A stretch of DNA of 64,000 nucleotides, from contig CAYSEN010000001.1 of assembly GCA_964430335.1 (NCBI GenBank), forward strand, positions 1,653 through 65,652, given 5' to 3'. This stretch comes from an uncultured Candidatus Saccharibacteria bacterium (GTDB taxonomy: Bacteria > Patescibacteriota > Minisyncoccia > Phycocordibacterales > SIBU01). Numbering within the stretch: position 1 is the stretch's first letter; each line of letters begins with the position of its first letter. The notes under the pieces are model-generated. The model was not told where the DNA came from. It saw only the letters and a list, made by a program, of their open reading frames with translations, and did no database searches. The position numbers were made by a program, and so were the translations under genes. Shown one piece after another: positions 1 to 64,000 of this stretch.

Positions 1-59
1 ATAAAATCAAACACGCTCTCAAAATTTTAGGAAAATAAAATGACCAGTGTAAACACTGG

Positions 60-275
60 TCACGAGTCATCTTTGTCCTTCATTCCCACCAAAGTGATTC
101 CGAAGACACAAAGAAACACTAGGCCGAAACACAATTCGGTATCTGGCTGACCAAACAGCTTGTCTAATGGCGGAACCACCTTACTGAGAGCGATGAGGAA
201 AACGACCCCGATAAAAAACCAACCGAGAATATTCAAACGCTTCAGGGATTGCATAAAATTACAGACTATTTTCAA
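60..275 (-). CDS. hypothetical small membrane protein
   Basis: 71-aa ORF with two hydrophobic segments (ILGWFFIGVVFLIAL, LCFGLVFLCVFGITLV). An 8-bp stem-loop at 42-61 overlaps its stop. Start uncertain. Confidence 0.35.
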   Translation of the reverse strand: MKIVCNFMQSLKRLNILGWFFIGVVFLIALSKVVPPLDKLFGQPDTELCFGLVFLCVFGITLVGMKDKDDS

Positions 276-329
276 TACTACACATAAACGTCATTTGCTC
301 AAAGCTTTATTTAAAACTAAGATAATATC

Positions 330-1595
330 GTGGAAACAGTCATCAAATTCGCAAAAAAGTTACTGCCGAGCAAAGTAGTCTCAAAACTACTGCCTTTTTA
401 CCATTTTCTACTGGCAATAACTGGCGCAGTAATCTACCGCTTCCCTTCTAATTCTGTGAAGGTGGTTGCAGTTACTGGAACAAAAGGTAAAAGCTCTACA
501 GTTGAAATCGCAAATGCCATTCTAGAAGAAGCCGGATTTAGGACTGCAATATTGAGCACCATTCGTTTCAAAATTGGTAACGAAAGTAAGCCTAATCTTC
601 TAAAAATGACCACCCCTGGAAGATTTTTCGTCCAAAAATTTATACGCGATGCTGTAAACGCTAAATGTGATTATGTCGTTTTGGAAATGTCTTCTGAGGC
701 CGCAAAGCAATTCCGCCACAAATTCATTTCCTACGACGCTTTGATTTTTACAAACCTCTCTCCCGAGCACATTGAATCACATGGATCGTATGAGAATTAT
801 GTAAACGCCAAGCTATCAATCGGAAAGGAATTGGAAAAAAGCGGTAAACAAAACAGTGCGCTTGTAGTAAACGCTGACGAAAAAGAATCAGAAAGATTTT
901 TGAAATTAAAAATTCCTACAAAATTAAGTTACAGTCTTAACGAAAGCGCCTACAAAACCGAAAAAGGCAAAATTAGTTTTAATTTTGACGGCCAAGTGCT
1001 ATCCGCCCCACTCGAAGGTAAATTTAACATTTACAACTGTCTAGCCGGTGCCACCTACGCCAAAAGCCAAGGGATTGATACAGAGACCATAAAAAAGGCG
1101 CTAGAAAAAATAAAAATTATTAGAGGAAGAGTTGAGCACATAAACTGCGGTCAGGATTTCGATGTGGTTGTCGACTACGCCCATACCGCAGATTCCTTGG
1201 AAAAACTTTATCAAGCTTTTCCAAACCAAAGAAAAATTGCCGTGTTAGGAAATACAGGAGGAGGTAGAGACACTTGGAAAAGGCCAGTCATGGCGGAAGT
1301 TGCTGATAAATATTGCAACTACATCATTTTGACAAACGAAGACCCTTACGACGAAGACCCTCGTGAAATAATTAACCAAATGATTCCTGGGATTAAGAAT
1401 CACAAACCAGAAATAATTATGGATCGAAGAGGGGCGATTGAGGCCGCCCTTCGGGCGGCCTCCCCTTCCTCCGTTGTCTTAATCACCGGTAAAGGCACCG
1501 ACCCTTTTATCATGGGGCCAAATGGATCCAAAACCCCTTGGGATGACGCTACTGTCGTACGAGAAGAATTGAGTAAACTTCTAAAGAAAAAATAG
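330..1595 (+). CDS. murE: Mur ligase, MurE-type (UDP-MurNAc-tripeptide synthetase)
   Basis: P-loop VAVTGTKGKSST, DYAHTADSLEKLY and GGGRDTWKRP motifs typical of MurE-like Mur ligases. GTG start. Confidence 0.8.
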   Translation: METVIKFAKKLLPSKVVSKLLPFYHFLLAITGAVIYRFPSNSVKVVAVTGTKGKSSTVEIANAILEEAGFRTAILSTIRFKIGNESKPNLLKMTTPGRFFVQKFIRDAVNAKCDYVVLEMSSEAAKQFRHKFISYDALIFTNLSPEHIESHGSYENYVNAKLSIGKELEKSGKQNSALVVNADEKESERFLKLKIPTKLSYSLNESAYKTEKGKISFNFDGQVLSAPLEGKFNIYNCLAGATYAKSQGIDTETIKKALEKIKIIRGRVEHINCGQDFDVVVDYAHTADSLEKLYQAFPNQRKIAVLGNTGGGRDTWKRPVMAEVADKYCNYIILTNEDPYDEDPREIINQMIPGIKNHKPEIIMDRRGAIEAALRAASPSSVVLITGKGTDPFIMGPNGSKTPWDDATVVREELSKLLKKK

Positions 1596-1637
1596 CTTCT
1601 TCTTGCTTCTTGTTGGTCGATTAATTATTCTTTCACC

Positions 1638-2552
1638 ATGCCCGAATTACCTGAAGTTCACACAACAGCCACCATGCTAGATTCGCTCATTAAAAACGAG
1701 CGAATTGTTTCTGTTTGGACAATTTACAACAGCAAAAGTCATGTGGGCAAAGACAACATAAAAAATCCTAAATTTTTTGAAACTTTTAAAAAGGAAGTGA
1801 TAAACGGGAAATTCACAAACATTTACCGTAGGGGAAAAAATGTGTTGATGGAATTAAATAACGGAAAAACCATTTTAGTTCACATGAAAATGACAGGCCA
1901 CCTACTTTATGGCAAATATGCACTTTCAAAAAAGAATATCTGGGAAGCCAAAGAAAAAGGCCCTCTGCAGGACGCGAAAAATCAATTCATCAGATTTGTC
2001 ATCACGTTATCAAACGGCAAAAACCTTGTACTCTCTGACATGAGAAAATTCGCCAAAGTAACCGTTTATCCCACAGACAAAATACACTCCTCTGTTCACC
2101 TAAAGGATACTGGACCAGAGCCACTTGAAAAAAATTTTAATTTAAGTGTTTTTGTCGAACGACTGCAATTGAGACCAAACGGAAAAATTAAGCAGGTCTT
2201 ACTTGACCCAAAAATTCTTGCCGGCGTTGGGAATATTTATTCTGATGAAATGCTCTTTCTTTCCGGAATTCACCCCTTTAGTATTGTGAGAAAAATTCCA
2301 GAGAATAAATTTGGCGAGTTGTATAAAGCCATGAAATTGGTTCTTAAAAAAGGTATAGATTTTGGTGGTGATTCCACCTCTGACTACCGAAACCCGTTAG
2401 GAGAATTTGGAAAATTTCATCATCACCACCAAGCCTACAGAAACACAGGAAAAGCCTGCGAGATAAAAAATTGCAACGGAGTTATACAAAAGTTAAAATT
2501 TGGTGGTCGAAGCGCACATTTTTGCAACAAACATCAGATTTTATACAAGTAA
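1638..2552 (+). CDS. mutM: formamidopyrimidine-DNA glycosylase
   Basis: N-terminal MPELPEV catalytic signature and a C-terminal Cys-rich zinc-finger region (CEIKNC...FCNKH). Confidence 0.9.
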   Translation: MPELPEVHTTATMLDSLIKNERIVSVWTIYNSKSHVGKDNIKNPKFFETFKKEVINGKFTNIYRRGKNVLMELNNGKTILVHMKMTGHLLYGKYALSKKNIWEAKEKGPLQDAKNQFIRFVITLSNGKNLVLSDMRKFAKVTVYPTDKIHSSVHLKDTGPEPLEKNFNLSVFVERLQLRPNGKIKQVLLDPKILAGVGNIYSDEMLFLSGIHPFSIVRKIPENKFGELYKAMKLVLKKGIDFGGDSTSDYRNPLGEFGKFHHHHQAYRNTGKACEIKNCNGVIQKLKFGGRSAHFCNKHQILYK

Positions 2553-2569
2553 ACTGATATAATATTTTT

Positions 2570-3517
2570 ATGCATGAAGATATAAAATGGCTATTTGGAC
2601 TAATCCTAATATTTGGACTTTTCTGGTTCATTTCGATGTTCTCAAAAACACCGATAAATCAAACTCAAGGTTCGCAGGAAACACAAAACCAGTTTTACGA
2701 AACAAGTAATCAAAACACTTATGGTTCAAACCCTGGCTATGGAACAACAAAACCAACTGCAACAGAGGAAATCGGCCAAAGCATAAAAAACGCCACAGCA
2801 AAAGCAGAAGAAATAAAGGCCAAGCTAGCAGAAATCGAGAGAGCTAAAAACACTTCCCCACTAAATGGGAAACTTTCACTTTCAAATGTATCGAGAGGTT
2901 CTGGAACTTCTGCTGGAGAATTTGCAGTTGTAAGAGCAAACCCTAACAACAAAGAAAAAATACTAATTACTGGACTAAGACTCCAAAGTCCGGTTTCAGG
3001 GCAAGGTGCAAATATTCCAAAAGGGGTGGCTTTATACTTTCAAAACCAAATCAACAAAGAAGAGCCCATATATTTAGCTCCAGGCGAAACAGCCTACATC
3101 ATTACCGGTCGTTCACCTCTTGGAACATCATTTAAACTGAACAAATGTACGGGATTCTTTAATCAATACCAAAGCTTTAATCCAGGAATTCCAAGCCGAT
3201 GTCCAAATCCCAACGAGTCTGACTTACCAAACAACGGCACAATATACAACGACGCCTGCCGAAGCTATATCAATTCTGTGCCAGGTTGCAGAGTAATCAC
3301 CGACACACCAGCAAACATTTCCCCTGAGTGTAAAAGATATGTCACAGAAGAACTGACTTATTTAAAATGTGTTGATAAATACAAAAACGGCTCAGACTTT
3401 TATGACCCTGAATGGCGAGTCTACCTAGGCAGAGATGACGGACTGTGGAAAAGCACAAGAGAAATCGTACAGCTGGTAGACCAAAATGGAAAAATTATAG
3501 ATATGGTTAACTACTAA
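2570..3517 (+). CDS. hypothetical membrane-anchored/secreted protein, Cys-rich C-terminal half
   Basis: 315-aa ORF with an N-terminal hydrophobic helix (WLFGLILIFGLFWFISMF). No recognisable catalytic motif. Confidence 0.6.
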   Translation: MHEDIKWLFGLILIFGLFWFISMFSKTPINQTQGSQETQNQFYETSNQNTYGSNPGYGTTKPTATEEIGQSIKNATAKAEEIKAKLAEIERAKNTSPLNGKLSLSNVSRGSGTSAGEFAVVRANPNNKEKILITGLRLQSPVSGQGANIPKGVALYFQNQINKEEPIYLAPGETAYIITGRSPLGTSFKLNKCTGFFNQYQSFNPGIPSRCPNPNESDLPNNGTIYNDACRSYINSVPGCRVITDTPANISPECKRYVTEELTYLKCVDKYKNGSDFYDPEWRVYLGRDDGLWKSTREIVQLVDQNGKIIDMVNY

Positions 3518-3523
3518 TCAAAA

Positions 3524-3559
3524 TAAAACCGGCGCGACCAAGGGTTGCGCCGGTTTTAT
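3524..3559. terminator. bidirectional intrinsic terminator between convergent genes
   Basis: Stem ataaaaccggcgc / gcgccggttttat with an 11-nt loop; A-run and T-run on either side. Confidence 0.7.
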
Positions 3560-4035
3560 TGTAACAACCTAGAAATCCCGATACCGACCGTGATTGAAAT
3601 GTTTAGAGACTCTTTCTTCCCTTTCATCGGTATCTCAGCCACAACATCACACTTTTTTAATACAGATTGTGAAAGTCCTTCCACTTCATTACCAAATATG
3701 AAAGCAACAGGATTTTTTATTTTAACCTCTCGATAATCTACGGACTGCGAAGCTATCTCGAAGGCAACTTTGTAAACACCTTTTTTGTTTAGAAAAGAAA
3801 AAACATCAGCCATCTTTGGAAAATGCATCCAAGCAACAGTTTTCTCGGCACCCAACGACACCTTAGCAAAATCACTCCTCGCCCTACCAAAACGATCAAG
3901 AGGTGCGGGTGTAACACCAACCAAAATCACGCATGGCACACCAAGACAGTCAGCAGTTCTGAATATCGAGCCCACATTGTGCACGCTTCGCACATCAGAT
4001 AGGACTATGTAGGAATCGTAATTAACGTCATTCAT
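3556..4035 (-). CDS. SpoU/TrmH-family RNA 2'-O-methyltransferase
   Basis: VHNVGSIFRTADCLG, FIFGNEVEGLS and LNISITVGI motifs characteristic of SPOUT methyltransferases. Confidence 0.8.
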   Translation of the reverse strand: MNDVNYDSYIVLSDVRSVHNVGSIFRTADCLGVPCVILVGVTPAPLDRFGRARSDFAKVSLGAEKTVAWMHFPKMADVFSFLNKKGVYKVAFEIASQSVDYREVKIKNPVAFIFGNEVEGLSQSVLKKCDVVAEIPMKGKKESLNISITVGIGISRLLQ

Positions 4036-4112
4036 GGCCCAACCTTATCAAACCGAAATGAAATATCAAGCATGTGCATGCCTATTTAAATTACTTATGC
4101 TAAAATATTGAA

Positions 4113-4496
4113 ATGTTAAGCATTTTCCCAACATTATTTACTTACAGCCTAGTAGTACCTTTGGTTTTTAGAATTGTCATCGGATTGGTATTTCTAACTC
4201 TCGGTTATAAAAGTATCAAAAGCGGTCTGGTGTCACCTTCTCTCAGCACAAATCCTATTGTTTCTAAAATTGTTATTGCGGTAGAAATTGCAGGAGGAAT
4301 ACTGCTAATCATTGGCCTTTGGACACAAATTGTAGCCATGATTTTGTCTGCTCTTTCTTTGCTTGGAGTACTAAAGAAAAATCCTGAAGGAGCTGCTGTT
4401 GTAATTCCAAAAGAAGTACTAGCACTTTTATTACTAATTACCGCTTCTCTAATTTTTCTAGGACCTGGTTTCTACGCTTTTGATTTACCTCTATAA
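4113..4496 (+). CDS. DoxX-like small integral membrane protein
   Basis: 127 aa with four hydrophobic helices; N-terminal pattern (LVFRIVIGLVFLTLGYKSIK) resembles the DoxX family. Confidence 0.5.
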   Translation: MLSIFPTLFTYSLVVPLVFRIVIGLVFLTLGYKSIKSGLVSPSLSTNPIVSKIVIAVEIAGGILLIIGLWTQIVAMILSALSLLGVLKKNPEGAAVVIPKEVLALLLLITASLIFLGPGFYAFDLPL

Positions 4497-4545
4497 ACTT
4501 GAATTAAACTGGCTTTTGAAGTATCTTACTCATGAGTTTATTTAT

Positions 4546-4618
4546 GCGCCCATAGCTCAGTTGGTAGAGCACCTGCCTTTTAAGCAGAGGGTCGTAGGTT
4601 CGATTCCTACTGGGCGCA
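4546..4618 (+). tRNA. tRNA-Lys (anticodon UUU)
   Basis: Cloverleaf read by eye: acceptor GCGCCCA/TGGGCGC, D arm GCTC..GAGC, anticodon loop CTTTTAA, T arm GTAGG-TTCGATT-CCTAC. No encoded CCA. Confidence 0.95.
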
Positions 4619-4623
4619 CAAGA

Positions 4624-4655
4624 CGAAAAAATCCGGACTGCTCCGGATTTTTTCG
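4624..4655 (+). terminator. intrinsic terminator-like hairpin after tRNA-Lys
   Basis: cgaaaaaatccgga-ctgc-tccggattttttcg, a perfect 14-bp stem with A/T tracts. Confidence 0.7.
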
Positions 4656-4659
4656 TACC

Positions 4660-4705
4660 TGTGCGAGCCGGAGCCATGTTTCGCTACCAAGCGAAACGGG
4701 CGAGG
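4660..4705 (+). repeat. 46-nt direct repeat, copy 1 (contains hairpin GTTTCGC-TACCAA-GCGAAAC)
   Basis: Identical to 4899-4944: tgtgcgagccggagccatgtttcgctaccaagcgaaacgggcgagg. Confidence 0.95.
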
Positions 4706-4843
4706 CAAGGTCATGAAAATTTTCGAGTGGCGACGAGAAAATTATTCCTGACCACAGGCGAAATGACCAAGCAGGTCTAAATGACCTGCGTGTAGGAATC
4801 GAACGGCGGAGTATAAAATTTTCAGCAGAAAATTTTTCGAGCC

Positions 4844-4886
4844 GGTGACCAGACAAAACTTTTTGACGAAAAAGTTTTAGTCGAGG
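4844..4886 (+). repeat. conserved tRNA-trailer hairpin motif, copy A (GGTGACCAGACAA-stem/loop-TTAGTCGAGG)
   Basis: Shares both flanks with 62061-62105, while the distal stem differs by fully compensatory changes. Confidence 0.8.
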
Positions 4887-4898
4887 GAGATTTCCTAT

Positions 4899-4944
4899 TG
4901 TGCGAGCCGGAGCCATGTTTCGCTACCAAGCGAAACGGGCGAGG
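4899..4944 (+). repeat. 46-nt direct repeat, copy 2
   Basis: Identical to 4660-4705; 239-nt period. Confidence 0.95.
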
Positions 4945-5026
4945 AGGGGTCGCGAGTTTCGAGGCTGACGAGCCGAAGAAAACTTGTGACCACAAGAAAG
5001 TTCACTTAATGAACTATGTTTCTACC

Positions 5027-5428
5027 CTACTCCCTCCCAATCAAATAAACCCCGAGTAATTTTCTAAAATATTCCGTTTCGGGATTAAAACACGCTTCTT
5101 TTATATGCAATAAAGGATGTGACTCCGGTGAATACTCATAATGCGCTCGGATTTCTCCATCAATAAAAAGTCTAATGTGGTACTGAAAAATCTCTTTATC
5201 GATTTTTCTCATACTCAAAACCTCTCCGGGATCTTTCCATGCAATTTTTGCCAATTCAAAACCTTGGTCAAACAAATACGCCTCTAAATCCAATCTGTTG
5301 TAATTGGCGTTTAAATGACCTAGTAAATATTTTTGTCTGAAATCATGAAAACCCAATTTTTCAACCGTTCGTATGATCGGTGGCCAAACCTGATAGGCCA
5401 AATTCCAAAAGAATCGGATTTTTTCCAT
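5027..5428 (-). CDS. hypothetical protein
   Basis: 133-aa ORF with host-like composition, tightly packed upstream of the holA-like gene. No motif recognised. Confidence 0.5.
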   Translation of the reverse strand: MEKIRFFWNLAYQVWPPIIRTVEKLGFHDFRQKYLLGHLNANYNRLDLEAYLFDQGFELAKIAWKDPGEVLSMRKIDKEIFQYHIRLFIDGEIRAHYEYSPESHPLLHIKEACFNPETEYFRKLLGVYLIGRE

Positions 5429-5437
5429 ACAAGTATA

Positions 5438-6154
5438 TTACACGCTCAATATAAATCTCTCAAGACGACTAATAAAATCCACCTCCCCTCTGTGGGCATC
5501 GTGATAAATTGAAACCAGCTCTTGCGCAAATTTACTCAAATCATTATCACTAAAATTTTTCGCATATCTAAGCGCCTTGTTAAAAACAAAAGGGTTTAAA
5601 CCAGATTCGGTAGCGTTTTTAGTTTCTGATGAAATAATCATATTTTTAATCTGCCAAAACAAAATTCCAGAAATTTCCTCTGGTGTGGCCCCACTTCTTA
5701 TGGCTTTCTCATAAATTACCCAGAGTTTTTTCCTATTTCTTTCTCCTAAGGCATCGGCCAAAGCAAAGGTGTTAAATGGTTCAACTTTTTTTTCTTCTTT
5801 ACCCTCGAAGGACTGCACCTTATCGGCAAATTTACCGACCGCATCTAGAGTTTTTTTATCAACAACCTCGTTTATAAAAATAAATACGTTTTCTGAATTT
5901 TTTAGCAAATCCAGCTTTTCAATCACAAAATCTTTAATTTCCTTATTCTCAAAAATCCTGCTAGCAAGAACTATAAATTTTCTTTCAAAAAGCCCCTGTG
6001 AACCAAGAAATTCCTCAAACCTTCCTTCGCTCCAATTGTCCTGGTCAATCTTAAAAAGCTCGGCATCTGGTTTTCTTTTCTGCATAACCGAAACCAGTTC
6101 AAGCGCCTTCGCCCTAGCTGCGTCCATATTTTTTCCGTAAAGAAAATAAAGCAT
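5438..6154 (-). CDS. holA: DNA polymerase III delta subunit-like (short)
   Basis: N-terminal MLYFLYG... pattern and overall helical profile resemble HolA; sits next to polA. Shorter than canonical HolA. Confidence 0.5.
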   Translation of the reverse strand: MLYFLYGKNMDAARAKALELVSVMQKRKPDAELFKIDQDNWSEGRFEEFLGSQGLFERKFIVLASRIFENKEIKDFVIEKLDLLKNSENVFIFINEVVDKKTLDAVGKFADKVQSFEGKEEKKVEPFNTFALADALGERNRKKLWVIYEKAIRSGATPEEISGILFWQIKNMIISSETKNATESGLNPFVFNKALRYAKNFSDNDLSKFAQELVSIYHDAHRGEVDFISRLERFILSV

Positions 6155-6203
6155 GAATGTTTGAAGTAACTATTTGTCTTTTCTAATGTCTAATTACTAG
6201 ATA

Positions 6204-8675
6204 CTACTTACTTTTCTCCATCTCTCCCCAGTTTTCTCCAACCTTCACTTCTACCTTGCAAACCACACCCTTGGTTTTTTCTGGTGAAATCACACTCTCC
6301 ATAATTTTTTTCGCCTCTGATATAAATTCACCTTCCGCACCTTTTTTAACTTCATAAACCAATTCATCGTGCACTTGGAGCAACAAGAAAACCTTGTCAT
6401 TCAAATTGTTTTTTTCAATGTACTGGTCTGCGTGAATCATCGCGATTTTAATAATATCCGCCTCCGTGCCTTGAATCGGCGCGTTAATAGCCATTCTCTC
6501 AGCTGCCGCTCTAATGAAAGGCAACTTTGAAGAAATTCCTGGAAAATATCTTCTCCTGCCAAAAAATGTTTCAGTGTAGCCTAACTTTCTTGTCTCAGAC
6601 TTTACATCTTCCAAATACTTGGCTAGGCCGGCAAACTTTGAAAAATAATCATTGTAAAATTTTTGAGATTCTTCTCTCGTTGTCCCCTCACCCAAATTCG
6701 CCCTAAGCGCATTTACACCCATTCCGTACATGACTCCGAAGTTGATGACTTTTGCCTTTCTTCTCATGTCAGGAGTAACCTTTTCAGGAGGTACACCGAA
6801 AACCTCCGAAGCCACTGCTGTGTGCACGTCCTCGCCGTTTTTAAAAATCTCAATCAATTTCTGATCGCCCGACAAAAAAGCAGCGATGCGGAGCTCAATT
6901 TGAGAATAATCAAACGCTACAAACTGAAAACCTTTGGTAGCCACAAAAGCGTTTCTGATCGCCCGGCCCAATTCCGTCTTGTTTGGAATGTTTTGCAAGT
7001 TAGGATTTTCACATCCCATTCTTCCCGTTGTTGTTCCAGCCTGCAAAAACTGAGCGTGAAGTTTTCCGTCTTTATCCACCATTTCAGGAATCGTGTCGAT
7101 GTAGGTTCCCAAAAGCTTTGAAAGTTCTCGGTATTCCAAGATCAAAGAAATTATTGGATGGACATCTCTTAGTTTCTCCAATTCAGATTCCTTAGTAGAA
7201 AGTGCTCCACCACTAGTCTTTTTCTGATTCTTGGCCTTAAGTCCAAGTTTTTCAAACAAAATCACACCGAGTTGCTTGGGAGAGCTAACGTTAAACTCCT
7301 CGCCGGCCAAACTCCAAATTTTCTTTTCAAGTCCAGCTAATGTTTTGTGATACTCCACCGACAATTCCTTAAGACGTTCTTTGTCTATAGCAATTCCCCG
7401 CTCTTTCATTTTAGAAACAACTGGCATTAGAGGAACCTCTATGTCGTTGAAAACTGAATTTAATTTATACTCGCTGAGTCTTTTTAAAATAATCTTTTCC
7501 GCTTCTTCAAAAGTTTTAGCACCTGTAAAATTCAAAATATCATCGAGCGTAGGATTTGTGGTGTTGGAATTGACCAACCACAAAGCAATAGCCACTCTCG
7601 CTAAATCTTTTGGATCCGGCGCTGGTATCGAGCTTGCAGAAGTTGAAAATAGGTTCTGAACTGGCGCTTCATTTTTAGTCTCCACTTTGTCACCCACTTT
7701 TGCACCGTTCTCCTTAGTTGAAGTTACACTTTTTCCGGAAAGTGCCTGTGTTAATCTCTGTCCCAGATTTCTAAACTCTAAGTCTGCAAAAATCTTTACG
7801 ATTTTCCCAATTTCAATACTTTCCTTCCACTCTTTTTCTGGCAAAACAAAATCGATAGGCGCGTCTCGTCGAATAGTGGCTAGCATTTTGCTAAACTCTG
7901 CTTCTTCTTCGTTGTCCTTAAGTAATTTAATAATGCGATCAGTAAGACCTGCTTTTTTAAAAGCCTTATCATCTTTTTTTAGACTTGCGTAAATATTTTC
8001 AACAGTGCCAAAGTTTTGTATCAAAATTGAAGCAGTTTTTTCACCGATCCCTTTAATGCCGATGATGTTATCCGAAGGATCTCCTCTTAGACCTTTGTAA
8101 TCTGGTAAGAGTTTAGGCGGAAAACCGAACCTTTTAACCACAGCTTCCTCGTCATAAAGGATCGTATCTTGAATACCTTTTTTCAACGTGTAAACCTGAA
8201 CCTTTTCATCGTCGACAAGCTGGAGTGTATCCATATCTCCTGAAGCAATTATAATGTCTGTTGGATTTTCACCTTCCTTTAGTTTTGAATTTCTATCATT
8301 TATCTTGTCGACAATTGTTCCTAAAATATCGTCGGCTTCAAAACCTTCCTTGTCATACATAGGAATTGAAAACGCTTCGAACACATCTCGAGATCTTTTC
8401 ATCTGAGAAACCAACTCAGGGTCTGCTTTTGCCCTCCCTGCTTTGTAATCTTTGTAAGCCTCGTGTCTGTAGGTCGGCTTTGGTAAATCGTACGCCGCCA
8501 CAATATAATCCGGTTTTAAATCAGCGATAATTTTTATTAACATGCTAGCAACACCATAAAGAGCGCCGGTAGGTTCACCTTTTGAACTGCTAAAGTCAGG
8601 TAGAGCATGATAGGCTCGATGCAATATCGCGTGAGCATCAAGTAACACCAGCCTTTTATTGTCATTTTTGGACAT
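6204..8675 (-). CDS. polA: DNA polymerase I
   Basis: 5'-nuclease N-terminus (LLDAHAILHRAYHALP). Pol motifs A (DYSQIELRI), B (RRKAKVINFGVMYGMG) and C (QVHDELV). Confidence 0.95.
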   Translation of the reverse strand: MSKNDNKRLVLLDAHAILHRAYHALPDFSSSKGEPTGALYGVASMLIKIIADLKPDYIVAAYDLPKPTYRHEAYKDYKAGRAKADPELVSQMKRSRDVFEAFSIPMYDKEGFEADDILGTIVDKINDRNSKLKEGENPTDIIIASGDMDTLQLVDDEKVQVYTLKKGIQDTILYDEEAVVKRFGFPPKLLPDYKGLRGDPSDNIIGIKGIGEKTASILIQNFGTVENIYASLKKDDKAFKKAGLTDRIIKLLKDNEEEAEFSKMLATIRRDAPIDFVLPEKEWKESIEIGKIVKIFADLEFRNLGQRLTQALSGKSVTSTKENGAKVGDKVETKNEAPVQNLFSTSASSIPAPDPKDLARVAIALWLVNSNTTNPTLDDILNFTGAKTFEEAEKIILKRLSEYKLNSVFNDIEVPLMPVVSKMKERGIAIDKERLKELSVEYHKTLAGLEKKIWSLAGEEFNVSSPKQLGVILFEKLGLKAKNQKKTSGGALSTKESELEKLRDVHPIISLILEYRELSKLLGTYIDTIPEMVDKDGKLHAQFLQAGTTTGRMGCENPNLQNIPNKTELGRAIRNAFVATKGFQFVAFDYSQIELRIAAFLSGDQKLIEIFKNGEDVHTAVASEVFGVPPEKVTPDMRRKAKVINFGVMYGMGVNALRANLGEGTTREESQKFYNDYFSKFAGLAKYLEDVKSETRKLGYTETFFGRRRYFPGISSKLPFIRAAAERMAINAPIQGTEADIIKIAMIHADQYIEKNNLNDKVFLLLQVHDELVYEVKKGAEGEFISEAKKIMESVISPEKTKGVVCKVEVKVGENWGEMEKSK

Positions 8676-8691
8676 AAAGCTATTGTAACAA

Positions 8692-9126
8692 CTATAGAGT
8701 TATTTTTCTCGTCTGGTCGTCAACAAATTCAAAATTCATTTTTATAGTATCGTCGGGCAATACATCGGCGACTAAATCTGCCCACTCAATCAAAATTAGA
8801 TTTTTAGGATTTTTTAAAATATTATCGATTCCCAATTTTCTCAATTCATCACCACCCTTCAAACGATAAGCGTCGATGTGTATCAAAGTGTCAAAACGAG
8901 AGTATGAAATTTTGTAAAATTTCATTATGACAAAAGTCGGGCTAGTGATTTGTTCTTTCACGCCAAAGGCCTCCGCTACATATTGCACAAAAGTGGTCTT
9001 ACCAGCGCCCAAATTTCCCACAAGGCCGACAACAGTGGCGCCACTTCTTTCACTTTCTACAATGATCTCACGTAAGGCCTCAACTGCCCCCTTGGTCTCT
9101 TCTAAACTTTTACTGAAAATATCCAT
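8692..9126 (-). CDS. tsaE: tRNA t6A37 biosynthesis ATPase TsaE
   Basis: GNLGAGKTTFVQ P-loop, SPTF and HIDAYRL motifs. ATG at 9126 preferred because the longer ORF (to 9159) runs into the upstream terminator T-tract. Confidence 0.85.
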   Translation of the reverse strand: MDIFSKSLEETKGAVEALREIIVESERSGATVVGLVGNLGAGKTTFVQYVAEAFGVKEQITSPTFVIMKFYKISYSRFDTLIHIDAYRLKGGDELRKLGIDNILKNPKNLILIEWADLVADVLPDDTIKMNFEFVDDQTRKITL

Positions 9127-9167
9127 AAGCGAAATTGTAGCATATACATTTTTTCCCAAAAGAAAAA

Positions 9168-9192
9168 GGCACTTCGATAATCTCGAAGTGCC
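9168..9192 (-). terminator. intrinsic terminator of the high-GC lipoprotein gene
   Basis: ggcacttcga-taatc-tcgaagtgcc, followed on the minus strand by tttttcttttggg. Confidence 0.75.
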
Positions 9193-9213
9193 CGCGTAAA
9201 TTTTGAAGTTGGC

Positions 9214-9789
9214 TTATGGGCCAACTCGGTACCGCCTGATGGGCCCGGGACCATTGAGGTCCCGGATCTCCCGGATTCCTCCGGGAGATCCCCAGTAACG
9301 GTACCCTCCAGGGGGCGTGGGTGGTTCCCAACTGTATCCAGGAACCGTACCACCCTGTGGAAGCACGACCGGGACAGCTGGTGGTGTCATGACAACACCT
9401 TGAGGTGGCTGGGACCAAACCTGCCCTGGAGGAGGCGTGGCCCAGCTTCGCTGGGGACCAAAATTGAACTGTCCGTTCGATCCTGCTTGCGCCTGCTGTG
9501 CAGACGCAAGCCCGTTGGTGCGAGCGTACTCATGCTCACGACGCTCGTACTCCATCTTCACCATCGCCTCCTCGTGTCGGAGGCGTGCCTCCTGCAGTGA
9601 CCGGACATGCCGGTCGTATTGCTTGCCGCCATTTTCTAGCACCCTCTGTTCGGGCTCTTGCCCAAACTGATAGGGGCCCTGTCCACGAACGGCGCGGACG
9701 TGCTCGACCCGTGGGGTCGACGAACAACCGGCGAGAAGTACGGCCATTGTGGCGACGATGACCGAACCGATGAATTTAAAGGTCTTCAT
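9214..9789 (-). CDS. lipoprotein, Pro/Gly-rich C-terminal half, high-GC (foreign composition)
   Basis: Signal peptide with lipobox VLLAGC. 38/60 G+C at 9301-9360 against ~35% in neighbouring genes. Overlapping ORFs in other frames are shadow ORFs. Confidence 0.7.
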   Translation of the reverse strand: MKTFKFIGSVIVATMAVLLAGCSSTPRVEHVRAVRGQGPYQFGQEPEQRVLENGGKQYDRHVRSLQEARLRHEEAMVKMEYERREHEYARTNGLASAQQAQAGSNGQFNFGPQRSWATPPPGQVWSQPPQGVVMTPPAVPVVLPQGGTVPGYSWEPPTPPGGYRYWGSPGGIREIRDLNGPGPIRRYRVGP

Positions 9790-9973
9790 AACACAGAATT
9801 TCTGTAATGGAGCATTTTGCTCCGGGTTGAATTGCAGGCGGATTTGCCTAATATAATAATAGCATTATTTGTGCTAAATGTCAATACATAGTTGGGCTCT
9901 AATCGCCTTGTTTTCCAACATTTTTTAGCCTTTTCCATTTGTGTAAAGATATAAAAAAAGCTAAAATCTTTGC

Positions 9974-11650
9974 ATGGTAATTCAATTTGACGAGGACAAA
10001 CAAAATCAAAAACTCGACACTCTCCGAAAAAAAGAAGAAGAAGACTTCGCAAAGGACACCGCTGAAAGACTTGGACTTGAATACATAAACCTAATTCTTG
10101 TACCCATAAACACCGAGGCACTAAAATTGGTGCCCGAGCAACAAGCCAGACAGGCGAAAATTGCCCCTTTTAACATTGTCGGAAAAAAAGTTCAGGTTGC
10201 AGTCTCCTCCCCCGAATCAAGCGCTACAGCAGAGGTTTTAGAATCACTATCGAAAAGCGGTTACAGCTTGATCGTGTTTGTAACAACTCACGAAAGCCTA
10301 GAAAAAGCTTGGGGCTACTACAAAGATCTTTCATACTCAACAGAATCGACCGCAGGAGCGCTCGACGTTTCAAGTGATGAAATCGGTCAGTTTCTATCTA
10401 AGGTACACTCCATTAAAGATATTGGTACCCTCATTGAAGATATACTTGCTCAGAAAAAAAGTTACAGAATCTCTCGCTTGATTGAGATCGTCCTTGCCGG
10501 AGCAATAGCAACACACGCTTCGGATATTCACATAGAACCAGAAGAAGGTTACGCAAGGCTCCGCTACAGACTTGATGGGGTTTTAAACGATGTTCTCAAA
10601 TTTGATAAGGAGACTTTTGACTTAGCCCTATCTAGAATCAAATTGCTTTCTGGTCTAAAGCTAAATGTTAAATCTGAAGCTCAGGACGGAAGATTTAGTG
10701 TAAAAATAAACGGTGATGATATTGAAATAAGAACCTCCCTGCTCCCAGGAGCTTACAGCGAATCAGTGGTAATGAGAATTCTTAACCCTAAATCGATCAA
10801 TGTGCCGATCGAATCGCTCGGCATTAACCCAAAACTTTTGGAAATTTTGCTACATGAAATTAGTAAACCTCACGGTATGATTCTCACCACAGGTCCTACA
10901 GGTAGCGGTAAAACTACAACGCTCTACGCTTTCCTTAAAAAAATTCACACTCCAGACATAAAGATTATTACGATTGAAGATCCTATCGAGTATCACTTAC
11001 CAGGAATTGTGCAAACTCAAACAAATTCTGAGAAGGGGTACACTTTCCTAGAAGGATTACGTAGCGCGCTTCGACAAGACCCAGACGTGATCATGGTTGG
11101 TGAAATCAGAGACAGCGAAACAGCTGAAATCGCAGTGAACGCCGCCGAAACAGGACACTTAGTGTTCTCTACTCTTCACACTAATACTGCAGCTGGTACA
11201 TTCCCACGCCTCGTAGACCTCGGAGTGAATCCAAAAACCATGGCCTCAGCAATCAATGTATCGATGGCTCAAAGATTGGTAAGAACCCTGTGCAAGGATT
11301 GTAAAAAAGAAGTTGCGATTACCGGAAAAGAAAAAACTCTGATTGATAACATCGTCGCCTCCCTTCCAGATCAAAGCGAAGTTACAAACACTGAAAAAAT
11401 GTGGGTTGAAAATGGTTGTGACAAATGCAATCACACAGGTTTTAAAGGAAGAGTCGGAATATATGAGGCAATTTTAATGAATGAAGTAATAGAAACCGTA
11501 GTAAGAGAAAATCCTAGTGAAAGAGAAATTCAAAAAGCTGCTCTACCACAAAAAATTCCGACAATGAAACAGGATGGAATCATAAAAGTCCTAAACGGTA
11601 CGACTTCCTTAGGAGAATTATCAAGAATAGTCGACCTAGAAAAAGAATAA
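9974..11650 (+). CDS. pilB: type II secretion/type IV pilus assembly ATPase (GspE/PilB family)
   Basis: Walker A GPTGSGKTTTLYA, Asp box, Walker B VIMVGEIRD, His box LVFSTLHTN, tetracysteine CKDC...CDKC. Confidence 0.85.
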   Translation: MVIQFDEDKQNQKLDTLRKKEEEDFAKDTAERLGLEYINLILVPINTEALKLVPEQQARQAKIAPFNIVGKKVQVAVSSPESSATAEVLESLSKSGYSLIVFVTTHESLEKAWGYYKDLSYSTESTAGALDVSSDEIGQFLSKVHSIKDIGTLIEDILAQKKSYRISRLIEIVLAGAIATHASDIHIEPEEGYARLRYRLDGVLNDVLKFDKETFDLALSRIKLLSGLKLNVKSEAQDGRFSVKINGDDIEIRTSLLPGAYSESVVMRILNPKSINVPIESLGINPKLLEILLHEISKPHGMILTTGPTGSGKTTTLYAFLKKIHTPDIKIITIEDPIEYHLPGIVQTQTNSEKGYTFLEGLRSALRQDPDVIMVGEIRDSETAEIAVNAAETGHLVFSTLHTNTAAGTFPRLVDLGVNPKTMASAINVSMAQRLVRTLCKDCKKEVAITGKEKTLIDNIVASLPDQSEVTNTEKMWVENGCDKCNHTGFKGRVGIYEAILMNEVIETVVRENPSEREIQKAALPQKIPTMKQDGIIKVLNGTTSLGELSRIVDLEKE

Positions 11651-11666
11651 CTTGCAAAAAATTGAA

Positions 11667-11700
11667 CAATACCGGCTCGACATGTGTCGAGCCGGTATTG
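11667..11700 (+). terminator. intrinsic terminator after the pilB-like gene
   Basis: caataccggctcgaca / tgtcgagccggtattg near-perfect palindrome, followed by a T-rich tail. Confidence 0.8.
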
Positions 11701-11807
11701 CTTTTCCTATTTTTCCTGTTGAAAACGTTTTTTTCGATTGCCTTTAAAAAAAAGCGATAGTACTATAAGTGCAGTAGTTTAATTTCAGAAGAAAGTTCTT
11801 CCAAAAC

Positions 11808-11955
11808 ATAAATCTCTAAGCAATACTTTTAATATGCGTACTAAAAGTTAAATATATCCCCAAGGATAGCCCCAGCAAATTACCGAAGTAATAACCAGAA
11901 CGTCCTCAAAAAAATATTAGGAAGCCTCGGAAGGCCTAATTGCTTAGAGATTTAT
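11808..11955. repeat. 148-nt unit closed by a perfect 17-bp inverted repeat
   Basis: ataaatctctaagcaat (11808-11824) and attgcttagagatttat (11939-11955). Internal hairpins: actttta/taaaagt, attac-cgaa-gtaat, gcct-cgga-aggc. Confidence 0.7.
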
Positions 11956-12078
11956 ATTTTGGATGACAATAATTCACCAAAAAAGAATTTTGACGAATCG
12001 GCAATAAAAAATACGCATAACTGCGCAAATGAATTAGCCTTTTAAGGACTGCAGAGAGTCTATCACACAAAAGATTTT

Positions 12079-13158
12079 ATGTCAAGAAAGTCTAACACAA
12101 AACGAGCAGAAAATGACTCCGAAGAAAACAACACACCTGATGAAAAAACCATAAAAGACAAGGTTTTTTCGGACGATGAAGGTTTTTTAGATCAAACTCT
12201 AAGACCAAGTCATTGGGACGAATATATCGGTCAAAAAAATATTAAGGAGAATTTGAGGATTCTTTTGACCGCTGCCGCTGAAAGAAAACACCCGCCGGAG
12301 CATCTTTTGTTTTACGGCCCTCCAGGATTGGGAAAAACTACCCTCGCCCACCTCATTGCCAAGGAAATTGGTGCACAAATCAAGATAACTTCAGGACCTG
12401 CCATTGAAAAAGTTGGAGATTTAGCATCCGTACTTACAAATTTGTCACCAGGAGACATTCTTTTTATCGATGAAATTCACCGTCTCAACAAAGCTATCGA
12501 GGAAGTGCTATATCCAGCAATGGAATCTGGTCAGCTCGACATCATAATCGGCAAAGGTCCATCAGCCCGCACAATCCAACTTGAACTTCCTCCTTTTACT
12601 CTAATCGCCGCAACTACACGCATCGCACTTCTCTCTTCCCCGCTACGATCACGCTTTGGCGGAGGAGTTTTCAGACTCGAATTTTATTCTGATGAAGAAA
12701 TAGAGGAAATTGTAAAAAGATCTGCAAAAATTTTAGGAGTGGCGGTAGAAAAAACCGCCTCGCAAGAAATTGCCAAGAGAAGTCGTTTCACTCCAAGAAC
12801 TGCAAACTATCTTTTAAAACGAGCCCGAGATTTTGCTCAGGTGAACAAAGGTGATCTTACAAAAGAGATCGTTGATAAATCACTAGCACTGCTCGGAATC
12901 GATGAGCTTGGACTTGGGCACTCAGACAGAGCGCTTCTAAATACACTTATAGAAAAATTTAACGGTGGCCCTGTTGGACTAAACACTTTAGCAGCAGCTC
13001 TTTCTGAGGAGCAAGCAACCATAGAAGAAGTTCATGAACCCTACCTTCTCCAACTTGGCCTGATCGAACGCACACCGAGAGGACGTGTCGCATCCGAAAA
13101 AGCATATCGTCATCTCAAAATCTCCGTTCCAAAAAATCTTCAAGAAAAGCTCCTGTAA
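12079..13158 (+). CDS. ruvB: Holliday junction branch migration ATPase RuvB
   Basis: LLFYGPPGLGKTTLAHLIA, Walker B ILFIDEIHRL and other RuvB-specific motifs. ~30-aa charged N-terminal extension. Confidence 0.95.
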   Translation: MSRKSNTKRAENDSEENNTPDEKTIKDKVFSDDEGFLDQTLRPSHWDEYIGQKNIKENLRILLTAAAERKHPPEHLLFYGPPGLGKTTLAHLIAKEIGAQIKITSGPAIEKVGDLASVLTNLSPGDILFIDEIHRLNKAIEEVLYPAMESGQLDIIIGKGPSARTIQLELPPFTLIAATTRIALLSSPLRSRFGGGVFRLEFYSDEEIEEIVKRSAKILGVAVEKTASQEIAKRSRFTPRTANYLLKRARDFAQVNKGDLTKEIVDKSLALLGIDELGLGHSDRALLNTLIEKFNGGPVGLNTLAAALSEEQATIEEVHEPYLLQLGLIERTPRGRVASEKAYRHLKISVPKNLQEKLL

Positions 13159-13165
13159 AACAGCC

Positions 13166-13208
13166 AAAATAAAAGCCGCCGCGACAAGGTCGCGGCGGCT
13201 TTTATTTT
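13166..13208 (+). terminator. intrinsic terminator after ruvB
   Basis: aaaataaaagccgccgcga-caagg-tcgcggcggcttttatttt. Confidence 0.85.
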
Positions 13209-13482
13209 TGTGTGCCGAAGAGAGAGATTGCGATCCAAAAAGGTTGAACCTTTTTGGATCTAAACACACATTTCACTCTGCATTTTGTGGGCTTGTGACC
13301 AGCATCAATCTCAAAGTTAAATATTTAGAATGATGGCTGCATTAAAATGTGGAGAATTTTCATCCAGCACAAATCACTTTGTGATGGATTAACCCTAAAT
13401 CGAAACTTGAGATTCTCCCGAACTCACGCTTCTCTTAACCTTCGCGGACTTTTATAAGGAGGTCCGCACCCCGTGAAATAGA

Positions 13483-13791
13483 TCAACCGCCTTGGCTGAC
13501 CCATCGCTTGGCGGCATCAAGAGCCTCTCCAGCGTTCTCGAAACAGACAATGTCCGTTTCGTTGTGCCAGAACTTAATCTGGTCTGTGGCGTTCGCCAGC
13601 GCATCCAGCACCTCGGCGTCCGTCACTATTTTTCGAGTCGGGTGTAAACCCCGACCGAAGAAGCGTTCGAAACAACCTTCGGAACCTCGAACGCCTGAAA
13701 TCTGGAATGTTCGGTCACCAACCTTCCATTCCAGAGATTTCCGATTCCCCTCCACCCAAATGCGGAGGAGGGCTAGTTGTGTGGTGTTCAT
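13483..13791 (-). CDS. hypothetical protein (high-GC island gene e)
   Basis: 102-aa ORF with island composition, same strand as the other island genes. No motif recognised. Confidence 0.55.
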   Translation of the reverse strand: MNTTQLALLRIWVEGNRKSLEWKVGDRTFQISGVRGSEGCFERFFGRGLHPTRKIVTDAEVLDALANATDQIKFWHNETDIVCFENAGEALDAAKRWVSQGG

Positions 13792-13816
13792 AATGAACAG
13801 GGTGTGGGGTAAAGCC

Positions 13817-14197
13817 CTACACCAACGAGATCAGACAGACCTCTTTTTCCGTCATGTCACCCATACACCCGTAAGGGCAGTGGCCCTTTGGGGTGACATC
13901 GTAATCGTAGGAGATTCCAATGTTGCCGCAAATGCAGCAGCCTCCTCCTGGGACCCACCACACACCGGCGATGGGTTGAAAAACTCCCGTAGGAGTCAGA
14001 TAGGCCAGGAGTCCTTCGGATTCCTGGCCGCTATAGACAAGACGCTTTTTTGCAGCGTCTAGCACGGGGACACACTCTTCCCCCTGTGTTACTGAGCCGT
14101 CGGCCCAGTAACAGACGTAGCGAGGAATCTCGTTCCTCGCCTGAAGAGAACGAAGCAATGCTTCGATCTCTTTTTTTGATTTTGTTGAACTACTCAT
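13817..14197 (-). CDS. hypothetical Cys-rich protein (high-GC island gene d)
   Basis: 126-aa ORF with clustered cysteines (GGGCCICG, HCPYGCMG). No family recognised. Confidence 0.55.
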   Translation of the reverse strand: MSSSTKSKKEIEALLRSLQARNEIPRYVCYWADGSVTQGEECVPVLDAAKKRLVYSGQESEGLLAYLTPTGVFQPIAGVWWVPGGGCCICGNIGISYDYDVTPKGHCPYGCMGDMTEKEVCLISLV

Positions 14198-14285
14198 AGA
14201 ATTTCATTTTCGAAAAATCAAAAACAAAATTCTATGAGTAGTGCTGAATACTGTCTTTAGATTTACCAACGTTTTGATAAACCCA

Positions 14286-14335
14286 ATAAACAGGAGAAGT
14301 TGTAACCGCAACTTCTCCAAACCTAACGACAATTT
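14286..14335 (-). repeat. island hairpin element, copy 1 (terminator-like)
   Basis: 10-bp stem ggagaagttg/caacttctcc with a 6-nt loop. ~50 nt near-identical to 16058-16109. Confidence 0.85.
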
Positions 14336-14481
14336 TTTCTCGGGATAGTCGTCCTTCCCATGACACTGCATGTCAGGCCACACCATTTAGAACGGTGGCA
14401 ACTTTCCAGCATTTTTCATGCCGGACTTTTACGCACTTCTGTTACGAAGGTGGTGCGATCCTTCGGATGTCTTTCCATCAG

Positions 14482-14805
14482 TCAGAGAGTGACGCGGATA
14501 GCCACAACCTCGTCGTCCGCACTGCATTTGAATATACCAAGTACCTGTTCAAGGCCGTTTGTGCGACGTTGAAAGTCTTGGTCATCATTTGCATTGTGAC
14601 GATTGGTGGCATTTTCATGCGCAGTCTTCGGGAAAAAACAAACGCAATAAACGCTGTCGTTCCAAAAACCTGAACATGAATCCTCATCACTCTCTCCCTC
14701 CAAAATCGCTTCTGGCACATAAGTGAAATCAAATGTACCGAAGGTATTTCGAGCAATCTTTATTGCCCGAATGATCTCAGAGGGATTAAGGCTAACTTCC
14801 TTCAT
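14482..14805 (-). CDS. hypothetical protein (high-GC island gene c)
   Basis: ATG at 14805 is preceded by GGGAGGAGAG at 7-nt spacing. The ORF-track version extends to 14874. Confidence 0.55.
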   Translation of the reverse strand: MKEVSLNPSEIIRAIKIARNTFGTFDFTYVPEAILEGESDEDSCSGFWNDSVYCVCFFPKTAHENATNRHNANDDQDFQRRTNGLEQVLGIFKCSADDEVVAIRVTL

Positions 14806-14923
14806 GGAAGCTCTCCTCCCACTTTTTTCACTGAAGTGGCAAACCGTCGAATGCAGTTCCGCCAAACAGCTCACGTTTTACGATAGGCAGTGAGGGCCTT
14901 TGAGAGACTGACGGTCTCTCAAA

Positions 14924-15853
14924 CTACTTGAGGTACTTCGTGAGCACCTCAACCACCCGCTCGACTGAAAGGGTCGAGCTGACACCCTGAGGGCTTCCGC
15001 CGATGGTCGGGGAACCTCCCCAACCCGGCTCGAGGGTCGCCAACTCGGCGAGCGCGGACTTGATGTCCGCGTACTTGCTGGCCTCGAAGGCGCAGATCGT
15101 GAACTTCCGGTGGGGCTCTCCCGCCCCGAGCCGAAAGCTCGGGTTGAGCGCCACCACGACCGGCGCCAGCGCATAGCCAACCGACGTGGCGGCGCGGTGC
15201 GTCGACTCGACGACCGCAATGCACCCGCCGGCACAAACCTCGTGCCGAATCGCTCCGCTCTCAAGAGCGGCGATCATGTCGGCGCGCTCGCGCTCAACCT
15301 GAGCGCGATAGTTGCCCGGCTCCTCGCCGGTCAACAACCACTTTTCCATAGTGGCGACCCGCTCCCCGAGTGGGATCTTGAAGTCCGCAACCGCCGCCGC
15401 AATCGCGGCGAGCGGTCGGGACGATTCGGCCCCTGCCGAGCTATCGTCCCACGGGCTGCCCCGGGTCGGGAGGGGTTTCGGGCCGGTGTACCCGCCACGT
15501 GCGAACTTGTCGGCGGCGGCAACCATACTGATCCGATCCATCGCGGACTCGAGACCTTCGCCCTTCGCCCGGATGTTGAAGATCGCCATCGCCCCAACAC
15601 TGTCGAGGTCGGCTCGCACAGTGACCAATGTCGCCCTCTCGGCCGGGATCTCTACCGTCAGCGCGGCCTCGATGGCCGAGCTGTTGGCGTCTCCTTCCGA
15701 TCCGTGCTGGGGGTCGAGGTTGTACACGCACCGAGCCGCAAGGCTCGGGACGGTCACCTCGATTCCGAACACCTGCCCGGACGAGAAAACCTTCTCGTTC
15801 GCCTCAGAGGCGGCCGGAAGATTGCGGGGATCCAGAATTGCAAAATGAAACAT
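14924..15853 (-). CDS. hypothetical protein, 309 aa (high-GC island gene b)
   Basis: Longest island ORF with sensible amino-acid composition, whereas overlapping frames are Arg/Pro/Gly-rich shadow ORFs. ATG at 15853 preceded by AGGTGA. Only a loose DHH/DHHA1-like motif spacing (RADLDSVGA ... GWGGSPTIGG). Confidence 0.65.
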   Translation of the reverse strand: MFHFAILDPRNLPAASEANEKVFSSGQVFGIEVTVPSLAARCVYNLDPQHGSEGDANSSAIEAALTVEIPAERATLVTVRADLDSVGAMAIFNIRAKGEGLESAMDRISMVAAADKFARGGYTGPKPLPTRGSPWDDSSAGAESSRPLAAIAAAVADFKIPLGERVATMEKWLLTGEEPGNYRAQVERERADMIAALESGAIRHEVCAGGCIAVVESTHRAATSVGYALAPVVVALNPSFRLGAGEPHRKFTICAFEASKYADIKSALAELATLEPGWGGSPTIGGSPQGVSSTLSVERVVEVLTKYLK

Positions 15854-16057
15854 TTTGTAATTCACCTATCTTCAAACAAAAGCAAAAAAATGTGACTATT
15901 TTGGTACACACTTATTTTGTTCTCACAAAACGCGGGTTTCTAAGTCGCGAATTGTGCCTGAATCGGATTTGTCGACAAGTGAGCGGGGGTCTAGACTGTC
16001 CCCATTCACCTGTCGAAACCAATTCGTGTCTACAGACTGGCAAAATTTGTCAGCCTG

Positions 16058-16109
16058 ATAAACAGGAGAAGTTGTAACCACAACTTCTCCAAAACCCGTG
16101 CGACAATTT
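16058..16109 (-). repeat. island hairpin element, copy 2
   Basis: Same stem as copy 1, with one loop difference (taacca vs taaccg). Flanks ataaaca... and ...cgacaattt are conserved. Confidence 0.85.
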
Positions 16110-16158
16110 ATCCATTTTGTGGAATAGGAAGTCGCCCTTCCTTTGTTGTTGGTCTGGA

Positions 16159-16557
16159 CTAGCGATATGTTGCATCTTTCCAGACTGTAAAACTACGACC
16201 TTCCGCGGTCGTAGTTTCGATGATCTGGTGACCGGGAGCTTCCCCGGTCTCAGCCAGAACCTCCTCATCCAGGCATTCCATCCTGGATGAAAGAGTGGTC
16301 AGCCGGAGATTCCCGGCCACGGCGAGTTTCTCGAACTCGCCGTTCATCTCGCGCAACTGCGCGAGACAGTAAGCCAGATGTTCTGGCGCATCTTCGACGC
16401 CTGTAGCATCGACCGATATCTCCGGACCGCACAGGCAGTCCGGAGATGTCTCATTCAGAAAGAGCAACTGCCCCCTCCGAACGAACCACAATTTCATTTT
16501 CATAAAATTGTAAAAAGGATGGTACCGCCAGCCAACATGGCCAGCGAACAAATACAA
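16159..16557 (-). CDS. hypothetical protein (high-GC island gene a)
   Basis: ORF of 114-132 aa. Start ambiguous: TTG at 16557 or ATG at 16503 (MKMKLWF...). Confidence 0.5.
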   Translation of the reverse strand: MYLFAGHVGWRYHPFYNFMKMKLWFVRRGQLLFLNETSPDCLCGPEISVDATGVEDAPEHLAYCLAQLREMNGEFEKLAVAGNLRLTTLSSRMECLDEEVLAETGEAPGHQIIETTTAEGRSFTVWKDATYR

Positions 16558-17189
16558 TCCCTCTTTCCGGCACTAAGTAAATCTAACGCCGGAGAAGAGG
16601 AATAACATTGCGGTTATTGCTTTGGCAAAATTTGTTCCGCCTTACTCCTTCCTCTCTATTTAGTTTTCAAATTACTTCCCTACTCTACCTATCACTTTCC
16701 GCAACTCGCGGACTTCCTGGTGTAAGGACATTTTGAAGTACAAAGTGGGTTAGACTTTACACTTCATCGATGTCCTGACGAGCCTTCTCGTCGACAACGG
16801 GCGATGAGTTTACCTTAAAGGTATATCTCCGTCATTTGGAATGGGTTTCGAAGCCAGACCATATGTAGAGCACTCATCATTCGAAACGAGATATTCAAAA
16901 GGCTGCCTCTCTCCCCACTCTCTCTTCTTTCCATACTTAGCCGCTTTCGCGGAGGCTATGGGACCTTCCCTTTCGGGCTAGAGGTGGGGGGCAATCTTTC
17001 GGCTATCTCCTGAACGAACTTGACTTTCTGGCAATAGAATATCTTAATTAGATAGCGAGTGTCAATTATTTATGACATAAAATGGCCGGTTATTGCAAAA
17101 TCTAGTAACAACATGGATTTTATGGCTTATCCACATATTACTATTGTCATATACTTGTGACAAAAACAGCTTTATGCTAGACTAAAAGT
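16558..17189. other. ORF-free, hairpin-dense region with strong purine/pyrimidine strand asymmetry (candidate leader/ncRNA or island end)
   Basis: No ORF of 60 aa or more. Helices at 16725-16776, 16777-16792 and 16941-16952. 26/27 pyrimidines at 16906-16932. DnaA box at 17127-17135. Confidence 0.4.
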
Positions 17190-17996
17190 ATGGAAAATTC
17201 ATCATACGAAAAATTTTTAAGCGAGTTGGGCCTAACAAAAGAACAATCTTCCGTGTATGAAAGCCTTCTAAAAAACGGCCTTTTGCCGGCTAGACTTGTT
17301 TCCTTAAAAACAGGAATAAAGCGCAGCTTGGCCTATAAGATAATTGAACAGCTGATTGCCCTAGGTTTGGTTGAAAAAAGGGAAAATATTGGCAAAGTCA
17401 CTCTGTTCTTCCCTACCCATCCCGGAAAACTTCGTGAATTGGTCCAGAGACGCGAGGAGGAGCTGAAAAAGGCGGAGGCTAGCCTCGGTGGAATTATGGG
17501 CAAAATGGTTTCGGATTTTAATTTACTTTCAGGAAAGCCAAATGTTCAATTCTATGAAGGAATGGACGGTATGAAAAAAGTTCTTGAAGACTCTTTGACT
17601 GCGGAGGGTGAGATTTTGGCTTACTCAGATATTGTGGCGATACAAAAATACATACCCGAAGTAAATGCTGACTACGTTGCGAAAAGAAGAAAATTTGGTG
17701 TTAAGAAAAAAGGTTTGATATTTGATTCTCCAGAAGCTAGAAAAATACTAGAGGGTTACAATCCTGACATTACTGAAAACAAATTCATTAAATTTAAAGC
17801 TGATCCTTCAAAAACAATTATGCAGATATATGACAACAAGATTTCATATATCACTCTTAGTGAAAATCAAATGATAGGCGTTATTGTGGAGGACAAACAA
17901 ATCGCTTCACTGCACAGAAACCTATACGAGTATCTTTGGAATACTATTCCGCAAGACGGCTCATCTGCGTCGGTCGCGAAAAAGTTTGAAGATTAG
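17190..17996 (+). CDS. TrmB-family HTH transcriptional regulator
   Basis: N-terminal winged-helix pattern LGLTKEQSSVYESLLKNGLLPARLVSLKTGIKRSLAYKIIEQLIALGLVEK. Confidence 0.65.
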   Translation: MENSSYEKFLSELGLTKEQSSVYESLLKNGLLPARLVSLKTGIKRSLAYKIIEQLIALGLVEKRENIGKVTLFFPTHPGKLRELVQRREEELKKAEASLGGIMGKMVSDFNLLSGKPNVQFYEGMDGMKKVLEDSLTAEGEILAYSDIVAIQKYIPEVNADYVAKRRKFGVKKKGLIFDSPEARKILEGYNPDITENKFIKFKADPSKTIMQIYDNKISYITLSENQMIGVIVEDKQIASLHRNLYEYLWNTIPQDGSSASVAKKFED

Positions 17997-20373
17997 CTTC
18001 GTCAATTTTCTCAAATACAAGAAGCACCGTGTCGGCCTTTTTGTCCCTGATGTATCTTGTTAAAACATTTCTCTTCCCTCCCTCCTTTTGGTTTAGAGGA
18101 GAAAATGCTTCAGGAGTTAGTTCGGACAGTCTCAATTCAACACACTCAAAAGGCAAAGTTCCGGATTCTTTTTTCTGTTTAATTTCTTCGGCGGTCATTG
18201 ATTTAGAGGAGAAAAGACCGACACTTTGGTCATTTCTCACAATATCCATCGAGTATATTTCGTGGACCTGTTCTGCTCCCGTTCCTACGAAACCTCTCTC
18301 TACGTAATTCGAGGCAATTGCCTCGGTAGCAGTACAGCTGGCTTCGATTACAGAGTCTTTGGCCACAACGTCGAGTGATTTCTGCATCAAAGCCTCCCCG
18401 ATACCAGAACCACGATATCTTGGATTCATGTTGAAAGCGCCGAAGTATGTAGTATCAGACTCAGTAATGCCAAGTCGATAAAAACCTTCAATGACTCCTT
18501 CGTATCTTAGAATGTAAAATCGATTTGCAGGGTCTCTTACAACAGAGTCAAATCGCTCGATAAGCATTTTTTGGAATTTTGGGTATAGGATGTAATTAAT
18601 TTTATACAGCTCTTTCATTCGGTCGACGTCTGCCGGCGACAGCTCCCCACCACTAACTTCACTTTCGAAACTAACCCCTTTGATTTCTGAAAAATCAGGA
18701 GTCTCGCCGTTTTGAGAAAATTCTCTAAATGATGCGGCGAAGAGTGAGGCATCTGCACGAGTGAGCTCAAGTTCTTTTTCGAGTTCTTCCGCTGTAACAG
18801 TTTCAGCTCCCGCAGAATTTAATCTGGTGGCGAATCCTGAGAGCAAATCCCTTCCTCGACGCATCAAATTGTCTTGAATAGATGAAATTGTGGCCTCGTT
18901 GGCATCTTTGCCGTAGTGTTCTCGAACATAGGAACCAGCGGATTCGGCAGCGTCGACTAGCTCAGAATATTTGATAAAAATTCTTTCAGCCTGGTCCTGT
19001 GGCAATTTTTCACCAAGTTCAACAATACTGTCACCAAATTCACGGCCATATTCTAGAGAAAGGAACGTGCGAAAGCCGGTTTTTCCGTATCTGGAAACAA
19101 AATTTTGTACAGGTGGAATATGCTTCGCTTCTTTTGTTTTTATAAAATTTAGAAACTGAAATTGTTCGGACAATGACATTTCTGAAATTTTTATTCCGAA
19201 ATCTTTCTCCACTCTTTCACGTGTTGGTTTTCGTAATAGATACGCATAACTGGCCAAGTCTTCTTCATTGGCTTCACCAAACACTGCCAAATCCTCAACG
19301 CGCGCCACCCTCATTGTTGAATAAATTTCAGAATAAAGTGAACTTCTTTCTTGCATTAATGGATAGCCCATAGAAATTTGCCCACTTTTTCTCAAAATTT
19401 TATCTATATCCTCACTTAATTCAGAAATTCTACCCACAAGATCCTCTAGTTTTTTACGGTCAGATGGTTCACTTATATACAAAACATCATCTAGATGAAA
19501 TGCGTAGCGATCGCCAGTTATTAAAACCGGCAGATGGTCCTGATCAGAACCCCAGTCTCCATTTTCCATCGCAGAATATACTTCTTTGGCTCTTACATTT
19601 AACAAATAACTACCTTGTTGTTTTTCTACTGCTTCGTTGAGCAATTGTCGAAGACGAGGAGCCTCTTTTTCTGAAAAACTTGTGTCTGCAGAAATAAAAT
19701 AAAGTCGTTTTAAAAATTCGATAAAATTTGCGGTTTTGGAATAATTATCTGGATTTTTAAAATCGAGATTCCTTTCTATTGCACTGTCATAAGCACCGCC
19801 TGAAAACGCATGTAAATATTGGAGTGAGCTCATTAGGTCCTGTCTAAGAAATTTACTTGCTCCATATCTTCCTACCGCCTGAGCAGTTTCATCGATTAAA
19901 ATGTCGGGTCTAACAAAGTGATTTTGTCCAAAAATGTTTTCTATTGCACCTGCGCCGTTTGGATATTTTTCATAGAGTTTCAGATTGGCACGAAACGCCT
20001 TATCACCAATAGACTCATCGTTTGGATTTAGCCTAGTTAAATCTGTATTTATCATTAAACCTTGGGTAATTTTCACAACCATATCGAAATCTATTTTTCC
20101 ACCCTCGCTAGATCTTTCTAAGGTCTGTAAATTTCTTTCAACGAGCAAATCGACCGACTCTTGTGACAGTTGGTGCCTTTGAGGAACTTGTGGCAAAACA
20201 CTCATTAATCCCTCCAGTTCCTCATCAGTTAAATTTTGTATGGTTTCGTTTATTTTTTCCTCATCTTTGCTTTCGATAAGAGAAATCAAATTCCTAGGCA
20301 ACTCAACACCCTCTCCTGTTCTGTCAGGAATTTCTCTACCAGAAGCCTCTTCCAAAAAATTTTCATGTGCCAT
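17944..20373 (-). CDS. large cytoplasmic protein with C-terminal GNAT acetyltransferase domain
   Basis: 809 aa. Acetyl-CoA binding motif RYRGSGIGEALMQKSLD near residue 630; the N-terminal ~550 aa are unrecognised. Confidence 0.6.
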   Translation of the reverse strand: MAHENFLEEASGREIPDRTGEGVELPRNLISLIESKDEEKINETIQNLTDEELEGLMSVLPQVPQRHQLSQESVDLLVERNLQTLERSSEGGKIDFDMVVKITQGLMINTDLTRLNPNDESIGDKAFRANLKLYEKYPNGAGAIENIFGQNHFVRPDILIDETAQAVGRYGASKFLRQDLMSSLQYLHAFSGGAYDSAIERNLDFKNPDNYSKTANFIEFLKRLYFISADTSFSEKEAPRLRQLLNEAVEKQQGSYLLNVRAKEVYSAMENGDWGSDQDHLPVLITGDRYAFHLDDVLYISEPSDRKKLEDLVGRISELSEDIDKILRKSGQISMGYPLMQERSSLYSEIYSTMRVARVEDLAVFGEANEEDLASYAYLLRKPTRERVEKDFGIKISEMSLSEQFQFLNFIKTKEAKHIPPVQNFVSRYGKTGFRTFLSLEYGREFGDSIVELGEKLPQDQAERIFIKYSELVDAAESAGSYVREHYGKDANEATISSIQDNLMRRGRDLLSGFATRLNSAGAETVTAEELEKELELTRADASLFAASFREFSQNGETPDFSEIKGVSFESEVSGGELSPADVDRMKELYKINYILYPKFQKMLIERFDSVVRDPANRFYILRYEGVIEGFYRLGITESDTTYFGAFNMNPRYRGSGIGEALMQKSLDVVAKDSVIEASCTATEAIASNYVERGFVGTGAEQVHEIYSMDIVRNDQSVGLFSSKSMTAEEIKQKKESGTLPFECVELRLSELTPEAFSPLNQKEGGKRNVLTRYIRDKKADTVLLVFEKIDEANLQTFSRPTQMSRLAE

Positions 20374-20471
20374 GCAACAATTATAGAAAATGTGACGTAA
20401 AAAGCTATTGAATTTGTTTTTTTAGCTCTTTCTCCTATACTAATAACACCTTACCACTTAACCATAAACAC

Positions 20472-20999
20472 ATGTCGGGACATAACAAATGGTCACAAAT
20501 TAAAAGACAGAAGGAGAAAACTGACGGTCAGAAAAGTAAGATGTTTTCTAAATATGGCAAATTGATTGCCATTGAAGCAAAAAAGGCTAACGGTAATCGC
20601 GAAGCTGCCGGACTTAAGGCCGTGATTGAGCGTGCAAAGGCTGAAAACATGCCAAATGACAACATCGAGCGTGCCATCAAAAAAGCTACGGATAACTCTA
20701 TCCCTCTTGAATCGATTACCTACGAAGCCTACGGACCAGGAGGGTGCGCTATGGTAATTGAAGCCTTGACTGACAATCGTAATAAAGCTGCCCAAGAGAT
20801 TAAATTTATTCTTTCACAAAACGGTTTCGCTCTTGCTGGAATGGGAGCGGCTACTTGGGCTTTTGCTAAAGAAGGCATGGTTTGGAAGCCAACCACCACG
20901 GTTCCTCTTGAAGATGCTGACTTGGAAAAATTGAGTAAATTGGTTGAGGACTTGGAAAATAATGATGAGGTACAGGACGTCTTCACAAACGTAGAATAA
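20472..20999 (+). CDS. yebC: YebC/PmpR-family protein (short, 175 aa)
   Basis: MSGHNKWSQIKRQK, YEAYGPGGCAMVIEALTDNRNK and DEVQDVFTN motifs. The middle domain appears reduced. Confidence 0.85.
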   Translation: MSGHNKWSQIKRQKEKTDGQKSKMFSKYGKLIAIEAKKANGNREAAGLKAVIERAKAENMPNDNIERAIKKATDNSIPLESITYEAYGPGGCAMVIEALTDNRNKAAQEIKFILSQNGFALAGMGAATWAFAKEGMVWKPTTTVPLEDADLEKLSKLVEDLENNDEVQDVFTNVE

Positions 21000-21001
21000 A
21001 A

Positions 21002-21478
21002 ATGAAAATCCTCGCTGTAGACCCGGGGTATGAAAAAATCGGCATAGCCATACTCGAGAAAAATTCTGGCAAAGAAGAGTTGGTTTTTTCTGAGTGTTTT
21101 AAAACCTCCCGAAAAATTTCTCCCCAAGAAAGACTTCTCTCCCTTGGACAAGAGGTTATGAGGGTTATTGAGGAATATCATCCATCAGCTCTTTCGATTG
21201 AAAAACTTTTTTTTGAAGTAAATCAAAAAACTGCCATGCTGGTCTCAGAAGCAAGGGGTGTAATTATCTACGAAGCCGTGAAGGCGGGCTTAAAAATTGA
21301 GGAATTTACACCACTTCAAGTTAAAGTGGCGGTAACTAGCTACGGTAAGAGTTCGAAGAACCAAGTGAAATATATGGTTGATAGGTTGATCAAAATAAAA
21401 AAATCTATAAAAGAGGATGACGAATATGATGCTATTGCACTTGGTTTAACTTATTTTGCTTGTGTAGGCAAAAACTAA
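21002..21478 (+). CDS. ruvC: crossover junction endodeoxyribonuclease RuvC
   Basis: MKILAVDPGYEKIGIAILE catalytic Asp motif and C-terminal DEYDAIALG. Follows yebC as in many bacteria. Confidence 0.85.
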   Translation: MKILAVDPGYEKIGIAILEKNSGKEELVFSECFKTSRKISPQERLLSLGQEVMRVIEEYHPSALSIEKLFFEVNQKTAMLVSEARGVIIYEAVKAGLKIEEFTPLQVKVAVTSYGKSSKNQVKYMVDRLIKIKKSIKEDDEYDAIALGLTYFACVGKN

Positions 21479-21479
21479 C

Positions 21480-22082
21480 ATGGAAAACATTTTGTACTTA
21501 AAATTTGCATCTTCGGTCTTGGCAAGCATCATCACGTTTTTTGGTTTTTACCCTTACATAAAAGATATATTTGCCGGGAACACAAAACCTCATTTGTACA
21601 CATGGCTTATCTGGTCACTAACCCAAATTACGAATGCGATTATTGTTGCAAGAGGAGGAGCGGGTTATCTAGCCTCTATATCATTCGTTACTGGGTCATC
21701 GCTTGTTTCATTAGTATTTATACTCAGTATCAAATATGGAACTAAAAATATTACCAAGACTGACACTAGCTTACTGATATTAGAATTGGTCGCAATTTTA
21801 TTTTTATGGAAATTCAATGACCCACTGACCTCACTCTTATTAATTTCCTTCATTGATCTGGCTGGTTACATTCCAACTATAAGAAAGTCGTTTGAGGAAC
21901 CATGGAGTGAATCTTTAATATTTTGGATCTTAATGAATGTTGGAAATATTTTTACATTAATAGCTCTCAACAAATACAACATTTTAACCACTTTTTACTT
22001 AATTATTCTCTTTGTAGGCAATAGTGCAGTTTTTTCGGTATGTATACTTAGAAGGAGAATTATTGATAAGATAAGCAAATAA
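21480..22082 (+). CDS. hypothetical polytopic membrane protein
   Basis: 200 aa with about six hydrophobic helices. Confidence 0.55.
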   Translation: MENILYLKFASSVLASIITFFGFYPYIKDIFAGNTKPHLYTWLIWSLTQITNAIIVARGGAGYLASISFVTGSSLVSLVFILSIKYGTKNITKTDTSLLILELVAILFLWKFNDPLTSLLLISFIDLAGYIPTIRKSFEEPWSESLIFWILMNVGNIFTLIALNKYNILTTFYLIILFVGNSAVFSVCILRRRIIDKISK

Positions 22083-22289
22083 GTTGTCCACAGAAAGCAG
22101 GTATTTGCAAAAAAAATGGCTATTTGATAAAACTATGACACTAGGGTGTTTCCTTTAAAAAGAACAAGGAAAATACTCATTAACAATTAACTTTTTGTTC
22201 ATGGACGACGAGAACGAGACATTAGATCCAGATCTTATGGATGAAGCATCTCCAGATCTAGGAGATGGTGAGGAAGAAGACATGATATA

Positions 22290-22321
22290 AAAATAAACCC
22301 CCTTTAAAGGGGGTTTATTTT
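22290..22321. terminator. bidirectional intrinsic terminator
   Basis: aaaataaaccccctt-ta-aagggggtttatttt, next to the tyrS stop. Confidence 0.8.
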
Positions 22322-22325
22322 TATA

Positions 22326-23531
22326 TCATTTGATTGTTACTTTTAGGAATCGATGTTTCCCGACCTTAAACACAGCGGAAGATTCAACTTTGAAGTTAAA
22401 ATCCAAAATCTTTACGACTTTTCCATCCGATTCTAGAAAACCGACCGCGTTTTCCCCAACAAGCCTTCTCCATTCTGACTTTGAAGATATTAGGCTGGTT
22501 TTGAGCAGACACTCGGACAAAAGGCTTCCCTTCTCTGATTCAATTTCTGGTATCTCGTCTGGAATTTCACCTTTGCTAAAAGTTTTAAGAAAATTTTCTT
22601 TCGCAACTTTAGCTTTTTTGTCTCCGTAGTAAACAGCCACTACCTTTTCTGCAAGTCTCAATTTCAAATCTCTAGGATTAACTCCGGATTCTAAACTTTT
22701 TTTAATATCGGCTATTTCGGAAAGTGGCACGGTTGTACACAATTCAAAAACCGGCAAAATAAAGTCATCAGACCAACTCATTACTTTGCCAAAAATTTCA
22801 TCTGGTTTTTCGTTTAAAGAAACCATGTTCCCCTCTGTTTTACCCATTTTTTTGCCAGTAGAGTCGACAAGCAACTTCATTGAAATAACCACCTTTTCTT
22901 TGTCGTTTAGCTTTTTAAGCAAATCCCTACCCATCAACATATTAAAGGTTTGGTCATTTCCTCCTATCTCTCCATCTACATTCATCGCAACCGAATCGTA
23001 ACCTTGTAAGACAGGGTAAAGGAATTCACTTAAATACAGATCTTTTCCTTCACTAATTCTTTTCTGGAACATGTCTCGCTTAATGGTCTGAGCATAGGTT
23101 ACATTTGAAAGAAGTTTGGCAATGTCCACCATCGATAATTTATTTATCCACTTTGAATTATATTTTAATTCGGCAGGATTATTGCCTGAAAAATTCAAAA
23201 TCTTTGAAACCTGCTTTTTGTAGAACTTGGCGTTGGCTACAACTTGTTCGCGAGTAAGAGGGACTCTCATCGACATTTTATCAGGATCGCCAATCATGGC
23301 TGTAAAATCTCCGATCAGTAAAATAATTTTATGTCCTAATTTCTGGAATTGAGCCAATTTTAGCATCGGAATTACATGACCAAGATGAAGGGTTGGTCCT
23401 GTAGGGTCGGCTCCTAAATATATAGTTAATTTCTCACTTTTTGAGAGTTTTTCTTGCAAATATTCCCTGCTCGGGTATATTCGCTCAACTCCTCGGGTTA
23501 ACAGTTCGTTAATTATTTCTTGATTTTCCAT
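22326..23531 (-). CDS. tyrS: tyrosyl-tRNA synthetase
   Basis: HLGH (class I HIGH) and KMGKT (KMSKS) motifs, plus a C-terminal S4-like region. Confidence 0.9.
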   Translation of the reverse strand: MENQEIINELLTRGVERIYPSREYLQEKLSKSEKLTIYLGADPTGPTLHLGHVIPMLKLAQFQKLGHKIILLIGDFTAMIGDPDKMSMRVPLTREQVVANAKFYKKQVSKILNFSGNNPAELKYNSKWINKLSMVDIAKLLSNVTYAQTIKRDMFQKRISEGKDLYLSEFLYPVLQGYDSVAMNVDGEIGGNDQTFNMLMGRDLLKKLNDKEKVVISMKLLVDSTGKKMGKTEGNMVSLNEKPDEIFGKVMSWSDDFILPVFELCTTVPLSEIADIKKSLESGVNPRDLKLRLAEKVVAVYYGDKKAKVAKENFLKTFSKGEIPDEIPEIESEKGSLLSECLLKTSLISSKSEWRRLVGENAVGFLESDGKVVKILDFNFKVESSAVFKVGKHRFLKVTIK

Positions 23532-23594
23532 GAACAACATTTTAGCATAAACACCTTCTTAAAATCTTGTAAGGACGTGGTATTATATTATCCA

Positions 23595-26123
23595 ATGAAA
23601 CACAAAGAAACTGTGTCTAAGTATCGAATTTTAAAGGAATTATTCTTGGGTCTAATTATTTTAGGAACTATTGGCGTGGGTGGCGTACTACTTTGGGTTT
23701 CGACATTCACCATGCCTGACCTGTCCTCCTTTAGCGACAGAAAAGTTAGCGAATCAACAAAAATTTATGACCGAACAGGCAAAGTTCTACTTTACGACTT
23801 AAACCAGGGTACAAAAAGAACTAATGTCGCCGATAGCGAAATTTCAATAAATGTTAAAAATGCGACCGTCGCTATAGAGGACAGCGATTTTTACGAACAT
23901 CACGGTATTAAAATCACTTCCATTTTCAGAGCAATTATTGCCAATATTTTCTCTAGAGGTTACAGCCAAGGAGGTTCTACTATAACCCAACAAGTAGTAA
24001 AAAACTCGCTTCTTACAACTGAGAAAAAAATCTCAAGAAAACTGAAAGAGTGGGTTTTGGCCTTAAAACTAGAAAGAGTTCTCAACAAAACTGAAATCCT
24101 AGACATCTACTTAAACGAAGCTCCATACGGAGGGACTATTTACGGAATAGAAGAAGCTAGCCAAACATATTTTGGGAAAAAAGCTTTGGATTTAAGCCTG
24201 GCAGAATCTGCTTATCTCTCTGCCCTACCAAACGCTCCGAGCTACTATTCACCTTACGGCAACAATAAACAAAGACTAGAAGATAGAAAAAATTTGGTCC
24301 TATCAAAAATGCTTGAGAAAAAATTTATTACTCAAGAAGAATATGATAAAGCTAAGGCTGAAAAAGTAGCCTGGAGACCTCAAGAAAATACTGGAATCAA
24401 GGCGCCACATTTTGTGATGTATATTAGGCAGTATCTAGAAGAAAAGTATGGAAAATCGATGATAGAACAAGGTGGTTTGAAGGTGACAACCACATTAGAT
24501 TACGGCCTACAGGCAAAAGCTGAGGAATTGGCAAACAAATACGCACTCGAGAACGAAAAAAATTACAATGCCGAAAATGCTTCTATCGTGGCATTGGACC
24601 CGAAAACAGGACAGATTTTGGTAATGGTTGGTTCCAGAAATTATTTTGATAAAAACATTGATGGAAATTTCAACGTAGCGCTGGCCCACAGACAACCAGG
24701 TTCTTCATTTAAACCGATCGTCTACGCCGAAGCCTTCATAAAAGGTTATACACCGGACACGGCTGTTTTTGACTTACAGACCGAGTTCTCCTCCGAATGT
24801 AACCCAGACGGAACACCTATTGTGAAAGGTGATGAGAAGAAGTGTTACATGCCTGAAAATTATGATCATGTTTACAGAGGTCCTATAAGTTTCCGAAATG
24901 CACTAGCACAATCGATAAACGTACCGGCTATTAAAGCTCTTTACTTAGCGGGTTTAAAAGATTCGCTTAGATTGGCAAAAGATATGGGCATTAAAAGCCT
25001 TACCAACACTAATCAATACGGATTAACTCTCGTTTTGGGAGGCGGAGAAGTTTCCCTACTTGATATGAGTAGCGCTTACGGGACATTTGCAGCTAACGGT
25101 GTAAGAAATCCATACCAAGGAATATTAAAAGTGGAAGATAAAAATGGAACAGTTCTTGAACAATTCGAACCTCATCCAATCGAAGTGATGCCGGAGCAAG
25201 TCGCTTTAATGATTTCAGATGTTTTGAGCGACAACAAAGCTCGTACACCAGCTTTCGGTGAACATTCAGCTCTCTATATCGAGGATCGACCTGTGGCTGT
25301 CAAAACCGGTACCACCAACGACTACCGTGACGCGTGGATTATGGGATATACACCAAACCTTGTAGTAGGTGCTTGGGCCGGAAACAACGACAACAGCCCT
25401 ATGGAAAAAAAGGTGGCAGGCTTTATAATCGCTCCGCTTTGGAATGCGTTTATAAAAGAAGCTTTGAAACAATACCCAGTTGAGAATTTTAAAAAACCAG
25501 ACCCAATAGATAAATCAACTCTCAAACCAGCATTGGCCGGCTTTTGGCAAGGTGGTAAAGCTTACTTTGTAAATAAATTATCTGGAGAGAAAGCAACAGA
25601 CGCCACCCCTCCTGAACTTAGAGAAGAAAGAGTTATAAAACAAATCCACTCAATTCTTTTCTGGGTAGATAAAGACAACCCAGCAGGACCGGCACCAGTA
25701 AACCCTGACCAGGATCCTCAATTTAAACTTTGGGAATACCCTATCAGAAAGTGGGTTACGGCAAATAATGTTATTGAAGAAGGTGAAAATGTTATTCCTG
25801 TAAGCACCGACTCCATGCACGGGCCAGAGTCAATTCCAACAATTACCATTTCAAACCCAATTTCTGGAACTCTATATCCTAAAAATCAAAATATTGTTAT
25901 TACAGTAAATACAAGCGGAAGATTCCCAATCTCAAAGGTGGATTATTTCATCAATGGTGCTTTTGTGGGTTCAGCTACTAGAGCTCCATGGAGTTTTAGC
26001 TTCCTTCCTAGGGAGTTGGATACCTTAAGAACTGAAAATGAGCTAAAGGCGATCGTCTACGACACGGCCTTTAACCGAAGCGAAACAAAAATCACCTTTA
26101 ACATTGCTTCCTCTAGCATTTAG
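23595..26123 (+). CDS. bifunctional penicillin-binding protein 1A (GT51 transglycosylase + transpeptidase)
   Basis: EDSDFYEHHGI and GGSTITQQ (GT51); SSFKP, SxN and KTGT (transpeptidase). ATG at 23595 chosen because the longer ORF overlaps the tyrS start. Confidence 0.9.
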   Translation: MKHKETVSKYRILKELFLGLIILGTIGVGGVLLWVSTFTMPDLSSFSDRKVSESTKIYDRTGKVLLYDLNQGTKRTNVADSEISINVKNATVAIEDSDFYEHHGIKITSIFRAIIANIFSRGYSQGGSTITQQVVKNSLLTTEKKISRKLKEWVLALKLERVLNKTEILDIYLNEAPYGGTIYGIEEASQTYFGKKALDLSLAESAYLSALPNAPSYYSPYGNNKQRLEDRKNLVLSKMLEKKFITQEEYDKAKAEKVAWRPQENTGIKAPHFVMYIRQYLEEKYGKSMIEQGGLKVTTTLDYGLQAKAEELANKYALENEKNYNAENASIVALDPKTGQILVMVGSRNYFDKNIDGNFNVALAHRQPGSSFKPIVYAEAFIKGYTPDTAVFDLQTEFSSECNPDGTPIVKGDEKKCYMPENYDHVYRGPISFRNALAQSINVPAIKALYLAGLKDSLRLAKDMGIKSLTNTNQYGLTLVLGGGEVSLLDMSSAYGTFAANGVRNPYQGILKVEDKNGTVLEQFEPHPIEVMPEQVALMISDVLSDNKARTPAFGEHSALYIEDRPVAVKTGTTNDYRDAWIMGYTPNLVVGAWAGNNDNSPMEKKVAGFIIAPLWNAFIKEALKQYPVENFKKPDPIDKSTLKPALAGFWQGGKAYFVNKLSGEKATDATPPELREERVIKQIHSILFWVDKDNPAGPAPVNPDQDPQFKLWEYPIRKWVTANNVIEEGENVIPVSTDSMHGPESIPTITISNPISGTLYPKNQNIVITVNTSGRFPISKVDYFINGAFVGSATRAPWSFSFLPRELDTLRTENELKAIVYDTAFNRSETKITFNIASSSI

Positions 26124-26131
26124 TATTTTGT

Positions 26132-26389
26132 CTACCTTAATCCTGAGATCTTAGTAGGTCCTAGATTATTTGATAGTTCTTTTAAAAAGAACTGTCTTTT
26201 AATGAACAATTCGCTTTTTAGTGCTGGAGAAGCTTTTACATACAAAACCCCTTCCCTTATTACAATATCCGCCAACTCTAATTTTAGATTCAAATGCTTT
26301 TCGACAAGTTCGGAAAAAATTTTTTTGACGGCAATATCTCCGAGTCCAAGCGATTTAAACTTTTCTAAGAAGAATGAGATTTTTTCCAT
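26132..26389 (-). CDS. small DUF721/DciA-like protein downstream of dnaN
   Basis: 85-aa ORF in the conserved position after dnaN. Assignment rests on context and size only. Confidence 0.4.
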   Translation of the reverse strand: MEKISFFLEKFKSLGLGDIAVKKIFSELVEKHLNLKLELADIVIREGVLYVKASPALKSELFIKRQFFLKELSNNLGPTKISGLR

Positions 26390-26402
26390 ATTTAAAACCT
26401 CT

Positions 26403-27503
26403 TTATTTGTTCATTGGCATCACGAGGTAGGTAAACATCTTATCGGACACTCCTCTAATCACCACGGGCCTATTAGGGCCTGAGAACGACAAGCTAATAC
26501 TGTCTGTGTCTATTGATTGCAAACAATCATTTATATATCGGAAATTAAAATTCACTTCGTTGGACTCCCCTGTCATGGCCGAATCAATTAAGGTCGTGTT
26601 TTCACCTAAGGTTGTGTTTTTTGTGGTTAGTTGGAATTTCTTCTCAGAAGGTGCGATATTTAAATTGATTTGGTTAAAGGCGTCTGAAAAGATAGTACTG
26701 ATTTTTAAGGCTCTTATTAAATCTTCTTTTAAGACAACAACTTCGGTTTTAAACTCTTTAGGGATAATCTGTTGGTAATCAGGAAAAGCTCCTTCAATCA
26801 ATCTTGAGGTTAAGTAGGTACCTCCAAAAACAAAAGCGATTTGATGTTTGTTAAAACGAACTTCTATTGATTGAGGATTTTTCTCTAAAATCCTCATGAT
26901 TTCTGCAATATTTTTAAAAGGGATTAGAATCTTCTCGAATTCCTTACCAATTTTAAATTTTATTTTCTTTTCTGCTAGTCTAAATGAATCGGTCGCAGCA
27001 AAGACTACGTTATTATCATCTGAATAAACACAAACACTCGATAACTCTGGCTTGATACTTGAATTAGAAGAACTGTAAGACACAGACTTTAACCCCTTCA
27101 CAAAATCATGAGATTCAATTTCGAAAGACTGTTCGTTTGAGATCTCAGGGATAGTTGGAAAATCTTCTGAAGAAAAACACTTTATATTACTTTTACTTTT
27201 GTTGGAGGTGACAGTAAGAGTCAGCTCGTTACTCTCGAGTTTTATGTTTTTTTCATTAGAGATACTAGAAACAATAGAACTCAAAACATTTGCTGGAACA
27301 GCCAAAACACCCTCTTCATCAACCTTTGCCGGTATCGAGCTTTGGAAACCTAGGTCTAGGTTAGTGGACCTGATTTGTAGTAAACCTTTTTTAGCTTCAA
27401 TAAGTACACAAGAAAGCACTGGTAAGTTTAAATTCTTTCCAGCTATTTTCTCTGCTTGGTTTAGAACTTCCTGCAATTTGTTCTGTACACATTCTACTTT
27501 CAT
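26403..27503 (-). CDS. dnaN: DNA polymerase III beta sliding clamp
   Basis: 366 aa with a three-domain clamp profile, C-terminal YLVMPM, immediately downstream of dnaA. Confidence 0.9.
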   Translation of the reverse strand: MKVECVQNKLQEVLNQAEKIAGKNLNLPVLSCVLIEAKKGLLQIRSTNLDLGFQSSIPAKVDEEGVLAVPANVLSSIVSSISNEKNIKLESNELTLTVTSNKSKSNIKCFSSEDFPTIPEISNEQSFEIESHDFVKGLKSVSYSSSNSSIKPELSSVCVYSDDNNVVFAATDSFRLAEKKIKFKIGKEFEKILIPFKNIAEIMRILEKNPQSIEVRFNKHQIAFVFGGTYLTSRLIEGAFPDYQQIIPKEFKTEVVVLKEDLIRALKISTIFSDAFNQINLNIAPSEKKFQLTTKNTTLGENTTLIDSAMTGESNEVNFNFRYINDCLQSIDTDSISLSFSGPNRPVVIRGVSDKMFTYLVMPMNK

Positions 27504-27710
27504 ATTCTATATATAAGATTATTACTACTACTAAGGGTGTGGATAATGTGTGTTTCTAATAATAATGTTGCTAATTAAGGTTTAAATGGAATTTTTAAAA
27601 ATGATAAGTTGTGGAAATCTTAGGAAGAATTGTGGGTGAAAAAATCAGAATCCATAAATCGTGTTTTTATTCCCCATACTGTTCTCCACTTTTACACAGG
27701 TTATCCACTT
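27504..27710. promoter_or_regulatory. putative oriC core (dnaA-dnaN spacer)
   Basis: Perfect DnaA box tgtggataa at 27538-27546. Near-boxes: tgtggaaat 27610-27618 and ttatccact 27701-27709. AT-rich stretch at 27501-27531. Confidence 0.6.
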
Positions 27711-29057
27711 TTAAAGCATTGTTCTAATCTGGTCTAATTCCTGGCTAAGACTCGTGTCCATTTTCAACTCCTCTTTAATCTTTTCACATGAATGAATCAC
27801 TGTTGTATGGTCTCTGCCTCCTAATTTCTGACCAATCAAAGGATAAGATATTCTGAAATCCTCTCTTAAGATGTACATTACAAGCTGTCTTGGTTTTACT
27901 ACTTCTTTTCTTCGGGTTTTTTCATAAATATCCGCTTCTTCTATGTTAAAGAAGCTTGCCACAGCCTTTGTTACTTCTTTAACCGAAATCGCTTTTTTAG
28001 GTTTCGCACTGTTTTTTATCAGATTTCTGACTTCAGCAATACCCAACTCTCTACCTTTGAGTTGAGATTGGCAGATTAGTACGTTTAGCATACCTTCAAG
28101 TTCTCGAATGTTTCCCTCAAGAGAGTTGGCTAGGTGATCTAAAACATCTTCTGAAACAGACACAGAAGACATCTGAGCTTTGGTTTTAAGAATAGCCAAC
28201 CTTGATTCCCTATCAGGTGTAGGAATGTCTACTATCATACCCGCAGAAAATCTGGATTTTAATCGGTCTTCTAGATTTTGAATGTAATTTGGATGCTTAT
28301 CAGATGAGAATACAATCTGCTTGTTACTTTCGTGCATAGTATTGAACAAATGGAACAACTCTTCCTGGGTTTTTTCTTTGTTTGAGAAGAATTGAATATC
28401 GTCCATGATTAAGATGTCATACTTTCTGTATTTATCCTTAAAAACATTGATTTTATTGGCTTGTACGGCGTTGATGTAATCTATGGCGAACTTCTCTGAG
28501 GTCACGTAAAATATTTTTTTACTAGGGTTTTGTGCCCTAGCGTAATTGCCTATAGCTTGTATCAAGTGAGTTTTACCGTGCCCTGTGTTTCCGTAAATAA
28601 ATAATGGGTTGTACACACTTCCTGGTTTTCTTGCCACAGCCTGAGCGGCGGCATGAGCCAATTCATTAAAAGGTCCAACAACAAAAGACTCAAACGTGTA
28701 TTTTGGATTTAAGTTGTTCTCTTTATCAACATACACATCCTGTAGGGGTAACTCAGCGGTAGGACTTGGTTGTTGACTTCTCGCATTCTCCGCTTCCCTT
28801 CTCTTGCCGTCATCCTTAGTGATTATGTATTCGAGCGCCCTTGTGTGCTCGTCGAGGTTTCTTAAGGACTTTAAGATTGTTTTGTGGTATTTGTTGAATA
28901 GCCAATCCTTAGCGAAGGCGTTTGGTACTGATATGAATACCACACCATCGTCTCTTTTGATTATCCTTGTATCCTTAAACCATGTGTTAAAGTTGGCTTT
29001 TGATACCGTCAGTTCGATTTCTCCTAGTACATTATTCCAGAGTTGCTCATTTTCCAT
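27711..29057 (-). CDS. dnaA: chromosomal replication initiator DnaA
   Basis: GNTGHGKTHL Walker A, IMDDIQF Walker B, and the C-terminal DNA-binding signature GGRDHTTVIHSCEKI. Confidence 0.95.
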   Translation of the reverse strand: MENEQLWNNVLGEIELTVSKANFNTWFKDTRIIKRDDGVVFISVPNAFAKDWLFNKYHKTILKSLRNLDEHTRALEYIITKDDGKRREAENARSQQPSPTAELPLQDVYVDKENNLNPKYTFESFVVGPFNELAHAAAQAVARKPGSVYNPLFIYGNTGHGKTHLIQAIGNYARAQNPSKKIFYVTSEKFAIDYINAVQANKINVFKDKYRKYDILIMDDIQFFSNKEKTQEELFHLFNTMHESNKQIVFSSDKHPNYIQNLEDRLKSRFSAGMIVDIPTPDRESRLAILKTKAQMSSVSVSEDVLDHLANSLEGNIRELEGMLNVLICQSQLKGRELGIAEVRNLIKNSAKPKKAISVKEVTKAVASFFNIEEADIYEKTRRKEVVKPRQLVMYILREDFRISYPLIGQKLGGRDHTTVIHSCEKIKEELKMDTSLSQELDQIRTML

Positions 29058-29207
29058 AGTTTGAATGATTATTTAAGTCGTCTCATTATATACTTATTTA
29101 TAAAGGCATGAACTTGTGGAAAATCGTGAGATATGTTTATAATGTGTGAACAGTTTGGGGATAACGATACTCAACAATATAAATTTCAAGTATTTACTTA
29201 ATCTAAT

Positions 29208-29342
29208 ATGTCTTTTACATACAAACCAAAAAGAAAAAAGAGAGCTCGAACCCACGGTTTTCTTGTTAGACAAGCAAAACACGGAGGTAAGAGAGTGATA
29301 AAGAGCCGAAGAAGAAAGGGTCGCAAGAAGCTTACCGTCTAG
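29208..29342 (+). CDS. rpmH: 50S ribosomal protein L34
   Basis: 44-aa ORF below the track cutoff: MSFTYKPKRKKRARTHGFLVRQAKHGGKRVIKSRRRKGRKKLTV. Conserved position before rnpA. Confidence 0.9.
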   Translation: MSFTYKPKRKKRARTHGFLVRQAKHGGKRVIKSRRRKGRKKLTV

Positions 29343-29370
29343 TCTTCATCTCAATAGGTCATTTAATTTA

Positions 29371-29721
29371 ATGATCCCCTCAAAAAGAAAGGTTGGAAAA
29401 CACCTATTTAAAGCCGTTTTATCCAAAAACCGGTCATTTCATTCTGATCATTTTAATTTAAAAATAAGCAATATTGGTAAAAATAAGGCTAAGTTTTCGG
29501 TTGTAGTGTCTAAAAAGGTTGAAAAAACCGCAGTTAACAGGAACCTAACCAAAAGAAGGGTTTATGGTGTATGCAGACCGTTGATAAAAGACGTTGTTTC
29601 TGGAACTGTTGGTGTGTTTTTCGTGAAGAAAAGCGTTGTAGGTATACCTTTCAATGATTTGGAGCTAGAAGTCAAAAATCTGATTAGTAAAACTGGTATC
29701 ATCTCAAAAATTACGCTATAG
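29371..29721 (+). CDS. rnpA: RNase P protein component
   Basis: Basic 116-aa protein with an RNR-like motif (AVNRNLTKRRVY). rpmH-rnpA-yidC synteny. Confidence 0.75.
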   Translation: MIPSKRKVGKHLFKAVLSKNRSFHSDHFNLKISNIGKNKAKFSVVVSKKVEKTAVNRNLTKRRVYGVCRPLIKDVVSGTVGVFFVKKSVVGIPFNDLELEVKNLISKTGIISKITL

Positions 29722-29730
29722 TGTTGGCTA

Positions 29731-30456
29731 ATGATAAGCCATATATTTAACCTAGTGTTTTACCAGCCGTTGTATAACGGCCTCATTCTTTTGATGGATC
29801 TTATTCCTTGGGCTGACGCGGGGGTCTGTGTTGTTATTTTTACAATACTGGTTAAGCTCGCCCTATTCCCTATTTCCCAGAAGGCCACAATCACTCAGCT
29901 TAAATTAAAGGCTCTAGAACGCGACTTAGCTGAGCTCAAGGAAAAGCATAAGGATGACAAAGAGGCTTACACTAGAGCCACTCTAGCTTTTTATAAAGAA
30001 AAGGATGTTAATCCATTCTCGACTTTTTTCCTCACCTTAATTCAAATACCTATAATTTTAAGTCTTTACTACATTTTTTACAGCGGAGGATTACCTGTGG
30101 TTGATAAAGCAATCCTATATTCTTTTGTTAAGGTTCCTGAGGTTGTCATGCACTTTTTAGGGTTTATAGATATTACACATGGTAGTATTTATCTAGCAGT
30201 TTTGGTTGCCGTCAGTCAGTATTTCCAAATTAAATTTTCAATGCCAGATCAAAAACCTCACACCCCTGGCACTTCAATGAAAGATGATTTTGCAAAGGTT
30301 CTAAATTTACAAATGAGATATTTCTTACCAGCTTTTGTAGGAGTCATTGCCTACAATATTTCTGGCGCCGTCTCTCTTTATTGGATCACTAGCAATCTTT
30401 TTGCCATAGGTCAGGAAATTTATGTAAGAAAGTCCTTTTTAAAAAGAACAACATAA
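29731..30456 (+). CDS. yidC: YidC/Oxa1-family membrane insertase (short form)
   Basis: Multi-TM 241 aa with the amphipathic region ISQKATITQLKLKALERDLAELKEK. Synteny with rnpA and jag. Confidence 0.8.
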   Translation: MISHIFNLVFYQPLYNGLILLMDLIPWADAGVCVVIFTILVKLALFPISQKATITQLKLKALERDLAELKEKHKDDKEAYTRATLAFYKEKDVNPFSTFFLTLIQIPIILSLYYIFYSGGLPVVDKAILYSFVKVPEVVMHFLGFIDITHGSIYLAVLVAVSQYFQIKFSMPDQKPHTPGTSMKDDFAKVLNLQMRYFLPAFVGVIAYNISGAVSLYWITSNLFAIGQEIYVRKSFLKRTT

Positions 30457-30465
30457 ATAAAATCT

Positions 30466-30954
30466 ATGCCTTTAGATAACACGGTTGAAATCATAAAGAA
30501 TATTCTAGGTTTAATGGGTTTAAGGTTTGATTCGGTGGAGAAGGTTGAAGATTCGAAATCGAATTATTTTAAGTATTTAATAAAAACAGAAGAATCGGGA
30601 GTATTGATAGGTCCAAACGGAGCGAATCTAGATGCTTTAAATTACTTAGTACGAAAAATTGTTAGTAAGCAAAATGGCGACGAAACCTCAGCTAAGTTCT
30701 CTATTGATGTGAATGGATATCACGATAAAGCCCTTGAGTCCTTGAAGACTAAGGCAAAAATAATGAGCGACAGAGCCAAATCTTTTAAAATTGATGTAGA
30801 ACTAGACCCTATGTCGTCTTACGAGAGAATGATCGTTCACTCACACCTCGAAGGTGTTCCAGAAATTAAAACCGAATCAATCGGTGAAGGTTCTAGTAGA
30901 AGAGTGGTAATAAAATATATCGGAGCTGTCTCGAATCCAGAGAAATTTATTTAA
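30466..30954 (+). CDS. jag: Jag/KhpB-like RNA-binding protein (KH + R3H)
   Basis: R3H region SSYERMIVHSHLEG...RRVVIK. Position after yidC. Confidence 0.75.
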   Translation: MPLDNTVEIIKNILGLMGLRFDSVEKVEDSKSNYFKYLIKTEESGVLIGPNGANLDALNYLVRKIVSKQNGDETSAKFSIDVNGYHDKALESLKTKAKIMSDRAKSFKIDVELDPMSSYERMIVHSHLEGVPEIKTESIGEGSSRRVVIKYIGAVSNPEKFI

Positions 30955-32192
30955 TTTGATCCGAGTCTAAGGCTCCAGATATGATAATCAATTTTGTTGG
31001 TTATCATTAGGTAATCTTCTTTAGGGCTAAGCATGAGGTTCATTCCGTCTATATCTTTCTTAGCGTAGTCTTTCAATCTCAATAGTAATTCCCCTGATCC
31101 GGTATCCGTATTTATTTTCCATATTTCATCTGAAAACAAAACTTGTCCTTTATACCAAGAGTCCGGGTACAAACCTTGCGGAATATATGATGGAACACTG
31201 CAATAGATAATTTCTTGGTTATTCTTTGACCAGACACATTTTTCTGGGAATGTAGAAACTGGCGTGTCGGTTACCTTCCCTGTTTTGAAGGAATAGATCT
31301 TAAAATTTATTCCACCTGATGTGCTTTCCGAATAAACTGCGCGCTCGCCTTTCAAATCAGTTTTAGTGGTCAGTCCATTTATGTTAGATATCGCCTTTGT
31401 TAATTGGCCGTTTTTAGCATTTAGCATAAACATTACCCCACCGGCGCCTGCAGATGGTTTCGATGTTATTGTGATAATGTTTGAGCTAGGCCAATCAACT
31501 AGCCACTCCGTAAGTGGTGAATCAAAAATTTGTGTCCTTTTAGCGTTATCAAAATCTGCCACAATTCCGTTACTGCCAACCGAACTCTGGAGTAAATAAA
31601 AGATTTTATCTTTGTCTGGGTTGATTGTGATTGATTTGATATTTTCCGCCATAAAATTACCACCCAAAGCACCGTCTGGATGATCAGAGTTTTTGTCCTG
31701 TATGTAGGCGTTGTATGACTTTATGTTATCGCTATCATCCTCCGCGTATCTTATTATTATTTTCTTCCCTGTTTTGTCCCAAATCGCTTCTTCGATTTTT
31801 GGAATGGTCGTGTTGGTCACTCGATCCTCGGCGTCATTTTGGGGACTAACATTGTATACATTACCTGTCCCTTTTTCTATAAAGCTAACAATAATATTTG
31901 ACGAACTCGCCGTGATTGTCGCTCCTGCAATCGGTCTGGTTGAGAGTTCTTTTAAAACAGGGATAAACGCGTTTCCTGTCGGTGTTTCGCTCTGGCTGGG
32001 TGTGCTAGTACCGATGTTTGTTTCTGGGCTGGGATTCTCACCTCCTGGGAAGGGGTTTTCGATTTTAGGGTTTTGGTTTTGGTTTGAATCTACCTTATTG
32101 TTATTTTTTGTATAAAAATAGAAAACAAGCAGGCCTCCTGAAACCAGAAGCAAAACCAAAATAATTATGATGATAGCGGTTTTTTTAGACAT
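30951..32192 (-). CDS. membrane-anchored hypothetical protein, beta-propeller-like body (last gene of T4SS-like operon)
   Basis: N-terminal TM helix, a low-complexity linker, then repetitive beta-rich sequence. Stop overlaps the jag stop by 4 nt. Confidence 0.55.
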   Translation of the reverse strand: MSKKTAIIIIILVLLLVSGGLLVFYFYTKNNNKVDSNQNQNPKIENPFPGGENPSPETNIGTSTPSQSETPTGNAFIPVLKELSTRPIAGATITASSSNIIVSFIEKGTGNVYNVSPQNDAEDRVTNTTIPKIEEAIWDKTGKKIIIRYAEDDSDNIKSYNAYIQDKNSDHPDGALGGNFMAENIKSITINPDKDKIFYLLQSSVGSNGIVADFDNAKRTQIFDSPLTEWLVDWPSSNIITITSKPSAGAGGVMFMLNAKNGQLTKAISNINGLTTKTDLKGERAVYSESTSGGINFKIYSFKTGKVTDTPVSTFPEKCVWSKNNQEIIYCSVPSYIPQGLYPDSWYKGQVLFSDEIWKINTDTGSGELLLRLKDYAKKDIDGMNLMLSPKEDYLMITNKIDYHIWSLRLGSN

Positions 32193-33287
32193 TTAATTAT
32201 TTGGCCAATTTCTGCAACTAAGTAGAATATGACTCTTGCCAGATGTCTGACCTGTTTGATCCGCACAAGCCTTTTTAATAATTTCGATTGTTTCATCGGC
32301 TTTTTTTCTTATTGCCTTTGCTAGCTCTGGGTCACTATACTGATTATTTGCCCTACTTATTGCGGCGACAGCTTCATTGTCTACCGTTCTCATCATCTCG
32401 TTGGCAATCTTAGAGTTCCCTTTGTTTATATCGTTGAAGGCTATGAACGGAGCGGTAATATTTAAATTTTGAAATTTATCTAACTCCAATTTTTTAGCAG
32501 CGGGCTCGTCATTGAACCTAAGCATGTCTTTTATTTCGTTGTTAAAACTACCAATCATTAATTTTTGATAGCCTGACGCATTTTGAGCACTATCAGCAGA
32601 CAGGTCATTTACCGTCTGATTAACAGCAAGTCTCCTATTCATTTCTATTGCTTTTTGTGATTCCATTTGCAACGCGTCTTTTTCCAGTTTATCAGCTGCG
32701 TCCCTCATGGCCACATAAGATTCTGGACTGGTTGCCTGATCCATTTGAGACCGGATCTGATTAGCCGTGGCCTTCTTTTCATCGGCGGTTTTTGTTACGT
32801 CAGCAACTTCTTGTCGCAATTTAGTATAAAGATTATCGAGGGTTTGAAGATCTGTCGGAGCCAGAATTTCTTTACCAGCCTTTGCCTGCTTCCAGAATAG
32901 AAAATTCATACTCACGAGCGTTGGGTCAATGGTATACAAAATAATGTAGGAAGTAAGAGCAAGTATAAGCCCTCCAATAGCTCGCTCTATTCTCGCCTTC
33001 CCTTCCTCTTTTCCTGTAATAGCGTCGGTCGATAGGTATTCAAAACCGCCAAGAACTATCATTAAGAATGCCAAAATACCTGCTAAAGCAATCCCGACTT
33101 TAAATGAACCAATTAAATAAACAGAAAGGTTGGTAGCACATGGTGGAGTGGCACAGTTGGGCGTCGTGCCTGGGATAGGCGCAAGTGGTACATAGTCAGC
33201 TGCCGAGAGTGTTAAAACTGGTAAAAGAAAAAAACTTAGGATTAGCAGAGTTTTAAATAGGCTGTTTTTTATTTTTTTTAATCGCAT
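32193..33287 (-). CDS. TrbC/VirB2-like T4SS pilin candidate with long C-terminal extension
   Basis: Signal peptide, then two hydrophobic helices (GIALAGILAFLMIVLGGF; AIGGLILALTSYIILYTI) in a pilin-like arrangement, then a ~230-aa helical tail. Confidence 0.5.
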   Translation of the reverse strand: MRLKKIKNSLFKTLLILSFFLLPVLTLSAADYVPLAPIPGTTPNCATPPCATNLSVYLIGSFKVGIALAGILAFLMIVLGGFEYLSTDAITGKEEGKARIERAIGGLILALTSYIILYTIDPTLVSMNFLFWKQAKAGKEILAPTDLQTLDNLYTKLRQEVADVTKTADEKKATANQIRSQMDQATSPESYVAMRDAADKLEKDALQMESQKAIEMNRRLAVNQTVNDLSADSAQNASGYQKLMIGSFNNEIKDMLRFNDEPAAKKLELDKFQNLNITAPFIAFNDINKGNSKIANEMMRTVDNEAVAAISRANNQYSDPELAKAIRKKADETIEIIKKACADQTGQTSGKSHILLSCRNWPNN

Positions 33288-33292
33288 TTTAT

Positions 33293-34306
33293 TTAAAATT
33301 GAACCTCACTTGTTTTTCCAAAACTCAAAGAGATGTCATTTGCTGCCATTTGGAACATCTTATCTGGGTTTGAAATTTGAAGGCTTACAAAGGATACACC
33401 TTTTGTGTCTTTGTCTTGCCTAAAAATTAAAGTGCTTTTGTTACCAGAATTTACAATGTTGCCATTTTGTCTCCATTCATATTTCAAATTATTACCTTCC
33501 CTCTCTTTTGCGCCAATAAAATATGGAATACCGACAATGCTTATTTCAGATTGACTAAGTACTGTATTGCTACTTAAGGCTCTGTTGTACTGTATTCCAT
33601 ATATAGGACTGTTTTCATAAAACAAGAGTTGAGGCAGTTGAGGTGCTAGGGAAATTGTTTTTGAAGCGTTGTATTTTTTATCTAACGTGGACACATCTAC
33701 TGATATTTTAACTGTGTTTGGCAACGTTCCGCCAGTGTAAATCATGTAATTTTTACCTAAACCTGAGGCTTGGGAAACTGCATCTCCGTCTATTGACCAC
33801 GTGTATACTAGATTTTTAGAAGATTCCTGAACGCCTCCGATAACAATGTTTGGCACTGCGACAATCTTAACACTCCCCTGCATTGGATAGATGGCCTTAC
33901 CTTTATAGAAAGGAGGTGTATAGGATTGTGCCTCCCAAATCAAATCCACATTTGCCGGGTTAATGTTTAGAGTTTGTTGGTATGATTGCCCATTCTTGTC
34001 TTTTATTAAAACAAGAATGTTTGTACTGCTACCAATGGGGCCAGTTTTAAACATTAATGTTTTGTCACCAGTGGCCTCCTTTTCTAGTTGACCGTTAATG
34101 AACCAAGATATTTCAGTTCGGTTTAAATCAATTGCATAGCTCTCCAAATTAACTTTAACGAATTGGTTTGGTCCGGGATAAGTAGGATCAGTGGTTATCA
34201 GTATGTTGTTTGAACTTCCAGAACCGCCTAATACTTGAAGGTCGGCAAATGATACTAAAGGTAATAAAAATAAAGCTATGAGAAATGTGATTGAAACAGG
34301 TTTCAT
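33293..34306 (-). CDS. secreted hypothetical protein
   Basis: Signal peptide MKPVSITFLIALFLLPLVSFA; beta-rich. In-operon. Confidence 0.55.
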   Translation of the reverse strand: MKPVSITFLIALFLLPLVSFADLQVLGGSGSSNNILITTDPTYPGPNQFVKVNLESYAIDLNRTEISWFINGQLEKEATGDKTLMFKTGPIGSSTNILVLIKDKNGQSYQQTLNINPANVDLIWEAQSYTPPFYKGKAIYPMQGSVKIVAVPNIVIGGVQESSKNLVYTWSIDGDAVSQASGLGKNYMIYTGGTLPNTVKISVDVSTLDKKYNASKTISLAPQLPQLLFYENSPIYGIQYNRALSSNTVLSQSEISIVGIPYFIGAKEREGNNLKYEWRQNGNIVNSGNKSTLIFRQDKDTKGVSFVSLQISNPDKMFQMAANDISLSFGKTSEVQF

Positions 34307-34333
34307 GTACTAATATTTTATCACAGAAAAAAA

Positions 34334-35236
34334 TTATTCAGTTAAGCTGTTTTCCTCATCTTCTTTAGCCTTTTTTCTTTGACCGTAAGAGAGAGATAAA
34401 TCTAGCAAATTACTTCTAAACTTTAAGGCGTCTTTGCTTTTTTGCCTCTCCTCGTTGTTTGCGCTCCCCCTTAGGTCTAGGCTGTTAGGATCTGAAGCGT
34501 CATCTTCCGCCCCTTGGTCAGAATTATTGTTACTATAACTTCTGCTTTCACGACTGGTCTGCCTTCTCGAGGTTTTTTGTTTCGGTGTGCTGTTTCTGTT
34601 GTTTTGATTTTCCTCCCCGATTGCTCCTTCATTGTTGTCTCCCAATTCACCACCATCTGAGTCTCCGTTTTCTTGATCATCATCCCCCTCCTCATCTTCG
34701 TCATCTAATTCCGGAGGAACGGATTCGTTTTCTGCCACCTCACCCGCTAGAGAGGCTCCTTCGGCACCAGCACCTACTTCTGCCCCTACCCCAGAGGCCA
34801 CAGCTCCTTCAGCTGCCAAAGAAGCACCTCCTGTTTCAGGAGCCAAAGCCACAGCTCCGGCAGCCACCGCGACTTTTGCAATTTTTGCTAATTTCTTTTC
34901 AGCTTCTACGGAAGCGTACATTACAATCCCGTCTAAAAACCAAAATGGCATCGCGTCTACGTCAGGAATCTCTTCTAGTAAAAACCCTAAACTGACAGTT
35001 AGTATTTTAGGTGCGTCAAAATTTACTCCTCTTAAATATAGATATGTCGGCCAAGCAAGTCCTGTAGCGAAGCTAATAAAACGATTCAAGAGTGTCCCTA
35101 CAGTTGCTATGAAAGGAATTCCAATCCAATCCAACACAAATTGGGCAATATCAATAATGCCGAGAATGGATATAACCATTCCCCACTCTAGTTTGCTGAT
35201 GTTTGGGCCACTTTTTTTAGCTTTTTTCTCGGCCAT
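34334..35236 (-). CDS. membrane protein with Ala/Gly-rich then highly acidic disordered tail
   Basis: Three to four TM helices in the first 120 aa. The tail contains DDEDEEGDDDQENGDSDGGE. Confidence 0.55.
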   Translation of the reverse strand: MAEKKAKKSGPNISKLEWGMVISILGIIDIAQFVLDWIGIPFIATVGTLLNRFISFATGLAWPTYLYLRGVNFDAPKILTVSLGFLLEEIPDVDAMPFWFLDGIVMYASVEAEKKLAKIAKVAVAAGAVALAPETGGASLAAEGAVASGVGAEVGAGAEGASLAGEVAENESVPPELDDEDEEGDDDQENGDSDGGELGDNNEGAIGEENQNNRNSTPKQKTSRRQTSRESRSYSNNNSDQGAEDDASDPNSLDLRGSANNEERQKSKDALKFRSNLLDLSLSYGQRKKAKEDEENSLTE

Positions 35237-35248
35237 TTGCTAAGGGTT

Positions 35249-37066
35249 TTACTTCTGGTCGCTGCTTTCCAAATCTTGTTTTGCCTGCTTGATCGCAAGT
35301 AGTTGTGACGGGTCTGAGGTGATGATCTGGTCTTCAGTGTACGAAGCGATCACTTTTATAGCGACGTGCTTTAGTCCCACGAAGAAAATTCCCTCACCTA
35401 CGTCCGATTCGAGTAGCAGATATTTTTCTTCATCAGTAAGACTAAAAGTTTTTTGAATTTTATCAATAGACGAGGGTGATTGTTTTAGCAACATTTGAAT
35501 AGAAGAGTTCGTGATGATAGGTAGTCCGTATGGAGATTTTAGGAAGTCGTCCACGTCTTGAGTAATGGTTGAAAGACCAAGGTAATATTTTCTTCCTCTT
35601 TTTGCCAGTCCAAGTAGGAATGAAGCCGTATCTTCTGATTTCATCATCCACCAAGCCTCGTCGATAACCAAAAGTCTTTTCTTAAGGTTTTTACGAATGG
35701 CGTTCCAGATGTAGTGCATGACTATATACATCGCCACCGGCTTTAGTTCATCTTCCATGTCTCTAAGAGAAAATACGATAAATTTACTATCAATATCGAT
35801 GTTTGAAGGTCGGTTAATAAAACCAGCCCAAGTTCCTCTTGTGTATTTACTTAGTCTTTGGACCAAAGAGTCCGCTCCTTCCATTCCAGCCAATACCAAT
35901 TCAAAATCAGACAGAAGTGGTGGCTCTACATTTCTAAAATCTGAATCAGGTGAAATGTCTTTGAGTGCGTACGTTTCGCTGATTGCGCGGTCTATAAGAG
36001 CGTCTTCCTCTGGTGTTAGGCCCCCTAACATGATTCTGAAAAGGCCAACAAGGTTAATTATGTTAGAGCGTAAAACATCTGCTGGTGACTCGTCTTCTCT
36101 TGGAATAGGCAAATCAAATGGGTTTATATGATGACTTGAGTTTAGTGAAATCGTAAAGTACTTCCCTCCCGTAGCCTCTGCCATATATTCGTATTCTCTT
36201 TCAGGATCAATCACGATAACTTCTGTATCAAACATCAAAGTTCTTAAAATTTCCAATTTGGTATTGTAACTTTTACCAGAACCAGATTTCGCAAAAGTAA
36301 TTGAGTTGTAGTTTTCCAAACTAAATCGATCAAAAAGCACAAGCGAAGAATTATGTCTGTTGATTCCGTACAAAATACCTTTGTCAGAAGTTAGGTCGAA
36401 AGAAGTGAATGGAAAAAGCGAAGAAAGAGGTTCAGAATTTAACTTCGAATGAATCATGAGTTCATCCTTAGCCATTGGCATAACACTTCGGAAACCTTGT
36501 TCTTGTTGGAAGAGTGCAGGCTTAATGTAAATCAATTTCGATTCCAAAAGTGATTTTATCTCCGACTCAATTTTGTCGAGCTCTGCATCAGAGTCTGCGT
36601 AAATAGACATGTACAGACCAACATCAAATAATTTTTCCTGAGCTTGCATCAAATTGTCACGCAACCTCTCAAGGTCTTGATATGCAGTATCTAGCATCGG
36701 GTCTCTGACCAGCCCTTTTTTCTCCCTAGTGCTGATTTGGCTTTGAACCTCGGCCACTTTTTTCTGAAATTGTCTCAAGACAGTGGCTGTGTCTATCGGG
36801 TGAATCATTATGGAAATATCAAAAACCTTGTCTAGGTTTATGATAGGAGAAAACCACCCAGCTGAAAGAAATCTAGGATATGAAATTACGAAAAAAGTTC
36901 TTACGATTTTATCACCCAAGTTTAGCGCTCTCGGACTAACCTTTAGAGCTGATGGTGCTATAACATCCTTAAGCTCTAATACACCTGCCTCGTAAATTTC
37001 TTGTGGAAGAATCGAGGCGATGTCTGGAGTCTTATCTTTGCTTTTTAGAAAATCAAATAATCCCAT
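35249..37066 (-). CDS. virB4: VirB4/TrbE-family T4SS ATPase (ATPase domain)
   Basis: Walker A FAKSGSGKSY, VIDPEREY, Walker B LLVIDEAWWMM. The ATG at 37066 lies 4 nt after the upstream gene's stop. Confidence 0.85.
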   Translation of the reverse strand: MGLFDFLKSKDKTPDIASILPQEIYEAGVLELKDVIAPSALKVSPRALNLGDKIVRTFFVISYPRFLSAGWFSPIINLDKVFDISIMIHPIDTATVLRQFQKKVAEVQSQISTREKKGLVRDPMLDTAYQDLERLRDNLMQAQEKLFDVGLYMSIYADSDAELDKIESEIKSLLESKLIYIKPALFQQEQGFRSVMPMAKDELMIHSKLNSEPLSSLFPFTSFDLTSDKGILYGINRHNSSLVLFDRFSLENYNSITFAKSGSGKSYNTKLEILRTLMFDTEVIVIDPEREYEYMAEATGGKYFTISLNSSHHINPFDLPIPREDESPADVLRSNIINLVGLFRIMLGGLTPEEDALIDRAISETYALKDISPDSDFRNVEPPLLSDFELVLAGMEGADSLVQRLSKYTRGTWAGFINRPSNIDIDSKFIVFSLRDMEDELKPVAMYIVMHYIWNAIRKNLKKRLLVIDEAWWMMKSEDTASFLLGLAKRGRKYYLGLSTITQDVDDFLKSPYGLPIITNSSIQMLLKQSPSSIDKIQKTFSLTDEEKYLLLESDVGEGIFFVGLKHVAIKVIASYTEDQIITSDPSQLLAIKQAKQDLESSDQK

Positions 37067-37070
37067 ATTT

Positions 37071-37721
37071 TTATTTAACTTGAATTGGCTTTTCGGTGTC
37101 ACCCGGATTAAATATTTTGTAGAAAAGTTCCACCACCTCTTCTGTTCCGAGCAAAACTGCTCTAATACCACATCTCATAAGTCCTTGTTCTACAACGGAA
37201 ATTCTCTGTAGCAGTTGGCTTCGGCTCTCCTCAAATGCATCTTGTTTTCTCTGCGATTTTTCAACCGCTTCTTTTCTGGTCAAGAATTTTCCTGCTAATT
37301 CTATCACTCCCCCTTTGGCTTGGAGAGGTGCTGGAGCGTAGGGTATGACAACAAAAAAGGTCTTAGTCATAATGCTCGTGCTTTCTGTAAAATTTTTGAT
37401 GAATTCTATGTACTCTCTTGTTTGAGTTTTCATCAGATCAGTCGTCTGGTTTTTGTAGGTCTCTTCTAGGAGTGCAATATATGGTCTGATATCCAATTTT
37501 CTCGATTCGATAAATAGTTGCACGGAAAAATCTAGAGAATTTAGAAAGTTCTGGAATTGCAATATGATAGCGTTTTGGTTGTCCTCAGACTTTAGTGCAA
37601 AGTTTAAAGACGAAGTCATGACTATTCCACGAAACGAGCCGTCTCTAAGCACGACAATACCGTCCCGAACCTCTTTGATCGGTACGAATTCTTGAGTCGC
37701 CTTAGAACTTTCTGTCGCCAT
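37071..37721 (-). CDS. VirB4 N-terminal-domain-like protein (split from ATPase domain)
   Basis: FVPIKEVRDGIVVLRDGSFRGIVMTSSLNFALKSEDNQNAII resembles the N-terminal region of VirB4/TrbE proteins. 216 aa + 605 aa matches full-length VirB4 size. Confidence 0.6.
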   Translation of the reverse strand: MATESSKATQEFVPIKEVRDGIVVLRDGSFRGIVMTSSLNFALKSEDNQNAIILQFQNFLNSLDFSVQLFIESRKLDIRPYIALLEETYKNQTTDLMKTQTREYIEFIKNFTESTSIMTKTFFVVIPYAPAPLQAKGGVIELAGKFLTRKEAVEKSQRKQDAFEESRSQLLQRISVVEQGLMRCGIRAVLLGTEEVVELFYKIFNPGDTEKPIQVK

Positions 37722-37771
37722 GCCTTGTATTATAACTTAGATTGCGATTGTTATTAACGATTTTTCTGTGC

Positions 37772-38200
37772 CTATCTATTTTCCATAGTCTCTTTTACTC
37801 CTGGATTCTGAGTGTCATTTATATCAAGGCTCCATGTGAGATCCTTGAGTTTGCTATCAGATAACTTTGGAACATATAGAGGTGACTGTGACTCCACTTC
37901 TTCTTTGTGCTGAGGTTTCTTCTCAGTTTTCTTCCAAATATAGAGCTTGTCAGTGAAAAAATATTTAAATGCTGCTTCAACCACAAAGACGAAAGGACGA
38001 TTGTTAACCTTGTATAGCGCTAAAGCAAGGGAAAATGCTATTACTGGAGCCATTAAAAATATGGCGATATAAAAGTTTAGGTAATGGTATATTATAAATG
38101 AAAGACCTGCCCCACCAGCAAGATAGACAAATTGTTTGACCGTAAAAGGGCCGAAAATTTTGTCTTCAATTTCTATGAATTGTGGAACTTGGAATCTCAT
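37772..38200 (-). CDS. PrgI-family / VirB3-like small T4SS membrane protein
   Basis: MRFQVPQFIEIEDKIFGPFTVKQF followed by two TM helices. Position directly upstream of virB4. Confidence 0.65.
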   Translation of the reverse strand: MRFQVPQFIEIEDKIFGPFTVKQFVYLAGGAGLSFIIYHYLNFYIAIFLMAPVIAFSLALALYKVNNRPFVFVVEAAFKYFFTDKLYIWKKTEKKPQHKEEVESQSPLYVPKLSDSKLKDLTWSLDINDTQNPGVKETMENR

Positions 38201-38208
38201 TTGTTTTT

Positions 38209-40038
38209 TTAAGCTATAGGTTCTCTGTAAGGGTCAGAACTATATTTTGCCTCAGTCTTCTTTGATTGAACAGGAGCTCCTAGTTTCTGTTCAATGATAT
38301 TTTTTGCAGGCATTGTTGGTATTGGTCTTTGACCTATCACTATTTTTGGAATTTCTCTAGGTGTTTCTTTGATTGGGTTTTGTGATGGAGTGCTGGAAAT
38401 ATTAGGCGTAGAGGCTTTAGGTGCTGGTGCGATTACTATTTTCGGCATTGGTTCTGGAGCCTTTGGTTTTGGTGGCGCAGGAGGTTGCGGTAATCTGTCC
38501 TCTACTGGTTTAGGTGGTGCCACAGGAGGCCTTGGTGGTGTCGGAATCTGAGAAACTGGTTTCGGAGGCATTGGGGGAACAGGAGGGGTCGCACTACTTA
38601 CAGGCTTTTGAGGGGGCACAAACTTCGGTGGCTGTGGAGGAACAGGTTTTGCTGGTTCTGCGGGTCTGATATTTTGAGAAATTTTAACTTTTTCTGGCTC
38701 AGGCTTAAACCAATCCTGCGCTGTGAATTTTTCGGTATCTAGAGAAGTAGATGAATTTGGATTTTCGATATCTTTTAAAATTGCTTCTCTGTTAGGCAGG
38801 ACTTCCTCGCTCTTTTTTATAGGTTCTGCTTCGTTTGGTTGTATTGGTGAGAGTCTCGTTTTTAGGGTGTTGCTTGTGTATGAAGAAGGCACTTCCCCGT
38901 TTACTTGTTTTAACGCCTCACGTATTTTAAGGAAAACTTCGTTATTAATTTCTTGGGCAAGAGATTTGGTTTTTTCTTCATTAATTCCGAGTCTTCTTGA
39001 TAGTCTTGGTAAGAATTGAGATGTGGGCGTCATTCCTAGAATAACCATGCCTGTCTCTTCCCCGAGTTCCCCGAGCTTGTCTACATGTAGAGCATATTTT
39101 CTACCGATGTCCAAAACTTTTTTTGCGGAATCAACAGATCTCAATGCGTTTTTTAATGTGTAAGGAAGTTTGTCGAATCTGGCCTGTAGCTCCTTTTCGC
39201 TCAACTTGCTCGAGAGCATTTTCAGGAATGATCCGAGAGGATTTTCGGACATTCTTTCACTATTCATTTCAACAATAGGAGGTCGGCTAAAATTACTTTG
39301 CGCACCGCTAGAAATCTCTGAGCTATTTGCCGTTGAGGTTGGTGTGTAGACTTTTGTGGTGGAGAATTCTGATAGTGGCTGTGGAGGAACAGGGGCTAAT
39401 TTGGATGGCTGGAAATTCTCGAAACCAAAATCCTTTGTGTTACTAATGTATGAGGGTTTGATTTCAGCTTGTTCTTTTGGTTTCTCCGGAATAATTTTTT
39501 TAATTGGTACAGATCTTTCCTGGCTCTGAGCGACTGATTCAGCGGAATCAGGTTCTGATTGCGAATCGATTTTGTCTTGCTCATTAAATTCGATTCCGGA
39601 ATCGTTTATCGGCATTCTTGGGGCGCTAATTTCGGCTTCTTGTGTTTCAGTATTTTCCTGTACAGGATTTCCCTCTTCTTGTGCTTGTGTTTCGGCCGGA
39701 GTTTCGTTGATTGTTAAAGGAGAAATGCCGAGAGCTGGCAGTATTTTGGTAAAAATTTTTTCGTTGATCTCGCTTACAATGGTCGCAACTTTTTCTCTAT
39801 TATCCTCGTCTAATTTTTCTAGTAACTTTTCCTCAAATTCAGTAACCGGTATTTCCTTTTTTGCGATCTTTTCTATTACCTCGCAAGTCTCGCCTATTTC
39901 GGCGTAGGTTATTTCTATTTGATTTAAAATTTCCTCGATCCGTTCAATAAGGGCCGTATCTGGGAAAACAGAATTAAACTCCGGGTTTAACCTTTTAATT
40001 GTTTGAAGTAAATTGTTTTCTTGTGAAATGAATTTCAT
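38209..40038 (-). CDS. proline-rich hypothetical protein
   Basis: 609 aa with the long Pro-rich tract PPVPPMPPKPVSQIPTPPRPPVAPPKPV...PPAPPKPKAPEP. No TM seen. Confidence 0.55.
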   Translation of the reverse strand: MKFISQENNLLQTIKRLNPEFNSVFPDTALIERIEEILNQIEITYAEIGETCEVIEKIAKKEIPVTEFEEKLLEKLDEDNREKVATIVSEINEKIFTKILPALGISPLTINETPAETQAQEEGNPVQENTETQEAEISAPRMPINDSGIEFNEQDKIDSQSEPDSAESVAQSQERSVPIKKIIPEKPKEQAEIKPSYISNTKDFGFENFQPSKLAPVPPQPLSEFSTTKVYTPTSTANSSEISSGAQSNFSRPPIVEMNSERMSENPLGSFLKMLSSKLSEKELQARFDKLPYTLKNALRSVDSAKKVLDIGRKYALHVDKLGELGEETGMVILGMTPTSQFLPRLSRRLGINEEKTKSLAQEINNEVFLKIREALKQVNGEVPSSYTSNTLKTRLSPIQPNEAEPIKKSEEVLPNREAILKDIENPNSSTSLDTEKFTAQDWFKPEPEKVKISQNIRPAEPAKPVPPQPPKFVPPQKPVSSATPPVPPMPPKPVSQIPTPPRPPVAPPKPVEDRLPQPPAPPKPKAPEPMPKIVIAPAPKASTPNISSTPSQNPIKETPREIPKIVIGQRPIPTMPAKNIIEQKLGAPVQSKKTEAKYSSDPYREPIA

Positions 40039-40050
40039 AAATCAATTTTT

Positions 40051-43000
40051 CTAAGCCTTTCGCCATTGATCGCTAGCAAAAGTAATTTGCTTACTCGGTG
40101 ATTCAGCCTGATTTTCCAGTTCACTGTACACACTTCTGAGTTCAGGGCTCAAAGTTTCGATCGGTCTGGTTATTGTTTTACTTCTAGGATCTAGGAATAA
40201 ATATTTTAACAATCTTCTGTTTTCATCGGTAACTAATCCATAACCATCTTTCTCTGCTTTGTATGATTTCAATAAACTTTCGAATAGAGATGTAATATCT
40301 TCGCTGTCCTTGTCCTTAAATTGTTGGAAAATACCTTCATCGATCATTGAGTGCACTATCTCGCTATTTCTTGTTCGGCTTCTAGCGCCAGCTAATTCGT
40401 TCGCAGCTCTTCCTGACTTCCAGTTTAAGGCAATACTTCTTCTTAATGTGTCTCCAAGAGTGCCTTTTGAGTAAGTTTCCATGAAAGCTGTGTTCATTGT
40501 CTTGCTTATTTCATCTGGTGTTGCACCAGGCGTTGATGTAAGTAGTGCTTGTTTAGCATCTTCTGCAGCTTTTTTGGCTGCATCAAATGCCGCTTTTCTG
40601 GTCACACTCTCTTCCATTGCTTTCTTTTTTACTTCCTCGATTTCTTCCTTGGTTGCGGTAGGTTTTGAAGCCTTTAGGGCAGCCACAGCCTTTTCAGCAT
40701 CTCTTTCCCCATCACTTTTTATGTAGTTAGGGTCATTTGTTACTACGATCTTATCCATGTCAGAATCTTTATCGTAACTTAATCGGTCTCTTAGGTTAAA
40801 GGCGAAGTTTTCATTTGTTCGTATTTCCTTGTTTGTTAACCCCCATCTCATTGTGTGAACTAGCTCTTTTATGTCAAACATGTTTGGAGCTACAAATGAC
40901 GCCAGTTCGTATTCAGGTAGAGTCATCTTGTTTCTAGCCCAAGCTTTAAGATTACCTGGAAGGGTAGGCTTTGATTCAGGGTTTTCAATCTTCTCACCTG
41001 TGTTAAGTACTGCATACCTCACTCCGTTGATTGTTTGAATTGCACTTTCATCTACATCGCCGTTCTCTGGGTTTACCTGAACTTTACCGTCCAAAATGGC
41101 TTTTCGTACCGCTGCCTTCTTAGCGTCGTAATCATCAACCTGTTTTTGATAAACTGCGAATTGTTGAATTTCGTCTTTCCATCTTGAACCAATCATTTCT
41201 TGTTTTTCTTCCATTGTCCAGTGATCATTGGCAAGCACAGCCTTTAGTTGTTTCAGGGTGGCGTACCTTGAGAATTCTTCAATAGTGTGTTCATCCAGAT
41301 CGGCAAAATCCTCCGGTGCAATCCTTGTTACCGCTGAAGACAGTGCAGACTCGGCTTTCTTAGTGGCATCGTCGGCCAACTTGATTCTAGCCTGATCTTT
41401 ACTTGCTCTAGCAGCTTCCATTTCTTCCCTAGCTTTATCCAGCTGAGTTAGTCCGGATTTAGCAAAATCAATTTGCCCAAGTGCAAATCTTCGATTTTTT
41501 AGTTTCTCACTATCTTCATAATATTCTTCAACTGACTCTTCCCCACCAAATTTTGCATGGGCTCCAAAAAGGGATCCACCGGTAGTCTTTTTTCTTATAA
41601 AACTTCCCAATTCAGTAGCACCAAAACCTGTACGTTTGAATTTTTTATCCAATTCGTTGATATCGATATTTTTTTGTACCTTTTCCGCTCCGCTCTTAAA
41701 TTTGTCACCAAAATTTTTAAGTCCTTCTCTACCCGTCCATTTTCCAAGTGTACTAGCGGCTCCACCGACAACATTTCCAACTGCGGATACATATGTGCCT
41801 CTAACTACAGTTCTACCAACAAACGCTCTGGCCTCCTTCCCTACCTCATCTGCAAACTCAACTCCAGTCGCCTCAAGTTTGTGAGCCACCATGATTGAGC
41901 CTAGCATCAATCCAATTAGAAGAATGAAGTTAAATACAAATGCTAGTCCTGCCGTTGTGCCGTTGTCTGCACCTCCAGTACCAAAGATTAGTTTAGCGGC
42001 TGAAACGGCGGTAGAGGCCGCTGAGTACGCAGTGTCTTGTCGGTTTACGGTCATAACACCAAACTTAAATGCATCAGTTTGAATGGTTAAAACTACCACA
42101 TAGCAAAGCGCCATATATATCGGTGCGAATATAGATTGGCTGATGAGTTTTTCCTTCCATTCCTCCGCGTAGTGTTCGGTAGAAGGAAGCACAAATGATA
42201 GAAAACCTAGAGGCGAAAGAATCATTACCATCATAAGTACTACCACTCTTATTATGAAAAGTATGGCTGCTACTATGAAAACGTACGCGGCGGTAATCAT
42301 CAAAATAATGCCGAATATTCCAATTAAAATAATTTTGCCAAAGTTTATTACTCCTCCCGCGATTTGGCTGTTAAGATCAGACTGAATGCCTGCCTGTTGC
42401 AATGCTTGGCCCCCTGCGGTTTGCGGTTCGTAGACTGTTTGTATCTTGAGACCTTCCATGAACGCTCCTGAAAAACTTGAGGTCGGAGTAGCGTAATTAC
42501 TTACAAAGGACTGTATTTCATCCCCGTTTGGTTTAGGATTTGGTGTCACAATCAGGTTATAGAAATGGAGAGCGACAATGTTTGACCCGTCAATAACAGC
42601 CTTTGTAATGAAAAGGCTGAAGTTCATGAGTAATGCCACGATAACGAGATTTACGATAATTTCCTTTGTCTTCCCTGTCGCTAGACCGAGAATGGTTCCT
42701 ATAGCTGTCCAAAGCAAAATGAAAATAAATAAAATATTGGCCAAATCTCTGAAGATTCTCCAACCAATGTCTACTATTGGCACATGCTTCATAAGGTCGG
42801 CCATGTTTAAGGTGTAGTAGATCGACATGTCTAAGATCTTTCCGGCTAGCCACAAAAACCATGAGAAAATCCACATGATTATGTAGACAATACTTGCTGC
42901 GCAAGCGTCCAGGTTTAAGGAAGGAATACCAAAATTGCCACTAAGACATCCGATGGTGGTTGGAGGATTTTTACCGTTTGCACCTTGGTTGTCGGCACTG

Positions 43001-43188
43001 GCCGCTTTTTGACCCGTGGATTGAGGTGTTGTCTGCGCCCCGTTAGGACTCGGTGCCGCAGCTCCTGTAACTACCGAGTTAGGGTTAAGTTCTTGAACCT
43101 GAGCGAAAGCCGTCTCAACACCCAGCGGGTTTAAAAAACCACTTAACAGAGTTGCTAGTATGAATGTTGATAATAAAATTTTTTTCAT
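40051..43188 (-). CDS. VirB6/TrbL-like polytopic membrane protein with ~550-aa charged C-terminal domain
   Basis: Signal peptide, at least six hydrophobic helices between residues ~95 and 450, then a Lys/Glu/Ala-rich tail. Confidence 0.55.
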   Translation of the reverse strand: MKKILLSTFILATLLSGFLNPLGVETAFAQVQELNPNSVVTGAAAPSPNGAQTTPQSTGQKAASADNQGANGKNPPTTIGCLSGNFGIPSLNLDACAASIVYIIMWIFSWFLWLAGKILDMSIYYTLNMADLMKHVPIVDIGWRIFRDLANILFIFILLWTAIGTILGLATGKTKEIIVNLVIVALLMNFSLFITKAVIDGSNIVALHFYNLIVTPNPKPNGDEIQSFVSNYATPTSSFSGAFMEGLKIQTVYEPQTAGGQALQQAGIQSDLNSQIAGGVINFGKIILIGIFGIILMITAAYVFIVAAILFIIRVVVLMMVMILSPLGFLSFVLPSTEHYAEEWKEKLISQSIFAPIYMALCYVVVLTIQTDAFKFGVMTVNRQDTAYSAASTAVSAAKLIFGTGGADNGTTAGLAFVFNFILLIGLMLGSIMVAHKLEATGVEFADEVGKEARAFVGRTVVRGTYVSAVGNVVGGAASTLGKWTGREGLKNFGDKFKSGAEKVQKNIDINELDKKFKRTGFGATELGSFIRKKTTGGSLFGAHAKFGGEESVEEYYEDSEKLKNRRFALGQIDFAKSGLTQLDKAREEMEAARASKDQARIKLADDATKKAESALSSAVTRIAPEDFADLDEHTIEEFSRYATLKQLKAVLANDHWTMEEKQEMIGSRWKDEIQQFAVYQKQVDDYDAKKAAVRKAILDGKVQVNPENGDVDESAIQTINGVRYAVLNTGEKIENPESKPTLPGNLKAWARNKMTLPEYELASFVAPNMFDIKELVHTMRWGLTNKEIRTNENFAFNLRDRLSYDKDSDMDKIVVTNDPNYIKSDGERDAEKAVAALKASKPTATKEEIEEVKKKAMEESVTRKAAFDAAKKAAEDAKQALLTSTPGATPDEISKTMNTAFMETYSKGTLGDTLRRSIALNWKSGRAANELAGARSRTRNSEIVHSMIDEGIFQQFKDKDSEDITSLFESLLKSYKAEKDGYGLVTDENRRLLKYLFLDPRSKTITRPIETLSPELRSVYSELENQAESPSKQITFASDQWRKA

Positions 43189-43194
43189 GATTCC

Positions 43195-45564
43195 CTATTG
43201 AACGTTGATTGTGCTTGTTTGTGTCGCAATCACACTCTCCTTTGATGTATTTGTGGCCGGTTTATACACTTCTGTAATCAATTGATACTTATATCCTAAC
43301 ACCGCACTGCTTTTAATGTGTCCGATCTGATCGATTTGTAACGAATTAGCCGAGGTTAGTGTTAGGGATTTGTTGTAAGTAAATGTTGTTTGTGACATAT
43401 CATCTGCAAAAAATACGAATTCTGTTTTTTTGTTTTCTGGTTTTGTGGTTTCGTTTATCTGGAAGGAATCAAATAGCGTTGAAAGTGAAAATGATGTTCC
43501 GTCCTGGCTTTTTAGGCTAATTCTTACTCTTAATCCCGGAATGTCTTGGTTGTTATCAAGTACCAAGGCGTTGCTAAATGAATCACCAGGGTTTTTGTTG
43601 ATGTTGTTGATCTGTGCCATTGCAAACGAAGTGTCTAATGGGGATGAGCTGTCTACCGGTCCACCACCTGTTGTGTTTGATGAGGTGTTAGTAGAAGGTT
43701 TGTAAAGCTCTACTTTGTAAATGGCAATTTCGTTTGGATTGGAAACCACGATAGCGTTCGCTGTTATCGGCTGATTTAGTGTGATAGTAAAGTCGTCTAC
43801 AGATCCAGAAAATGTGAAGTTGGAGTTAGCACCGCTGTTACTTGATGGGTAGTGGAAAACCACGTAACTCATAATGTCATTTTTCGAAACAGGAATACCT
43901 GTTTTGTCTGCTGGCATATTTGCTAGGTAGACTTCGTTACCAGTACCGTGACCAGGATATGATCGGACCTTAATAATTTGAACTTTATCAGATTGATTTA
44001 GAGCTGCAGACCACCAGTGTGGAGCAGGTCCACCGCTGGTCCAAGAAAAACTGTAACCCCCTACTGCGTTCTGAGGTCCGTAGGTTCTGCCATCGCCATC
44101 GATTCCTACATAAGACTGATTTAGCTTTGCGCTGTTTAGGTTAATACTTCTGTCCGGAGGTGCTTGTGTTGCTGGTTTTGTGACGACTGGTGCAGTCACT
44201 GAATTGTTGCCGTCAATAAATTCGTTTGTACCGTTTGCAATAGATGTGGTTTTGTCGATGTTCTTACAATAAAGTACGACGTTGTTGTAATTGGCTACAG
44301 TCCACTTTGTGGTGGTGTTGTCTGCGCCAATTTTTACTGTAGGCGTGTATGATGCCGTTTTGCTAACTACTCCGTTGATCTTTACCAATACTGGTGAAGT
44401 AAGGGTCGGTTGAGTGTTGGTCGGTGTATCAACTCCGTAAATGTTTTTATTAAATTCATTACAGAACTGAAGTCCTGTAGGTCCATTGGCACCTGTTGGT
44501 CCAATACCGTTTACATACAGACCGTCTGGAAGATTTTTTGCTTGGTTGTTTTCAGAAATGATTTGATCACTACTACTCTTAAGGGCCTTGTCTACTGCCG
44601 ACTGTCCTCCGTTGTCATATGATGGAGTACTTGCTCCAGCTAAGCCCCCTACTCCTCCTAAGACCTGATTTATTAGTTGTCCAACAAGCGCTCCCAATAT
44701 TGCATCAAGATCTTTTGCTAGGCCAACTCGGTGAACTTGCTCGCCAAGAGTGTTTGATAGTTGGTCTTCGATGAGTGACCCTGGCGTCGTGATCTTCCCT
44801 GTTTTTGGATCTACAGAAGAAAGAAATCCTTTACCGAAATCTAATTGTTTTGTAAGTCTAAACTGAACACCCGCAATTCTTGCGTCAACTGTGTTTACGG
44901 CTTGAAGATATGAGCCGTAAATATTATTTTGCGGAGTGACTGTTAGATTAAGCCAGTTATCCCATCCATTCTTGCCGAACACTCCTGTGGTGAAAGCTCT
45001 TTGTACGTTTTTTTGGATATCACTTAGTCTACACCCCACATACTGATAATAGTCAGGTCTCGAGTATTGAATTCCAAGGGAAATTCTTAATTGAAAATCA
45101 AAAGGACTACATACAATCGAACCGATTGGACCTAGGCCTTCAATGAAAGTTCCCGCAGCCTGATCGGCGGCGTCAGCCAAAAAACCTTGTAGGTTAGTTA
45201 CGTATAGAGGGCTTCCGCTAAAGCCGTTGTTGATCCAGTTTACGGTTTGGGCGGTGAAATTGTCGAGCAGAGATCTGGCCATGATCGTCACAAGTGGCTC
45301 GACAATACATCTCTGTATTGTAAAACCTGTAGTCTGACCTGCTGTTTCGCTGTTTGCGCTATGGTTTGCTGAGTCGTAAGTAGGCACAGCCTGTATTTGA
45401 TTGGCCACTCCTTGGGCTAACTGCTTACCTTTCGTTGCCAAAATTCCCGCCAGACAAGATGAATCGGCGTGCGCCCCATTTGGAAGAGCTGTTAGAAAAG
45501 GTCCTACTATCAAAAGTAATGTTGCGAGTATTCCGAAAGTTTTTTGTTTCAAATTATTTCTCAT
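43195..45564 (-). CDS. large secreted hypothetical protein
   Basis: 789 aa with a signal peptide (ILATLLLIVGPFLTALPNGAHA); Thr/Asn/Ser-rich, beta-rich C-terminal half. Confidence 0.55.
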   Translation of the reverse strand: MRNNLKQKTFGILATLLLIVGPFLTALPNGAHADSSCLAGILATKGKQLAQGVANQIQAVPTYDSANHSANSETAGQTTGFTIQRCIVEPLVTIMARSLLDNFTAQTVNWINNGFSGSPLYVTNLQGFLADAADQAAGTFIEGLGPIGSIVCSPFDFQLRISLGIQYSRPDYYQYVGCRLSDIQKNVQRAFTTGVFGKNGWDNWLNLTVTPQNNIYGSYLQAVNTVDARIAGVQFRLTKQLDFGKGFLSSVDPKTGKITTPGSLIEDQLSNTLGEQVHRVGLAKDLDAILGALVGQLINQVLGGVGGLAGASTPSYDNGGQSAVDKALKSSSDQIISENNQAKNLPDGLYVNGIGPTGANGPTGLQFCNEFNKNIYGVDTPTNTQPTLTSPVLVKINGVVSKTASYTPTVKIGADNTTTKWTVANYNNVVLYCKNIDKTTSIANGTNEFIDGNNSVTAPVVTKPATQAPPDRSINLNSAKLNQSYVGIDGDGRTYGPQNAVGGYSFSWTSGGPAPHWWSAALNQSDKVQIIKVRSYPGHGTGNEVYLANMPADKTGIPVSKNDIMSYVVFHYPSSNSGANSNFTFSGSVDDFTITLNQPITANAIVVSNPNEIAIYKVELYKPSTNTSSNTTGGGPVDSSSPLDTSFAMAQINNINKNPGDSFSNALVLDNNQDIPGLRVRISLKSQDGTSFSLSTLFDSFQINETTKPENKKTEFVFFADDMSQTTFTYNKSLTLTSANSLQIDQIGHIKSSAVLGYKYQLITEVYKPATNTSKESVIATQTSTINVQ

Positions 45565-45609
45565 GAAAAACTCCGTTACCCAAAAATAATTTGGATAACT
45601 TTGTGTAAA

Positions 45610-46584
45610 TTATAACTTATCAAAGAATTGGTAGCCATCCTCTCCTTTGCCGAAAACAACGTCTTTGCTAATAAAATAAGTTTTGAAGGCGGTTACTGAG
45701 TCCGGAAAATTTTTAGCACTGTCTGCGTAGCTAGCCACTCCTGGCAAAGCCTTTATCGGGTCAGTCAAAATGTATTTTAAACCGTTGATACTCCAGGCCA
45801 TGGCTTCTGTGCTATTTAGCAAAGCCAAGTGAAAAGGAACAGCACTTTTTGGCACCTTCATTGCTAATAGAGAGACCCCGATTTTTTTATAGGCGGCGAT
45901 GTTGTCGTTTAATTTTTCAAGCTCAGCAGGTTTTTTACTCTCTTCTGCCCTGTTTACTATTTCTATCTCGTATTCTAGTTTTTTAGTTGGCGGTTTTTTT
46001 AGTAGAGATGCAATAGAATTGCCATAATTTTTTATAATCTCATTTGATTCCTCTGTAATTAAATTTAAGTCTGATTCTGAGTAAGTCTTTAATTTTTGAG
46101 TATCTATTTCATTTTTGATTGCTTTGTTTAGGAATTCCTGAAAATCAGCCTCAGTTGGAGGGTTTTCAGAATTTCCCGAAGCGATTACTTTCACAAAAAG
46201 CTCTCTTGAAAATTTATCGGTGTCGGTTAGATCTTGCTCGGTTTGTGAATTGATTTTACTGCCTACGGTCTCTTGGTCCAATTTGTCATTTGGCCCTGCA
46301 ACTGTTGGGTTTCTACCACTTTTTATCTCCGCTCCATCCATAACTCCGTCACCGTCAGAATCCGGATTGTGTGAGTCGGTTTTCCATAGTTGCTCTTCCC
46401 AATCTTTAAGTCCGTCGCTGTCATTATCAATTGCCAGGAAGGTGTTGTTTGGGGTCACCTTAGGAGTTCCTGCTACATAGGATGTTTTTTGTGTAAGTTT
46501 TGTGGTTAGAAAAATTAACCCAAAGATTACTATTGCTATAGAAATTAATATTAGTTTTTGTCTCTTTGGATTCATGTTAAGCAA
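45610..46584 (-). CDS. membrane-anchored protein with thrombospondin type 3-like Ca-binding repeats (first gene of operon)
   Basis: N-terminal TM helix. DNDSDGLKDWEE and NPDSDGDGVMDGAE Asp-rich repeats. Confidence 0.55.
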   Translation of the reverse strand: MLNMNPKRQKLILISIAIVIFGLIFLTTKLTQKTSYVAGTPKVTPNNTFLAIDNDSDGLKDWEEQLWKTDSHNPDSDGDGVMDGAEIKSGRNPTVAGPNDKLDQETVGSKINSQTEQDLTDTDKFSRELFVKVIASGNSENPPTEADFQEFLNKAIKNEIDTQKLKTYSESDLNLITEESNEIIKNYGNSIASLLKKPPTKKLEYEIEIVNRAEESKKPAELEKLNDNIAAYKKIGVSLLAMKVPKSAVPFHLALLNSTEAMAWSINGLKYILTDPIKALPGVASYADSAKNFPDSVTAFKTYFISKDVVFGKGEDGYQFFDKL

Positions 46585-46702
46585 AACTGCGCGGTAAAAT
46601 ATTCCGCACCACTATAAAAGAATTATATCAGAAAAATTACTATTTTTTTCCACAGATTTTTTTAAAATTTGCGACCTTTTTCTTTGTAGTATAATTATTC
46701 CA

Positions 46703-47692
46703 ATGAAATATTTTAGATTGATTATTCTATTGGCGATTTTGTTGCCCAACCTTACTTTTGCCATATCAATTACTAAGACTTTGAGAGTCGGCAGTAGTGG
46801 ACCAGAGGTTTTGGAGTTACAAAGAATTTTAAATAAAGATAAGCAAACAGAAGTTGCCAGTTTCGGCCCCGGTTCATTAGGCAACGAAACCAGTTTTTTT
46901 GGAATTGCGACTAAACAAGCGGTTATAAAGTTTCAGGAAAAATATAAAGACGAGGTTTTGATCCCTGCAGGTCTTTTACGTGGTACTGGAGTGGTCGGAG
47001 CTTTAACAAGAAATAAATTAGCTTCCCTCGATTTTGTCAGTAATGCCCTGCCTTTACCAAAAATTAACGAAAAAACCCCTAAAAACAACAATATTTTGGC
47101 TACCAGTTCTACTCCATCAGACGTTTCTGTGGATTTTAGCAATGTGCAGTTCGATCAGAATAGTTTCCTGTCCGCAATAGAAAAAGTTGGCACAGCGAAA
47201 GGTCTCTCAAAGGAGAAATTGGCCAATCTCAAGACTGAAGTCGAGAAAAATATAAATACCAACCATTCTGAGAAACTCTTTTTATCGAGAGTCCAAAAAA
47301 GCGGGGTTAAGATTCATGTTTCATCAAACGCAACATCAAATAAAAAACCGAATGGCCTCATGACATTTTTTGAAGGTGTTATGGACTTTTTTAAGCCAGA
47401 AAAAGCCTATGCTTTTGGTACGCCTTTTGGTGGCAGAGTGCTTTTCACTTTCCTTTGTACTTGCTCAGGAAATTGGTTGGTCACACTTATGCCGACTGGG
47501 CCAACCTATGCAACACTGCTCACTTATTACGAAGGTACTCAGGCTTACATGGGCTACAATTTACCATTCACGCTAAATGTCTTAGGTGAATACACACAAG
47601 GTTCAGTTTGCGAGTTTTACGTGGGTACTGCTTGTGGCGAAATCCCTTCCGAAGGAATGATTGGCCCAATTACAGGCAGTTCCCCACTATAA
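46703..47692 (+). CDS. secreted protein with peptidoglycan-binding (PG_binding_1-like) domain
   Basis: Signal peptide. GSSGPEVLELQRILN ... FGIATKQAVIKFQEKY pattern. Cys-containing C-terminal domain of unknown function. Confidence 0.6.
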   Translation: MKYFRLIILLAILLPNLTFAISITKTLRVGSSGPEVLELQRILNKDKQTEVASFGPGSLGNETSFFGIATKQAVIKFQEKYKDEVLIPAGLLRGTGVVGALTRNKLASLDFVSNALPLPKINEKTPKNNNILATSSTPSDVSVDFSNVQFDQNSFLSAIEKVGTAKGLSKEKLANLKTEVEKNINTNHSEKLFLSRVQKSGVKIHVSSNATSNKKPNGLMTFFEGVMDFFKPEKAYAFGTPFGGRVLFTFLCTCSGNWLVTLMPTGPTYATLLTYYEGTQAYMGYNLPFTLNVLGEYTQGSVCEFYVGTACGEIPSEGMIGPITGSSPL

Positions 47693-47698
47693 TTTGTA

Positions 47699-48466
47699 TT
47701 AAATTATCTTAGAAAGAGTAAGCCAGTCTTTTAAACTAAGTTCTTCTGGTCTGGATTTTTCTGATAAACTCATGTTTTTTAGAATTTCCGGATCAATTTT
47801 TAAAGTTCCAGTTAGCATTTTTCTCTTTTGACCAAAGGCTTTTTTGGTAATTTTCCAAAAATTTTCCTCGTGGGCGGCTGATTCAAAGTTTGCTCTAGAA
47901 ATATTCTCGATGGCAAGAATGGCCGAGTCCACTTTTGGCGGAGGATTAAAGTTTCCTTTAGTCACTGTGGCAACATACCTTGGAGTCCCGTAAGCTTTCA
48001 CTCCCAAGGACATAAGACTTTCCTTGTTGTCTTTCGCAACAATTCTTTGTGCCACTTCTTTTTGTATCATGAACACAATTTTTGAAGGCTGGTTTTCGCC
48101 AGCAAGGAATTTCCTAAGTAGCAAACCGGTAATGTAGTAAGGTATGTTGGCAATTATTTTGTATTCATTTGACCTTAAGTCATATTTTTCTGGACTGAAT
48201 TCCAAAATATCCCCTTCTATTAGGTTTAGCTGACCACTTTTTATCTCGTCTTGAAATTTAACACTCAAAGGCTCGATTAGCCTTCTGTCTTTTTCAATCG
48301 CGATTACTTTAGCTCCGGATTTTAATAGTTCGCTAGTCAGTACTCCCATGCCAGGGCCGGCTTCAACAATGATGTCGCTCGGTTTAATGTCTCCCGAATC
48401 GACAATATCTCCAAGAGCTTTTTTGGAGTTTAAAAAGTTTTGACCAAGTGATTTTTTCTGAAACAT
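47699..48466 (-). CDS. rsmA: 16S rRNA (adenine1518/1519-N6)-dimethyltransferase
   Basis: KKSLGQNFL, VEAGPGMGVLT and NIPYYIT motifs. Confidence 0.9.
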   Translation of the reverse strand: MFQKKSLGQNFLNSKKALGDIVDSGDIKPSDIIVEAGPGMGVLTSELLKSGAKVIAIEKDRRLIEPLSVKFQDEIKSGQLNLIEGDILEFSPEKYDLRSNEYKIIANIPYYITGLLLRKFLAGENQPSKIVFMIQKEVAQRIVAKDNKESLMSLGVKAYGTPRYVATVTKGNFNPPPKVDSAILAIENISRANFESAAHEENFWKITKKAFGQKRKMLTGTLKIDPEILKNMSLSEKSRPEELSLKDWLTLSKII

Positions 48467-48467
48467 A

Positions 48468-50447
48468 TTAGTCTAAATATATAATTTTCCCTCCACCTGA
48501 AAACGTCTCTTCTTTTTCAGAAAGTTCCTCGTCTATGTCCATTAAGAACTCAGAAGGCATGTTTACTTGCTTTGAGCCGAAGATGGTCCTAACACTTGCA
48601 TAGGAAAGGTATAACTTTTTCTTGGCTCTGGTCAAGGCCACATAAAACAGTCTTCTCTCTTCCTCTGCTTGCCTTTCGTCGAATTTCCCCTTATCCATCT
48701 TTTTGTGAGGGAAAAGATCTTCTTCTAATCCAGTAATAAAAACATATTCAAATTCGAGTCCTTTAGCCGCGTGGACTGTCATTAGCTTTACTGCCTCTCG
48801 ATTTTTCATTAGTTCATCTTGATCTGAGGCCAGCGCCGCTTCTTCTAGTAATTTCAGTATCCCCTCCTCACTGTTTTCATAGACATCGAATTTAGTTGCA
48901 AAAGTCACCAATTCCTTAATGTTTTCAAGTCTTTCTTCTTCATCGCTACCACCCATTTGTAACTCGTGCTCAATGCCACTTAATTTTATAATTTGTTTTA
49001 TTGTTTGAGATGGTTTTTCGATGTTTGAAATAATTTTTATTTCCTCAAGTATTTTTTTAAAGTCTGAAACCTTTTTTCGGGTGGCCGAGGGCAGTGTGTC
49101 TTCCTGTCCAGCTAAAACTTTTAGAACTGTCACTTTACCCAAACCTCTTGCTGGTACATTTATAATTCGCTTTAAGTCCGAGAGACTCTCAGGGTTTAGA
49201 GAGGCTTTTAAGTACGCAATAATATCCTTGATTTCTTTTCTTTCGAAAAATCTGGTTCCTAAAACTTGGTAAGGAACAACTTGATTTAACATCGCCTCTT
49301 CAATAGCTCTTCCTTGGAAATTAGCTCTGTATAAAACGGCAATTTCTGAAGGCGAAACCCCTTTGTCCTCGATAAGTTGTCTTGATCTTATGGCTACAAA
49401 TTTAGCTTCATCGTTCTCGTCGTAGGCAGAAAGAACTCCAATTTTCTCCCCTTCACCGTTTTTGGTGAACAGGTTTTTTTCTCTCCTGACTTTGTTTTTA
49501 GCTATGACACGATTGGCGGCTGTTAAAATTGTTTGAGTCGAACGATAGTTTTCTTCAAGAAGTACCATTTTGGCTTCTGGATAATCTTTTTCAAATCCAA
49601 GAATATTTTTTATATCAGCTCCTCGCCAGCTATAAATAGTCTGGTCAATGTCACCCACTACACAGATATTTCGATTTTTCTCAGCTAAATATTTTGCAAT
49701 CAAATACTGTACCTTATTGGTGTCTTGATACTCATCAATGTGAATATACTTCCATTTGTTTTGATAGTGACCACGAACTTCCTCATCATTTTTAAGAAGG
49801 TTAGCGGTTTTTAAAAGCAAATCATCGAAATCGAGCGCCTTCTCTTTTGAGAGAGCTTCCTCGTAGTGTTTCCAGATAGATAATATGACACTCTGAACAT
49901 ATTCGCCGTCAGTTTTTTCTGCGAATCTATCCACTGTAACTCCCGAACCCTTTTCCCTACTAATTAAATTTTGAATTGAGCTTGGATCAAAATTCTTTTT
50001 ATCTATCCCTGCTTTATCCATGGAGTCCTTGATAATTTTTAGAGTGTCGGATTTATCTAAAATAGAAAAATGCATCGGAATACCGAGCTTTTTAGCGTTT
50101 TCTCTAATTATTTGAACGCCTAAAGAGTGGAAAGTGCACACGGTCGGTATGTTTCTAGATCTGAATTCGTATTCGCTCGAAAAACTAAACTCTGCTATTG
50201 GTAGATTTAAACCCTTATCTTCGTTTAACAGCTTGATTACCCTTTCACGCATCTCCTTCGCTGCTTTGTTGGTAAAGGTGACAGCAAGAATGCTCTTAGG
50301 GTCGGCTCCCTGTTTGATCAGGTGAAGGATTCGATGGGTTATTGTTTTAGTTTTACCTGCACCGGCACCTGCAATGATTAACATTGGTCCATCTGTATGA
50401 AGGACGGCCTCCTTTTGTTGTGAGTTTAATCCGGTTAGGTGTTCCAT
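48468..50447 (-). CDS. pcrA: UvrD/PcrA-family ATP-dependent DNA helicase
   Basis: AGAGAGKTKTITHRI (motif I), HIDEYQDTN (II), TVHAAKGLEF and the YVALTRAKKKL motif. Confidence 0.9.
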   Translation of the reverse strand: MEHLTGLNSQQKEAVLHTDGPMLIIAGAGAGKTKTITHRILHLIKQGADPKSILAVTFTNKAAKEMRERVIKLLNEDKGLNLPIAEFSFSSEYEFRSRNIPTVCTFHSLGVQIIRENAKKLGIPMHFSILDKSDTLKIIKDSMDKAGIDKKNFDPSSIQNLISREKGSGVTVDRFAEKTDGEYVQSVILSIWKHYEEALSKEKALDFDDLLLKTANLLKNDEEVRGHYQNKWKYIHIDEYQDTNKVQYLIAKYLAEKNRNICVVGDIDQTIYSWRGADIKNILGFEKDYPEAKMVLLEENYRSTQTILTAANRVIAKNKVRREKNLFTKNGEGEKIGVLSAYDENDEAKFVAIRSRQLIEDKGVSPSEIAVLYRANFQGRAIEEAMLNQVVPYQVLGTRFFERKEIKDIIAYLKASLNPESLSDLKRIINVPARGLGKVTVLKVLAGQEDTLPSATRKKVSDFKKILEEIKIISNIEKPSQTIKQIIKLSGIEHELQMGGSDEEERLENIKELVTFATKFDVYENSEEGILKLLEEAALASDQDELMKNREAVKLMTVHAAKGLEFEYVFITGLEEDLFPHKKMDKGKFDERQAEEERRLFYVALTRAKKKLYLSYASVRTIFGSKQVNMPSEFLMDIDEELSEKEETFSGGGKIIYLD

Positions 50448-50790
50448 GAAGCACTACTATATCATGGAGATTAAATTTGGAGTGTGAATTGCCACAAAAA
50501 AGTAAAAAATTTTGACCAAATTCTCATCCACAGGCTATCCACATTAACATTTTTATGTTGTTGACTTTTGGGTACCACAAGCTACACTTATTGGACCGCT
50601 CAGTTTTGATGATATTACCAATATATGGCTTGGTTGAGCCATTTCCAGAGAGGAAGGATGAAATAACTAAGAATATAGGCTTATTTTAGGAAACCCTCAC
50701 AAACCTTTTGAGTCATTTACCAAAATTTGGCTCAATAAGGCCATAAATTCGGCATTTAAAGGCCTTCTGTACTCAAGGCTGGTTTTTGCT

Positions 50791-51756
50791 TTGCTTGCCA
50801 TGGCTTCTCCTATAACAGCCCAGGCAAGCATTTTTTCTTTTGTTTCTGACATTTTTACAGATCACCAGTCTCAAAATACGGCTTCAGTAGTCACCTCTCA
50901 AAACATTGCCGTCCTTCAGGCTGATCTAAATCCGAACGCTAATCTTGCCAAAGGGGGCGGTGATATTATTGTTGTGAATGACACTGCTCTACTACCTGAA
51001 ACTGGACCTTCTGGAAGTATGGCTGATATTGAGGAAGGTCATTCAGATCAAATCAGTATCTACGTTGTCCGCCAAGGAGACACTCTTTCGCAAATAGCCA
51101 AAATGTTCGGTGTTACTGTAAACACTGTCATGTGGGCCAATGACGTTAGTGAAAAAACCTTAAAGCCGGGAGATCAGTTGGTCATTCTACCTATTTCTGG
51201 TGTTCGCTATACCATAAAAACTGGGGACACTCTTAAGAGTATTGCTACAAAGTACAAAGCCGATGCAAATGAAATTGTTCAGTACAATGATTTAAAGTCA
51301 GAGTCACCTCTTGCAATAGGTACAACGATTATCATTCCTGATGGAGAAATCGTAATGCCTAAAACTAGTCAGCCAACATCAAAACTTCACGGTGCAGGTG
51401 GTCCAAATTATGTTGGTTATTACGCCAAGCCACTGTTGACCTACACAAAGAGTCAGGGACTTCACGGTTACAACGCTGTGGACCTTGCTGCTCCTATCGG
51501 CACTCCTATCATGGCTTCAGCTGAAGGTGATGTAATCATTAGCAAGAATTATGGTTGGAATGGTGGCTACGGTGAATATGTTGTTATCTCACATCCAAAC
51601 GGAACACAAACTCTTTATGCACACATGAGCAGTAACCTTGCTTACCAAGGTATGCATGTTTACAAAGGACAGGTAATCGGCTTTGTTGGATCGACCGGAA
51701 AATCTACTGGTAGCCACCTTCACTTCGAAGTTAGAGGAGCAAAAAATCCATTTTAA
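50791..51756 (+). CDS. LysM-repeat M23 metallopeptidase (cell-wall hydrolase)
   Basis: Three LysM-like repeats (YVVRQGDTLSQIAKMFGV etc.). M23 motifs HGYNAVD and GSTGKSTGSHLHFEVR. True start probably upstream of the listed TTG. Confidence 0.85.
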   Translation: MLAMASPITAQASIFSFVSDIFTDHQSQNTASVVTSQNIAVLQADLNPNANLAKGGGDIIVVNDTALLPETGPSGSMADIEEGHSDQISIYVVRQGDTLSQIAKMFGVTVNTVMWANDVSEKTLKPGDQLVILPISGVRYTIKTGDTLKSIATKYKADANEIVQYNDLKSESPLAIGTTIIIPDGEIVMPKTSQPTSKLHGAGGPNYVGYYAKPLLTYTKSQGLHGYNAVDLAAPIGTPIMASAEGDVIISKNYGWNGGYGEYVVISHPNGTQTLYAHMSSNLAYQGMHVYKGQVIGFVGSTGKSTGSHLHFEVRGAKNPF

Positions 51757-51783
51757 AAAAACACCTCTAGGTGTTTTTTTTGT

Positions 51784-53337
51784 TTAATAGTTATTAAGTT
51801 GTTTTGGTCTGTACTGCATTGCTTCAAGTACGTGCTTTTCCTCGATCTCTTCTTTAGAGTCTAAATCTGCGATCGTGCGAGCCAGTTTTATCACTCGGTG
51901 GTATGCGCGACCAGATAAACCTAGTTTTTCAGAAGACATATTTAGGATTTTAGTAACGCTTTCACTTAGGTTAATAATATTTGAAATGTCTCTAGCGGTC
52001 ATTTCACTATTTGTATTTATCGGCCGTCCGTGCTTTTTGAATCGGCTCTCTTGAATTTTTCTGGCGTTTTCAACTCTTTTAGCAATATCTTTTGTACTCT
52101 CTGCCCTCTCCTTTTTAGAAAGTGTTTGGTGTGAGATACGTGGCACCTCAACCCAGAGGTCGATACGGTCAATTATTGGACCGGAGATTTTATCTTTGTA
52201 TCTTTTGAGTGTAATTGGTGTGCAGATACATTCTTTTTCCTGTGAACCATAGTTTCCACACGGGCAGGGATTCATGGCCGCAATCAAAATAAAATTTGCT
52301 GGAAATTGTACCGTTCCCTTCGCTCTAGATACACTTATGACTCGTTCTTCAAGGGGTTCTCTTAAGGCATCAATTGCACGACGCTCAAATTCCGCAAACT
52401 CATCAAGAAATAGCACGCCGTGATGAGCTAGTGTTACTTCTCCCGGTTTAGGATTTACACCTCCTCCGACTAGTGAAACATAAGAGGCAGTATGGTGAGG
52501 AGATCTTAGTGGAGGTTCTGACATCATGTAGCCTTTCAAAATGCCCGCAACGGAATGAATGGCTGTAGTATCCAAAATTTTTTCAAAAGTGAGTGGTGGA
52601 ATGATATTTTTAAATGCCTTAGCCAACATGGTTTTGCCGGTTCCTGGAGGTCCAAACATGGCGATGTTGTGTCCACCTGATGCGGCAATTTCTAAGCCTC
52701 TTTTTGCTGTATCCTGACCTTTGATATCTGCGAAGTCTACATCAAAGTTTTTAGATTCTGTTTCAATCTCTGTTTTTGGCTGTGGAACAATGGTTTTACC
52801 TACTTTGTCAGGAGTGGCACTTGTGGCCAAGTGTTCGATAATCTGACTGAGGTCTTTTACGCCGTAGACCTTGATCCCTCCAATTAAGGCCGCTTCTTTC
52901 GCATTTTCCTCAGGTACATATATTTCCAAAAAACCACTATCCTTAGCTTTTCTAGATAGTGGAAGAACCCCGTTTATTTTTCTTAGTTTACCGTCTAGAG
53001 AAAGTTCACCCAAAAAAACTTTGTCTTCAGCTTCAAATTTTATTTCCTCTGATGCCTTTAGATACGCGATTGCTATAGCTAGATCAAAAACAGCCCCTTC
53101 TTTTTTCAGTTCTGCAGGAGCTAGGGATATGGTGATTTTTTGGTTTTTCTGTTTTGGAGATTTAAATCCAGAATTTTTAATTGCAGCCGACACTCTGTCT
53201 CTGGATTCCTCTACCCCTTTGTCTGGTAGACCAACAATCGAAAAAGAGTGGAGTCCTTTAGAAAGATCGACTTCAACAGTAATTATTTGTGAGTTTAAAA
53301 TATTTGTCTGAGCACTGTATACTTTGGCAAAAGACAT
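51784..53337 (-). CDS. comM: Mg-chelatase-like AAA+ protein YifB/ComM
   Basis: Lon-like N-terminal domain, GPPGTGKTMLA, VLFLDEFAEF, CPCG zinc motif. Confidence 0.9.
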   Translation of the reverse strand: MSFAKVYSAQTNILNSQIITVEVDLSKGLHSFSIVGLPDKGVEESRDRVSAAIKNSGFKSPKQKNQKITISLAPAELKKEGAVFDLAIAIAYLKASEEIKFEAEDKVFLGELSLDGKLRKINGVLPLSRKAKDSGFLEIYVPEENAKEAALIGGIKVYGVKDLSQIIEHLATSATPDKVGKTIVPQPKTEIETESKNFDVDFADIKGQDTAKRGLEIAASGGHNIAMFGPPGTGKTMLAKAFKNIIPPLTFEKILDTTAIHSVAGILKGYMMSEPPLRSPHHTASYVSLVGGGVNPKPGEVTLAHHGVLFLDEFAEFERRAIDALREPLEERVISVSRAKGTVQFPANFILIAAMNPCPCGNYGSQEKECICTPITLKRYKDKISGPIIDRIDLWVEVPRISHQTLSKKERAESTKDIAKRVENARKIQESRFKKHGRPINTNSEMTARDISNIINLSESVTKILNMSSEKLGLSGRAYHRVIKLARTIADLDSKEEIEEKHVLEAMQYRPKQLNNY

Positions 53338-53355
53338 TTTATTTTAATAAAGTCT

Positions 53356-53718
53356 TTATTTCATATGAGCCACACAGGTGCTGGCTGCTGGGTTAGCTTC
53401 CAATCTCTCTTTTTCAATTGGATGATGGTCTGCTTCGCATAGTCCATAAGTCCCCTTTTCAATTTTCTCTAAAGCTTTTTTGATTTCGTTAAATCTAATT
53501 TCCAACTGCTTTAAAATCGCGGTATTTTCCTCATAAGATTCTATGCTATCAGCCACGTCATTTGAGTCAGACGCTAAGGTGTCCATTTGGTCTGGTTTTG
53601 CTTCCCAATCAGATGGGTTCGATGGATTGATTCGGCCAATAGACTCTAATTCTTTTTCAACGACTTTCAGTTCAGATTCTAATAGTGTTTTGAAATGTTT
53701 TGTATTTTCCATAAACAA
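53356..53718 (-). CDS. DksA/TraR-family zinc-finger protein (degenerate finger)
   Basis: Coiled-coil N-terminal part and C-terminal GLCEADHHPIEKERLEANPAASTCVAH. Confidence 0.55.
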   Translation of the reverse strand: MFMENTKHFKTLLESELKVVEKELESIGRINPSNPSDWEAKPDQMDTLASDSNDVADSIESYEENTAILKQLEIRFNEIKKALEKIEKGTYGLCEADHHPIEKERLEANPAASTCVAHMK

Positions 53719-53735
53719 ATCATAACACCAGATGT

Positions 53736-54617
53736 TTATTGCACAAGTTTTTTGGTGAGCAATCTGGTTATCACCTGATCTAGTGTTTCAGGGTTGGTTG
53801 CGATAATAATAGTATTTTTGTCTAAGAATGAATAAATGAGGTTTATTTTTCTATTTGAATCTCTCAGGGCTCTTGTGTCTCTGTTTTTATATACAACGTC
53901 CTCAAAATCCTTATATTTTTTAATAAGATTTTCGCTGGTTGTGGCCACAACTTCTGCTTCAGGAGCAAAAAATATGCCACCTAGATTATTTTTTATATCT
54001 TTTTCCCAAGAAAGCATCCCGGAAAAAGCTCCTTGGTAATAGTTGGTTTTAAGTATTAAAAATACTTCATTTTTACTCAGCACGTGAACTCCTAGTGTGA
54101 ATTTGTCGTCTAGTGTCCTTAGAAAACTATCAGGTGCGTCTGTTTCTAATAAACTGAAGAACTGACTGGTGGTGATTTTGGTATTTTTTTCATCAATAAG
54201 TTTAAATTCAACCATCGAGCCATTTTTTTCCTTTTGTGATTTTATTTCTGTTGAGATGGCCTCGATAAGTCTGTATCGATTCATCCCAGAAATATTTATT
54301 GTTTTTTCGTTCTCAGTTGAGATCAGACCTTGTTCACTTATCGGGGTCACTGCCTTTTGAGGAAGAATGACGTTTCTGTATTGATAAATATAATAAAGTG
54401 CTCCAGAACCTATTAGGATAAACAAAATACTAATGGTTAAAATTAGTTTTGTGTGATTATGTTCCGGAGGGTCATCTGCAATCATCTGGGCATTTTTTCT
54501 GTCATTCTCAGCGATGGCAATTTTTGAGAGAGTTCCGTCACCTGATTTAATCAACCCTTCCACGTCACCTTTGAAAGTGCGAATCGGGCTTACTTGTTCG
54601 TCTGGTTTTTCATCCAT
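53736..54617 (-). CDS. hypothetical single-pass membrane protein
   Basis: ATG at 54617 (MDEKPDEQ) chosen because the longer ORF runs into the pnp terminator. One TM helix (LILTISILFILIGSGALYYIY). Confidence 0.55.
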   Translation of the reverse strand: MDEKPDEQVSPIRTFKGDVEGLIKSGDGTLSKIAIAENDRKNAQMIADDPPEHNHTKLILTISILFILIGSGALYYIYQYRNVILPQKAVTPISEQGLISTENEKTINISGMNRYRLIEAISTEIKSQKEKNGSMVEFKLIDEKNTKITTSQFFSLLETDAPDSFLRTLDDKFTLGVHVLSKNEVFLILKTNYYQGAFSGMLSWEKDIKNNLGGIFFAPEAEVVATTSENLIKKYKDFEDVVYKNRDTRALRDSNRKINLIYSFLDKNTIIIATNPETLDQVITRLLTKKLVQ

Positions 54618-54663
54618 GCTTATATTTTCGCAGACACTTCGATTGTAAGCAAGAAATAAAAAC

Positions 54664-54691
54664 AAAAAACACCCTTGTCGGGGTGTTTTTT
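54664..54691 (-). terminator. intrinsic terminator after pnp
   Basis: aaaaaacaccc-ttgtcg-gggtgtttttt. Confidence 0.8.
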
Positions 54692-54695
54692 GTTT

Positions 54696-56816
54696 TTATT
54701 TTTGTGCCGGTTTCTTAATAAAGTTTGGATCGGCGTCCTTGATTGATAATTTTATTCTATCTCTTTCGTCGATTTCTTTTACGATTACTGGGACAACATC
54801 TCCCTCTTTTAAGTATGATGCCACCTGATCAATTCTAAACGGTGCTATCTCTGATATGTGAACTAAACCTTCTGTAGAGCCACCAATTTTTACGAACGCT
54901 CCGAACTCAGCGATTTTTACGACCACACCTTGGAATCTCTCACCTCTTTTGTACTCGTGTGTCATGTCTTCGATAATCTTTTTGGCCTTTTCGGCTGTGC
55001 CGTTTTTACCTGTAATGTAAACTGTTCCATCATCTTCTATATCGATACCGTCAACTCCGGTTTTTTCCTTTATGTCGTTAATAGTTTTTCCGCCAGTACC
55101 AATCACAAGTCCGATTTGATCCACTTTTATCTTTACAAGAAGAATCTTCGGAGCGTTTGGTGAAATATCTGCTCTAGGGAGATTAATTTCGGCTAACATG
55201 ACACCTAGGATTTTTAATCTGGCCTGTTTAGCCTTTTCAAAAGCCTCCTCCAAAACATGAAGTGGAATTCCATCTACTTTTACATCCATTTGCACTGCTG
55301 TTACACCTTTTGTTGTTCCCGCTACTTTAAAATCCATATCTCCGTGATGGTCCTCTGGTCCTTGAATATCAGTGAGAACCTTATACTCTTTAGAATTTTT
55401 CATCATTAGACCTGAGGCGATTCCTGCAACAGGAGCAGATATTGGCACTCCAGCATCCATCAGCGCTAGGGTTGAACCACAAACACTACCCATCGAAGTT
55501 GAACCATTTGAAGCAAATGCTTCAGAAACAATTCTAATGGTGTATGGGAAACTGTCTTTGTGAGGTAAGACCGGTACAAGAGCTTTTTCAGCAAGTGCGC
55601 CGTGGCCAATCATTCTTCTGTTAGTCGAACCAATTCGACCTGTTTCGCCAGAAGAAAATGGTGGAAAGTTATAATGATGCATGTATCTCTTTTTTGTCTG
55701 TGACTCCATTCCTTCAATCACCTGAGATTCACCAGGACCTCCTAGTGTAAGAGCGGATAAAATATGAGTACCTCCTCTGTAGAAGATTCCTGAACCGTGC
55801 AAAATAGGAGAAACTCCCCCAGCTTTAGCAAAAAGCGGTCGTAGTTCGTCCATTTTTCTATTATCAGGTCTCTTGTCATTTTTGATGGCCTCTTCGTGAA
55901 TAAGGTCATTTACTCTTTCTTCAAAATATCCATCTGCTACTCCTGACTTTTGCTCAGGTAATTTCTCCTTGAAAAGATTCATCCATTCTGATTTAAGTTC
56001 GTATATTTTAGCGTTACCAGGTTCACCACACATGACAAAATCTGCCATCTTGCCTTCGATGTTTTGAGCAAATAGGTCAACAATCTCTTTTGAAACCTCA
56101 GGTTTAGGAATTATTTTCTTGGTCTTGCCTATTTCTTTCACTACCATTTTCTGAAATTCTTGAAGTTTCTCGATTTCTTCAACCGCTTTTTTAAGTGCGG
56201 ACATTAGAATTGGCTCTGCGATTTCCTTACCCCCAACTTCAATCATGTTGATATTCCCATCTTTTCCACAAGCGACTATGTCAGCATCGTAATTTTCCGC
56301 CTCTCGTGTTTTGTAATTAGGGTTAATCACAAAGTTATTGGTTTCCTTCTCAATTCCAATTCTTACTGAAGAAACCGGTCCATTCCAAGGGATGTCTGAA
56401 GTGCTAAGAGCAAGCGATGCTCCCAAGACCCCTAAAACATCTGGATCGTCCTCATCGATTGATAGTACGGTTATGACTACTTGAACCTCATGACGAATGT
56501 ATTGGTCAAAAAGTGGTCTGATTGTTCGGTCGACAATTCTTCCGGAAAGGATAGCTTCGTCGGTTGGTCTTCCCTCTCTTCTCACAAAACGACTACCTAA
56601 AATTTTACCTCCAGCATAAAATCGTTCCTCGTAATCAACAGTAAGAGGAAACCAGTCGCCCCCTTCTTTTGCGTTTTTTGACATTACTGCTGTGGCTAAA
56701 AGTACAGTATTACCATATCGGATTATCACCGAACCATTGGCTTGTTCAGCCAAATCACTAAACTCTGCAGTAAGAGTCTTCCCTCCCAACTCTATCGAGA
56801 ATTCTTTTTTCTTCAT
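54696..56816 (-). CDS. pnp: polynucleotide phosphorylase
   Basis: Two RNase PH-like domains, a KH region (GGKTINDIKEKTG) and an S1 region (GVVVKIAEFGAFVKI). ATG at 56816 (MKKKEFS). Confidence 0.95.
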   Translation of the reverse strand: MKKKEFSIELGGKTLTAEFSDLAEQANGSVIIRYGNTVLLATAVMSKNAKEGGDWFPLTVDYEERFYAGGKILGSRFVRREGRPTDEAILSGRIVDRTIRPLFDQYIRHEVQVVITVLSIDEDDPDVLGVLGASLALSTSDIPWNGPVSSVRIGIEKETNNFVINPNYKTREAENYDADIVACGKDGNINMIEVGGKEIAEPILMSALKKAVEEIEKLQEFQKMVVKEIGKTKKIIPKPEVSKEIVDLFAQNIEGKMADFVMCGEPGNAKIYELKSEWMNLFKEKLPEQKSGVADGYFEERVNDLIHEEAIKNDKRPDNRKMDELRPLFAKAGGVSPILHGSGIFYRGGTHILSALTLGGPGESQVIEGMESQTKKRYMHHYNFPPFSSGETGRIGSTNRRMIGHGALAEKALVPVLPHKDSFPYTIRIVSEAFASNGSTSMGSVCGSTLALMDAGVPISAPVAGIASGLMMKNSKEYKVLTDIQGPEDHHGDMDFKVAGTTKGVTAVQMDVKVDGIPLHVLEEAFEKAKQARLKILGVMLAEINLPRADISPNAPKILLVKIKVDQIGLVIGTGGKTINDIKEKTGVDGIDIEDDGTVYITGKNGTAEKAKKIIEDMTHEYKRGERFQGVVVKIAEFGAFVKIGGSTEGLVHISEIAPFRIDQVASYLKEGDVVPVIVKEIDERDRIKLSIKDADPNFIKKPAQK

Positions 56817-57087
56817 AACATTTTGAGACCTTCGAATCTGCCCCGTAGTGAATTCAATGGAACTCACTATATGGTAGAATTTTCAACTCTTGGCACTTTC
56901 CTCGATTTTCAAGGGAAATATCAAAAATTGAATTCTACTTTGGGGTTTTAGGTTTCGTCCAAACGTTGTTTGGGCAAAAACTACCTATTCGAAGACCTCG
57001 GCTAACTTTTAATGTTTAGAGTTTAGCAGAAATGTGAACATTTTAATATTTGACACTTATCTGTCTTTCTTGCTTAGAGAAACAAAA

Positions 57088-57123
57088 GAAAATGCCCGGC
57101 GCGTTTCGCGCCGGGCATTTTCT
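57088..57123 (-). terminator. intrinsic terminator after NYN-domain gene
   Basis: aaaatgcccggcgcg-tttc-gcgccgggcatttt, with a T-run on the minus strand. Confidence 0.85.
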
Positions 57124-57696
57124 TTATTCTTCCGAAGGCTTTCTACCGCCCTCCTCAAATTTTTCAACTCTTTCTGGTCTCCTACTTGTGGTACCCATCA
57201 AGTATTTTCTCGGATTTTCATCTAAATCAATAAATTCATCAGCAGCTTCTTTCAATCTTCCAGAGGCGGATTTTCCAAAGGTCACCACTTCTACTTGGCA
57301 ACCTTCGTGAACTTGTAAATATTCTACGAGTGGTACAAAGTCACCGTCTCCTGTTACGAGAATCACAGCATCTAATTTAGGAGCTAATTTAATTGCATCA
57401 ACTGCCATCCCTACATCCCAATCGGCTTTCTTGGCTCCACCAGCAAAAATCTGCAAATCTTTTGTTTTTGCTTCGATTCCCATTTTAGCTAAGGCCTCAA
57501 AAAAGCCCTTTTCATCTCCAGATTCGGTGGTGATGACATAGGCCATGGCACGGATGAGTGCCCTACCTGCCAAAGCGTCTTTAACTACTTGTCCAAAGTT
57601 TACACGGGCGTTATAGAGATTTCTCGCTGTGTGATATAGATTTTGCGTATCAATAAAAATACCAACCCTCTGTTCCTTGTGTTTAATTACAGTCAT
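57124..57696 (-). CDS. NYN/LabA-like (DUF88) domain protein
   Basis: VGIFIDTQNLY and ILVTGDGDFVPLV motifs typical of LabA-like NYN nucleases. Confidence 0.7.
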   Translation of the reverse strand: MTVIKHKEQRVGIFIDTQNLYHTARNLYNARVNFGQVVKDALAGRALIRAMAYVITTESGDEKGFFEALAKMGIEAKTKDLQIFAGGAKKADWDVGMAVDAIKLAPKLDAVILVTGDGDFVPLVEYLQVHEGCQVEVVTFGKSASGRLKEAADEFIDLDENPRKYLMGTTSRRPERVEKFEEGGRKPSEE

Positions 57697-57789
57697 AAAA
57701 ATAGACTTCGCTCTTAATTGAGCTTACTTATTAAAAATTACTTAGTTAACTATAGACCAGTATAGCATGAGGTTGCTATACAAATTTAT

Positions 57790-58059
57790 TTAAATTTTCT
57801 TGAGTTCGAGTTTTTTTACCACAGCGTTGTATCGCTTGATATTTTTCTTCTCAAGATACTTCATATGAGATTGTCTATCGGCAACCATAGCCAAAAGTCC
57901 TCTCCTTGAATGTTTATCCTTTGCGTTTTTCTTTAAATGTGAAGCTAGAGCCTCGATTTTCTTGGTAAGTAAAGCAATCTGGACTTCAGAAGAACCAGTA
58001 TCTTTATCGTGAATCGCCACCTCTTTTATAGTTTTTTGTTTCTTGGTCTTGGTTAACAT
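57790..58059 (-). CDS. rpsO: 30S ribosomal protein S15
   Basis: DTGSSEVQIALLTKKI ... KDKHSRRGLL ... RYNAVVKKL signature. ATG at 58059. Confidence 0.9.
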   Translation of the reverse strand: MLTKTKKQKTIKEVAIHDKDTGSSEVQIALLTKKIEALASHLKKNAKDKHSRRGLLAMVADRQSHMKYLEKKNIKRYNAVVKKLELKKI

Positions 58060-58133
58060 GTGCGAAATGATAGCACAAAACAAAATTTTACGCAAGTCTT
58101 TATTTATGTTCCCTTTTATAGGTTATAATTATT

Positions 58134-59072
58134 GTGCGACACGTTATGAAAAACGAAATTGAGAGCCTAAAAAGGCAATTTTTGGAATATATCGAGATAG
58201 AAAAGGGCCGGGCTATAAGAACCGTAGAGAATTATGACCATTATTTGACGGTTTTTATCAGACAGACCAAGGTCAGCGGTCCTAAAGATATAACCGACGA
58301 CAACGTCAGGGATTTTCGTATTTGGTTGAATAGACAATCAAACGGCAATAACCGCGCCACTGGGGACACTATGAAAAAGAAGACCCAGAACTATTATCTA
58401 ATAGCTCTGAGGAGTTTTTTAAAGTTTTTGGCCAAAAGAGGTGTCACTGCCCTGCCGGCGGATCATATCGAACTAGCAAAGGTTGGAGAAAGGCAAATAG
58501 ATGTAATATCTAAGGATGAATTAAAAAGATTGTTTGATGCTCCAAACAAGGAAAAGAATCTAGAAAGAAAGTTTCGCGATAAAGCAATCTTGGAAATGTT
58601 GTTTTCCACTGGTTTGCGTGTTTCTGAGCTTTGCTCATTAACTAATGATCTTGATTTACGTTTAGATGAATTTTCTGTTAGAGGAAAAGGAGGCAAGGTC
58701 AGGGTTGTTTTTTTGTCCGATGAAGCTAGGCACTCAGTAAAGGAGTATCTGCACCTACGTAAAGACATGTCCAATGCGCTTTTTGTTAAATTAAGTGATG
58801 AAACAGCTAAAAATGGTGATGTTACAGGTTTAACTCGGCGATCTGTAGAAAGAATTGTAAAAAGATACGCAACTATTGCTGGAATCTCAAAAAAAGTCAC
58901 CCCTCACGTCATTCGTCATGTGTTTGCTACGGATTTGCTTTCAAATGGTGCTGATATAAGGTCTGTGCAGGCCATGTTGGGCCACGCAAATATAGGCACA
59001 ACTCAGATTTACACTCATGTTACCGACAAACACCTGCGAGACGTGCACAAAAAATTTCACAATAAAAGCTAA
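58134..59072 (+). CDS. tyrosine site-specific recombinase XerC/XerD family
   Basis: Catalytic region HVIRHVFATDLL and LGHANIGTTQIYTHV. Alternative ATG start at 58146. Confidence 0.85.
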   Translation: MRHVMKNEIESLKRQFLEYIEIEKGRAIRTVENYDHYLTVFIRQTKVSGPKDITDDNVRDFRIWLNRQSNGNNRATGDTMKKKTQNYYLIALRSFLKFLAKRGVTALPADHIELAKVGERQIDVISKDELKRLFDAPNKEKNLERKFRDKAILEMLFSTGLRVSELCSLTNDLDLRLDEFSVRGKGGKVRVVFLSDEARHSVKEYLHLRKDMSNALFVKLSDETAKNGDVTGLTRRSVERIVKRYATIAGISKKVTPHVIRHVFATDLLSNGADIRSVQAMLGHANIGTTQIYTHVTDKHLRDVHKKFHNKS

Positions 59073-59109
59073 AAAATGCCTTCGAAACTTCGTTTCGAAG
59101 GCATTTTTT
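59071..59109 (+). terminator. intrinsic terminator after recombinase gene
   Basis: aaaaaatgccttcgaaac-ttcg-tttcgaaggcatttttt. Confidence 0.85.
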
Positions 59110-59124
59110 GTTACTATCATGTGT

Positions 59125-64000: not shown

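Follow-up and report, generated by a model that had tools for sequence, protein, structure and literature searches.

A structured RNA element that shares its intergenic slot with hammerhead ribozymes in Patescibacteria gene arrays

Results

A gene array with two copies of an intergenic repeat

We analysed a 64-kb stretch of Patescibacteria DNA (hereafter the window) in which genes a to e form an array on the minus strand. Gene a (16159-16503, 114 amino acids), gene c (14482-14805, 107 amino acids), gene d (13817-14197, 126 amino acids) and gene e (13483-13791, 102 amino acids) gave no family match, and none of the genes a to e was assigned to a family in Pfam, PHROGs, PADLOC or NCBIfam. Homologues of gene c and gene e were found 3' of gene b in locus L028 and at the end of the array of locus L058, respectively. 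Gene b (14924-15853, 309 amino acids, 62% GC) encodes a conserved Patescibacteria protein with 813 homologues, and the 120 listed were mostly 57-75% identical. Its structure model (pLDDT 86.7) gave Foldseek matches to PAP phosphatase and RecJ2 with probabilities of 0.98-1.0, at a TM score of only about 0.3, and the predicted fold is DHH/DHHA1-like, resembling DHH-type phosphoesterases. A TrmB-family regulator gene (17190-17996, plus strand; Pfam PF01978, E = 2.3e-11) is divergent from the array, and a TrmB homologue also adjoins the array in 14 related loci. The neighbours in the window were polA, tsaE, a T2SS ATPase gene, ruvB, the TrmB gene, a GNAT gene, yebC and ruvC. No integrase was called within about 8 kb of the array, and neither the island nor gene b showed similarity to phages at the DNA or protein level. 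The GC content of the island is heterogeneous (0.47 to 0.62), and array content varies between strains and relatives, with strain breakpoints at 13533, 14183 and 14494 that lie inside gene ends and outside the repeats.

The original prediction for this locus was a near-identical pair of hairpins, and this proved correct: positions 14286-14321 and 16058-16093 match over 36 nt with a single mismatch, which lies in the loop. The 26-nt hairpin GGAGAAGTTG-N6-CAACTTCTCC occurs exactly twice in the 64-kb window and in none of 100 dinucleotide shuffles, bearing out the claim that the repeat is beyond chance. The proposed flanks ATAAACA and CGACAATTT were both found at the copies. On the minus strand the copies lie, as had been stated, 3' of genes c and a and 5' of genes d and b, with 52 and 171 nt between the element and the next gene, and they do partition the high-GC island. 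The predicted extent of about 50 nt did not hold, as the real similarity runs over about 110-120 nt (column identity 82%) and the flanks are parts of further helices. Just downstream of copy 1, a 25-bp hairpin sequesters the start codon of gene d.

The hairpin forms part of a larger structured RNA

Each copy is a structured RNA of 110-118 nt on the minus (gene) strand, at 14359-14250 for copy 1 (110 nt, between genes c and d) and at 16142-16025 for copy 2 (118 nt, between genes a and b). From 5' to 3', the element consists of an H-type pseudoknot, a G-rich junction, a hairpin that we call hairpin B and that corresponds to the hairpin of the original prediction, and a long 3' hairpin, in which a single U is bulged and G.U pairs are conserved. 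Copy 2 scored 140.6 bits with covariance model R1 and 92.3 bits with R2, and copy 1 scored 126 and 90 bits, respectively; both copies are in the training alignments of the two models.

The pseudoknot begins in hairpin P0, which in copy 2 (16126-16142) has the stem AGGAAG/CUUCCU and covaries across 7 loci. The 5' strand of the pseudoknot is supplied by the P0 loop, GCGAC (16131-16135), and the 3' strand GUCGC (16100-16104) lies inside the flank CGACAATTT, which is the complement of AAAUUGUCG, a segment that includes this strand. In copy 1, P0 (14342-14359) has the stem GGGA/UCCC, and its loop contains ACGAC (14348-14352), which pairs with GUCGU (14326-14330). The two copies thus differ by a compensatory change, with A-U in copy 1 vs G-C in copy 2, and further pairs were found at L058 (GCGAU/AUCGC) and L085 (GCAAC/GUUGC). 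The pseudoknot is followed by a conserved single-stranded junction, ACGGGUUUU in copy 2 (16091-16099), and a junction of the form R-GG(G)UUU(U) was seen again in modules of the window, L058 and L024. Hairpin B has 10 bp in both copies (16065-16090 in copy 2; 14293-14318 in copy 1, with the loop CGGUUA). In copy 2 it extends to 11 bp with the loop GGUU if the pair U63-A68 is added, and all 10 pairs covary in the family. The word GGUUA has four copies in the island, all intergenic, and was rejected as an enriched protein-binding word since its density equals the window background of 1 per kb.

The complement of the second flank, ATAAACA, reads UGUUUAU and comprises the 5' strand of another helix together with two bases of the loop. 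In copy 2 the long 3' hairpin (16027-16064) is closed by stem III, UGUUU (16060-16064) with AGACA (16027-16031), which encloses hairpin C (16033-16057). The bulged U lies in this hairpin, as do U.G and G.U pairs that are conserved, and the single-sequence fold has a z-score of -4.8. In copy 1 (14252-14292) the same stem III strands lie at 14288-14292 and 14252-14256 and enclose hairpin C at 14258-14285. The sequence of hairpin C differs between copy 1 and copy 2 and the pairing is kept. In the RNAalifold consensus the 3' hairpin is a nearly continuous helix with the single bulged U. A pistol-like P2 helix between AUAAA, before the pseudoknot strand, and UUUAU, after hairpin B, was considered and set aside: both sides are conserved and A/U-rich, and the pairing has no covariation support.

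The element belongs to a strand-specific family

The element is a member of a family of intergenic structured RNAs of about 100-130 nt in Patescibacteria gene arrays. Searched against 85 sources, model R2 gave 73 matches at E <= 1, spread over 24 of them; the E-values of the covariance models are rough. Of the 73 matches, 70 lie on the gene strand. Strong matches outside the training set were found at L093 (39.6 bits), L067:4071 (39.5 bits), L057:7149 (36.5 bits) and L024:6925 (31.2 bits). The rest of the 64-kb window contained no R2 match beyond the two copies, and the best R2 score in a control of 587 kb of viral contigs pre-selected for the same hairpin plus TTTAT was 22.3 bits. A REP- or MITE-type dispersed repeat was rejected, as the 64 kb contain just two copies, both of them within the array, and the family is strand-specific.

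In alignments fitted to the model, 94.7% of cells were paired and double changes occurred at 26 of 26 pairs, a level reached in 0 of 500 shuffles and compared with 42-52% for slid controls. RNAalifold independently recovered hairpin B and the 3' hairpin. For P0 and the pseudoknot we used a MAFFT alignment of 7 loci that was fitted to no model, in which 92.9% of cells were paired (slid controls 23-54%). Because U.G and G.U pairs are kept at fixed positions, the folding strand is the gene strand. Stem and loop lengths differ across the family, the 5' pseudoknot is undetectable in many members, and the consensus after hairpin B is U-rich (YUUUAU). Copies within one array are more alike than copies from different arrays (mean 55% vs 47%, P = 6e-9). 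In related loci the element starts close to, or right at, the stop codon of the upstream gene, and its end often lies only 0-50 nt from the following ORF; overall, the distance to the next start codon ranges from 0 to about 290 nt, and the genes downstream of family copies are unrelated to one another.

No family in Rfam 15 matched the element when a 171-nt region was searched with cmscan at E <= 10. A scan of the island at the gathering threshold gave no match, and at E <= 10 it returned only a twister-like match and noise, namely miRNA and sRNA models on the hairpins.

Ribozymes occupy the same arrays and the same slot

The twister-like match is a Twister-P1-like ribozyme (Rfam RF03160) that follows gene e and closes the array at its 3' end (13270-13348, minus strand). 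It scored 50.5 bits (E = 1.7e-9), which is below the gathering score of 67.2, and it is also kept in the variant strain L011. It was the only hit of an island-wide Rfam scan for self-cleaving classes. A strict descriptor of type III hammerheads, run on 80 loci, identified 24 sites in 19 of them, all on the gene strand and none on the other, and Rfam also gave hammerhead hits in related arrays. The arrays with hammerheads include some that also carry the element, such as L085, L024 and L028.

The two kinds of module are related in their 5' part. At L085 and L040 the same pseudoknot and hairpin B lie upstream of a hammerhead, and at L024 the hammerhead is preceded by a different 5' hairpin, a GGGUUA junction and hairpin B. 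Element and hammerhead modules align collinearly with the hammerhead core as an insertion, and a like kind of helix starts directly after hairpin B in both. The differences lie downstream: the hammerhead core, CUGAUGA and GAAA around three stems, is present in the sister modules and absent from the window elements, which also have no stem II and have a plain bulged hairpin as their 3' part. Upstream of orthologous gene b, the slot was filled by a hammerhead in 14 loci and by the motif in 10, and in no locus by both; by the criteria used, 44 of 68 loci had neither.

We compared the element with other self-cleaving RNAs. Models of twister, twister-sister, pistol, hatchet and HDV-like ribozymes gave no match on the 171-nt region (cmscan, E <= 10), and RAGATH-18 and Drum likewise did not match the element even at E <= 10. 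As in pistol (RF02679), the loop of a 5' hairpin pairs with a segment further downstream to give a pseudoknot, and another hairpin follows; unlike pistol, the element has no demonstrated P2 enclosing the pseudoknot strand and hairpin, has other conserved nucleotides, and has a junction of 9 nt rather than 2-3 nt. It resembles hatchet (RF02678; PMC6561176) in having a hairpin followed at once by a long interrupted hairpin, but it lacks the conserved linker and L2 nucleotides of hatchet and has no large internal loop.

Bacterial twister and hammerhead ribozymes cluster by a recurring gene set for a reason that is unexplained, and the sharing of genomic contexts by unrelated ribozyme classes has suggested that activity is more important than fold (PMC6765202). 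Like RAGATH-type RNAs, the element is an intergenic, strand-specific, covariation-backed RNA that recurs beside twister and hammerhead ribozymes and their associated genes, the function of which is unknown (PMC6765202, PMC4604425). The hosts differ, being Patescibacteria here and Firmicutes and phage in the described contexts. Our comparison with the RAGATH set of Weinberg et al. 2015 was made by description (PMC6765202, PMC4604425), and the element may equal an unnamed candidate there.

Weighing a new ribozyme, a regulatory RNA, a terminator and a DNA site

The exchange with hammerheads raises the possibility that the element is itself a new self-cleaving class, in which the pseudoknot, the junction, the loop of hairpin B and the 3' hairpin would form an active site cutting near UUUAU and replacing the hammerhead. 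The shared slot and 5' module, the mutual exclusion upstream of gene b, the twister in the same array and the multi-helix fold with its pseudoknot and conserved G-rich junction and loop nucleotides all point this way, and twister, pistol, hatchet and twister-sister were discovered through such a context (PMC6765202, PMC4604425). The structure itself is less favourable. Few unpaired nucleotides are conserved near the presumed cut site, the 3' hairpin is almost fully paired, and the 5' pseudoknot goes undetected in many family members. Several motifs from ribozyme-associated contexts reportedly did not self-cleave on testing. We consider self-cleavage by a new class unlikely.

In a broader form, the element would be an undescribed self-cleaving class or the obligate RNA partner of a dedicated nuclease, built from a shared pseudoknot-hairpin 'handle' and an interchangeable 'cutter'; this prediction, too, we hold to be improbable. 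That the cutter would be either a hammerhead or a bulged hairpin, with which Patescibacteria punctuate mobile, hypervariable arrays, is a further part of the same prediction and equally doubtful.

There is a similarly small chance that the element is a regulatory RNA that binds a protein or ligand and controls the downstream gene rather than processing the transcript; it could be an attenuator, a leader of the riboswitch type or the site at which an array-encoded protein binds. Its complex conserved fold with a pseudoknot, its position upstream of genes b and d and the sequestered start codon of gene d would suit such a role, and the greater likeness of copies within an array would be expected if a co-evolving factor recognised them. 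The variable distance to the next start and the lack of relatedness among downstream genes argue against it, and a swap with a hammerhead is hard to square with ligand sensing.

The original prediction also considered reused terminators, and the locus has the look of one: as in an intrinsic terminator, a stop codon is followed by a stable 10-12 bp hairpin and then by U-rich sequence. Both copies passed a hairpin-plus-U scan on the minus strand, with the tails UGUUUAUC and UGUUUAUU and 6 of 8 positions U after the stem, the U-rich sequence recurs 3' of hairpin B throughout the family, and copy 1 shares its end with a promoter-like sequence, AAGACA-17-TAGAAT (14257-14229). If hairpin B and its tail were a Rho-independent terminator after genes a and c, with flanking conservation that is incidental or tunes efficiency, no conserved structure beyond hairpin and tail would be required. 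The fact that the pseudoknot, stem III and hairpin C covary, and that the U-tail itself pairs with a covarying downstream strand, indicates that the element is not just a reused terminator. The outer positions of the U-tail helix show compensatory changes (CUAUUU/AGAUAG, CCACUUU/AAAGUGG, UAUCUUCC/GGAGAGAUA), hammerhead modules have UCUGUC after hairpin B and not a U-tract, and the next genes are tightly packed, so that many copies would leave no room for a promoter before the next ORF. The hairpin looks like a terminator, but a plain terminator is poorly supported, and we consider it an improbable account.

The element occurs after many unrelated genes, as a generic terminator would, but only in such arrays. 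A generic terminator family was also rejected in a search for the stem with any loop in 185,579 species genomes, which returned 9 hairpins in unrelated phyla, none of them with this loop or these flanks. The exact stem gave 0 matches in viral contigs, where the looser hairpin-plus-TTTAT pattern gave 79 sites of which none fits the full model (scores of at most 22.3 bits). A metagenome pattern scan with the flank included gave 0 matches, the collection evidently having no samples that carry this strain.

A DNA-level site is very improbable, whether it is taken as a palindromic operator for the neighbouring TrmB-family protein or as a recombination site at which cassettes are shuffled. In its favour, the DNA of hairpin B forms a perfect 10-6-10 inverted repeat, TrmB genes adjoin the arrays, and array content and GC vary. 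Against it stand the strand bias of 70 to 3, the conserved G.U pairs that would be mismatches on the other strand, the variable stem and loop lengths, the covariation of helices outside the palindrome, the position of the strain breakpoints in gene ends and the lack of a nearby integrase, and neither the suggested operator nor the suggested recombination site is supported. By reading both strands of the sequence at the element ends we found no RYYYAAC or GTTRRRY cores, and an integron attC site was rejected. An integron cassette was rejected as well, for want of a nearby integrase and of breakpoints at the repeats.

Discussion

We favour, at about an even chance, the reading that the element is RNA-level punctuation, through which a polycistronic transcript is processed or acquires a 3' end; its function is inferred from structure and context. 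The gene strand would be transcribed as a multi-gene RNA that includes the element. Once transcribed, the element would fold into the 5' pseudoknot, the G-rich junction, hairpin B and the 3' hairpin stacked beside hairpin B, and it would split or end the transcript between cistrons. The pseudoknot and hairpin B may then stay as a protective 3' end of the upstream message. The 3' hairpin may be the cut site, with either self-cleavage or a nuclease specific for double strands, or it may be a stop for some polymerases. In sister arrays a hammerhead ribozyme joined to this 5' module would do the same job.

Processing hairpins cut by RNase III between the early genes of phage T7 leave a stabilising 3' hairpin after cutting. 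The element shares with them irregular hairpins of about 15-20 bp between the cistrons of a polycistronic RNA. It differs in its extra pseudoknot domain and second hairpin, and RNase III cutting here is putative. The almost continuous helix of the 3' hairpin makes it a poor candidate for a catalytic core. At this locus a terminator-plus-promoter boundary is possible, given the passed terminator scan and the promoter-like site at copy 1.

We regard the element as a new member of the ribozyme-associated structured RNAs, and possibly as a new self-cleaver. The conserved gene b, the neighbouring TrmB-type regulator and a slot filled by either a hammerhead or the element provide a handle on the question of why ribozymes and particular genes cluster. 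If the element cuts RNA or directs its cutting, it would be an addition to the short list of natural processing devices, and it would show that swappable RNA parts make up these arrays. Should it not cut, then the slot needs something besides cleavage. The array is a variable, horizontally spread one that also uses self-cleaving ribozymes. The searchable literature contained no report of ribozymes in Patescibacteria/CPR, nor of arrays punctuated by them, and either outcome places ribozyme-punctuated arrays in the Patescibacteria.

The repeated hairpin belongs to a larger folded RNA

The two near-identical stretches of the original prediction are real: 14286-14321 and 16058-16093 match over 36 nt with one difference, which lies in the loop. 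The 26-nt hairpin GGAGAAGTTG-N6-CAACTTCTCC occurs twice in the 64 kb window and in 0 of 100 shuffles. The proposed extent of ~50 nt was too small, since the copies align over ~120 columns at 82% on the minus (gene) strand, where the full element spans 16142-16025 (copy 2) and 14359-14250 (copy 1), and where the differences between the copies are compensatory. Read along the gene strand, the element begins with P0, a short hairpin with the stem AGGAAG/CUUCCU in copy 2 and GGGA/UCCC in copy 1; its loop forms a pseudoknot with a downstream segment (GCGAC/GUCGC and ACGAC/GUCGU, respectively). A junction, R-GG(G)UUU(U), separates the pseudoknot from hairpin B, the hairpin first noticed. Directly after hairpin B, UGUUU pairs with AGACA ~35 nt downstream to form stem III, and this helix encloses hairpin C, in which the copies differ in sequence but keep the pairing. 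The flanks that had been called conserved are present, but they belong to the 3' strand of the pseudoknot and to stem III. Single-sequence folds of the two copies gave z-scores of -3.6 and -4.8.

Covariation across a family of related elements

A profile from the two window copies recovered two clear relatives in L058, the closest related locus, and one in L028. A first covariance model (R1) from the same two copies gave 32 matches, and a second (R2), built from 15 matches, gave 73 (E <= 1), spread over 24 of the 85 sources, with 70 on the gene strand and 3 on the opposite strand. Among those not used for training, L093, L067:4071, L057:7149, L050 and L024:6925 matched strongly; 43 matches in gene b loci exceed 25 bits, and several arrays carry five to eight copies. 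Among 79 control viral contigs chosen for GGAGAAG...CTTCTCC followed by TTTAT, the top score was only 22.3 bits, and the remaining 60 kb of the window held no match.

Covariation was seen in every helix. In the model-fitted alignment, 94.7% of cells were paired and double changes occurred in 26 of 26 pairs, a result reached by 0 of 500 shuffles (slid controls, 42-52%). In a MAFFT alignment fitted to no model, P0 and the pseudoknot were 92.9% paired, with both sides changed in 5 of 8 pairs (slid controls, 23-54%); the 5' pseudoknot was evident in roughly one in three family members and undetected in others. RNAalifold independently returned hairpin B together with a long 3' hairpin that has a single U bulge. 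Because U.G and G.U pairs keep their positions across the family, the folding strand is the gene strand. The motif starts at an upstream stop codon or within a few tens of nt of one, and often ends 0-50 nt ahead of the next ORF; in the window, copy 2 lies 17 nt from the gene upstream and 171 nt from the gene downstream, and copy 1 123 and 52 nt. Copies are 55% alike within arrays vs 47% between arrays. At 82%, the window pair is an outlier, suggestive of recent duplication or gene conversion.

Exchange with hammerhead ribozymes

A relaxed-threshold Rfam scan of the island gave one strong match at 13270-13348 (-), a probable type-P1 twister ribozyme that scored 50.5 bits (E = 1.7e-9), short of the gathering score. 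It sits just after gene e, beside the likely ruvB terminator, and is kept in L011 (3872-3950), a strain with entirely different upstream genes. In loci with gene b homologues, Rfam matched type III hammerheads in intergenic spacers. A strict hammerhead descriptor hit 24 gene-strand sites, spread over 19 of 80 loci, and none on the opposite strand; in 587 kb of control DNA it had 1 hit.

Motif and hammerhead can share upstream parts. The same pseudoknot and hairpin B precede a hammerhead in L085 (GCAAC/GUUGC) and L040, and in L024 a different 5' hairpin, a GGGUUA junction and hairpin B do so; in all three, hammerhead stem III begins right after hairpin B. Sixty-eight loci had 330 nt or more of sequence before gene b; this slot held a hammerhead in 14, the motif in 10 (as in the window), both in 0 and, under the criteria used, neither in 44. 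Aligned, these regions are collinear modules in which the hammerhead core and stem II form an insertion relative to the 3' hairpin of the motif. In L024, from a Minisyncoccales MAG, there is a 126-nt direct repeat (5000-5125 and 7316-7441, 100% identical); in each copy a hairpin and the GGGUUA junction lead into hairpin B and then a complete type III hammerhead. Another copy, 83% identical, is at 8120-8178.

A variable gene array

Both copies lie inside a stretch of GC 0.47-0.62 (~13270-17050) vs ~0.39 elsewhere, flanked by ruvB (12079-13158, +) and a TrmB-family gene (17190-17996, +). Its five minus-strand ORFs, a (16159-16503), b (14924-15853), c (14482-14805), d (13817-14197) and e (13483-13791), had no match in Pfam, PHROG, PADLOC or NCBIfam, and the island had none to phage. 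Exact-protein look-ups found the locus, neighbours included, in metagenome contigs. The TrmB-family gene borders the array in the window and in 14 related loci, divergent in most of them and co-directional in L057 and L090; between this gene and gene a lie 630 nt of non-coding leader (16560-17190).

The suggestion that the copies bound exchangeable cassettes is poorly supported: array content does vary among strains, but the breakpoints lie in gene ends and not in the repeats. Contigs with identical RuvB part from the window at 13533 (L011), 14183 (L008) and 14494 (L010), with breakpoint regions at 4135-5306, 8261-8438 and 6100-6144 of the respective contigs. In L011, AT-rich small genes take the place of all sequence ahead of the final 50 nt of gene e, and in L058 (TrmB 74% identical) the homologues of b and e enclose different genes. 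Many contigs stop in the breakpoint region, which suggests that the locus is hypervariable at the population level. Several assemblies break off at the 36-nt repeat, as expected since it exceeds the assembly word size. The copies were rejected as attC sites, there being no attC cores and no integrase nearby.

Other structures were seen in the window. Just after copy 1, a 25-nt inverted repeat (14189-14242, 88% complementary, 4-nt loop) contains the gene d start codon and first codons in its downstream arm, so that the initiation site would be buried in a long mRNA hairpin. The 118-nt gap between genes b and c holds no motif copy; a perfect 9-bp hairpin (UUGAGAGAC/GUCUCUCAA; 14900-14922, -) directly follows the gene b stop codon. 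Flanked on either side by A/U runs, a perfect 20-bp palindrome (13166-13208) is likely a bidirectional terminator common to ruvB and the array; a perfect 14-bp palindrome (13232-13260) comes after it. GC also peaks locally (0.51) at 9214-9789 (-), where a 191-aa Pro/Gly/Gln-rich ORF lies between tsaE and a T2SS ATPase gene; the ORF has a lipoprotein-like N-terminus and a length that varies by strain (191 vs 193 aa).

Proposed punctuation of a multi-gene transcript

The motif is not a generic terminator family, since its stem pattern returned nine unrelated hairpins in 185,579 genomes; at the window locus it may act in part as a terminator. No Rfam 15 family matched the motif (171 nt searched alone, E <= 10), so it is not a member of the hammerhead, twister, twister-sister, pistol, hatchet, HDV-like, Drum or RAGATH-18 families. 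In topology it resembles pistol in its hairpin-loop pseudoknot and hatchet in its hairpin beside a long interrupted hairpin (PMC6561176).

From its structure, strand, placement, ribozyme company and exchange with hammerheads, we infer that the motif punctuates a multi-gene transcript at the RNA level. The RNA would be cut, or some transcription would stop, at the 3' hairpin, and the pseudoknot and hairpin B would be left as the 3' end of the upstream message. Cutting, if it occurs, could be autocatalytic or due to a nuclease such as RNase III. A catalytic core in the 3' hairpin is disfavoured because the 3' helix is nearly continuous; the pseudoknot, conserved junction and loop leave room for a tertiary fold. 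We rate the motif among the ribozyme-associated structured RNAs and give a new self-cleaving class a modest chance. The searchable literature had no report on ribozymes or the motif in Patescibacteria; the motif may already be listed among the unnamed motifs of a 2015 study from such contexts.

Ribozyme-associated gene neighbourhoods, their purpose unknown, have been described for bacterial twister and hammerhead ribozymes (PMC6765202, PMC4604425), and the window array is of the same kind. Gene b, with a GC of 62% in a 39% GC genome, has 813 homologues, mostly 57-75% identical among the 120 listed, which carry NCBI names from Patescibacteria and Minisyncoccales MAGs; a GWGGSP-IGGSPQG motif is invariant in the protein. 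Its AlphaFold model (pLDDT 86.7) is similar to phosphoesterases of the DHH/DHHA1 type, PAP phosphatase and RecJ2 among them (probability 0.98-1.0, TM about 0.3), a lead rather than an assignment. Gene b may encode an enzyme acting on nucleic-acid ends beside ribozymes, and as such it deserves attention.

Follow-up and report, generated by a model that had tools for sequence, protein, structure and literature searches.

The locus and its divergent promoter region

The window analyzed here is a 64,000-nt stretch from an uncultured Candidatus Saccharibacteria bacterium. An earlier note, made from the sequence alone, had described its positions 16558–17189 as a hairpin-dense region at the edge of an island, lacking any open reading frame (ORF) of 60 or more amino acids. 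No such ORF lies within the region, and a 75-aa plus-strand ORF (16378–16605) reaches into its first 48 nt. In public data the neighboring ORF is 114 aa long and spans 16159–16503, so the true ORF-free stretch is 16504–17189. On the other side lies a gene for a TrmB-like winged-helix regulator (17190–17996, plus strand; Pfam TrmB, E = 2e-11). As judged from sequence comparison, the minus strand of 16553–17030 is the gene for a previously undescribed folded RNA of ≈470 nt from ultra-small Patescibacteria, divergent from the trmB-like gene. A structured RNA is present, as suspected, but it covers only ≈16553–17030; the remainder, 17031–17189, is a divergent promoter/operator region that the trmB-like gene shares.

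A consensus scan identified a sigma-70-type promoter (TTGACA-N17/18-TAYYMT) for the RNA at 17036–17065 on the minus strand, with a −35 box TTGACA at 17065–17060, an 18-nt spacer and a −10 box TATTCT at 17041–17036. The TTGACA was invariant and the −10 box conformed to TAYYMT in eight loci, as well as in L049 and L050. The RNA would start near 17029, at CCAGAAA. Farther upstream, the divergent region contains a DnaA box of perfect consensus, TTATCCACA (17127–17135, plus strand), where TGTGGATAAG is invariant across the eight aligned relatives and L049 and L050 each have one to two mismatches. The palindrome TTGTCATATACTTGTGACAA (17144–17163), situated between trmB and the RNA promoter, has half-sites TGTCAC and GTGACA that are conserved in the eight aligned loci, L049 and L050; it is likely an operator overlapping the trmB promoter.

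The compositional features first described for the region were only partly retained. The GC content is indeed intermediate: the RNA has 46.5%, the host ≈38% and the island up to 62%. The pyrimidine tract at 16906–16932 has 26 pyrimidines in 27 nt, as claimed, and in the RNA sense is the purine strand that pairs with an upstream CCCCAC–CUCU strand. The reported strand asymmetry thus describes a local helix strand, but not the region as a whole, since its minus strand is just 54.9% purine, a value that deviates by no more than about 0.5 SD from other 632-nt windows of the sequence. A 10-mer direct repeat said to bracket the region is also present, but its bracketing role was dropped: the copy at 17087 sits in a stretch that is unconserved in relatives, and the repeat was treated as chance. 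The folding energy of the minus strand is −192.9 kcal/mol (z = −5.8); for the plus strand, z = −4.2.

Structure and conservation of the RNA

The RNA was found in about 15 independent Patescibacteria loci, with the trmB-like neighbor proving a more productive route than o313, a cassette gene described below. The trmB-like gene was the constant neighbor wherever the upstream flank of the RNA was readable, and also lies upstream in L002, L006 and L014. Likewise, the RNA was upstream of every one of the trmB-like homologues fetched (55–83% identity).

Read 5′ to 3′ on the minus strand, the RNA begins with domain 1 (16879–17019), a long irregular helix in which the 5′ pyrimidine-rich GAGAUAGCCGAAAGAUUGCCCCCCACCUCU is paired with the 3′ purine-rich AGAGAGUGGGGAGAGAGGCAGCCUUUUGAAUAUCUC. 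This helix encloses two GNRA-capped hairpins, CCC-GAAA-GGG at 16968–16977 and CCAUA...CCGC-GAAA-GCGG...UAUGG at 16931–16962. Compensatory changes in domain 1 (helices 2–8) include CGAAAG/CUUUUG to CAUAAG/CUUAUG, UUGCC/GGCAG to UUGUU/AACAG, and CCCCAC/GUGGGG to CUUCAC/GUGAGG. Domain 2 (16803–16878) has a closing helix, GAUGAGU/ACUCAUC, a hairpin UACCUU-UAA-GGUA, and a branched arm ending in a conserved loop, GGC-NNNN-AAACC. Its helices 1–4 were 82–92% paired, with changes on both sides in 21 of 26 pairs.

Next comes hairpin P11 (GACGAG-AAGG-CUCGUC, 16777–16792), which is variable and missing from the more distant group, followed by P12 (16725–16776), the most conserved element of the RNA. P12 consists of an outer stem AGGACAU/AUGUCCU, an internal loop CGA/AA and a 13-bp inner stem, closed by an invariant loop, (G)UCUAACCC(R)C; both sides had changed in 17 of the 21 pairs of its helices 6–7. 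The 3′ domain (16608–16724), delineated from alignments and nhmmer searches, comprises a hairpin CCGC-GAGUU-GCGG, a purine-rich linker with conserved UUUGAAAA...AAAUAG, and a hairpin GCGGAAC...CCGC. This domain takes optional insertions, bounded by inverted repeats, in L040, L045 and L048. The last conserved element is a tail hairpin, UGUUAUUCCUCUUCUCCGGC...GCCGGAAAGAGGGAUUGUA (16553–16607).

Across loci, 88–98% of the proposed base pairs were kept, compared to 41–64% in controls in which the partners were slid. Between the window and L004, which are 82% identical, 11 of the 69 predicted pairs showed compensatory changes and none were broken. For the whole core, in a MAFFT alignment of nine sequences fitted to no structure, 88.4% of cells were paired, versus 41–51% with slid partners, and 31 pairs had changed on both sides. 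The corresponding numbers for domain 2 plus P12 in 13 sequences were 91.7% versus 41–44%, with both-side changes in 39 of 50 pairs; the tail hairpin was 97.8% paired versus 46–61% and had five such pairs. The three hairpins first picked out by eye (16725–16776, 16777–16792 and 16941–16952) were each found just as claimed, and homologues maintain them by compensatory changes.

Covariance searches were carried out with two sub-models, R1 (domain 2), which gave a full-length match to domain 2, and R2 (P12), which detected P12 in 13 loci at 48–82 bits; the best antisense score was 26 bits. Together with many conserved G–U pairs, these scores define the strand. The comparisons establish the conservation, secondary structure, strand, promoter and constant position of the RNA, and the covariation in homologous loci that the earlier note had named as a check was found.

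The cassette array and its junction element

Homology with the closest relatives breaks near 16550, at the base of the tail hairpin, which places the island boundary there. The first island ORF lies directly downstream of the structured RNA, and the RNA and the island genes have the minus-strand sense in common, as had been proposed. The RNA does lie at the island edge, but it is not part of the cargo: it belongs to the conserved backbone, forming the border or head of the GC-rich island, and is kept while the cargo changes. The first cassette gene (16159–16503, minus strand) encodes an orphan protein of 114 aa whose sole database match was itself, with no Pfam, PHROGs or NCBIfam match. It is followed by o313 (14924–15853, minus strand; 309 aa), two cassette genes at 14482–14874 and 13817–14197, and a distal array gene, o102 (13483–13791, minus strand). 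The latter belongs to family F1, which tblastn and clustering showed to be common to the arrays of L041, L045 and L004/L052.

The product of o313 is a divergent phosphoesterase of the DHH/DHHA1-like type; it has more than 600 homologues, most of them from Patescibacteria. Its AlphaFold2 model (pLDDT 86) gave PAP phosphatase, RecJ2 and DhhP as the best Foldseek matches (E ≈ 1e-3). We had considered o313 as a recombinase, but its predicted fold is DHH/DHHA1-like instead. The gene was absent from the plasmid and phage collections. The idea that the RNA travels with o313 was also rejected, as the RNA was detected upstream in only five of 38 o313 loci.

Among the trmB relatives, the genes downstream of the RNA vary and include Csx3, NDK, MJ1673, a DEAD helicase, the DHH-like o313 and orphans. 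The head-adjacent gene is different everywhere except in two near-identical loci (depending on the locus it encodes an orphan, Csx3, a member of a 268-aa family, an 89-aa protein or a 310-aa protein), whereas clustering showed that the distal family F1 is shared. Gene order varies as well, with F4–F3 in some arrays and F3–F4 in others. All cargo genes are in the sense of the RNA, bar one short plus-strand ORF call in L045, and in most loci this co-oriented cargo spans at least 7 kb. In most arrays, the cargo has a GC content of 50–65% and the host one of 38–45%; the small L050 array departs from this. The arrays of L049 and L050 are minimal: the RNA is followed by one or two genes and a single junction hairpin. 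These comparisons show that the array is a mosaic whose genes have been shuffled.

The cassettes are punctuated by a recurring element of ≈90–130 nt, which we refer to as the junction element. Copy 1 (16026–16151, minus strand; nhmmer E = 5e-31) consists of a hairpin GGAAG-GGCGA-CUUCC, AAAUUGUCGCACGGGUUUU, a core hairpin GGAGAAGUUG-UGGUUA-CAACUUCUCC at 16065–16090, and UGUUUAUCAGGCUGACAAAUUUUGCCAGUCUGUAGAC; a scan scored this copy as terminator-like. Copy 2 (14251–14385, minus strand; E = 8.5e-32), with its hairpin at 14293–14318, lies between the cassette genes 14482–14874 and 13817–14197; a 36-nt repeat is 97% identical. There were 23 nhmmer matches to the element in the window and eight loci (21 without two duplicate rows), and further copies were found in L030, L049, L050 and L052. 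Each locus has one to five copies, confined to the cargo and invariably oriented with it, and nearly all of them are intergenic; one L045 match overlaps a called gene start. The stem covaries, with both-side changes in eight of 11 pairs, while the GGUUA loop is conserved. At the DNA level, the hairpins carry a pair of GGTTA motifs spaced by about two helical turns, and P12 has the same motif in inverted orientation. The best explanation is that each cassette or small gene group ends in a junction element with a terminator-like hairpin at its core.

We looked for signs of a known mode of integration. No integrase family was present among the called genes of 12 loci, and no tyrosine or serine recombinase adjoins the array. 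Neither the RNA tail nor the 3′ domain recurs at a second site in the window or in the loci, with one tail match obtained per locus. On either strand of 13150–16600, there were no attC core pairs (RYYYAAC...GTTRRRY), with ≈0.5 (0.47) expected by chance.

Possible roles of the RNA

All three roles put forward in the earlier note, a leader, a stand-alone non-coding RNA (ncRNA) and a recombination end, are still standing. Our preferred reading, held tentatively, is that the RNA is the structured head, or leader, of an integron-like cassette array. The RNA would act in cis as a structured 5′ leader of the array transcript and would probably govern the read-through of polymerase along the hairpin-punctuated cassettes, through either attenuation at the tail hairpin or terminator-resistant elongation. 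Its 3′ hairpin would mark the site beside which new cassettes enter, in which case the head-proximal position should turn over fastest. The break in homology at ≈16550 is consistent with this model, as is the arrangement of the tail. A second, competing hairpin with covarying arms follows the tail in L004, L041, L047, L050 and L040, and in L004 and L041 this hairpin precedes a U run and shares with the tail the GGGAU bases for which the two compete. In L049, by eye, there is no evident hairpin plus U run in the stretch separating the RNA from the first gene's start codon.

Several observations argue against a leader. Only two of about nine lineages have a clear U-run terminator immediately behind the tail, and in the window neither the second hairpin nor the U run is seen. 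There is a promoter-like site at 16535–16507, between the tail and the first gene in the window, so that this cassette may be transcribed independently. The junction hairpin is itself followed, by eye, by a −35/−10-like stretch (CTGACA...TAGAYA); if the junction elements hold their own promoters, a common leader would be unnecessary. A loop–loop pairing between P12 (UAACCC) and the GGUUA loop of the junction element looked attractive by eye and was apparently compensated in L049 and L050, but in an unbiased scan for complementary 6-mers shuffled RNA did at least as well, placing the UAACC/GGUUA match at shuffled expectation, and we do not propose the pairing. The five of 38 o313 loci with the RNA upstream imply that arrays, or their genes, occur without a recognizable copy of the RNA, and no recombinase was found that would explain cassette insertion.

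The size of the RNA is also unusual for such a role. Cis-acting processive antitermination RNAs, such as put of phage HK022 and EAR of Bacillus, are 70–120 nt long. The layout is compatible with theirs, in that the RNA sits at the 5′ end of a long unit with several internal terminator-like hairpins, but at ≈470 nt it is far larger and it has no similarity to their models.

It is possible, though we consider it somewhat doubtful, that the RNA is instead a stand-alone, trans-acting ncRNA, either housekeeping or ribonucleoprotein-forming, that lies beside a recombination hot spot and is functionally unlinked to the cassettes. It has its own strong, conserved promoter and is kept although the adjacent genes change, and the terminator-like hairpin and U run after the tail in L004 and L041 could end such a transcript. 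Its peripheral loops can accommodate large inserts, some with GIY-YIG endonuclease genes, much as happens in genes for ribosomal and other essential RNAs, and the lack of significant loop complementarity with the junction elements also fits. A precedent is provided by tRNA and tmRNA genes, which border genomic islands as integration sites. As in those islands, the 3′ end of a structured RNA gene here abuts a hypervariable region of foreign composition; however, the arrays lack an integrase, no RNA 3′ segment is duplicated at the far end of the island, and the cargo is co-oriented and punctuated by a dedicated repeat. The shared orientation of RNA and cargo over at least 7 kb speaks against functional independence, as does the presence of the junction element alongside the RNA in distant relatives, even where the array is minimal. 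Moreover, the structured region in L049 appears to extend to the start codon of the first gene.

A third reading, which we regard as unlikely, is that the region acts mainly as DNA, as a fixed recombination site analogous to attI; the tail and junction hairpins would be acted on by a recombinase encoded at another locus, and the RNA structure would be secondary. The homology break at the base of the tail hairpin would fit, and a variable head-proximal gene with shared distal genes is expected for insertion at the head. Furthermore, the conserved loop and paired GGTTA motifs of the junction hairpin resemble protein-binding sites, and P12 has the GGTTA motif inverted. On the other hand, ≈300 nt of multi-helix structure with strand-specific G–U pairs and GNRA loops exceeds what a recombination site needs, and the conserved promoter argues for a transcript. 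The canonical attC core sites and an adjoining tyrosine or serine recombinase are also lacking.

A bolder, and likewise improbable, proposal is that Patescibacteria possess a new kind of integron-like platform for gene capture and expression, in which the head consists of the 470-nt RNA and the TrmB-like regulator in place of integrase and attI. The RNA would then direct or license insertion at its 3′ hairpin, or control the expression or processing of every cassette through the GGUUA-loop junction hairpins. An integron platform comprises intI, attI, the Pc promoter and attC-bounded cassettes. Both systems have a fixed head, in which a promoter points outward and a gene is transcribed divergently, co-oriented and mostly unannotatable genes separated by a recurring imperfect-palindrome element, and mosaic arrays in which the head-proximal position is the most variable. 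They differ in that the divergent gene here encodes a TrmB-like regulator, not an integrase, and that the arrays are without RYYYAAC/GTTRRRY core sites. Where attC is long and bulged, the stem of the junction hairpin is short and perfect and its loop conserved; integrons lack a 470-nt structured RNA at the head, and cassette movement is putative here. Another parallel is the PeSL (promoter-early stem-loop), reportedly described by Arbiol et al. in 2010 as forming "mobile regulatory cassettes" in the hyperplastic regions of T4-type phages, in which a conserved stem-loop, possibly with a promoter, is said to flank novel ORFs, such that recombination between repeats could shuffle genes. The junction hairpin, with its −35/−10-like stretch, resembles this arrangement, but the arrays are chromosomal, occur in Patescibacteria and are headed by a large RNA, and the phage and plasmid collections gave no match.

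We think it quite unlikely that the RNA is a ligand- or factor-sensing, riboswitch-like leader that regulates the first gene by transcription attenuation. The GGGAU shared by the tail and the next hairpin, with the U run in L004 and L041, does form a classic antiterminator/terminator layout, and the RNA is upstream of the first gene, in the same sense, in every locus. However, this first gene is different in nearly every locus, with no common function, which removes the usual ligand logic; the RNA is two to three times the size of known riboswitches and matched no Rfam riboswitch.

Finally, it is very improbable that the RNA is a strongly diverged representative of an established family (RNase P RNA, group I or II intron, tmRNA, ROOL/GOLLD/OLE, or a transposon omega or bridge RNA): the size and multi-domain fold are typical for such RNAs, and GIY-YIG genes sit within loops, as in group I introns, but none of the 4227 Rfam 15 models gave an explanatory match, the RNA has no flanking exons and there is no adjacent TnpB, IscB, IS110 or reverse-transcriptase gene. 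At the gathering threshold, the Rfam search of the window returned only four tRNAs, and at E ≤ 10 the RNA regions of three divergent representatives (the window, L047 and L050) gave scattered, chance-level matches with no family in common. ARAGORN found no tmRNA. The GIY-YIG ORFs occur in only two loci, in opposite orientations and at two different places, within separate inserts bounded by inverted repeats. A group I intron was rejected because the RNA is intergenic, has its own promoter and did not match Intron_gpI; RNase P, tmRNA, other intron and transposon-guide identities had neither a model match nor fitting neighbor genes. With ROOL, GOLLD, OLE, raiA and HEARO the RNA has in common a length of 400–600 nt, many helices, GNRA loops, strong covariation, restriction to a lineage and linkage to variable or mobile regions. 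It differs from them in matching none of their Rfam models and in its neighbors, trmB and a cassette array as opposed to prophage tRNA clusters, oap genes or IscB. A sequence search with the RNA of a phage collection yielded no match, a pattern scan of viral contigs gave a single chance match (L039), and the same type of scan of metagenome contigs gave none, failing to recover even the window. A literature search on structured RNAs or integrons in Patescibacteria returned nothing relevant.

Large, intricately folded bacterial RNAs are rare, and so far every new class has opened up new biology, with ribozymes, RNA-guided enzymes and RNA cages as examples. The present RNA belongs to bacteria of the candidate phyla radiation, whose genomes are tiny and in which non-coding sequence is costly to keep. 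Even conservatively, the locus provides a new RNA family, for which promoter, secondary structure and search models have been defined, as well as a new family of intergenic repeats. Several cargo genes act on nucleotides or nucleotide signals, including the DHH-like enzyme, Csx3, NDK and an HD hydrolase. If the RNA controls or builds the array, it would show how these symbionts take up accessory genes and express them in the absence of classical integron machinery.

The structured RNA and its genomic setting

The window has a GC content of ≈38% and carries typical Patescibacteria genes, including polA, tsaE, a pilB-like ATPase gene, ruvB, yebC and ruvC. Between ruvB (12079–13158, plus strand) and the gene for a trmB-like regulator (17190–17996, plus strand; Pfam TrmB) lies a GC-rich stretch (up to 62% GC) in which every ORF is on the minus strand and none matched Pfam, PHROGs or NCBIfam. 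The RNA region is placed between trmB and the last ORF of this stretch. GC content has a second local peak (51%) at 9214–9789 (minus strand), the position of an ORF for a putative lipoprotein of 191 aa. This ORF, which other long ORFs overlap and which has faint spanin- and lipoprotein-like matches, may be a further gene of foreign origin.

The earlier note had described 16558–17189 as hairpin-dense and devoid of ORFs of 60 or more residues. No such ORF was found there, and since the neighbouring ORF is called as 16159–16503 (114 aa) in public data, the ORF-free stretch runs from 16504 to 17189. The minus strand folds well beyond shuffled sequences (z = −5.8), the plus strand somewhat less so (z = −4.2), and the three hairpins were recovered at the positions reported for them. 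A 10-mer direct repeat exists as described, but it is not conserved in relatives.

Transcription from the minus strand would use a promoter consisting of a −35 TTGACA (17065–17060), invariant in all aligned relatives, and a −10 TATTCT (17041–17036), with the RNA starting near 17029 at a conserved CAGA. In domain 1 (17019–16879, minus strand, as are all following parts), a pyrimidine-rich 5′ strand and a purine-rich strand form a long, irregular helix that encloses two GNRA-capped hairpins. The purine-rich strand is the tract noted earlier as 26 pyrimidines in 27 nt on the plus strand; the tract is thus one strand of a helix, and the proposed region-wide strand asymmetry did not hold, the minus strand of the whole region being only 55% purine, an ordinary value for the window. 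Domain 2 (16878–16803) is branched, with a conserved GGC-N4-AAACC loop, and is followed by a variable hairpin, P11 (16792–16777), and by P12 (16776–16725), the most conserved part of the RNA, in which two stems flank a small internal loop and the UCUAACCC loop is invariant. The 3′ domain (16724–16608), a purine-rich linker with hairpins, leads into a terminal 19-bp tail hairpin (16607–16553).

A conserved palindrome, TTGTCA-N8-TGACAA (17144–17163), lies between the RNA promoter and trmB, overlapping the likely promoter of trmB. This is probably the operator of the TrmB-like protein, and control of the RNA promoter, ≈80 bp away, would also be possible. Also between the two promoters is a perfect-consensus DnaA box, TTATCCACA (17127–17135, plus strand). 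It does not vary among 8 relatives but is degenerate in L049 and L050, which are more distant; GC skew gave no sign of a replication origin near it.

Conservation and base-pair support

With the conserved island protein o313 as an entry point, 38 loci were collected; only one of them, from a Nomurabacteria MAG (L004), matched the RNA in sequence, in a block with 82% identity where 11 of 69 pairs were compensatory and none was broken. Further relatives were fetched through the trmB-like neighbour, with TrmB identities from 83% down to 55%, and all of these carry the RNA upstream of, and divergent from, trmB. Two covariance models, R1 (domain 2 plus P12) and R2 (P12 alone), recovered the model region at full length in a further four o313 loci, all of them distant (L002, L006, L013 and L014). 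A clear 3′ domain and tail hairpin were also seen upstream of o313 at L005:4513–4680, where the core (domains 1–2 and P12) was not detectable; this copy has perhaps diverged or been truncated. The total is about 15 independent loci.

In a MAFFT alignment of nine sequences, not fitted to the structure, 88.4% of cells in the 92 pairs of the whole core were paired, against 41–51% in slid controls, and 31 pairs had changed on both sides. For the 50 pairs of domain 2 plus P12 in 13 sequences, the values were 91.7% against 41–44%, with 39 pairs changed on both sides; this alignment was model-fitted and is biased towards the model's structure, but it exceeds the slid controls by a wide margin. The 19 pairs of the tail hairpin were 97.8% paired against 46–61% (MAFFT, 10 sequences), with five changed on both sides. 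The RNA has many conserved G–U pairs, which on the other strand would be A–C mismatches, and covariance scores reached 82 bits in the sense direction and at most 26 bits in antisense; therefore, the RNA is read from the minus strand. These results show that the RNA is conserved, structured and real.

In relatives, large inserts bounded by an inverted repeat, (C)CAGCACUAACUUU / AAAGUUAGUGCUGG(G), occupy peripheral positions of the RNA. Inserts with a GIY-YIG endonuclease gene lie in a domain-1 loop of L004 (2066–2344, antisense to the RNA) and in the 3′ domain of L048 (128–385, RNA sense), while short inserts without a gene occur in L040 (about 1240–1330) and, as two copies, in L045 (about 6500–6620 and about 6850–6950). 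They represent a small mobile element with ends (C)CAGCACTAACTTT / AAAGTTAGTGCTGG(G), sometimes carrying an 85–92-aa GIY-YIG endonuclease gene and inserted at varied peripheral positions in either orientation; the gene-less copies are MITE-like. Genes for 23S-rRNA-intervening-sequence/bAvd four-helix-bundle proteins were found near the RNA locus as well (L043:11934–12293; L045:7532–7909 and 12051–12413), and in L045 one such gene sits between trmB and the RNA.

A shuffled cassette array bounded by the tail hairpin

At the DNA level, homology to L040 and L046, the closest relatives, is lost at ≈16550, which is precisely where the tail hairpin has its base. Beyond it, the genes are wholly different between close relatives (Csx3, nucleoside diphosphate kinase, MJ1673, DEAD helicase, HD hydrolase and others), and include the DHH-like o313 and many orphans. 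The region had been suggested to be an island edge; the RNA is indeed the border of the array, but it is not part of the cargo. Eight cargo-protein families recur in varying order by protein clustering. Apart from two near-identical loci, every locus has a different gene next to the RNA, while the distal gene (family F1; 13483–13791 in the window) is common to four arrays.

Cargo genes are nearly always in the orientation of the RNA, and their GC content is nearly always higher than that of the host (50–65% versus 38–45%); in most arrays the difference is 10–20 percentage points. One possible source is a high-GC donor or host. Several cargo enzymes (DHH-like, Csx3, NDK, HD_4) act on nucleotides or nucleotide signals.

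A junction element of 90–130 nt recurs in the non-coding spacers between cargo genes; the window has it at 16026–16151 and 14251–14385. Other loci have one to five copies, confined to the cargo, always in cargo sense and almost always intergenic, the exception being one L045 match that overlaps a called gene start. The core reads, in order, GGGUUWY, a 10–14-bp stem usually starting with GGAGAAG, a (U)GGUUA loop, the return strand and YYUUAUYRGGCU. Both partners had changed in eight of the 11 stem pairs, whereas the loop was fixed; because the aligned copies were chosen for having the stem, the pairing percentage is partly circular. A window copy scored as terminator-like in a consensus scan. 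Unlike the cargo genes, junction elements are not enriched in GC (window 13200–16550; L041, L043, L045, L047 and L052). The arrays of L049 and L050 consist of no more than the RNA, a single junction element and one or two genes, and therefore the RNA and the junction element travel together.

Two sequence features concern individual cassette genes. The end of a promoter-like TTGGCT-17-TACAAT (16507–16535, minus strand) is 4 nt upstream of the start codon of the first cassette gene (ATG at 16503), and this gene, judging from the motif, may be transcribed independently of the RNA as a leaderless mRNA. The start codon of the cassette gene at 13817–14197 lies within a 25-nt inverted repeat (14189–14242; 88% complementary).

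The cassette gene o313 (14924–15853, minus strand) is very conserved and GC-rich and has no Pfam model. It has more than 600 homologues with 45–75% identity, mostly in Patescibacteria, the outliers including a 57%-identical copy in the actinobacterial isolate Nesterenkonia flava (L019); no match was found in plasmid and phage collections. The invariant motifs are NLDPQH, DKFARGG and GWGGSPxIGGSPQG. Its AlphaFold2 model is confident (pLDDT 86), and the best, though weak, structural neighbours (E ≈ 1e-3) are DHH-family phosphoesterases (PAP phosphatase, RecJ2 and DhhP). The protein is thus predicted to be DHH/DHHA1-like, and a role as a recombinase was rejected. A trmB-like gene is close to o313 in many of the 38 loci, also in those where the RNA went undetected.

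Role of the RNA

A structured RNA with its own promoter thus holds a fixed place at the head of a shuffled, co-oriented array punctuated by hairpins, and the array boundary falls at the 3′ hairpin of the RNA. We infer that the RNA functions as an array leader, in which case it would form the 5′ head of the array transcript and govern read-through. This role is suggested by L049, where the structured region seems to continue to the ribosome-binding site and start codon of the first gene, and by L004 and L041, where a hairpin and U run after the tail compete for its GGGAU bases. A similar covarying hairpin follows the tail in L047, L050 and L040, without a clear U run. New genes would probably enter next to the tail hairpin, since the head-proximal position is the most variable.

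Possible, though less favored, is a stand-alone ncRNA whose gene borders a recombination hot spot. A DNA-level attI-like site is unlikely. The array architecture resembles that of an integron, but the defining parts are missing, with no adjacent integrase and no attC core sites; nor did any reverse transcriptase, TnpB/IscB or IS110 recombinase adjoin the RNA. A riboswitch-like attenuator, to which the competing hairpin and U run would be suited, is more doubtful still. That the RNA is a very diverged known one is highly improbable: Rfam 15 at the gathering threshold gave only four tRNAs in the whole window; searches at E ≤ 10 with the RNA region of three divergent representatives gave only unrelated, chance-level matches, and ARAGORN found no tmRNA.

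The invariant P12 loop, UAACCC (16725–16776), is complementary to the GGUUA loop of the junction hairpins (16065–16090 and 14293–14318) and to their GGGUUA 5′ flank; the corresponding sequences in L049 and L050 are UAACCA (P12 loop) and UGGUUA (junction motifs). In an unbiased 6-mer scan, the complementarity of UAACC to GGUUA was not above shuffled controls.

Literature searches returned no description of the RNA. It represents a new large structured-RNA family for which promoter, fold and search models have been defined, and it heads a previously undescribed cassette-array architecture in Patescibacteria.

Follow-up and report, generated by a model that had tools for sequence, protein, structure and literature searches.

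An origin-proximal, relaxase-free type IV secretion cluster of the kind carried by nearly all Paceibacteria

The VirB4 proteins of Patescibacteria form a clade nested inside MPF-FATA, with TrsD, PrgI, VirB6 and VirB2-like genes found near virB4 and relaxases rare (PMC12102498). [quoted passage not shown] Southlakia requires its T4SS genes and pilins for epibiotic growth (PMC10633639). One Minisyncoccota parasite in culture imports RNA from its host and has tubular structures, possibly T4SS pili, that extend to the host (bioRxiv 10.64898/2026.06.21.733656). The locus analyzed here lies within a 64-kb stretch of DNA (the window) and is an origin-proximal, relaxase-free T4SS cluster carried by nearly all Paceibacteria (CPR/Patescibacteria). 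Though real and of biological importance, the arrangement is not new: papers of 2023–2025 described it (Wang 2023, PMC10633639; Quinonero-Coronel 2025, PMC12102498). To these accounts we add the fixed order of six accessory families, the size of the g2 family and its variable lectin-like ends, an anchor-free g4 with a conserved DPYREP motif, and the length of the locus pilin; the unpublished 'CPR profiles' of PMC12102498 may already include the accessory families, the long pilin and the g4 tail.

The cluster consists of eleven co-directional ORFs on the minus strand (30951-46584, Table 1), with 0–50 nt between neighbours (45, 6, 12, 8, 50, 4, 12, 27, 5 and 0 nt from g1 to g11), in agreement with a preliminary description of this DNA, which had noted very short gaps. 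That description also placed the cluster against the origin locus, and the stop codons of g11 and jag indeed share 4 nt. We found 42 full-length related loci, each flanked by ksgA-uvrD and yidC-rnpA-dnaA-dnaN, and the order uvrD-ksgA-g1 to g11-yidC-rnpA-dnaA-dnaN was kept in all 42, allowing for tblastn misses. The same uvrD-to-dnaN order occurred in two distant loci. Six genes without a Pfam family (g1, g2, g4, g8, g9 and g11) held a fixed order across the 42 loci. We also examined 600 candidate stretches from a one-genome-per-species set, and at least 578 of them encoded a relative. The closest VirB4 relatives of g7 were all from Paceibacteria/Parcubacteria MAGs, which agrees with the earlier attribution to CPR.

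Table 1. Genes of the cluster and its divergent neighbour (positions in the window)
Feature	Position	Strand	Length and description
g1	45610-46584	-	324 aa; membrane anchor, TSP3-like repeats, conserved C-terminal domain
g2	43195-45564	-	789 aa; secreted, conserved N-domain, variable C-terminal half
g3	40051-43188	-	1045 aa; 'extended' VirB6/TrbL-like polytopic membrane protein
g4	38209-40038	-	609 aa; predicted cytoplasmic, Pro-rich linker, DPYREP at C-terminus
g5	37772-38200	-	142 aa; PrgI/VirB3-like, two-helix membrane protein
g6	37071-37721	-	216 aa; TrsD/TraC-like, detached VirB4 N-terminal domain
g7	35249-37066	-	605 aa; VirB4 ATPase without extreme N-terminal domain
g8	34334-35236	-	300 aa; small membrane domain and acidic low-complexity tail
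g9	33293-34306	-	337 aa; secreted, about three beta-rich repeats
g10	32193-33287	-	364 aa; signal peptide, VirB2-like pilin hairpin, helical C-terminal extension
g11	30951-32192	-	413 aa; N-terminal membrane anchor and probable TolB-like beta-propeller
Divergent neighbour	46703-47692	+	329 aa; secreted, PG_binding_1 domain

The divergent gene next to g1 encodes a peptidoglycan-binding protein, as described before (PF01471, PG_binding_1, 23.5 bits, cutoff 23). It occupies the same place in only 16 of the 42 full loci and is no fixed member of the cluster; it is possibly a cell-wall partner. Elsewhere in the window are a tyrosine recombinase gene (58134-59072; XerC/D type with a SAM_1 N-domain), comM at a syntenic position 5 kb from the cluster, and a gene for a PilB-type ATPase.

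The core components that had been recognized earlier, VirB4, PrgI, VirB6 and the pilin, were all upheld by HMM or fold tests. The VirB4-type ATPase (g7) matched the NCBIfam CD1110 VirB4 model at 366 bits (cutoff 325), over positions 185–733 of 752, and also matched P-loop_TraG (Pfam, 1.1e-27) and the VirB4 structure 4ag5 (PDB, 1.6e-40). Both nucleotide-binding motifs were located, Walker A (AKSGSGKS) at nt 36269–36292 and Walker B (LLVIDE) at nt 35657–35674. The ORF list starts the gene at a GTG at 37171, but the ATG at 37066 is likelier. Identity to relatives was 79%–92% across 80 species. On sequence comparison, VirB4 is encoded here as two genes, g6 for the N-domain and g7 for the remainder, because g6 aligned with positions 2–119 (8.9e-8) of the model of which g7 covers 185–733. 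The g6 product also aligned with positions 99–233 of the Mbov_0397 VirB4 model (9.4e-12) and with TrsD (1.7e-4, at a score far under the TrsD cutoff), and its precomputed Pfam family is PF26593, TraC-like. It was found in 79 of 80 loci, at a median gap of 5 nt to VirB4. The preliminary description had set PrgI directly upstream of VirB4; the identity of g5 stands (PF12666, 37.2 bits, gathering score 27; median identity 56%, found in 42/42 full loci), but the adjacency does not, as g6 intervenes.

The VirB6/TrbL-like assignment of g3 was borne out through its relatives. A Pfam scan of its own sequence gave no match, but homologues matched TrbL above threshold, and the best fold matches of its predicted model were TrwI/VirB6. 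Its conserved transmembrane core spans residues ~100–480, and its hydrophilic C-terminal extension of 560 aa is shared with the closest relative only. Similarly, g10 scored 17 bits against PF18895, under the gathering score, yet 38 of 41 orthologues matched this family (best 2.3e-9), in keeping with its earlier description as pilin-like. The hairpin occupies residues ~30–125 and is followed by a variable helical extension of ~240 aa. A gene of this type occurred once per locus in 39 of 42 loci, always at 270–500 aa, and no other pilin-domain ORF was found in the window. Unlike the short Southlakia pilins, g10 carries this long extension and may not polymerize.

Seven genes had been listed as unassignable, which no longer holds for g6 (VirB4 N-domain, TrsD-like); the other six have no Pfam family. 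Of these, g2 is the candidate host-binding or adhesin component, as judged from its domains. After a signal-like helix (9–27), its all-alpha, Cys-containing N-domain (residues ~75–330) carries the motifs WINSGFxGxPxF, NNPYG, KGFLS and TPGSxIExQL, and this core was conserved across 54 loci, whereas the C-terminus varied by lineage. Orthologues carried an F5/8 type C domain (6 of 41) or an Ig-like domain (2 of 41), and some homologues showed a short DUF4141 match (33 bits, gathering score 30). The family comprises 6,057 cluster representatives at E≤1e-3. A fold search with its low-confidence AF2 model returned no match, and a search for relatives on plasmids found none.

The Pro-rich protein noted earlier, g4, consists of one or more helical domains, a long Pro-rich linker and the C-terminal motif, with 13% proline overall. 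Its orthologues ended in DP[YF]RE in 46 of 59 cases, with one-residue variants in about 10 more, and a counterpart sat between VirB6 and PrgI in 58 of 59 loci. A Pfam scan gave no match. A VirB10/TonB-like spacer role had been proposed, but neither a signal peptide nor a transmembrane helix was found, and the lack of a membrane anchor rules this role out.

The products of g1, g9 and g11 are predicted to be envelope-anchored or secreted companions, and that of g8 a small membrane protein. Hydropathy (KD) helices were found in g1 (residues 10–28), g8 (20–38) and g11 (6–24), and a signal-like helix in g9 (3–21). The TSP3-like repeats reported for g1 scored 18 bits (TSP3_bac), under the gathering score, and were corroborated by matches in 12 sequences of the pooled orthologue scan (best 2.8e-10). 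Its relatives (tblastn, 36 of 42 full loci) were invariably the first gene of the cluster; the C-terminal domain (residues ~110–320) was conserved, and a profile search of the PDB yielded no relative. For g8 (membrane domain at residues ~15–120; 17.7% D+E), Pfam and NCBIfam scans gave no match, and an iterative HMM placed a counterpart ORF between VirB4 and g9 in 57 of 62 loci. In 76 loci, g9 was conserved from end to end, and its weak matches to PKD_3 (0.0076) and a Hoc Ig-domain (0.0072) hint at Ig/PKD-like domains. Finally, g11, found in 42/42 full loci, probably carries a TolB-like beta-propeller: TolB made up the 12 best of 14 matches in a PDB profile search (best 3e-3), and DUF5050 and DPPIV_N propeller matches in three sequences of the pooled orthologue scan most likely belong to it.

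Pfam scans of 36 ORFs of the window, which took in all those of 190 aa or more outside the cluster but not every one of 100–184 aa, detected no relaxase, coupling protein (T4CP), VirB11 or lytic transglycosylase; the same absences had been noted for the operon. Nothing VirB8-like or VirB1-like was recognized in the operon. VirD4-like T4CPs occur in most Patescibacteria at a distance from virB4 (literature), and one may exist elsewhere in this genome. An ordinary conjugative element or ICE, with its relaxase and coupling protein just out of view, would share VirB4, PrgI and VirB6 as parts of conjugation type; the nearest non-CPR VirB4s, from Firmicutes and Actinobacteria (CD1110 family, 27%–37% identity), are plasmid-borne and mostly typed conjugative, and the window does hold a tyrosine recombinase. 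However, this recombinase is of the XerC/D type and keeps its syntenic position in the distant locus L085, housekeeping genes fill 30 kb to one side of the cluster and 17 kb to the other, and flanks and order are identical in the 42 full loci, which come from different species. Syntenic loci of other species likewise lacked a relaxase and coupling protein, and cluster composition matched that of the genome (GC 0.37–0.43, flanks similar). Median identity in the same loci was 82% for VirB4, 62% for DnaA, 56% for UvrD and 51% for DnaN, and only 28%–38% for the surface parts of the cluster. Because VirB4 is conserved beyond DnaA, we interpret the cluster as a vertically inherited core locus, not a mobile element; the conjugative reading is close to refuted and we give it very little credence.

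Helicobacter ComB and archaeal Ced are T4SS relatives that function without a relaxase or coupling protein, and a DNA-uptake (competence) machine of this sort would account for the lack of both from the cluster, as in ComB. It would also suit the nearby, syntenic comM, the weak partial match of g7 to CedB (1.3e-8, 34 bits, cutoff 700) and the ABY1-class T4SS that adjoins comF, recG and radA (PMC12102498). However, the CedB match is confined to the shared P-loop region, the VirB7/9/10-type parts of ComB are absent, and the window also encodes a PilB-type ATPase. In the part of PMC12857230 that cites Wang 2023, Southlakia competence relies on type IV pili, and comEC deletion ends transformation but not viability, whereas the T4SS is essential. 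We consider competence improbable.

Contact-dependent export of effector proteins into the host cell was first proposed for Saccharibacteria, and Wang 2023 suggest that the system 'may instead export proteins' (PMC10633639). The fast-evolving surface parts would suit such a role in host interaction, and T4CP-less precedents exist in Bordetella Ptl and Brucella VirB (PMC12102498). However, those precedents load substrates from the periplasm, which a monoderm does not have, neither effector candidates nor signals for secretion are known, and Pfam and NCBIfam scans revealed no toxin- or enzyme-like cargo in the operon. Export is an unlikely function, though less so than competence.

The likely explanation is that the locus is a relative of monoderm MPF-FATA conjugation machinery that lost its DNA-processing parts and would be used for host contact and exchange rather than conjugation. 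The cytoplasmic-membrane core comprises an extended VirB6 (g3), PrgI/VirB3 (g5) and the two-gene VirB4 (g6, g7), joined by one VirB2-like pilin-domain protein (g10) and six lineage-specific companions in fixed order. VirB4 would dock on PrgI and VirB6 and extract pilin from the membrane, and the extracted pilin would form a surface filament or a conduit across the cell wall. Host recognition would be supplied by g2, with its conserved core and swappable lectin-like ends, and the machine would let the bacterium contact the host cell that carries it and exchange macromolecules with it. As to what is exchanged, we tentatively favour uptake of host material, direction and cargo being pure surmise, since the locus has no coupling protein that could send cytoplasmic cargo outward; this is a possibility short of an even chance, ahead of effector export and of pure adhesion, which seems a little less plausible than export.

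Compared with known systems, the locus differs from the MPF-T type of R388 and Agrobacterium VirB: the VirB7/9/10 outer-membrane complex, VirB11, VirD4 and VirB1 are absent, VirB5 and VirB8 have no recognizable counterpart, and the host here is a monoderm. No similarity was detectable between the pCF10 accessory proteins (PrgD-H, PrgK-M) and the accessory genes here. Monoderm MPF-FATA systems with a split VirB4, namely the pGO1 TrsD/TrsE type, the Mycoplasma ICE Mbov_0395-0397 type and a Pontibacillus chromid (NZ_CP062975, L083), share the order polytopic VirB6-like, PrgI-like, TrsD-like, VirB4 (CD1110). The Pontibacillus pair was 30% identical to g6 (8e-27; the gene upstream of its VirB4) and 33% to g7, its PrgI counterpart matched the g5 HMM at 26 bits, and its two Mbov_0395-family pilin-like genes matched the g10 pilin HMM at 37–45 bits. 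That locus differs in having an M23 hydrolase directly after VirB4 and short pilins upstream, and relatives of g1, g2, g4, g8, g9 and g11 were sought there and not found.

The T4SS of Southlakia epibionticum (SEML1_0004-0019) is also origin-proximal, with the same core order (VirB6-like, PrgI, a ~290-aa protein, VirB4). Genes for exported Ig-like proteins lie downstream, its pilins match PF18895, and its cluster contains neither a relaxase nor a T4CP (PMC10633639). It differs in its two VirB6-like genes, its NTF2-like (VirB8-like) protein, its lysozyme/glucosaminidase and its six short pilins in tandem, whereas the present locus encodes a single long pilin-domain protein, lacks a hydrolase and a recognizable NTF2 protein, and has the g1/g2/g4/g8/g11 set. 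The Paceibacteria arrangement of the Patescibacteria-clade T4SS (PMC12102498) likewise combines VirB4 with TrsD, PrgI/VirB3, VirB6 and a VirB2-like pilin, lacks both relaxase and T4CP at the locus, and lies alongside dnaA, dnaN, rnpA and ksgA; between it and the present locus, we see no difference in kind.

The T4SS-like cluster consisted of eleven minus-strand open reading frames (ORFs; g1 to g11) spaced 0–50 nt apart, as the preliminary description of the window had reported. At one end, the stop codons of g11 and the plus-strand gene jag overlapped by 4 nt, and at the other end the divergent neighbor encoded a PG_binding_1 domain with a score barely at threshold, so the overlap and the peptidoglycan-binding neighbor noted earlier were both borne out. 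The listed ORF of g7 begins at a GTG codon, but the true start is almost certainly an ATG downstream, which follows the stop codon of g6 by 4 nt and is also chosen as the start in public gene calls. There was no excess of promoter-like sites over shuffled sequence (34 versus 36.3 expected). Terminator-like sites showed a modest excess (23 versus a shuffle mean of 15.3, SD 4.3), and no site in the terminator scan stood out as an operon boundary.

Coordinates of the cluster, its neighbors and other features of the window
Feature	Position	Strand	Remark
T4SS cluster, g1–g11	30951–46584	minus	
g1	45610–46584	minus	
g4, C-terminus with DPYREP motif	38209–38229	minus	
g7	35249–37066	minus	
g7, start as listed	37171	minus	GTG
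g7, almost certain start	37066	minus	ATG
g11	30951–32192	minus	
jag	30466–30954	plus	
dnaA	27711–29057		
PG_binding_1 neighbor	46703–47692		divergent
Stretch compared with L085 and L086	47699–59072		
M23-LysM peptidase	50791–51756		4 kb from cluster
PNPase	54696–56867		
PilB-type ATPase	9974–11650		20 kb from T4SS
GC-rich island	13400–16700		
ORF at GC peak of island	14924–15865	minus	313 aa

Two adjacent genes in the cluster are predicted to encode the VirB4 motor. The product of g7 scored 366 bits against the NCBIfam CD1110-family VirB4 model (cutoff 325), matched P-loop_TraG at 1e-27 and the solved VirB4 C-terminal domain (PDB 4ag5) at 1.6e-40, and carried intact Walker A (AKSGSGKS) and Walker B (LLVIDE) motifs. 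By homology, g7 is thus a VirB4-family ATPase, in agreement with the earlier call and with the public annotation of the gene on its source contig (CAYSEN010000001.1) as a VirB4 component. The match spanned positions 185–733 of the 752-position CD1110 model, and g6 (216 aa, directly upstream) aligned to positions 2–119 of the same model (8.9e-8) as well as to the N-terminus of a Mycoplasma ICE VirB4 model (9.4e-12). The precomputed Pfam family of g6 is PF26593 (TraC-like), its match to the TrsD model was weak (21 bits versus a cutoff of 200), and it corresponds to the TrsD-like gene adjoining virB4, a remote homolog of the VirB4 N-terminus. Because the two genes cover consecutive stretches of one model, we interpret g6 and g7 together as one full-length monoderm VirB4. 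In a direct BLASTP comparison g6 and g7 were not similar to each other, which is what two successive pieces of a single ancestral protein, as opposed to duplicates, should show. VirB4 was split in 79 of 80 related loci, the two parts lying a median of 5 nt apart, and a Firmicute relative has the same split. A 773-aa protein of the VirB4 cluster (P0215) was considered as a g6–g7 fusion and rejected, its VirB4 part being followed by an unrelated C-terminal extension.

At least 578 relatives of g7 were present among 600 candidate stretches examined (one genome per species). The best 80 of these, VirB4 proteins of 80 Paceibacteria species, were 79–92% identical to g7 and mostly titled as Paceibacteria or Parcubacteria-group MAGs; the titles of many other records were generic or probably wrong (for instance, "uncultured Candidatus Saccharibacteria"). 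Identity to any plasmid VirB4 was at most 37%, and all plasmid proteins matched were Firmicutes or Actinobacteria CD1110 types. These identity figures, rather than a tree, are consistent with g7 lying inside the monophyletic Patescibacteria VirB4 clade.

HMM searches, the check proposed in the preliminary description, or fold tests upheld each of its VirB4, PrgI, VirB6 and pilin calls, and the loss of these calls, which it had named as grounds for abandoning its reading, was not seen. With 37.2 bits against PF12666 (gathering score 27), g5 is a predicted PrgI/VirB3-like small membrane partner near VirB4; the identity proposed for it stood, but it lies two genes upstream of g7 and not directly upstream. 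The gene g3 encodes the VirB6/TrbL-like polytopic channel protein, as called earlier. The pilin-like protein, g10, has a signal peptide and a two-helix pilin hairpin. Alone, g10 scored 17.3 bits against PF18895, under the gathering score of 26.6, but 38 of 41 positional orthologs matched this family (best 2.3e-9) and the family HMM scored g10 at 127 bits, upholding a VirB2-like pilin close to virB4. One long pilin-domain gene per locus was found in 39 of 42 loci. Profile searches of PDB sequences with g3 and g10 returned coiled-coil noise only. Single g10 orthologs (alignment A2, related loci L001–L080) bear SLT, 3D, CHAP or Peptidase_M15_4 cell-wall hydrolase domains, which suggests that, in some lineages, a VirB1-like activity can be tethered by the pilin hairpin.

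The cluster abuts the origin locus, as first noted, and a comparison across related Paceibacteria loci showed that this arrangement is kept. All 42 related loci with full 10-kb flanks had an order consistent with uvrD, ksgA, (PG-binding gene), g1 to g11, (jag), yidC, rnpA, dnaA, dnaN, with individual genes missed by tblastn in some loci. The context is chromosomal and origin-proximal (dnaA, dnaN, rnpA, ksgA), with no relaxase at the locus. Owing to their low complexity, g4 and g8 were seldom recovered by tblastn; iterative HMM searches found them in 58 of 59 and 57 of 62 loci, and each of the two slots was occupied by a gene in nearly every locus. Two distant g2-family members from other contigs showed the same arrangement. 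Across the same loci, median identity was 82% for VirB4, 64% for g6, 62% for DnaA, 56% for both PrgI and UvrD, 51% for DnaN, 47% for KsgA and 44% for YidC, compared with 28%–38% for the envelope parts g1, g2, g3, g9, g10 and g11. By these medians, constraint on the motor exceeds that on the replication initiator, and the exposed parts evolve fast.

We also considered whether the cluster belongs to an ordinary conjugative element, either a plasmid or an ICE. A Pfam scan of 36 ORFs of the window, including all those outside the cluster that were 190 aa or longer, found no relaxase (MOB) domain, no coupling protein (T4CP; VirD4/TcpA) and no VirB11. ORFs outside the cluster were housekeeping genes (mur ligase, fpg, holA, polA, pilB, ruvB, PBP1, tyrS, dnaN, dnaA, ksgA, uvrD, comM, pnp, an xerC/D-type recombinase, exonuclease III, cca and others) or matched no family. 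Because of this content we regard a conjugative element as very improbable, and the fixed chromosomal position, together with a cluster GC content matching the flanks, also counts against it. Within the eleven genes, Pfam, NCBIfam and PDB-profile searches gave no VirB8-like (NTF2 fold) or VirB1-like (lytic transglycosylase) signal, and the earlier account of an operon lacking relaxase, coupling protein, VirB11 and lytic transglycosylase held.

Several features of the surrounding window are of separate interest. KsgA, UvrD/PcrA, an M23-LysM peptidase and ComM occurred in the same relative order in two distant Paceibacteria loci (L085 and L086), and L085 also kept the order of NYN, S15 and an XerC/D-type recombinase; PNPase lies within this syntenic stretch of the window. 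The M23-LysM protein may be the "VirB1-like" hit reported near virB4 in Paceibacteria (PMC12102498). The window also encodes a PilB-type type IV pilus ATPase (T2SSE at 9e-122, plus an MshEN domain), so both surface-filament systems occur in this genome, as they reportedly do in Saccharibacteria. A GC-rich island (45%–68% versus about 39% elsewhere), situated between ruvB and a TrmB-like regulator, peaked at 65% over one minus-strand ORF and held four further small minus-strand ORFs; none of the five matched a Pfam family. Horizontal acquisition from an organism of high GC content, or chimerism in the assembly, may explain its composition.

Seven genes of the cluster had been left unassigned in the preliminary description. 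This no longer applies to g6, the predicted N-terminal part of VirB4, but it stood for the accessory genes g1, g2, g4, g8, g9 and g11, which matched no Pfam or NCBIfam family. In an additional scan of 148 pooled g1, g4, g8, g9 and g11 sequences from related loci, 12 sequences matched TSP3 repeats (best 2.8e-10) and 3 gave DUF5050 and DPPIV_N propeller matches that most likely belong to g11. The g1 product has a membrane anchor, a conserved C-terminal domain and the thrombospondin type 3 (TSP3) calcium-binding repeats noted before. The secreted g2 product has a strongly conserved, cysteine-containing helical core (residues ~75–330) and a C-terminal half that varies by lineage; F5/8 type C or Ig-like domains occur there in certain lineages, and the half encoded in the window could be assigned to no domain type. 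Its very large family comprised 6,057 representatives of 50%-identity clusters at E ≤ 1e-3, and tblastn of the g2 N-domain against plasmids found no match. PDB-sequence profile searches with g1 and g2 gave coiled-coil noise only, and the C-terminal half of the g2 in the window had no PDB profile match. A g2 model from a 122-sequence alignment was all-alpha but poor (pLDDT 60, pTM 0.40), and a Foldseek search of the PDB with this low-confidence model, made with the VirB5-like (TraC/TrwJ) tip fold in mind, found no fold match. The small membrane protein g8 has an acidic tail. The secreted g9 product contains about three beta-rich repeats, with only a weak Ig match in the PDB profile search, and the membrane-anchored g11 matched TolB beta-propellers in the 12 best of 14 PDB profile hits, all weak (best 3e-3).

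The Pro-rich product of g4 had been proposed as a VirB10/TonB-like spacer. It has no signal peptide and no hydrophobic membrane helix and is therefore predicted to be cytoplasmic, which leaves the proposed spacer role unsupported; eight orthologs read by eye likewise showed no obvious N-terminal hydrophobic segment. Orthologs are usually ~230 aa long, and most carry a DPYREP(I/L) motif within their last ~10 residues (DP[YF]RE exact in 46 of 59 tails, with one-residue variants in ~10 more). From its sequence, this tail looks like a docking peptide. Overall, the original observation was confirmed and its interpretation supported after correction on two points: g6 belongs to VirB4, and g4 does not span the envelope.

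A large part of bacterial diversity belongs to the Patescibacteria, which live attached to other microbes. To our knowledge, no T4SS before theirs had been shown to be essential for the growth of its own carrier. Established T4SS biology, including the R388 and Agrobacterium structures, underlies the placement we propose, in which, at the cytoplasmic membrane, VirB4 would sit on VirB3 and VirB6 and would extract pilin, from which a surface structure would be built. With its conserved core and exchangeable binding domains, g2 would be the best candidate for host recognition, and g1, g9 and g11 could serve as envelope scaffolding. Given the missing conjugation parts and the essentiality of the system in a cultivated relative, host contact and macromolecule exchange is the most likely function. 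Effector export, DNA uptake and pure adhesion are the alternatives; as speculation, we lean towards uptake of host material, because no coupling protein for feeding substrates outward was found among the scanned ORFs and a monoderm has no periplasm to supply Sec-exported cargo. A 2026 preprint (bioRxiv 10.64898/2026.06.21.733656) on a cultivated member of the phylum that takes up RNA and has possible T4SS pili fits this leaning.

In Paceibacteria the six accessory genes keep a fixed order around the core, and the nearest Firmicute locus lacks them. A bolder joint reading, which we consider rather doubtful, is that they form a dedicated host-interface module that converts a motor of conjugative origin into a conduit for importing RNA or other host macromolecules. 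Host specificity would then be set by the g2 family, and the cytoplasmic, DPYREP-tailed g4 would take the coupling protein's place as VirB4/VirB6 partner on the inner face. When a Paceibacterium becomes genetically tractable, the parts list will offer structural and genetic studies concrete targets in the split VirB4, the long pilin-domain protein, g4, and the large g2 family with its variable binding domains.

Outside the CPR, the nearest VirB4s were Firmicutes and Actinobacteria CD1110-family proteins with 27%–37% identity to g7. One Firmicute locus, on the 898-kb replicon NZ_CP062975 (a chromid) of Pontibacillus sp. ALD_SL1 (350–361 kb), shares the order polytopic protein (779 aa), PrgI-like, TrsD-like, VirB4, with a split VirB4 and an M23 hydrolase, but has no relatives of g1, g2, g4, g8, g9 or g11. 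Its two Mbov_0395-family pilin-like genes were matched by the g10-family pilin HMM at 37–45 bits, which shows that a monoderm cluster of MPF-FATA type can include pilin-like genes. The annotation lists neither a relaxase nor a T4CP within 12 kb, the locus adjoins flagellar genes, and PLSDB types the replicon as non-mobilizable; this may be another non-conjugative use of the core. Against the pCF10 PrgC–PcfC proteins, including PrgL and PrgK, all family HMMs scored below 10 bits, in a low-power test that also missed PrgI and PrgH.

Published work already covers this kind of system, where it occurs and where in the genome it lies, and our additions are descriptive. VirB4 occurs in 2,417 of 3,035 Patescibacteria genomes as a clade nested in MPF-FATA, the monoderm conjugation class, with TrsD, PrgI/VirB3, VirB6 and VirB2-like genes nearby and relaxases almost absent; VirD4-like genes sit elsewhere in most of these genomes, and in Paceibacteria the locus adjoins dnaA, dnaN, rnpA and ksgA (Quinonero-Coronel et al. 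2025, PMC12102498). Tn-seq in Southlakia showed that epibiotic growth requires the T4SS and its pilins, and the absence of coupling and relaxase proteins was remarked on there as well (Wang et al. 2023, PMC10633639). A 2025 review counts these systems as a recognized T4SS subgroup (PMC12857230). Our analysis leaves this published picture unchanged, and the locus provides a clean, complete example of the Paceibacteria version.
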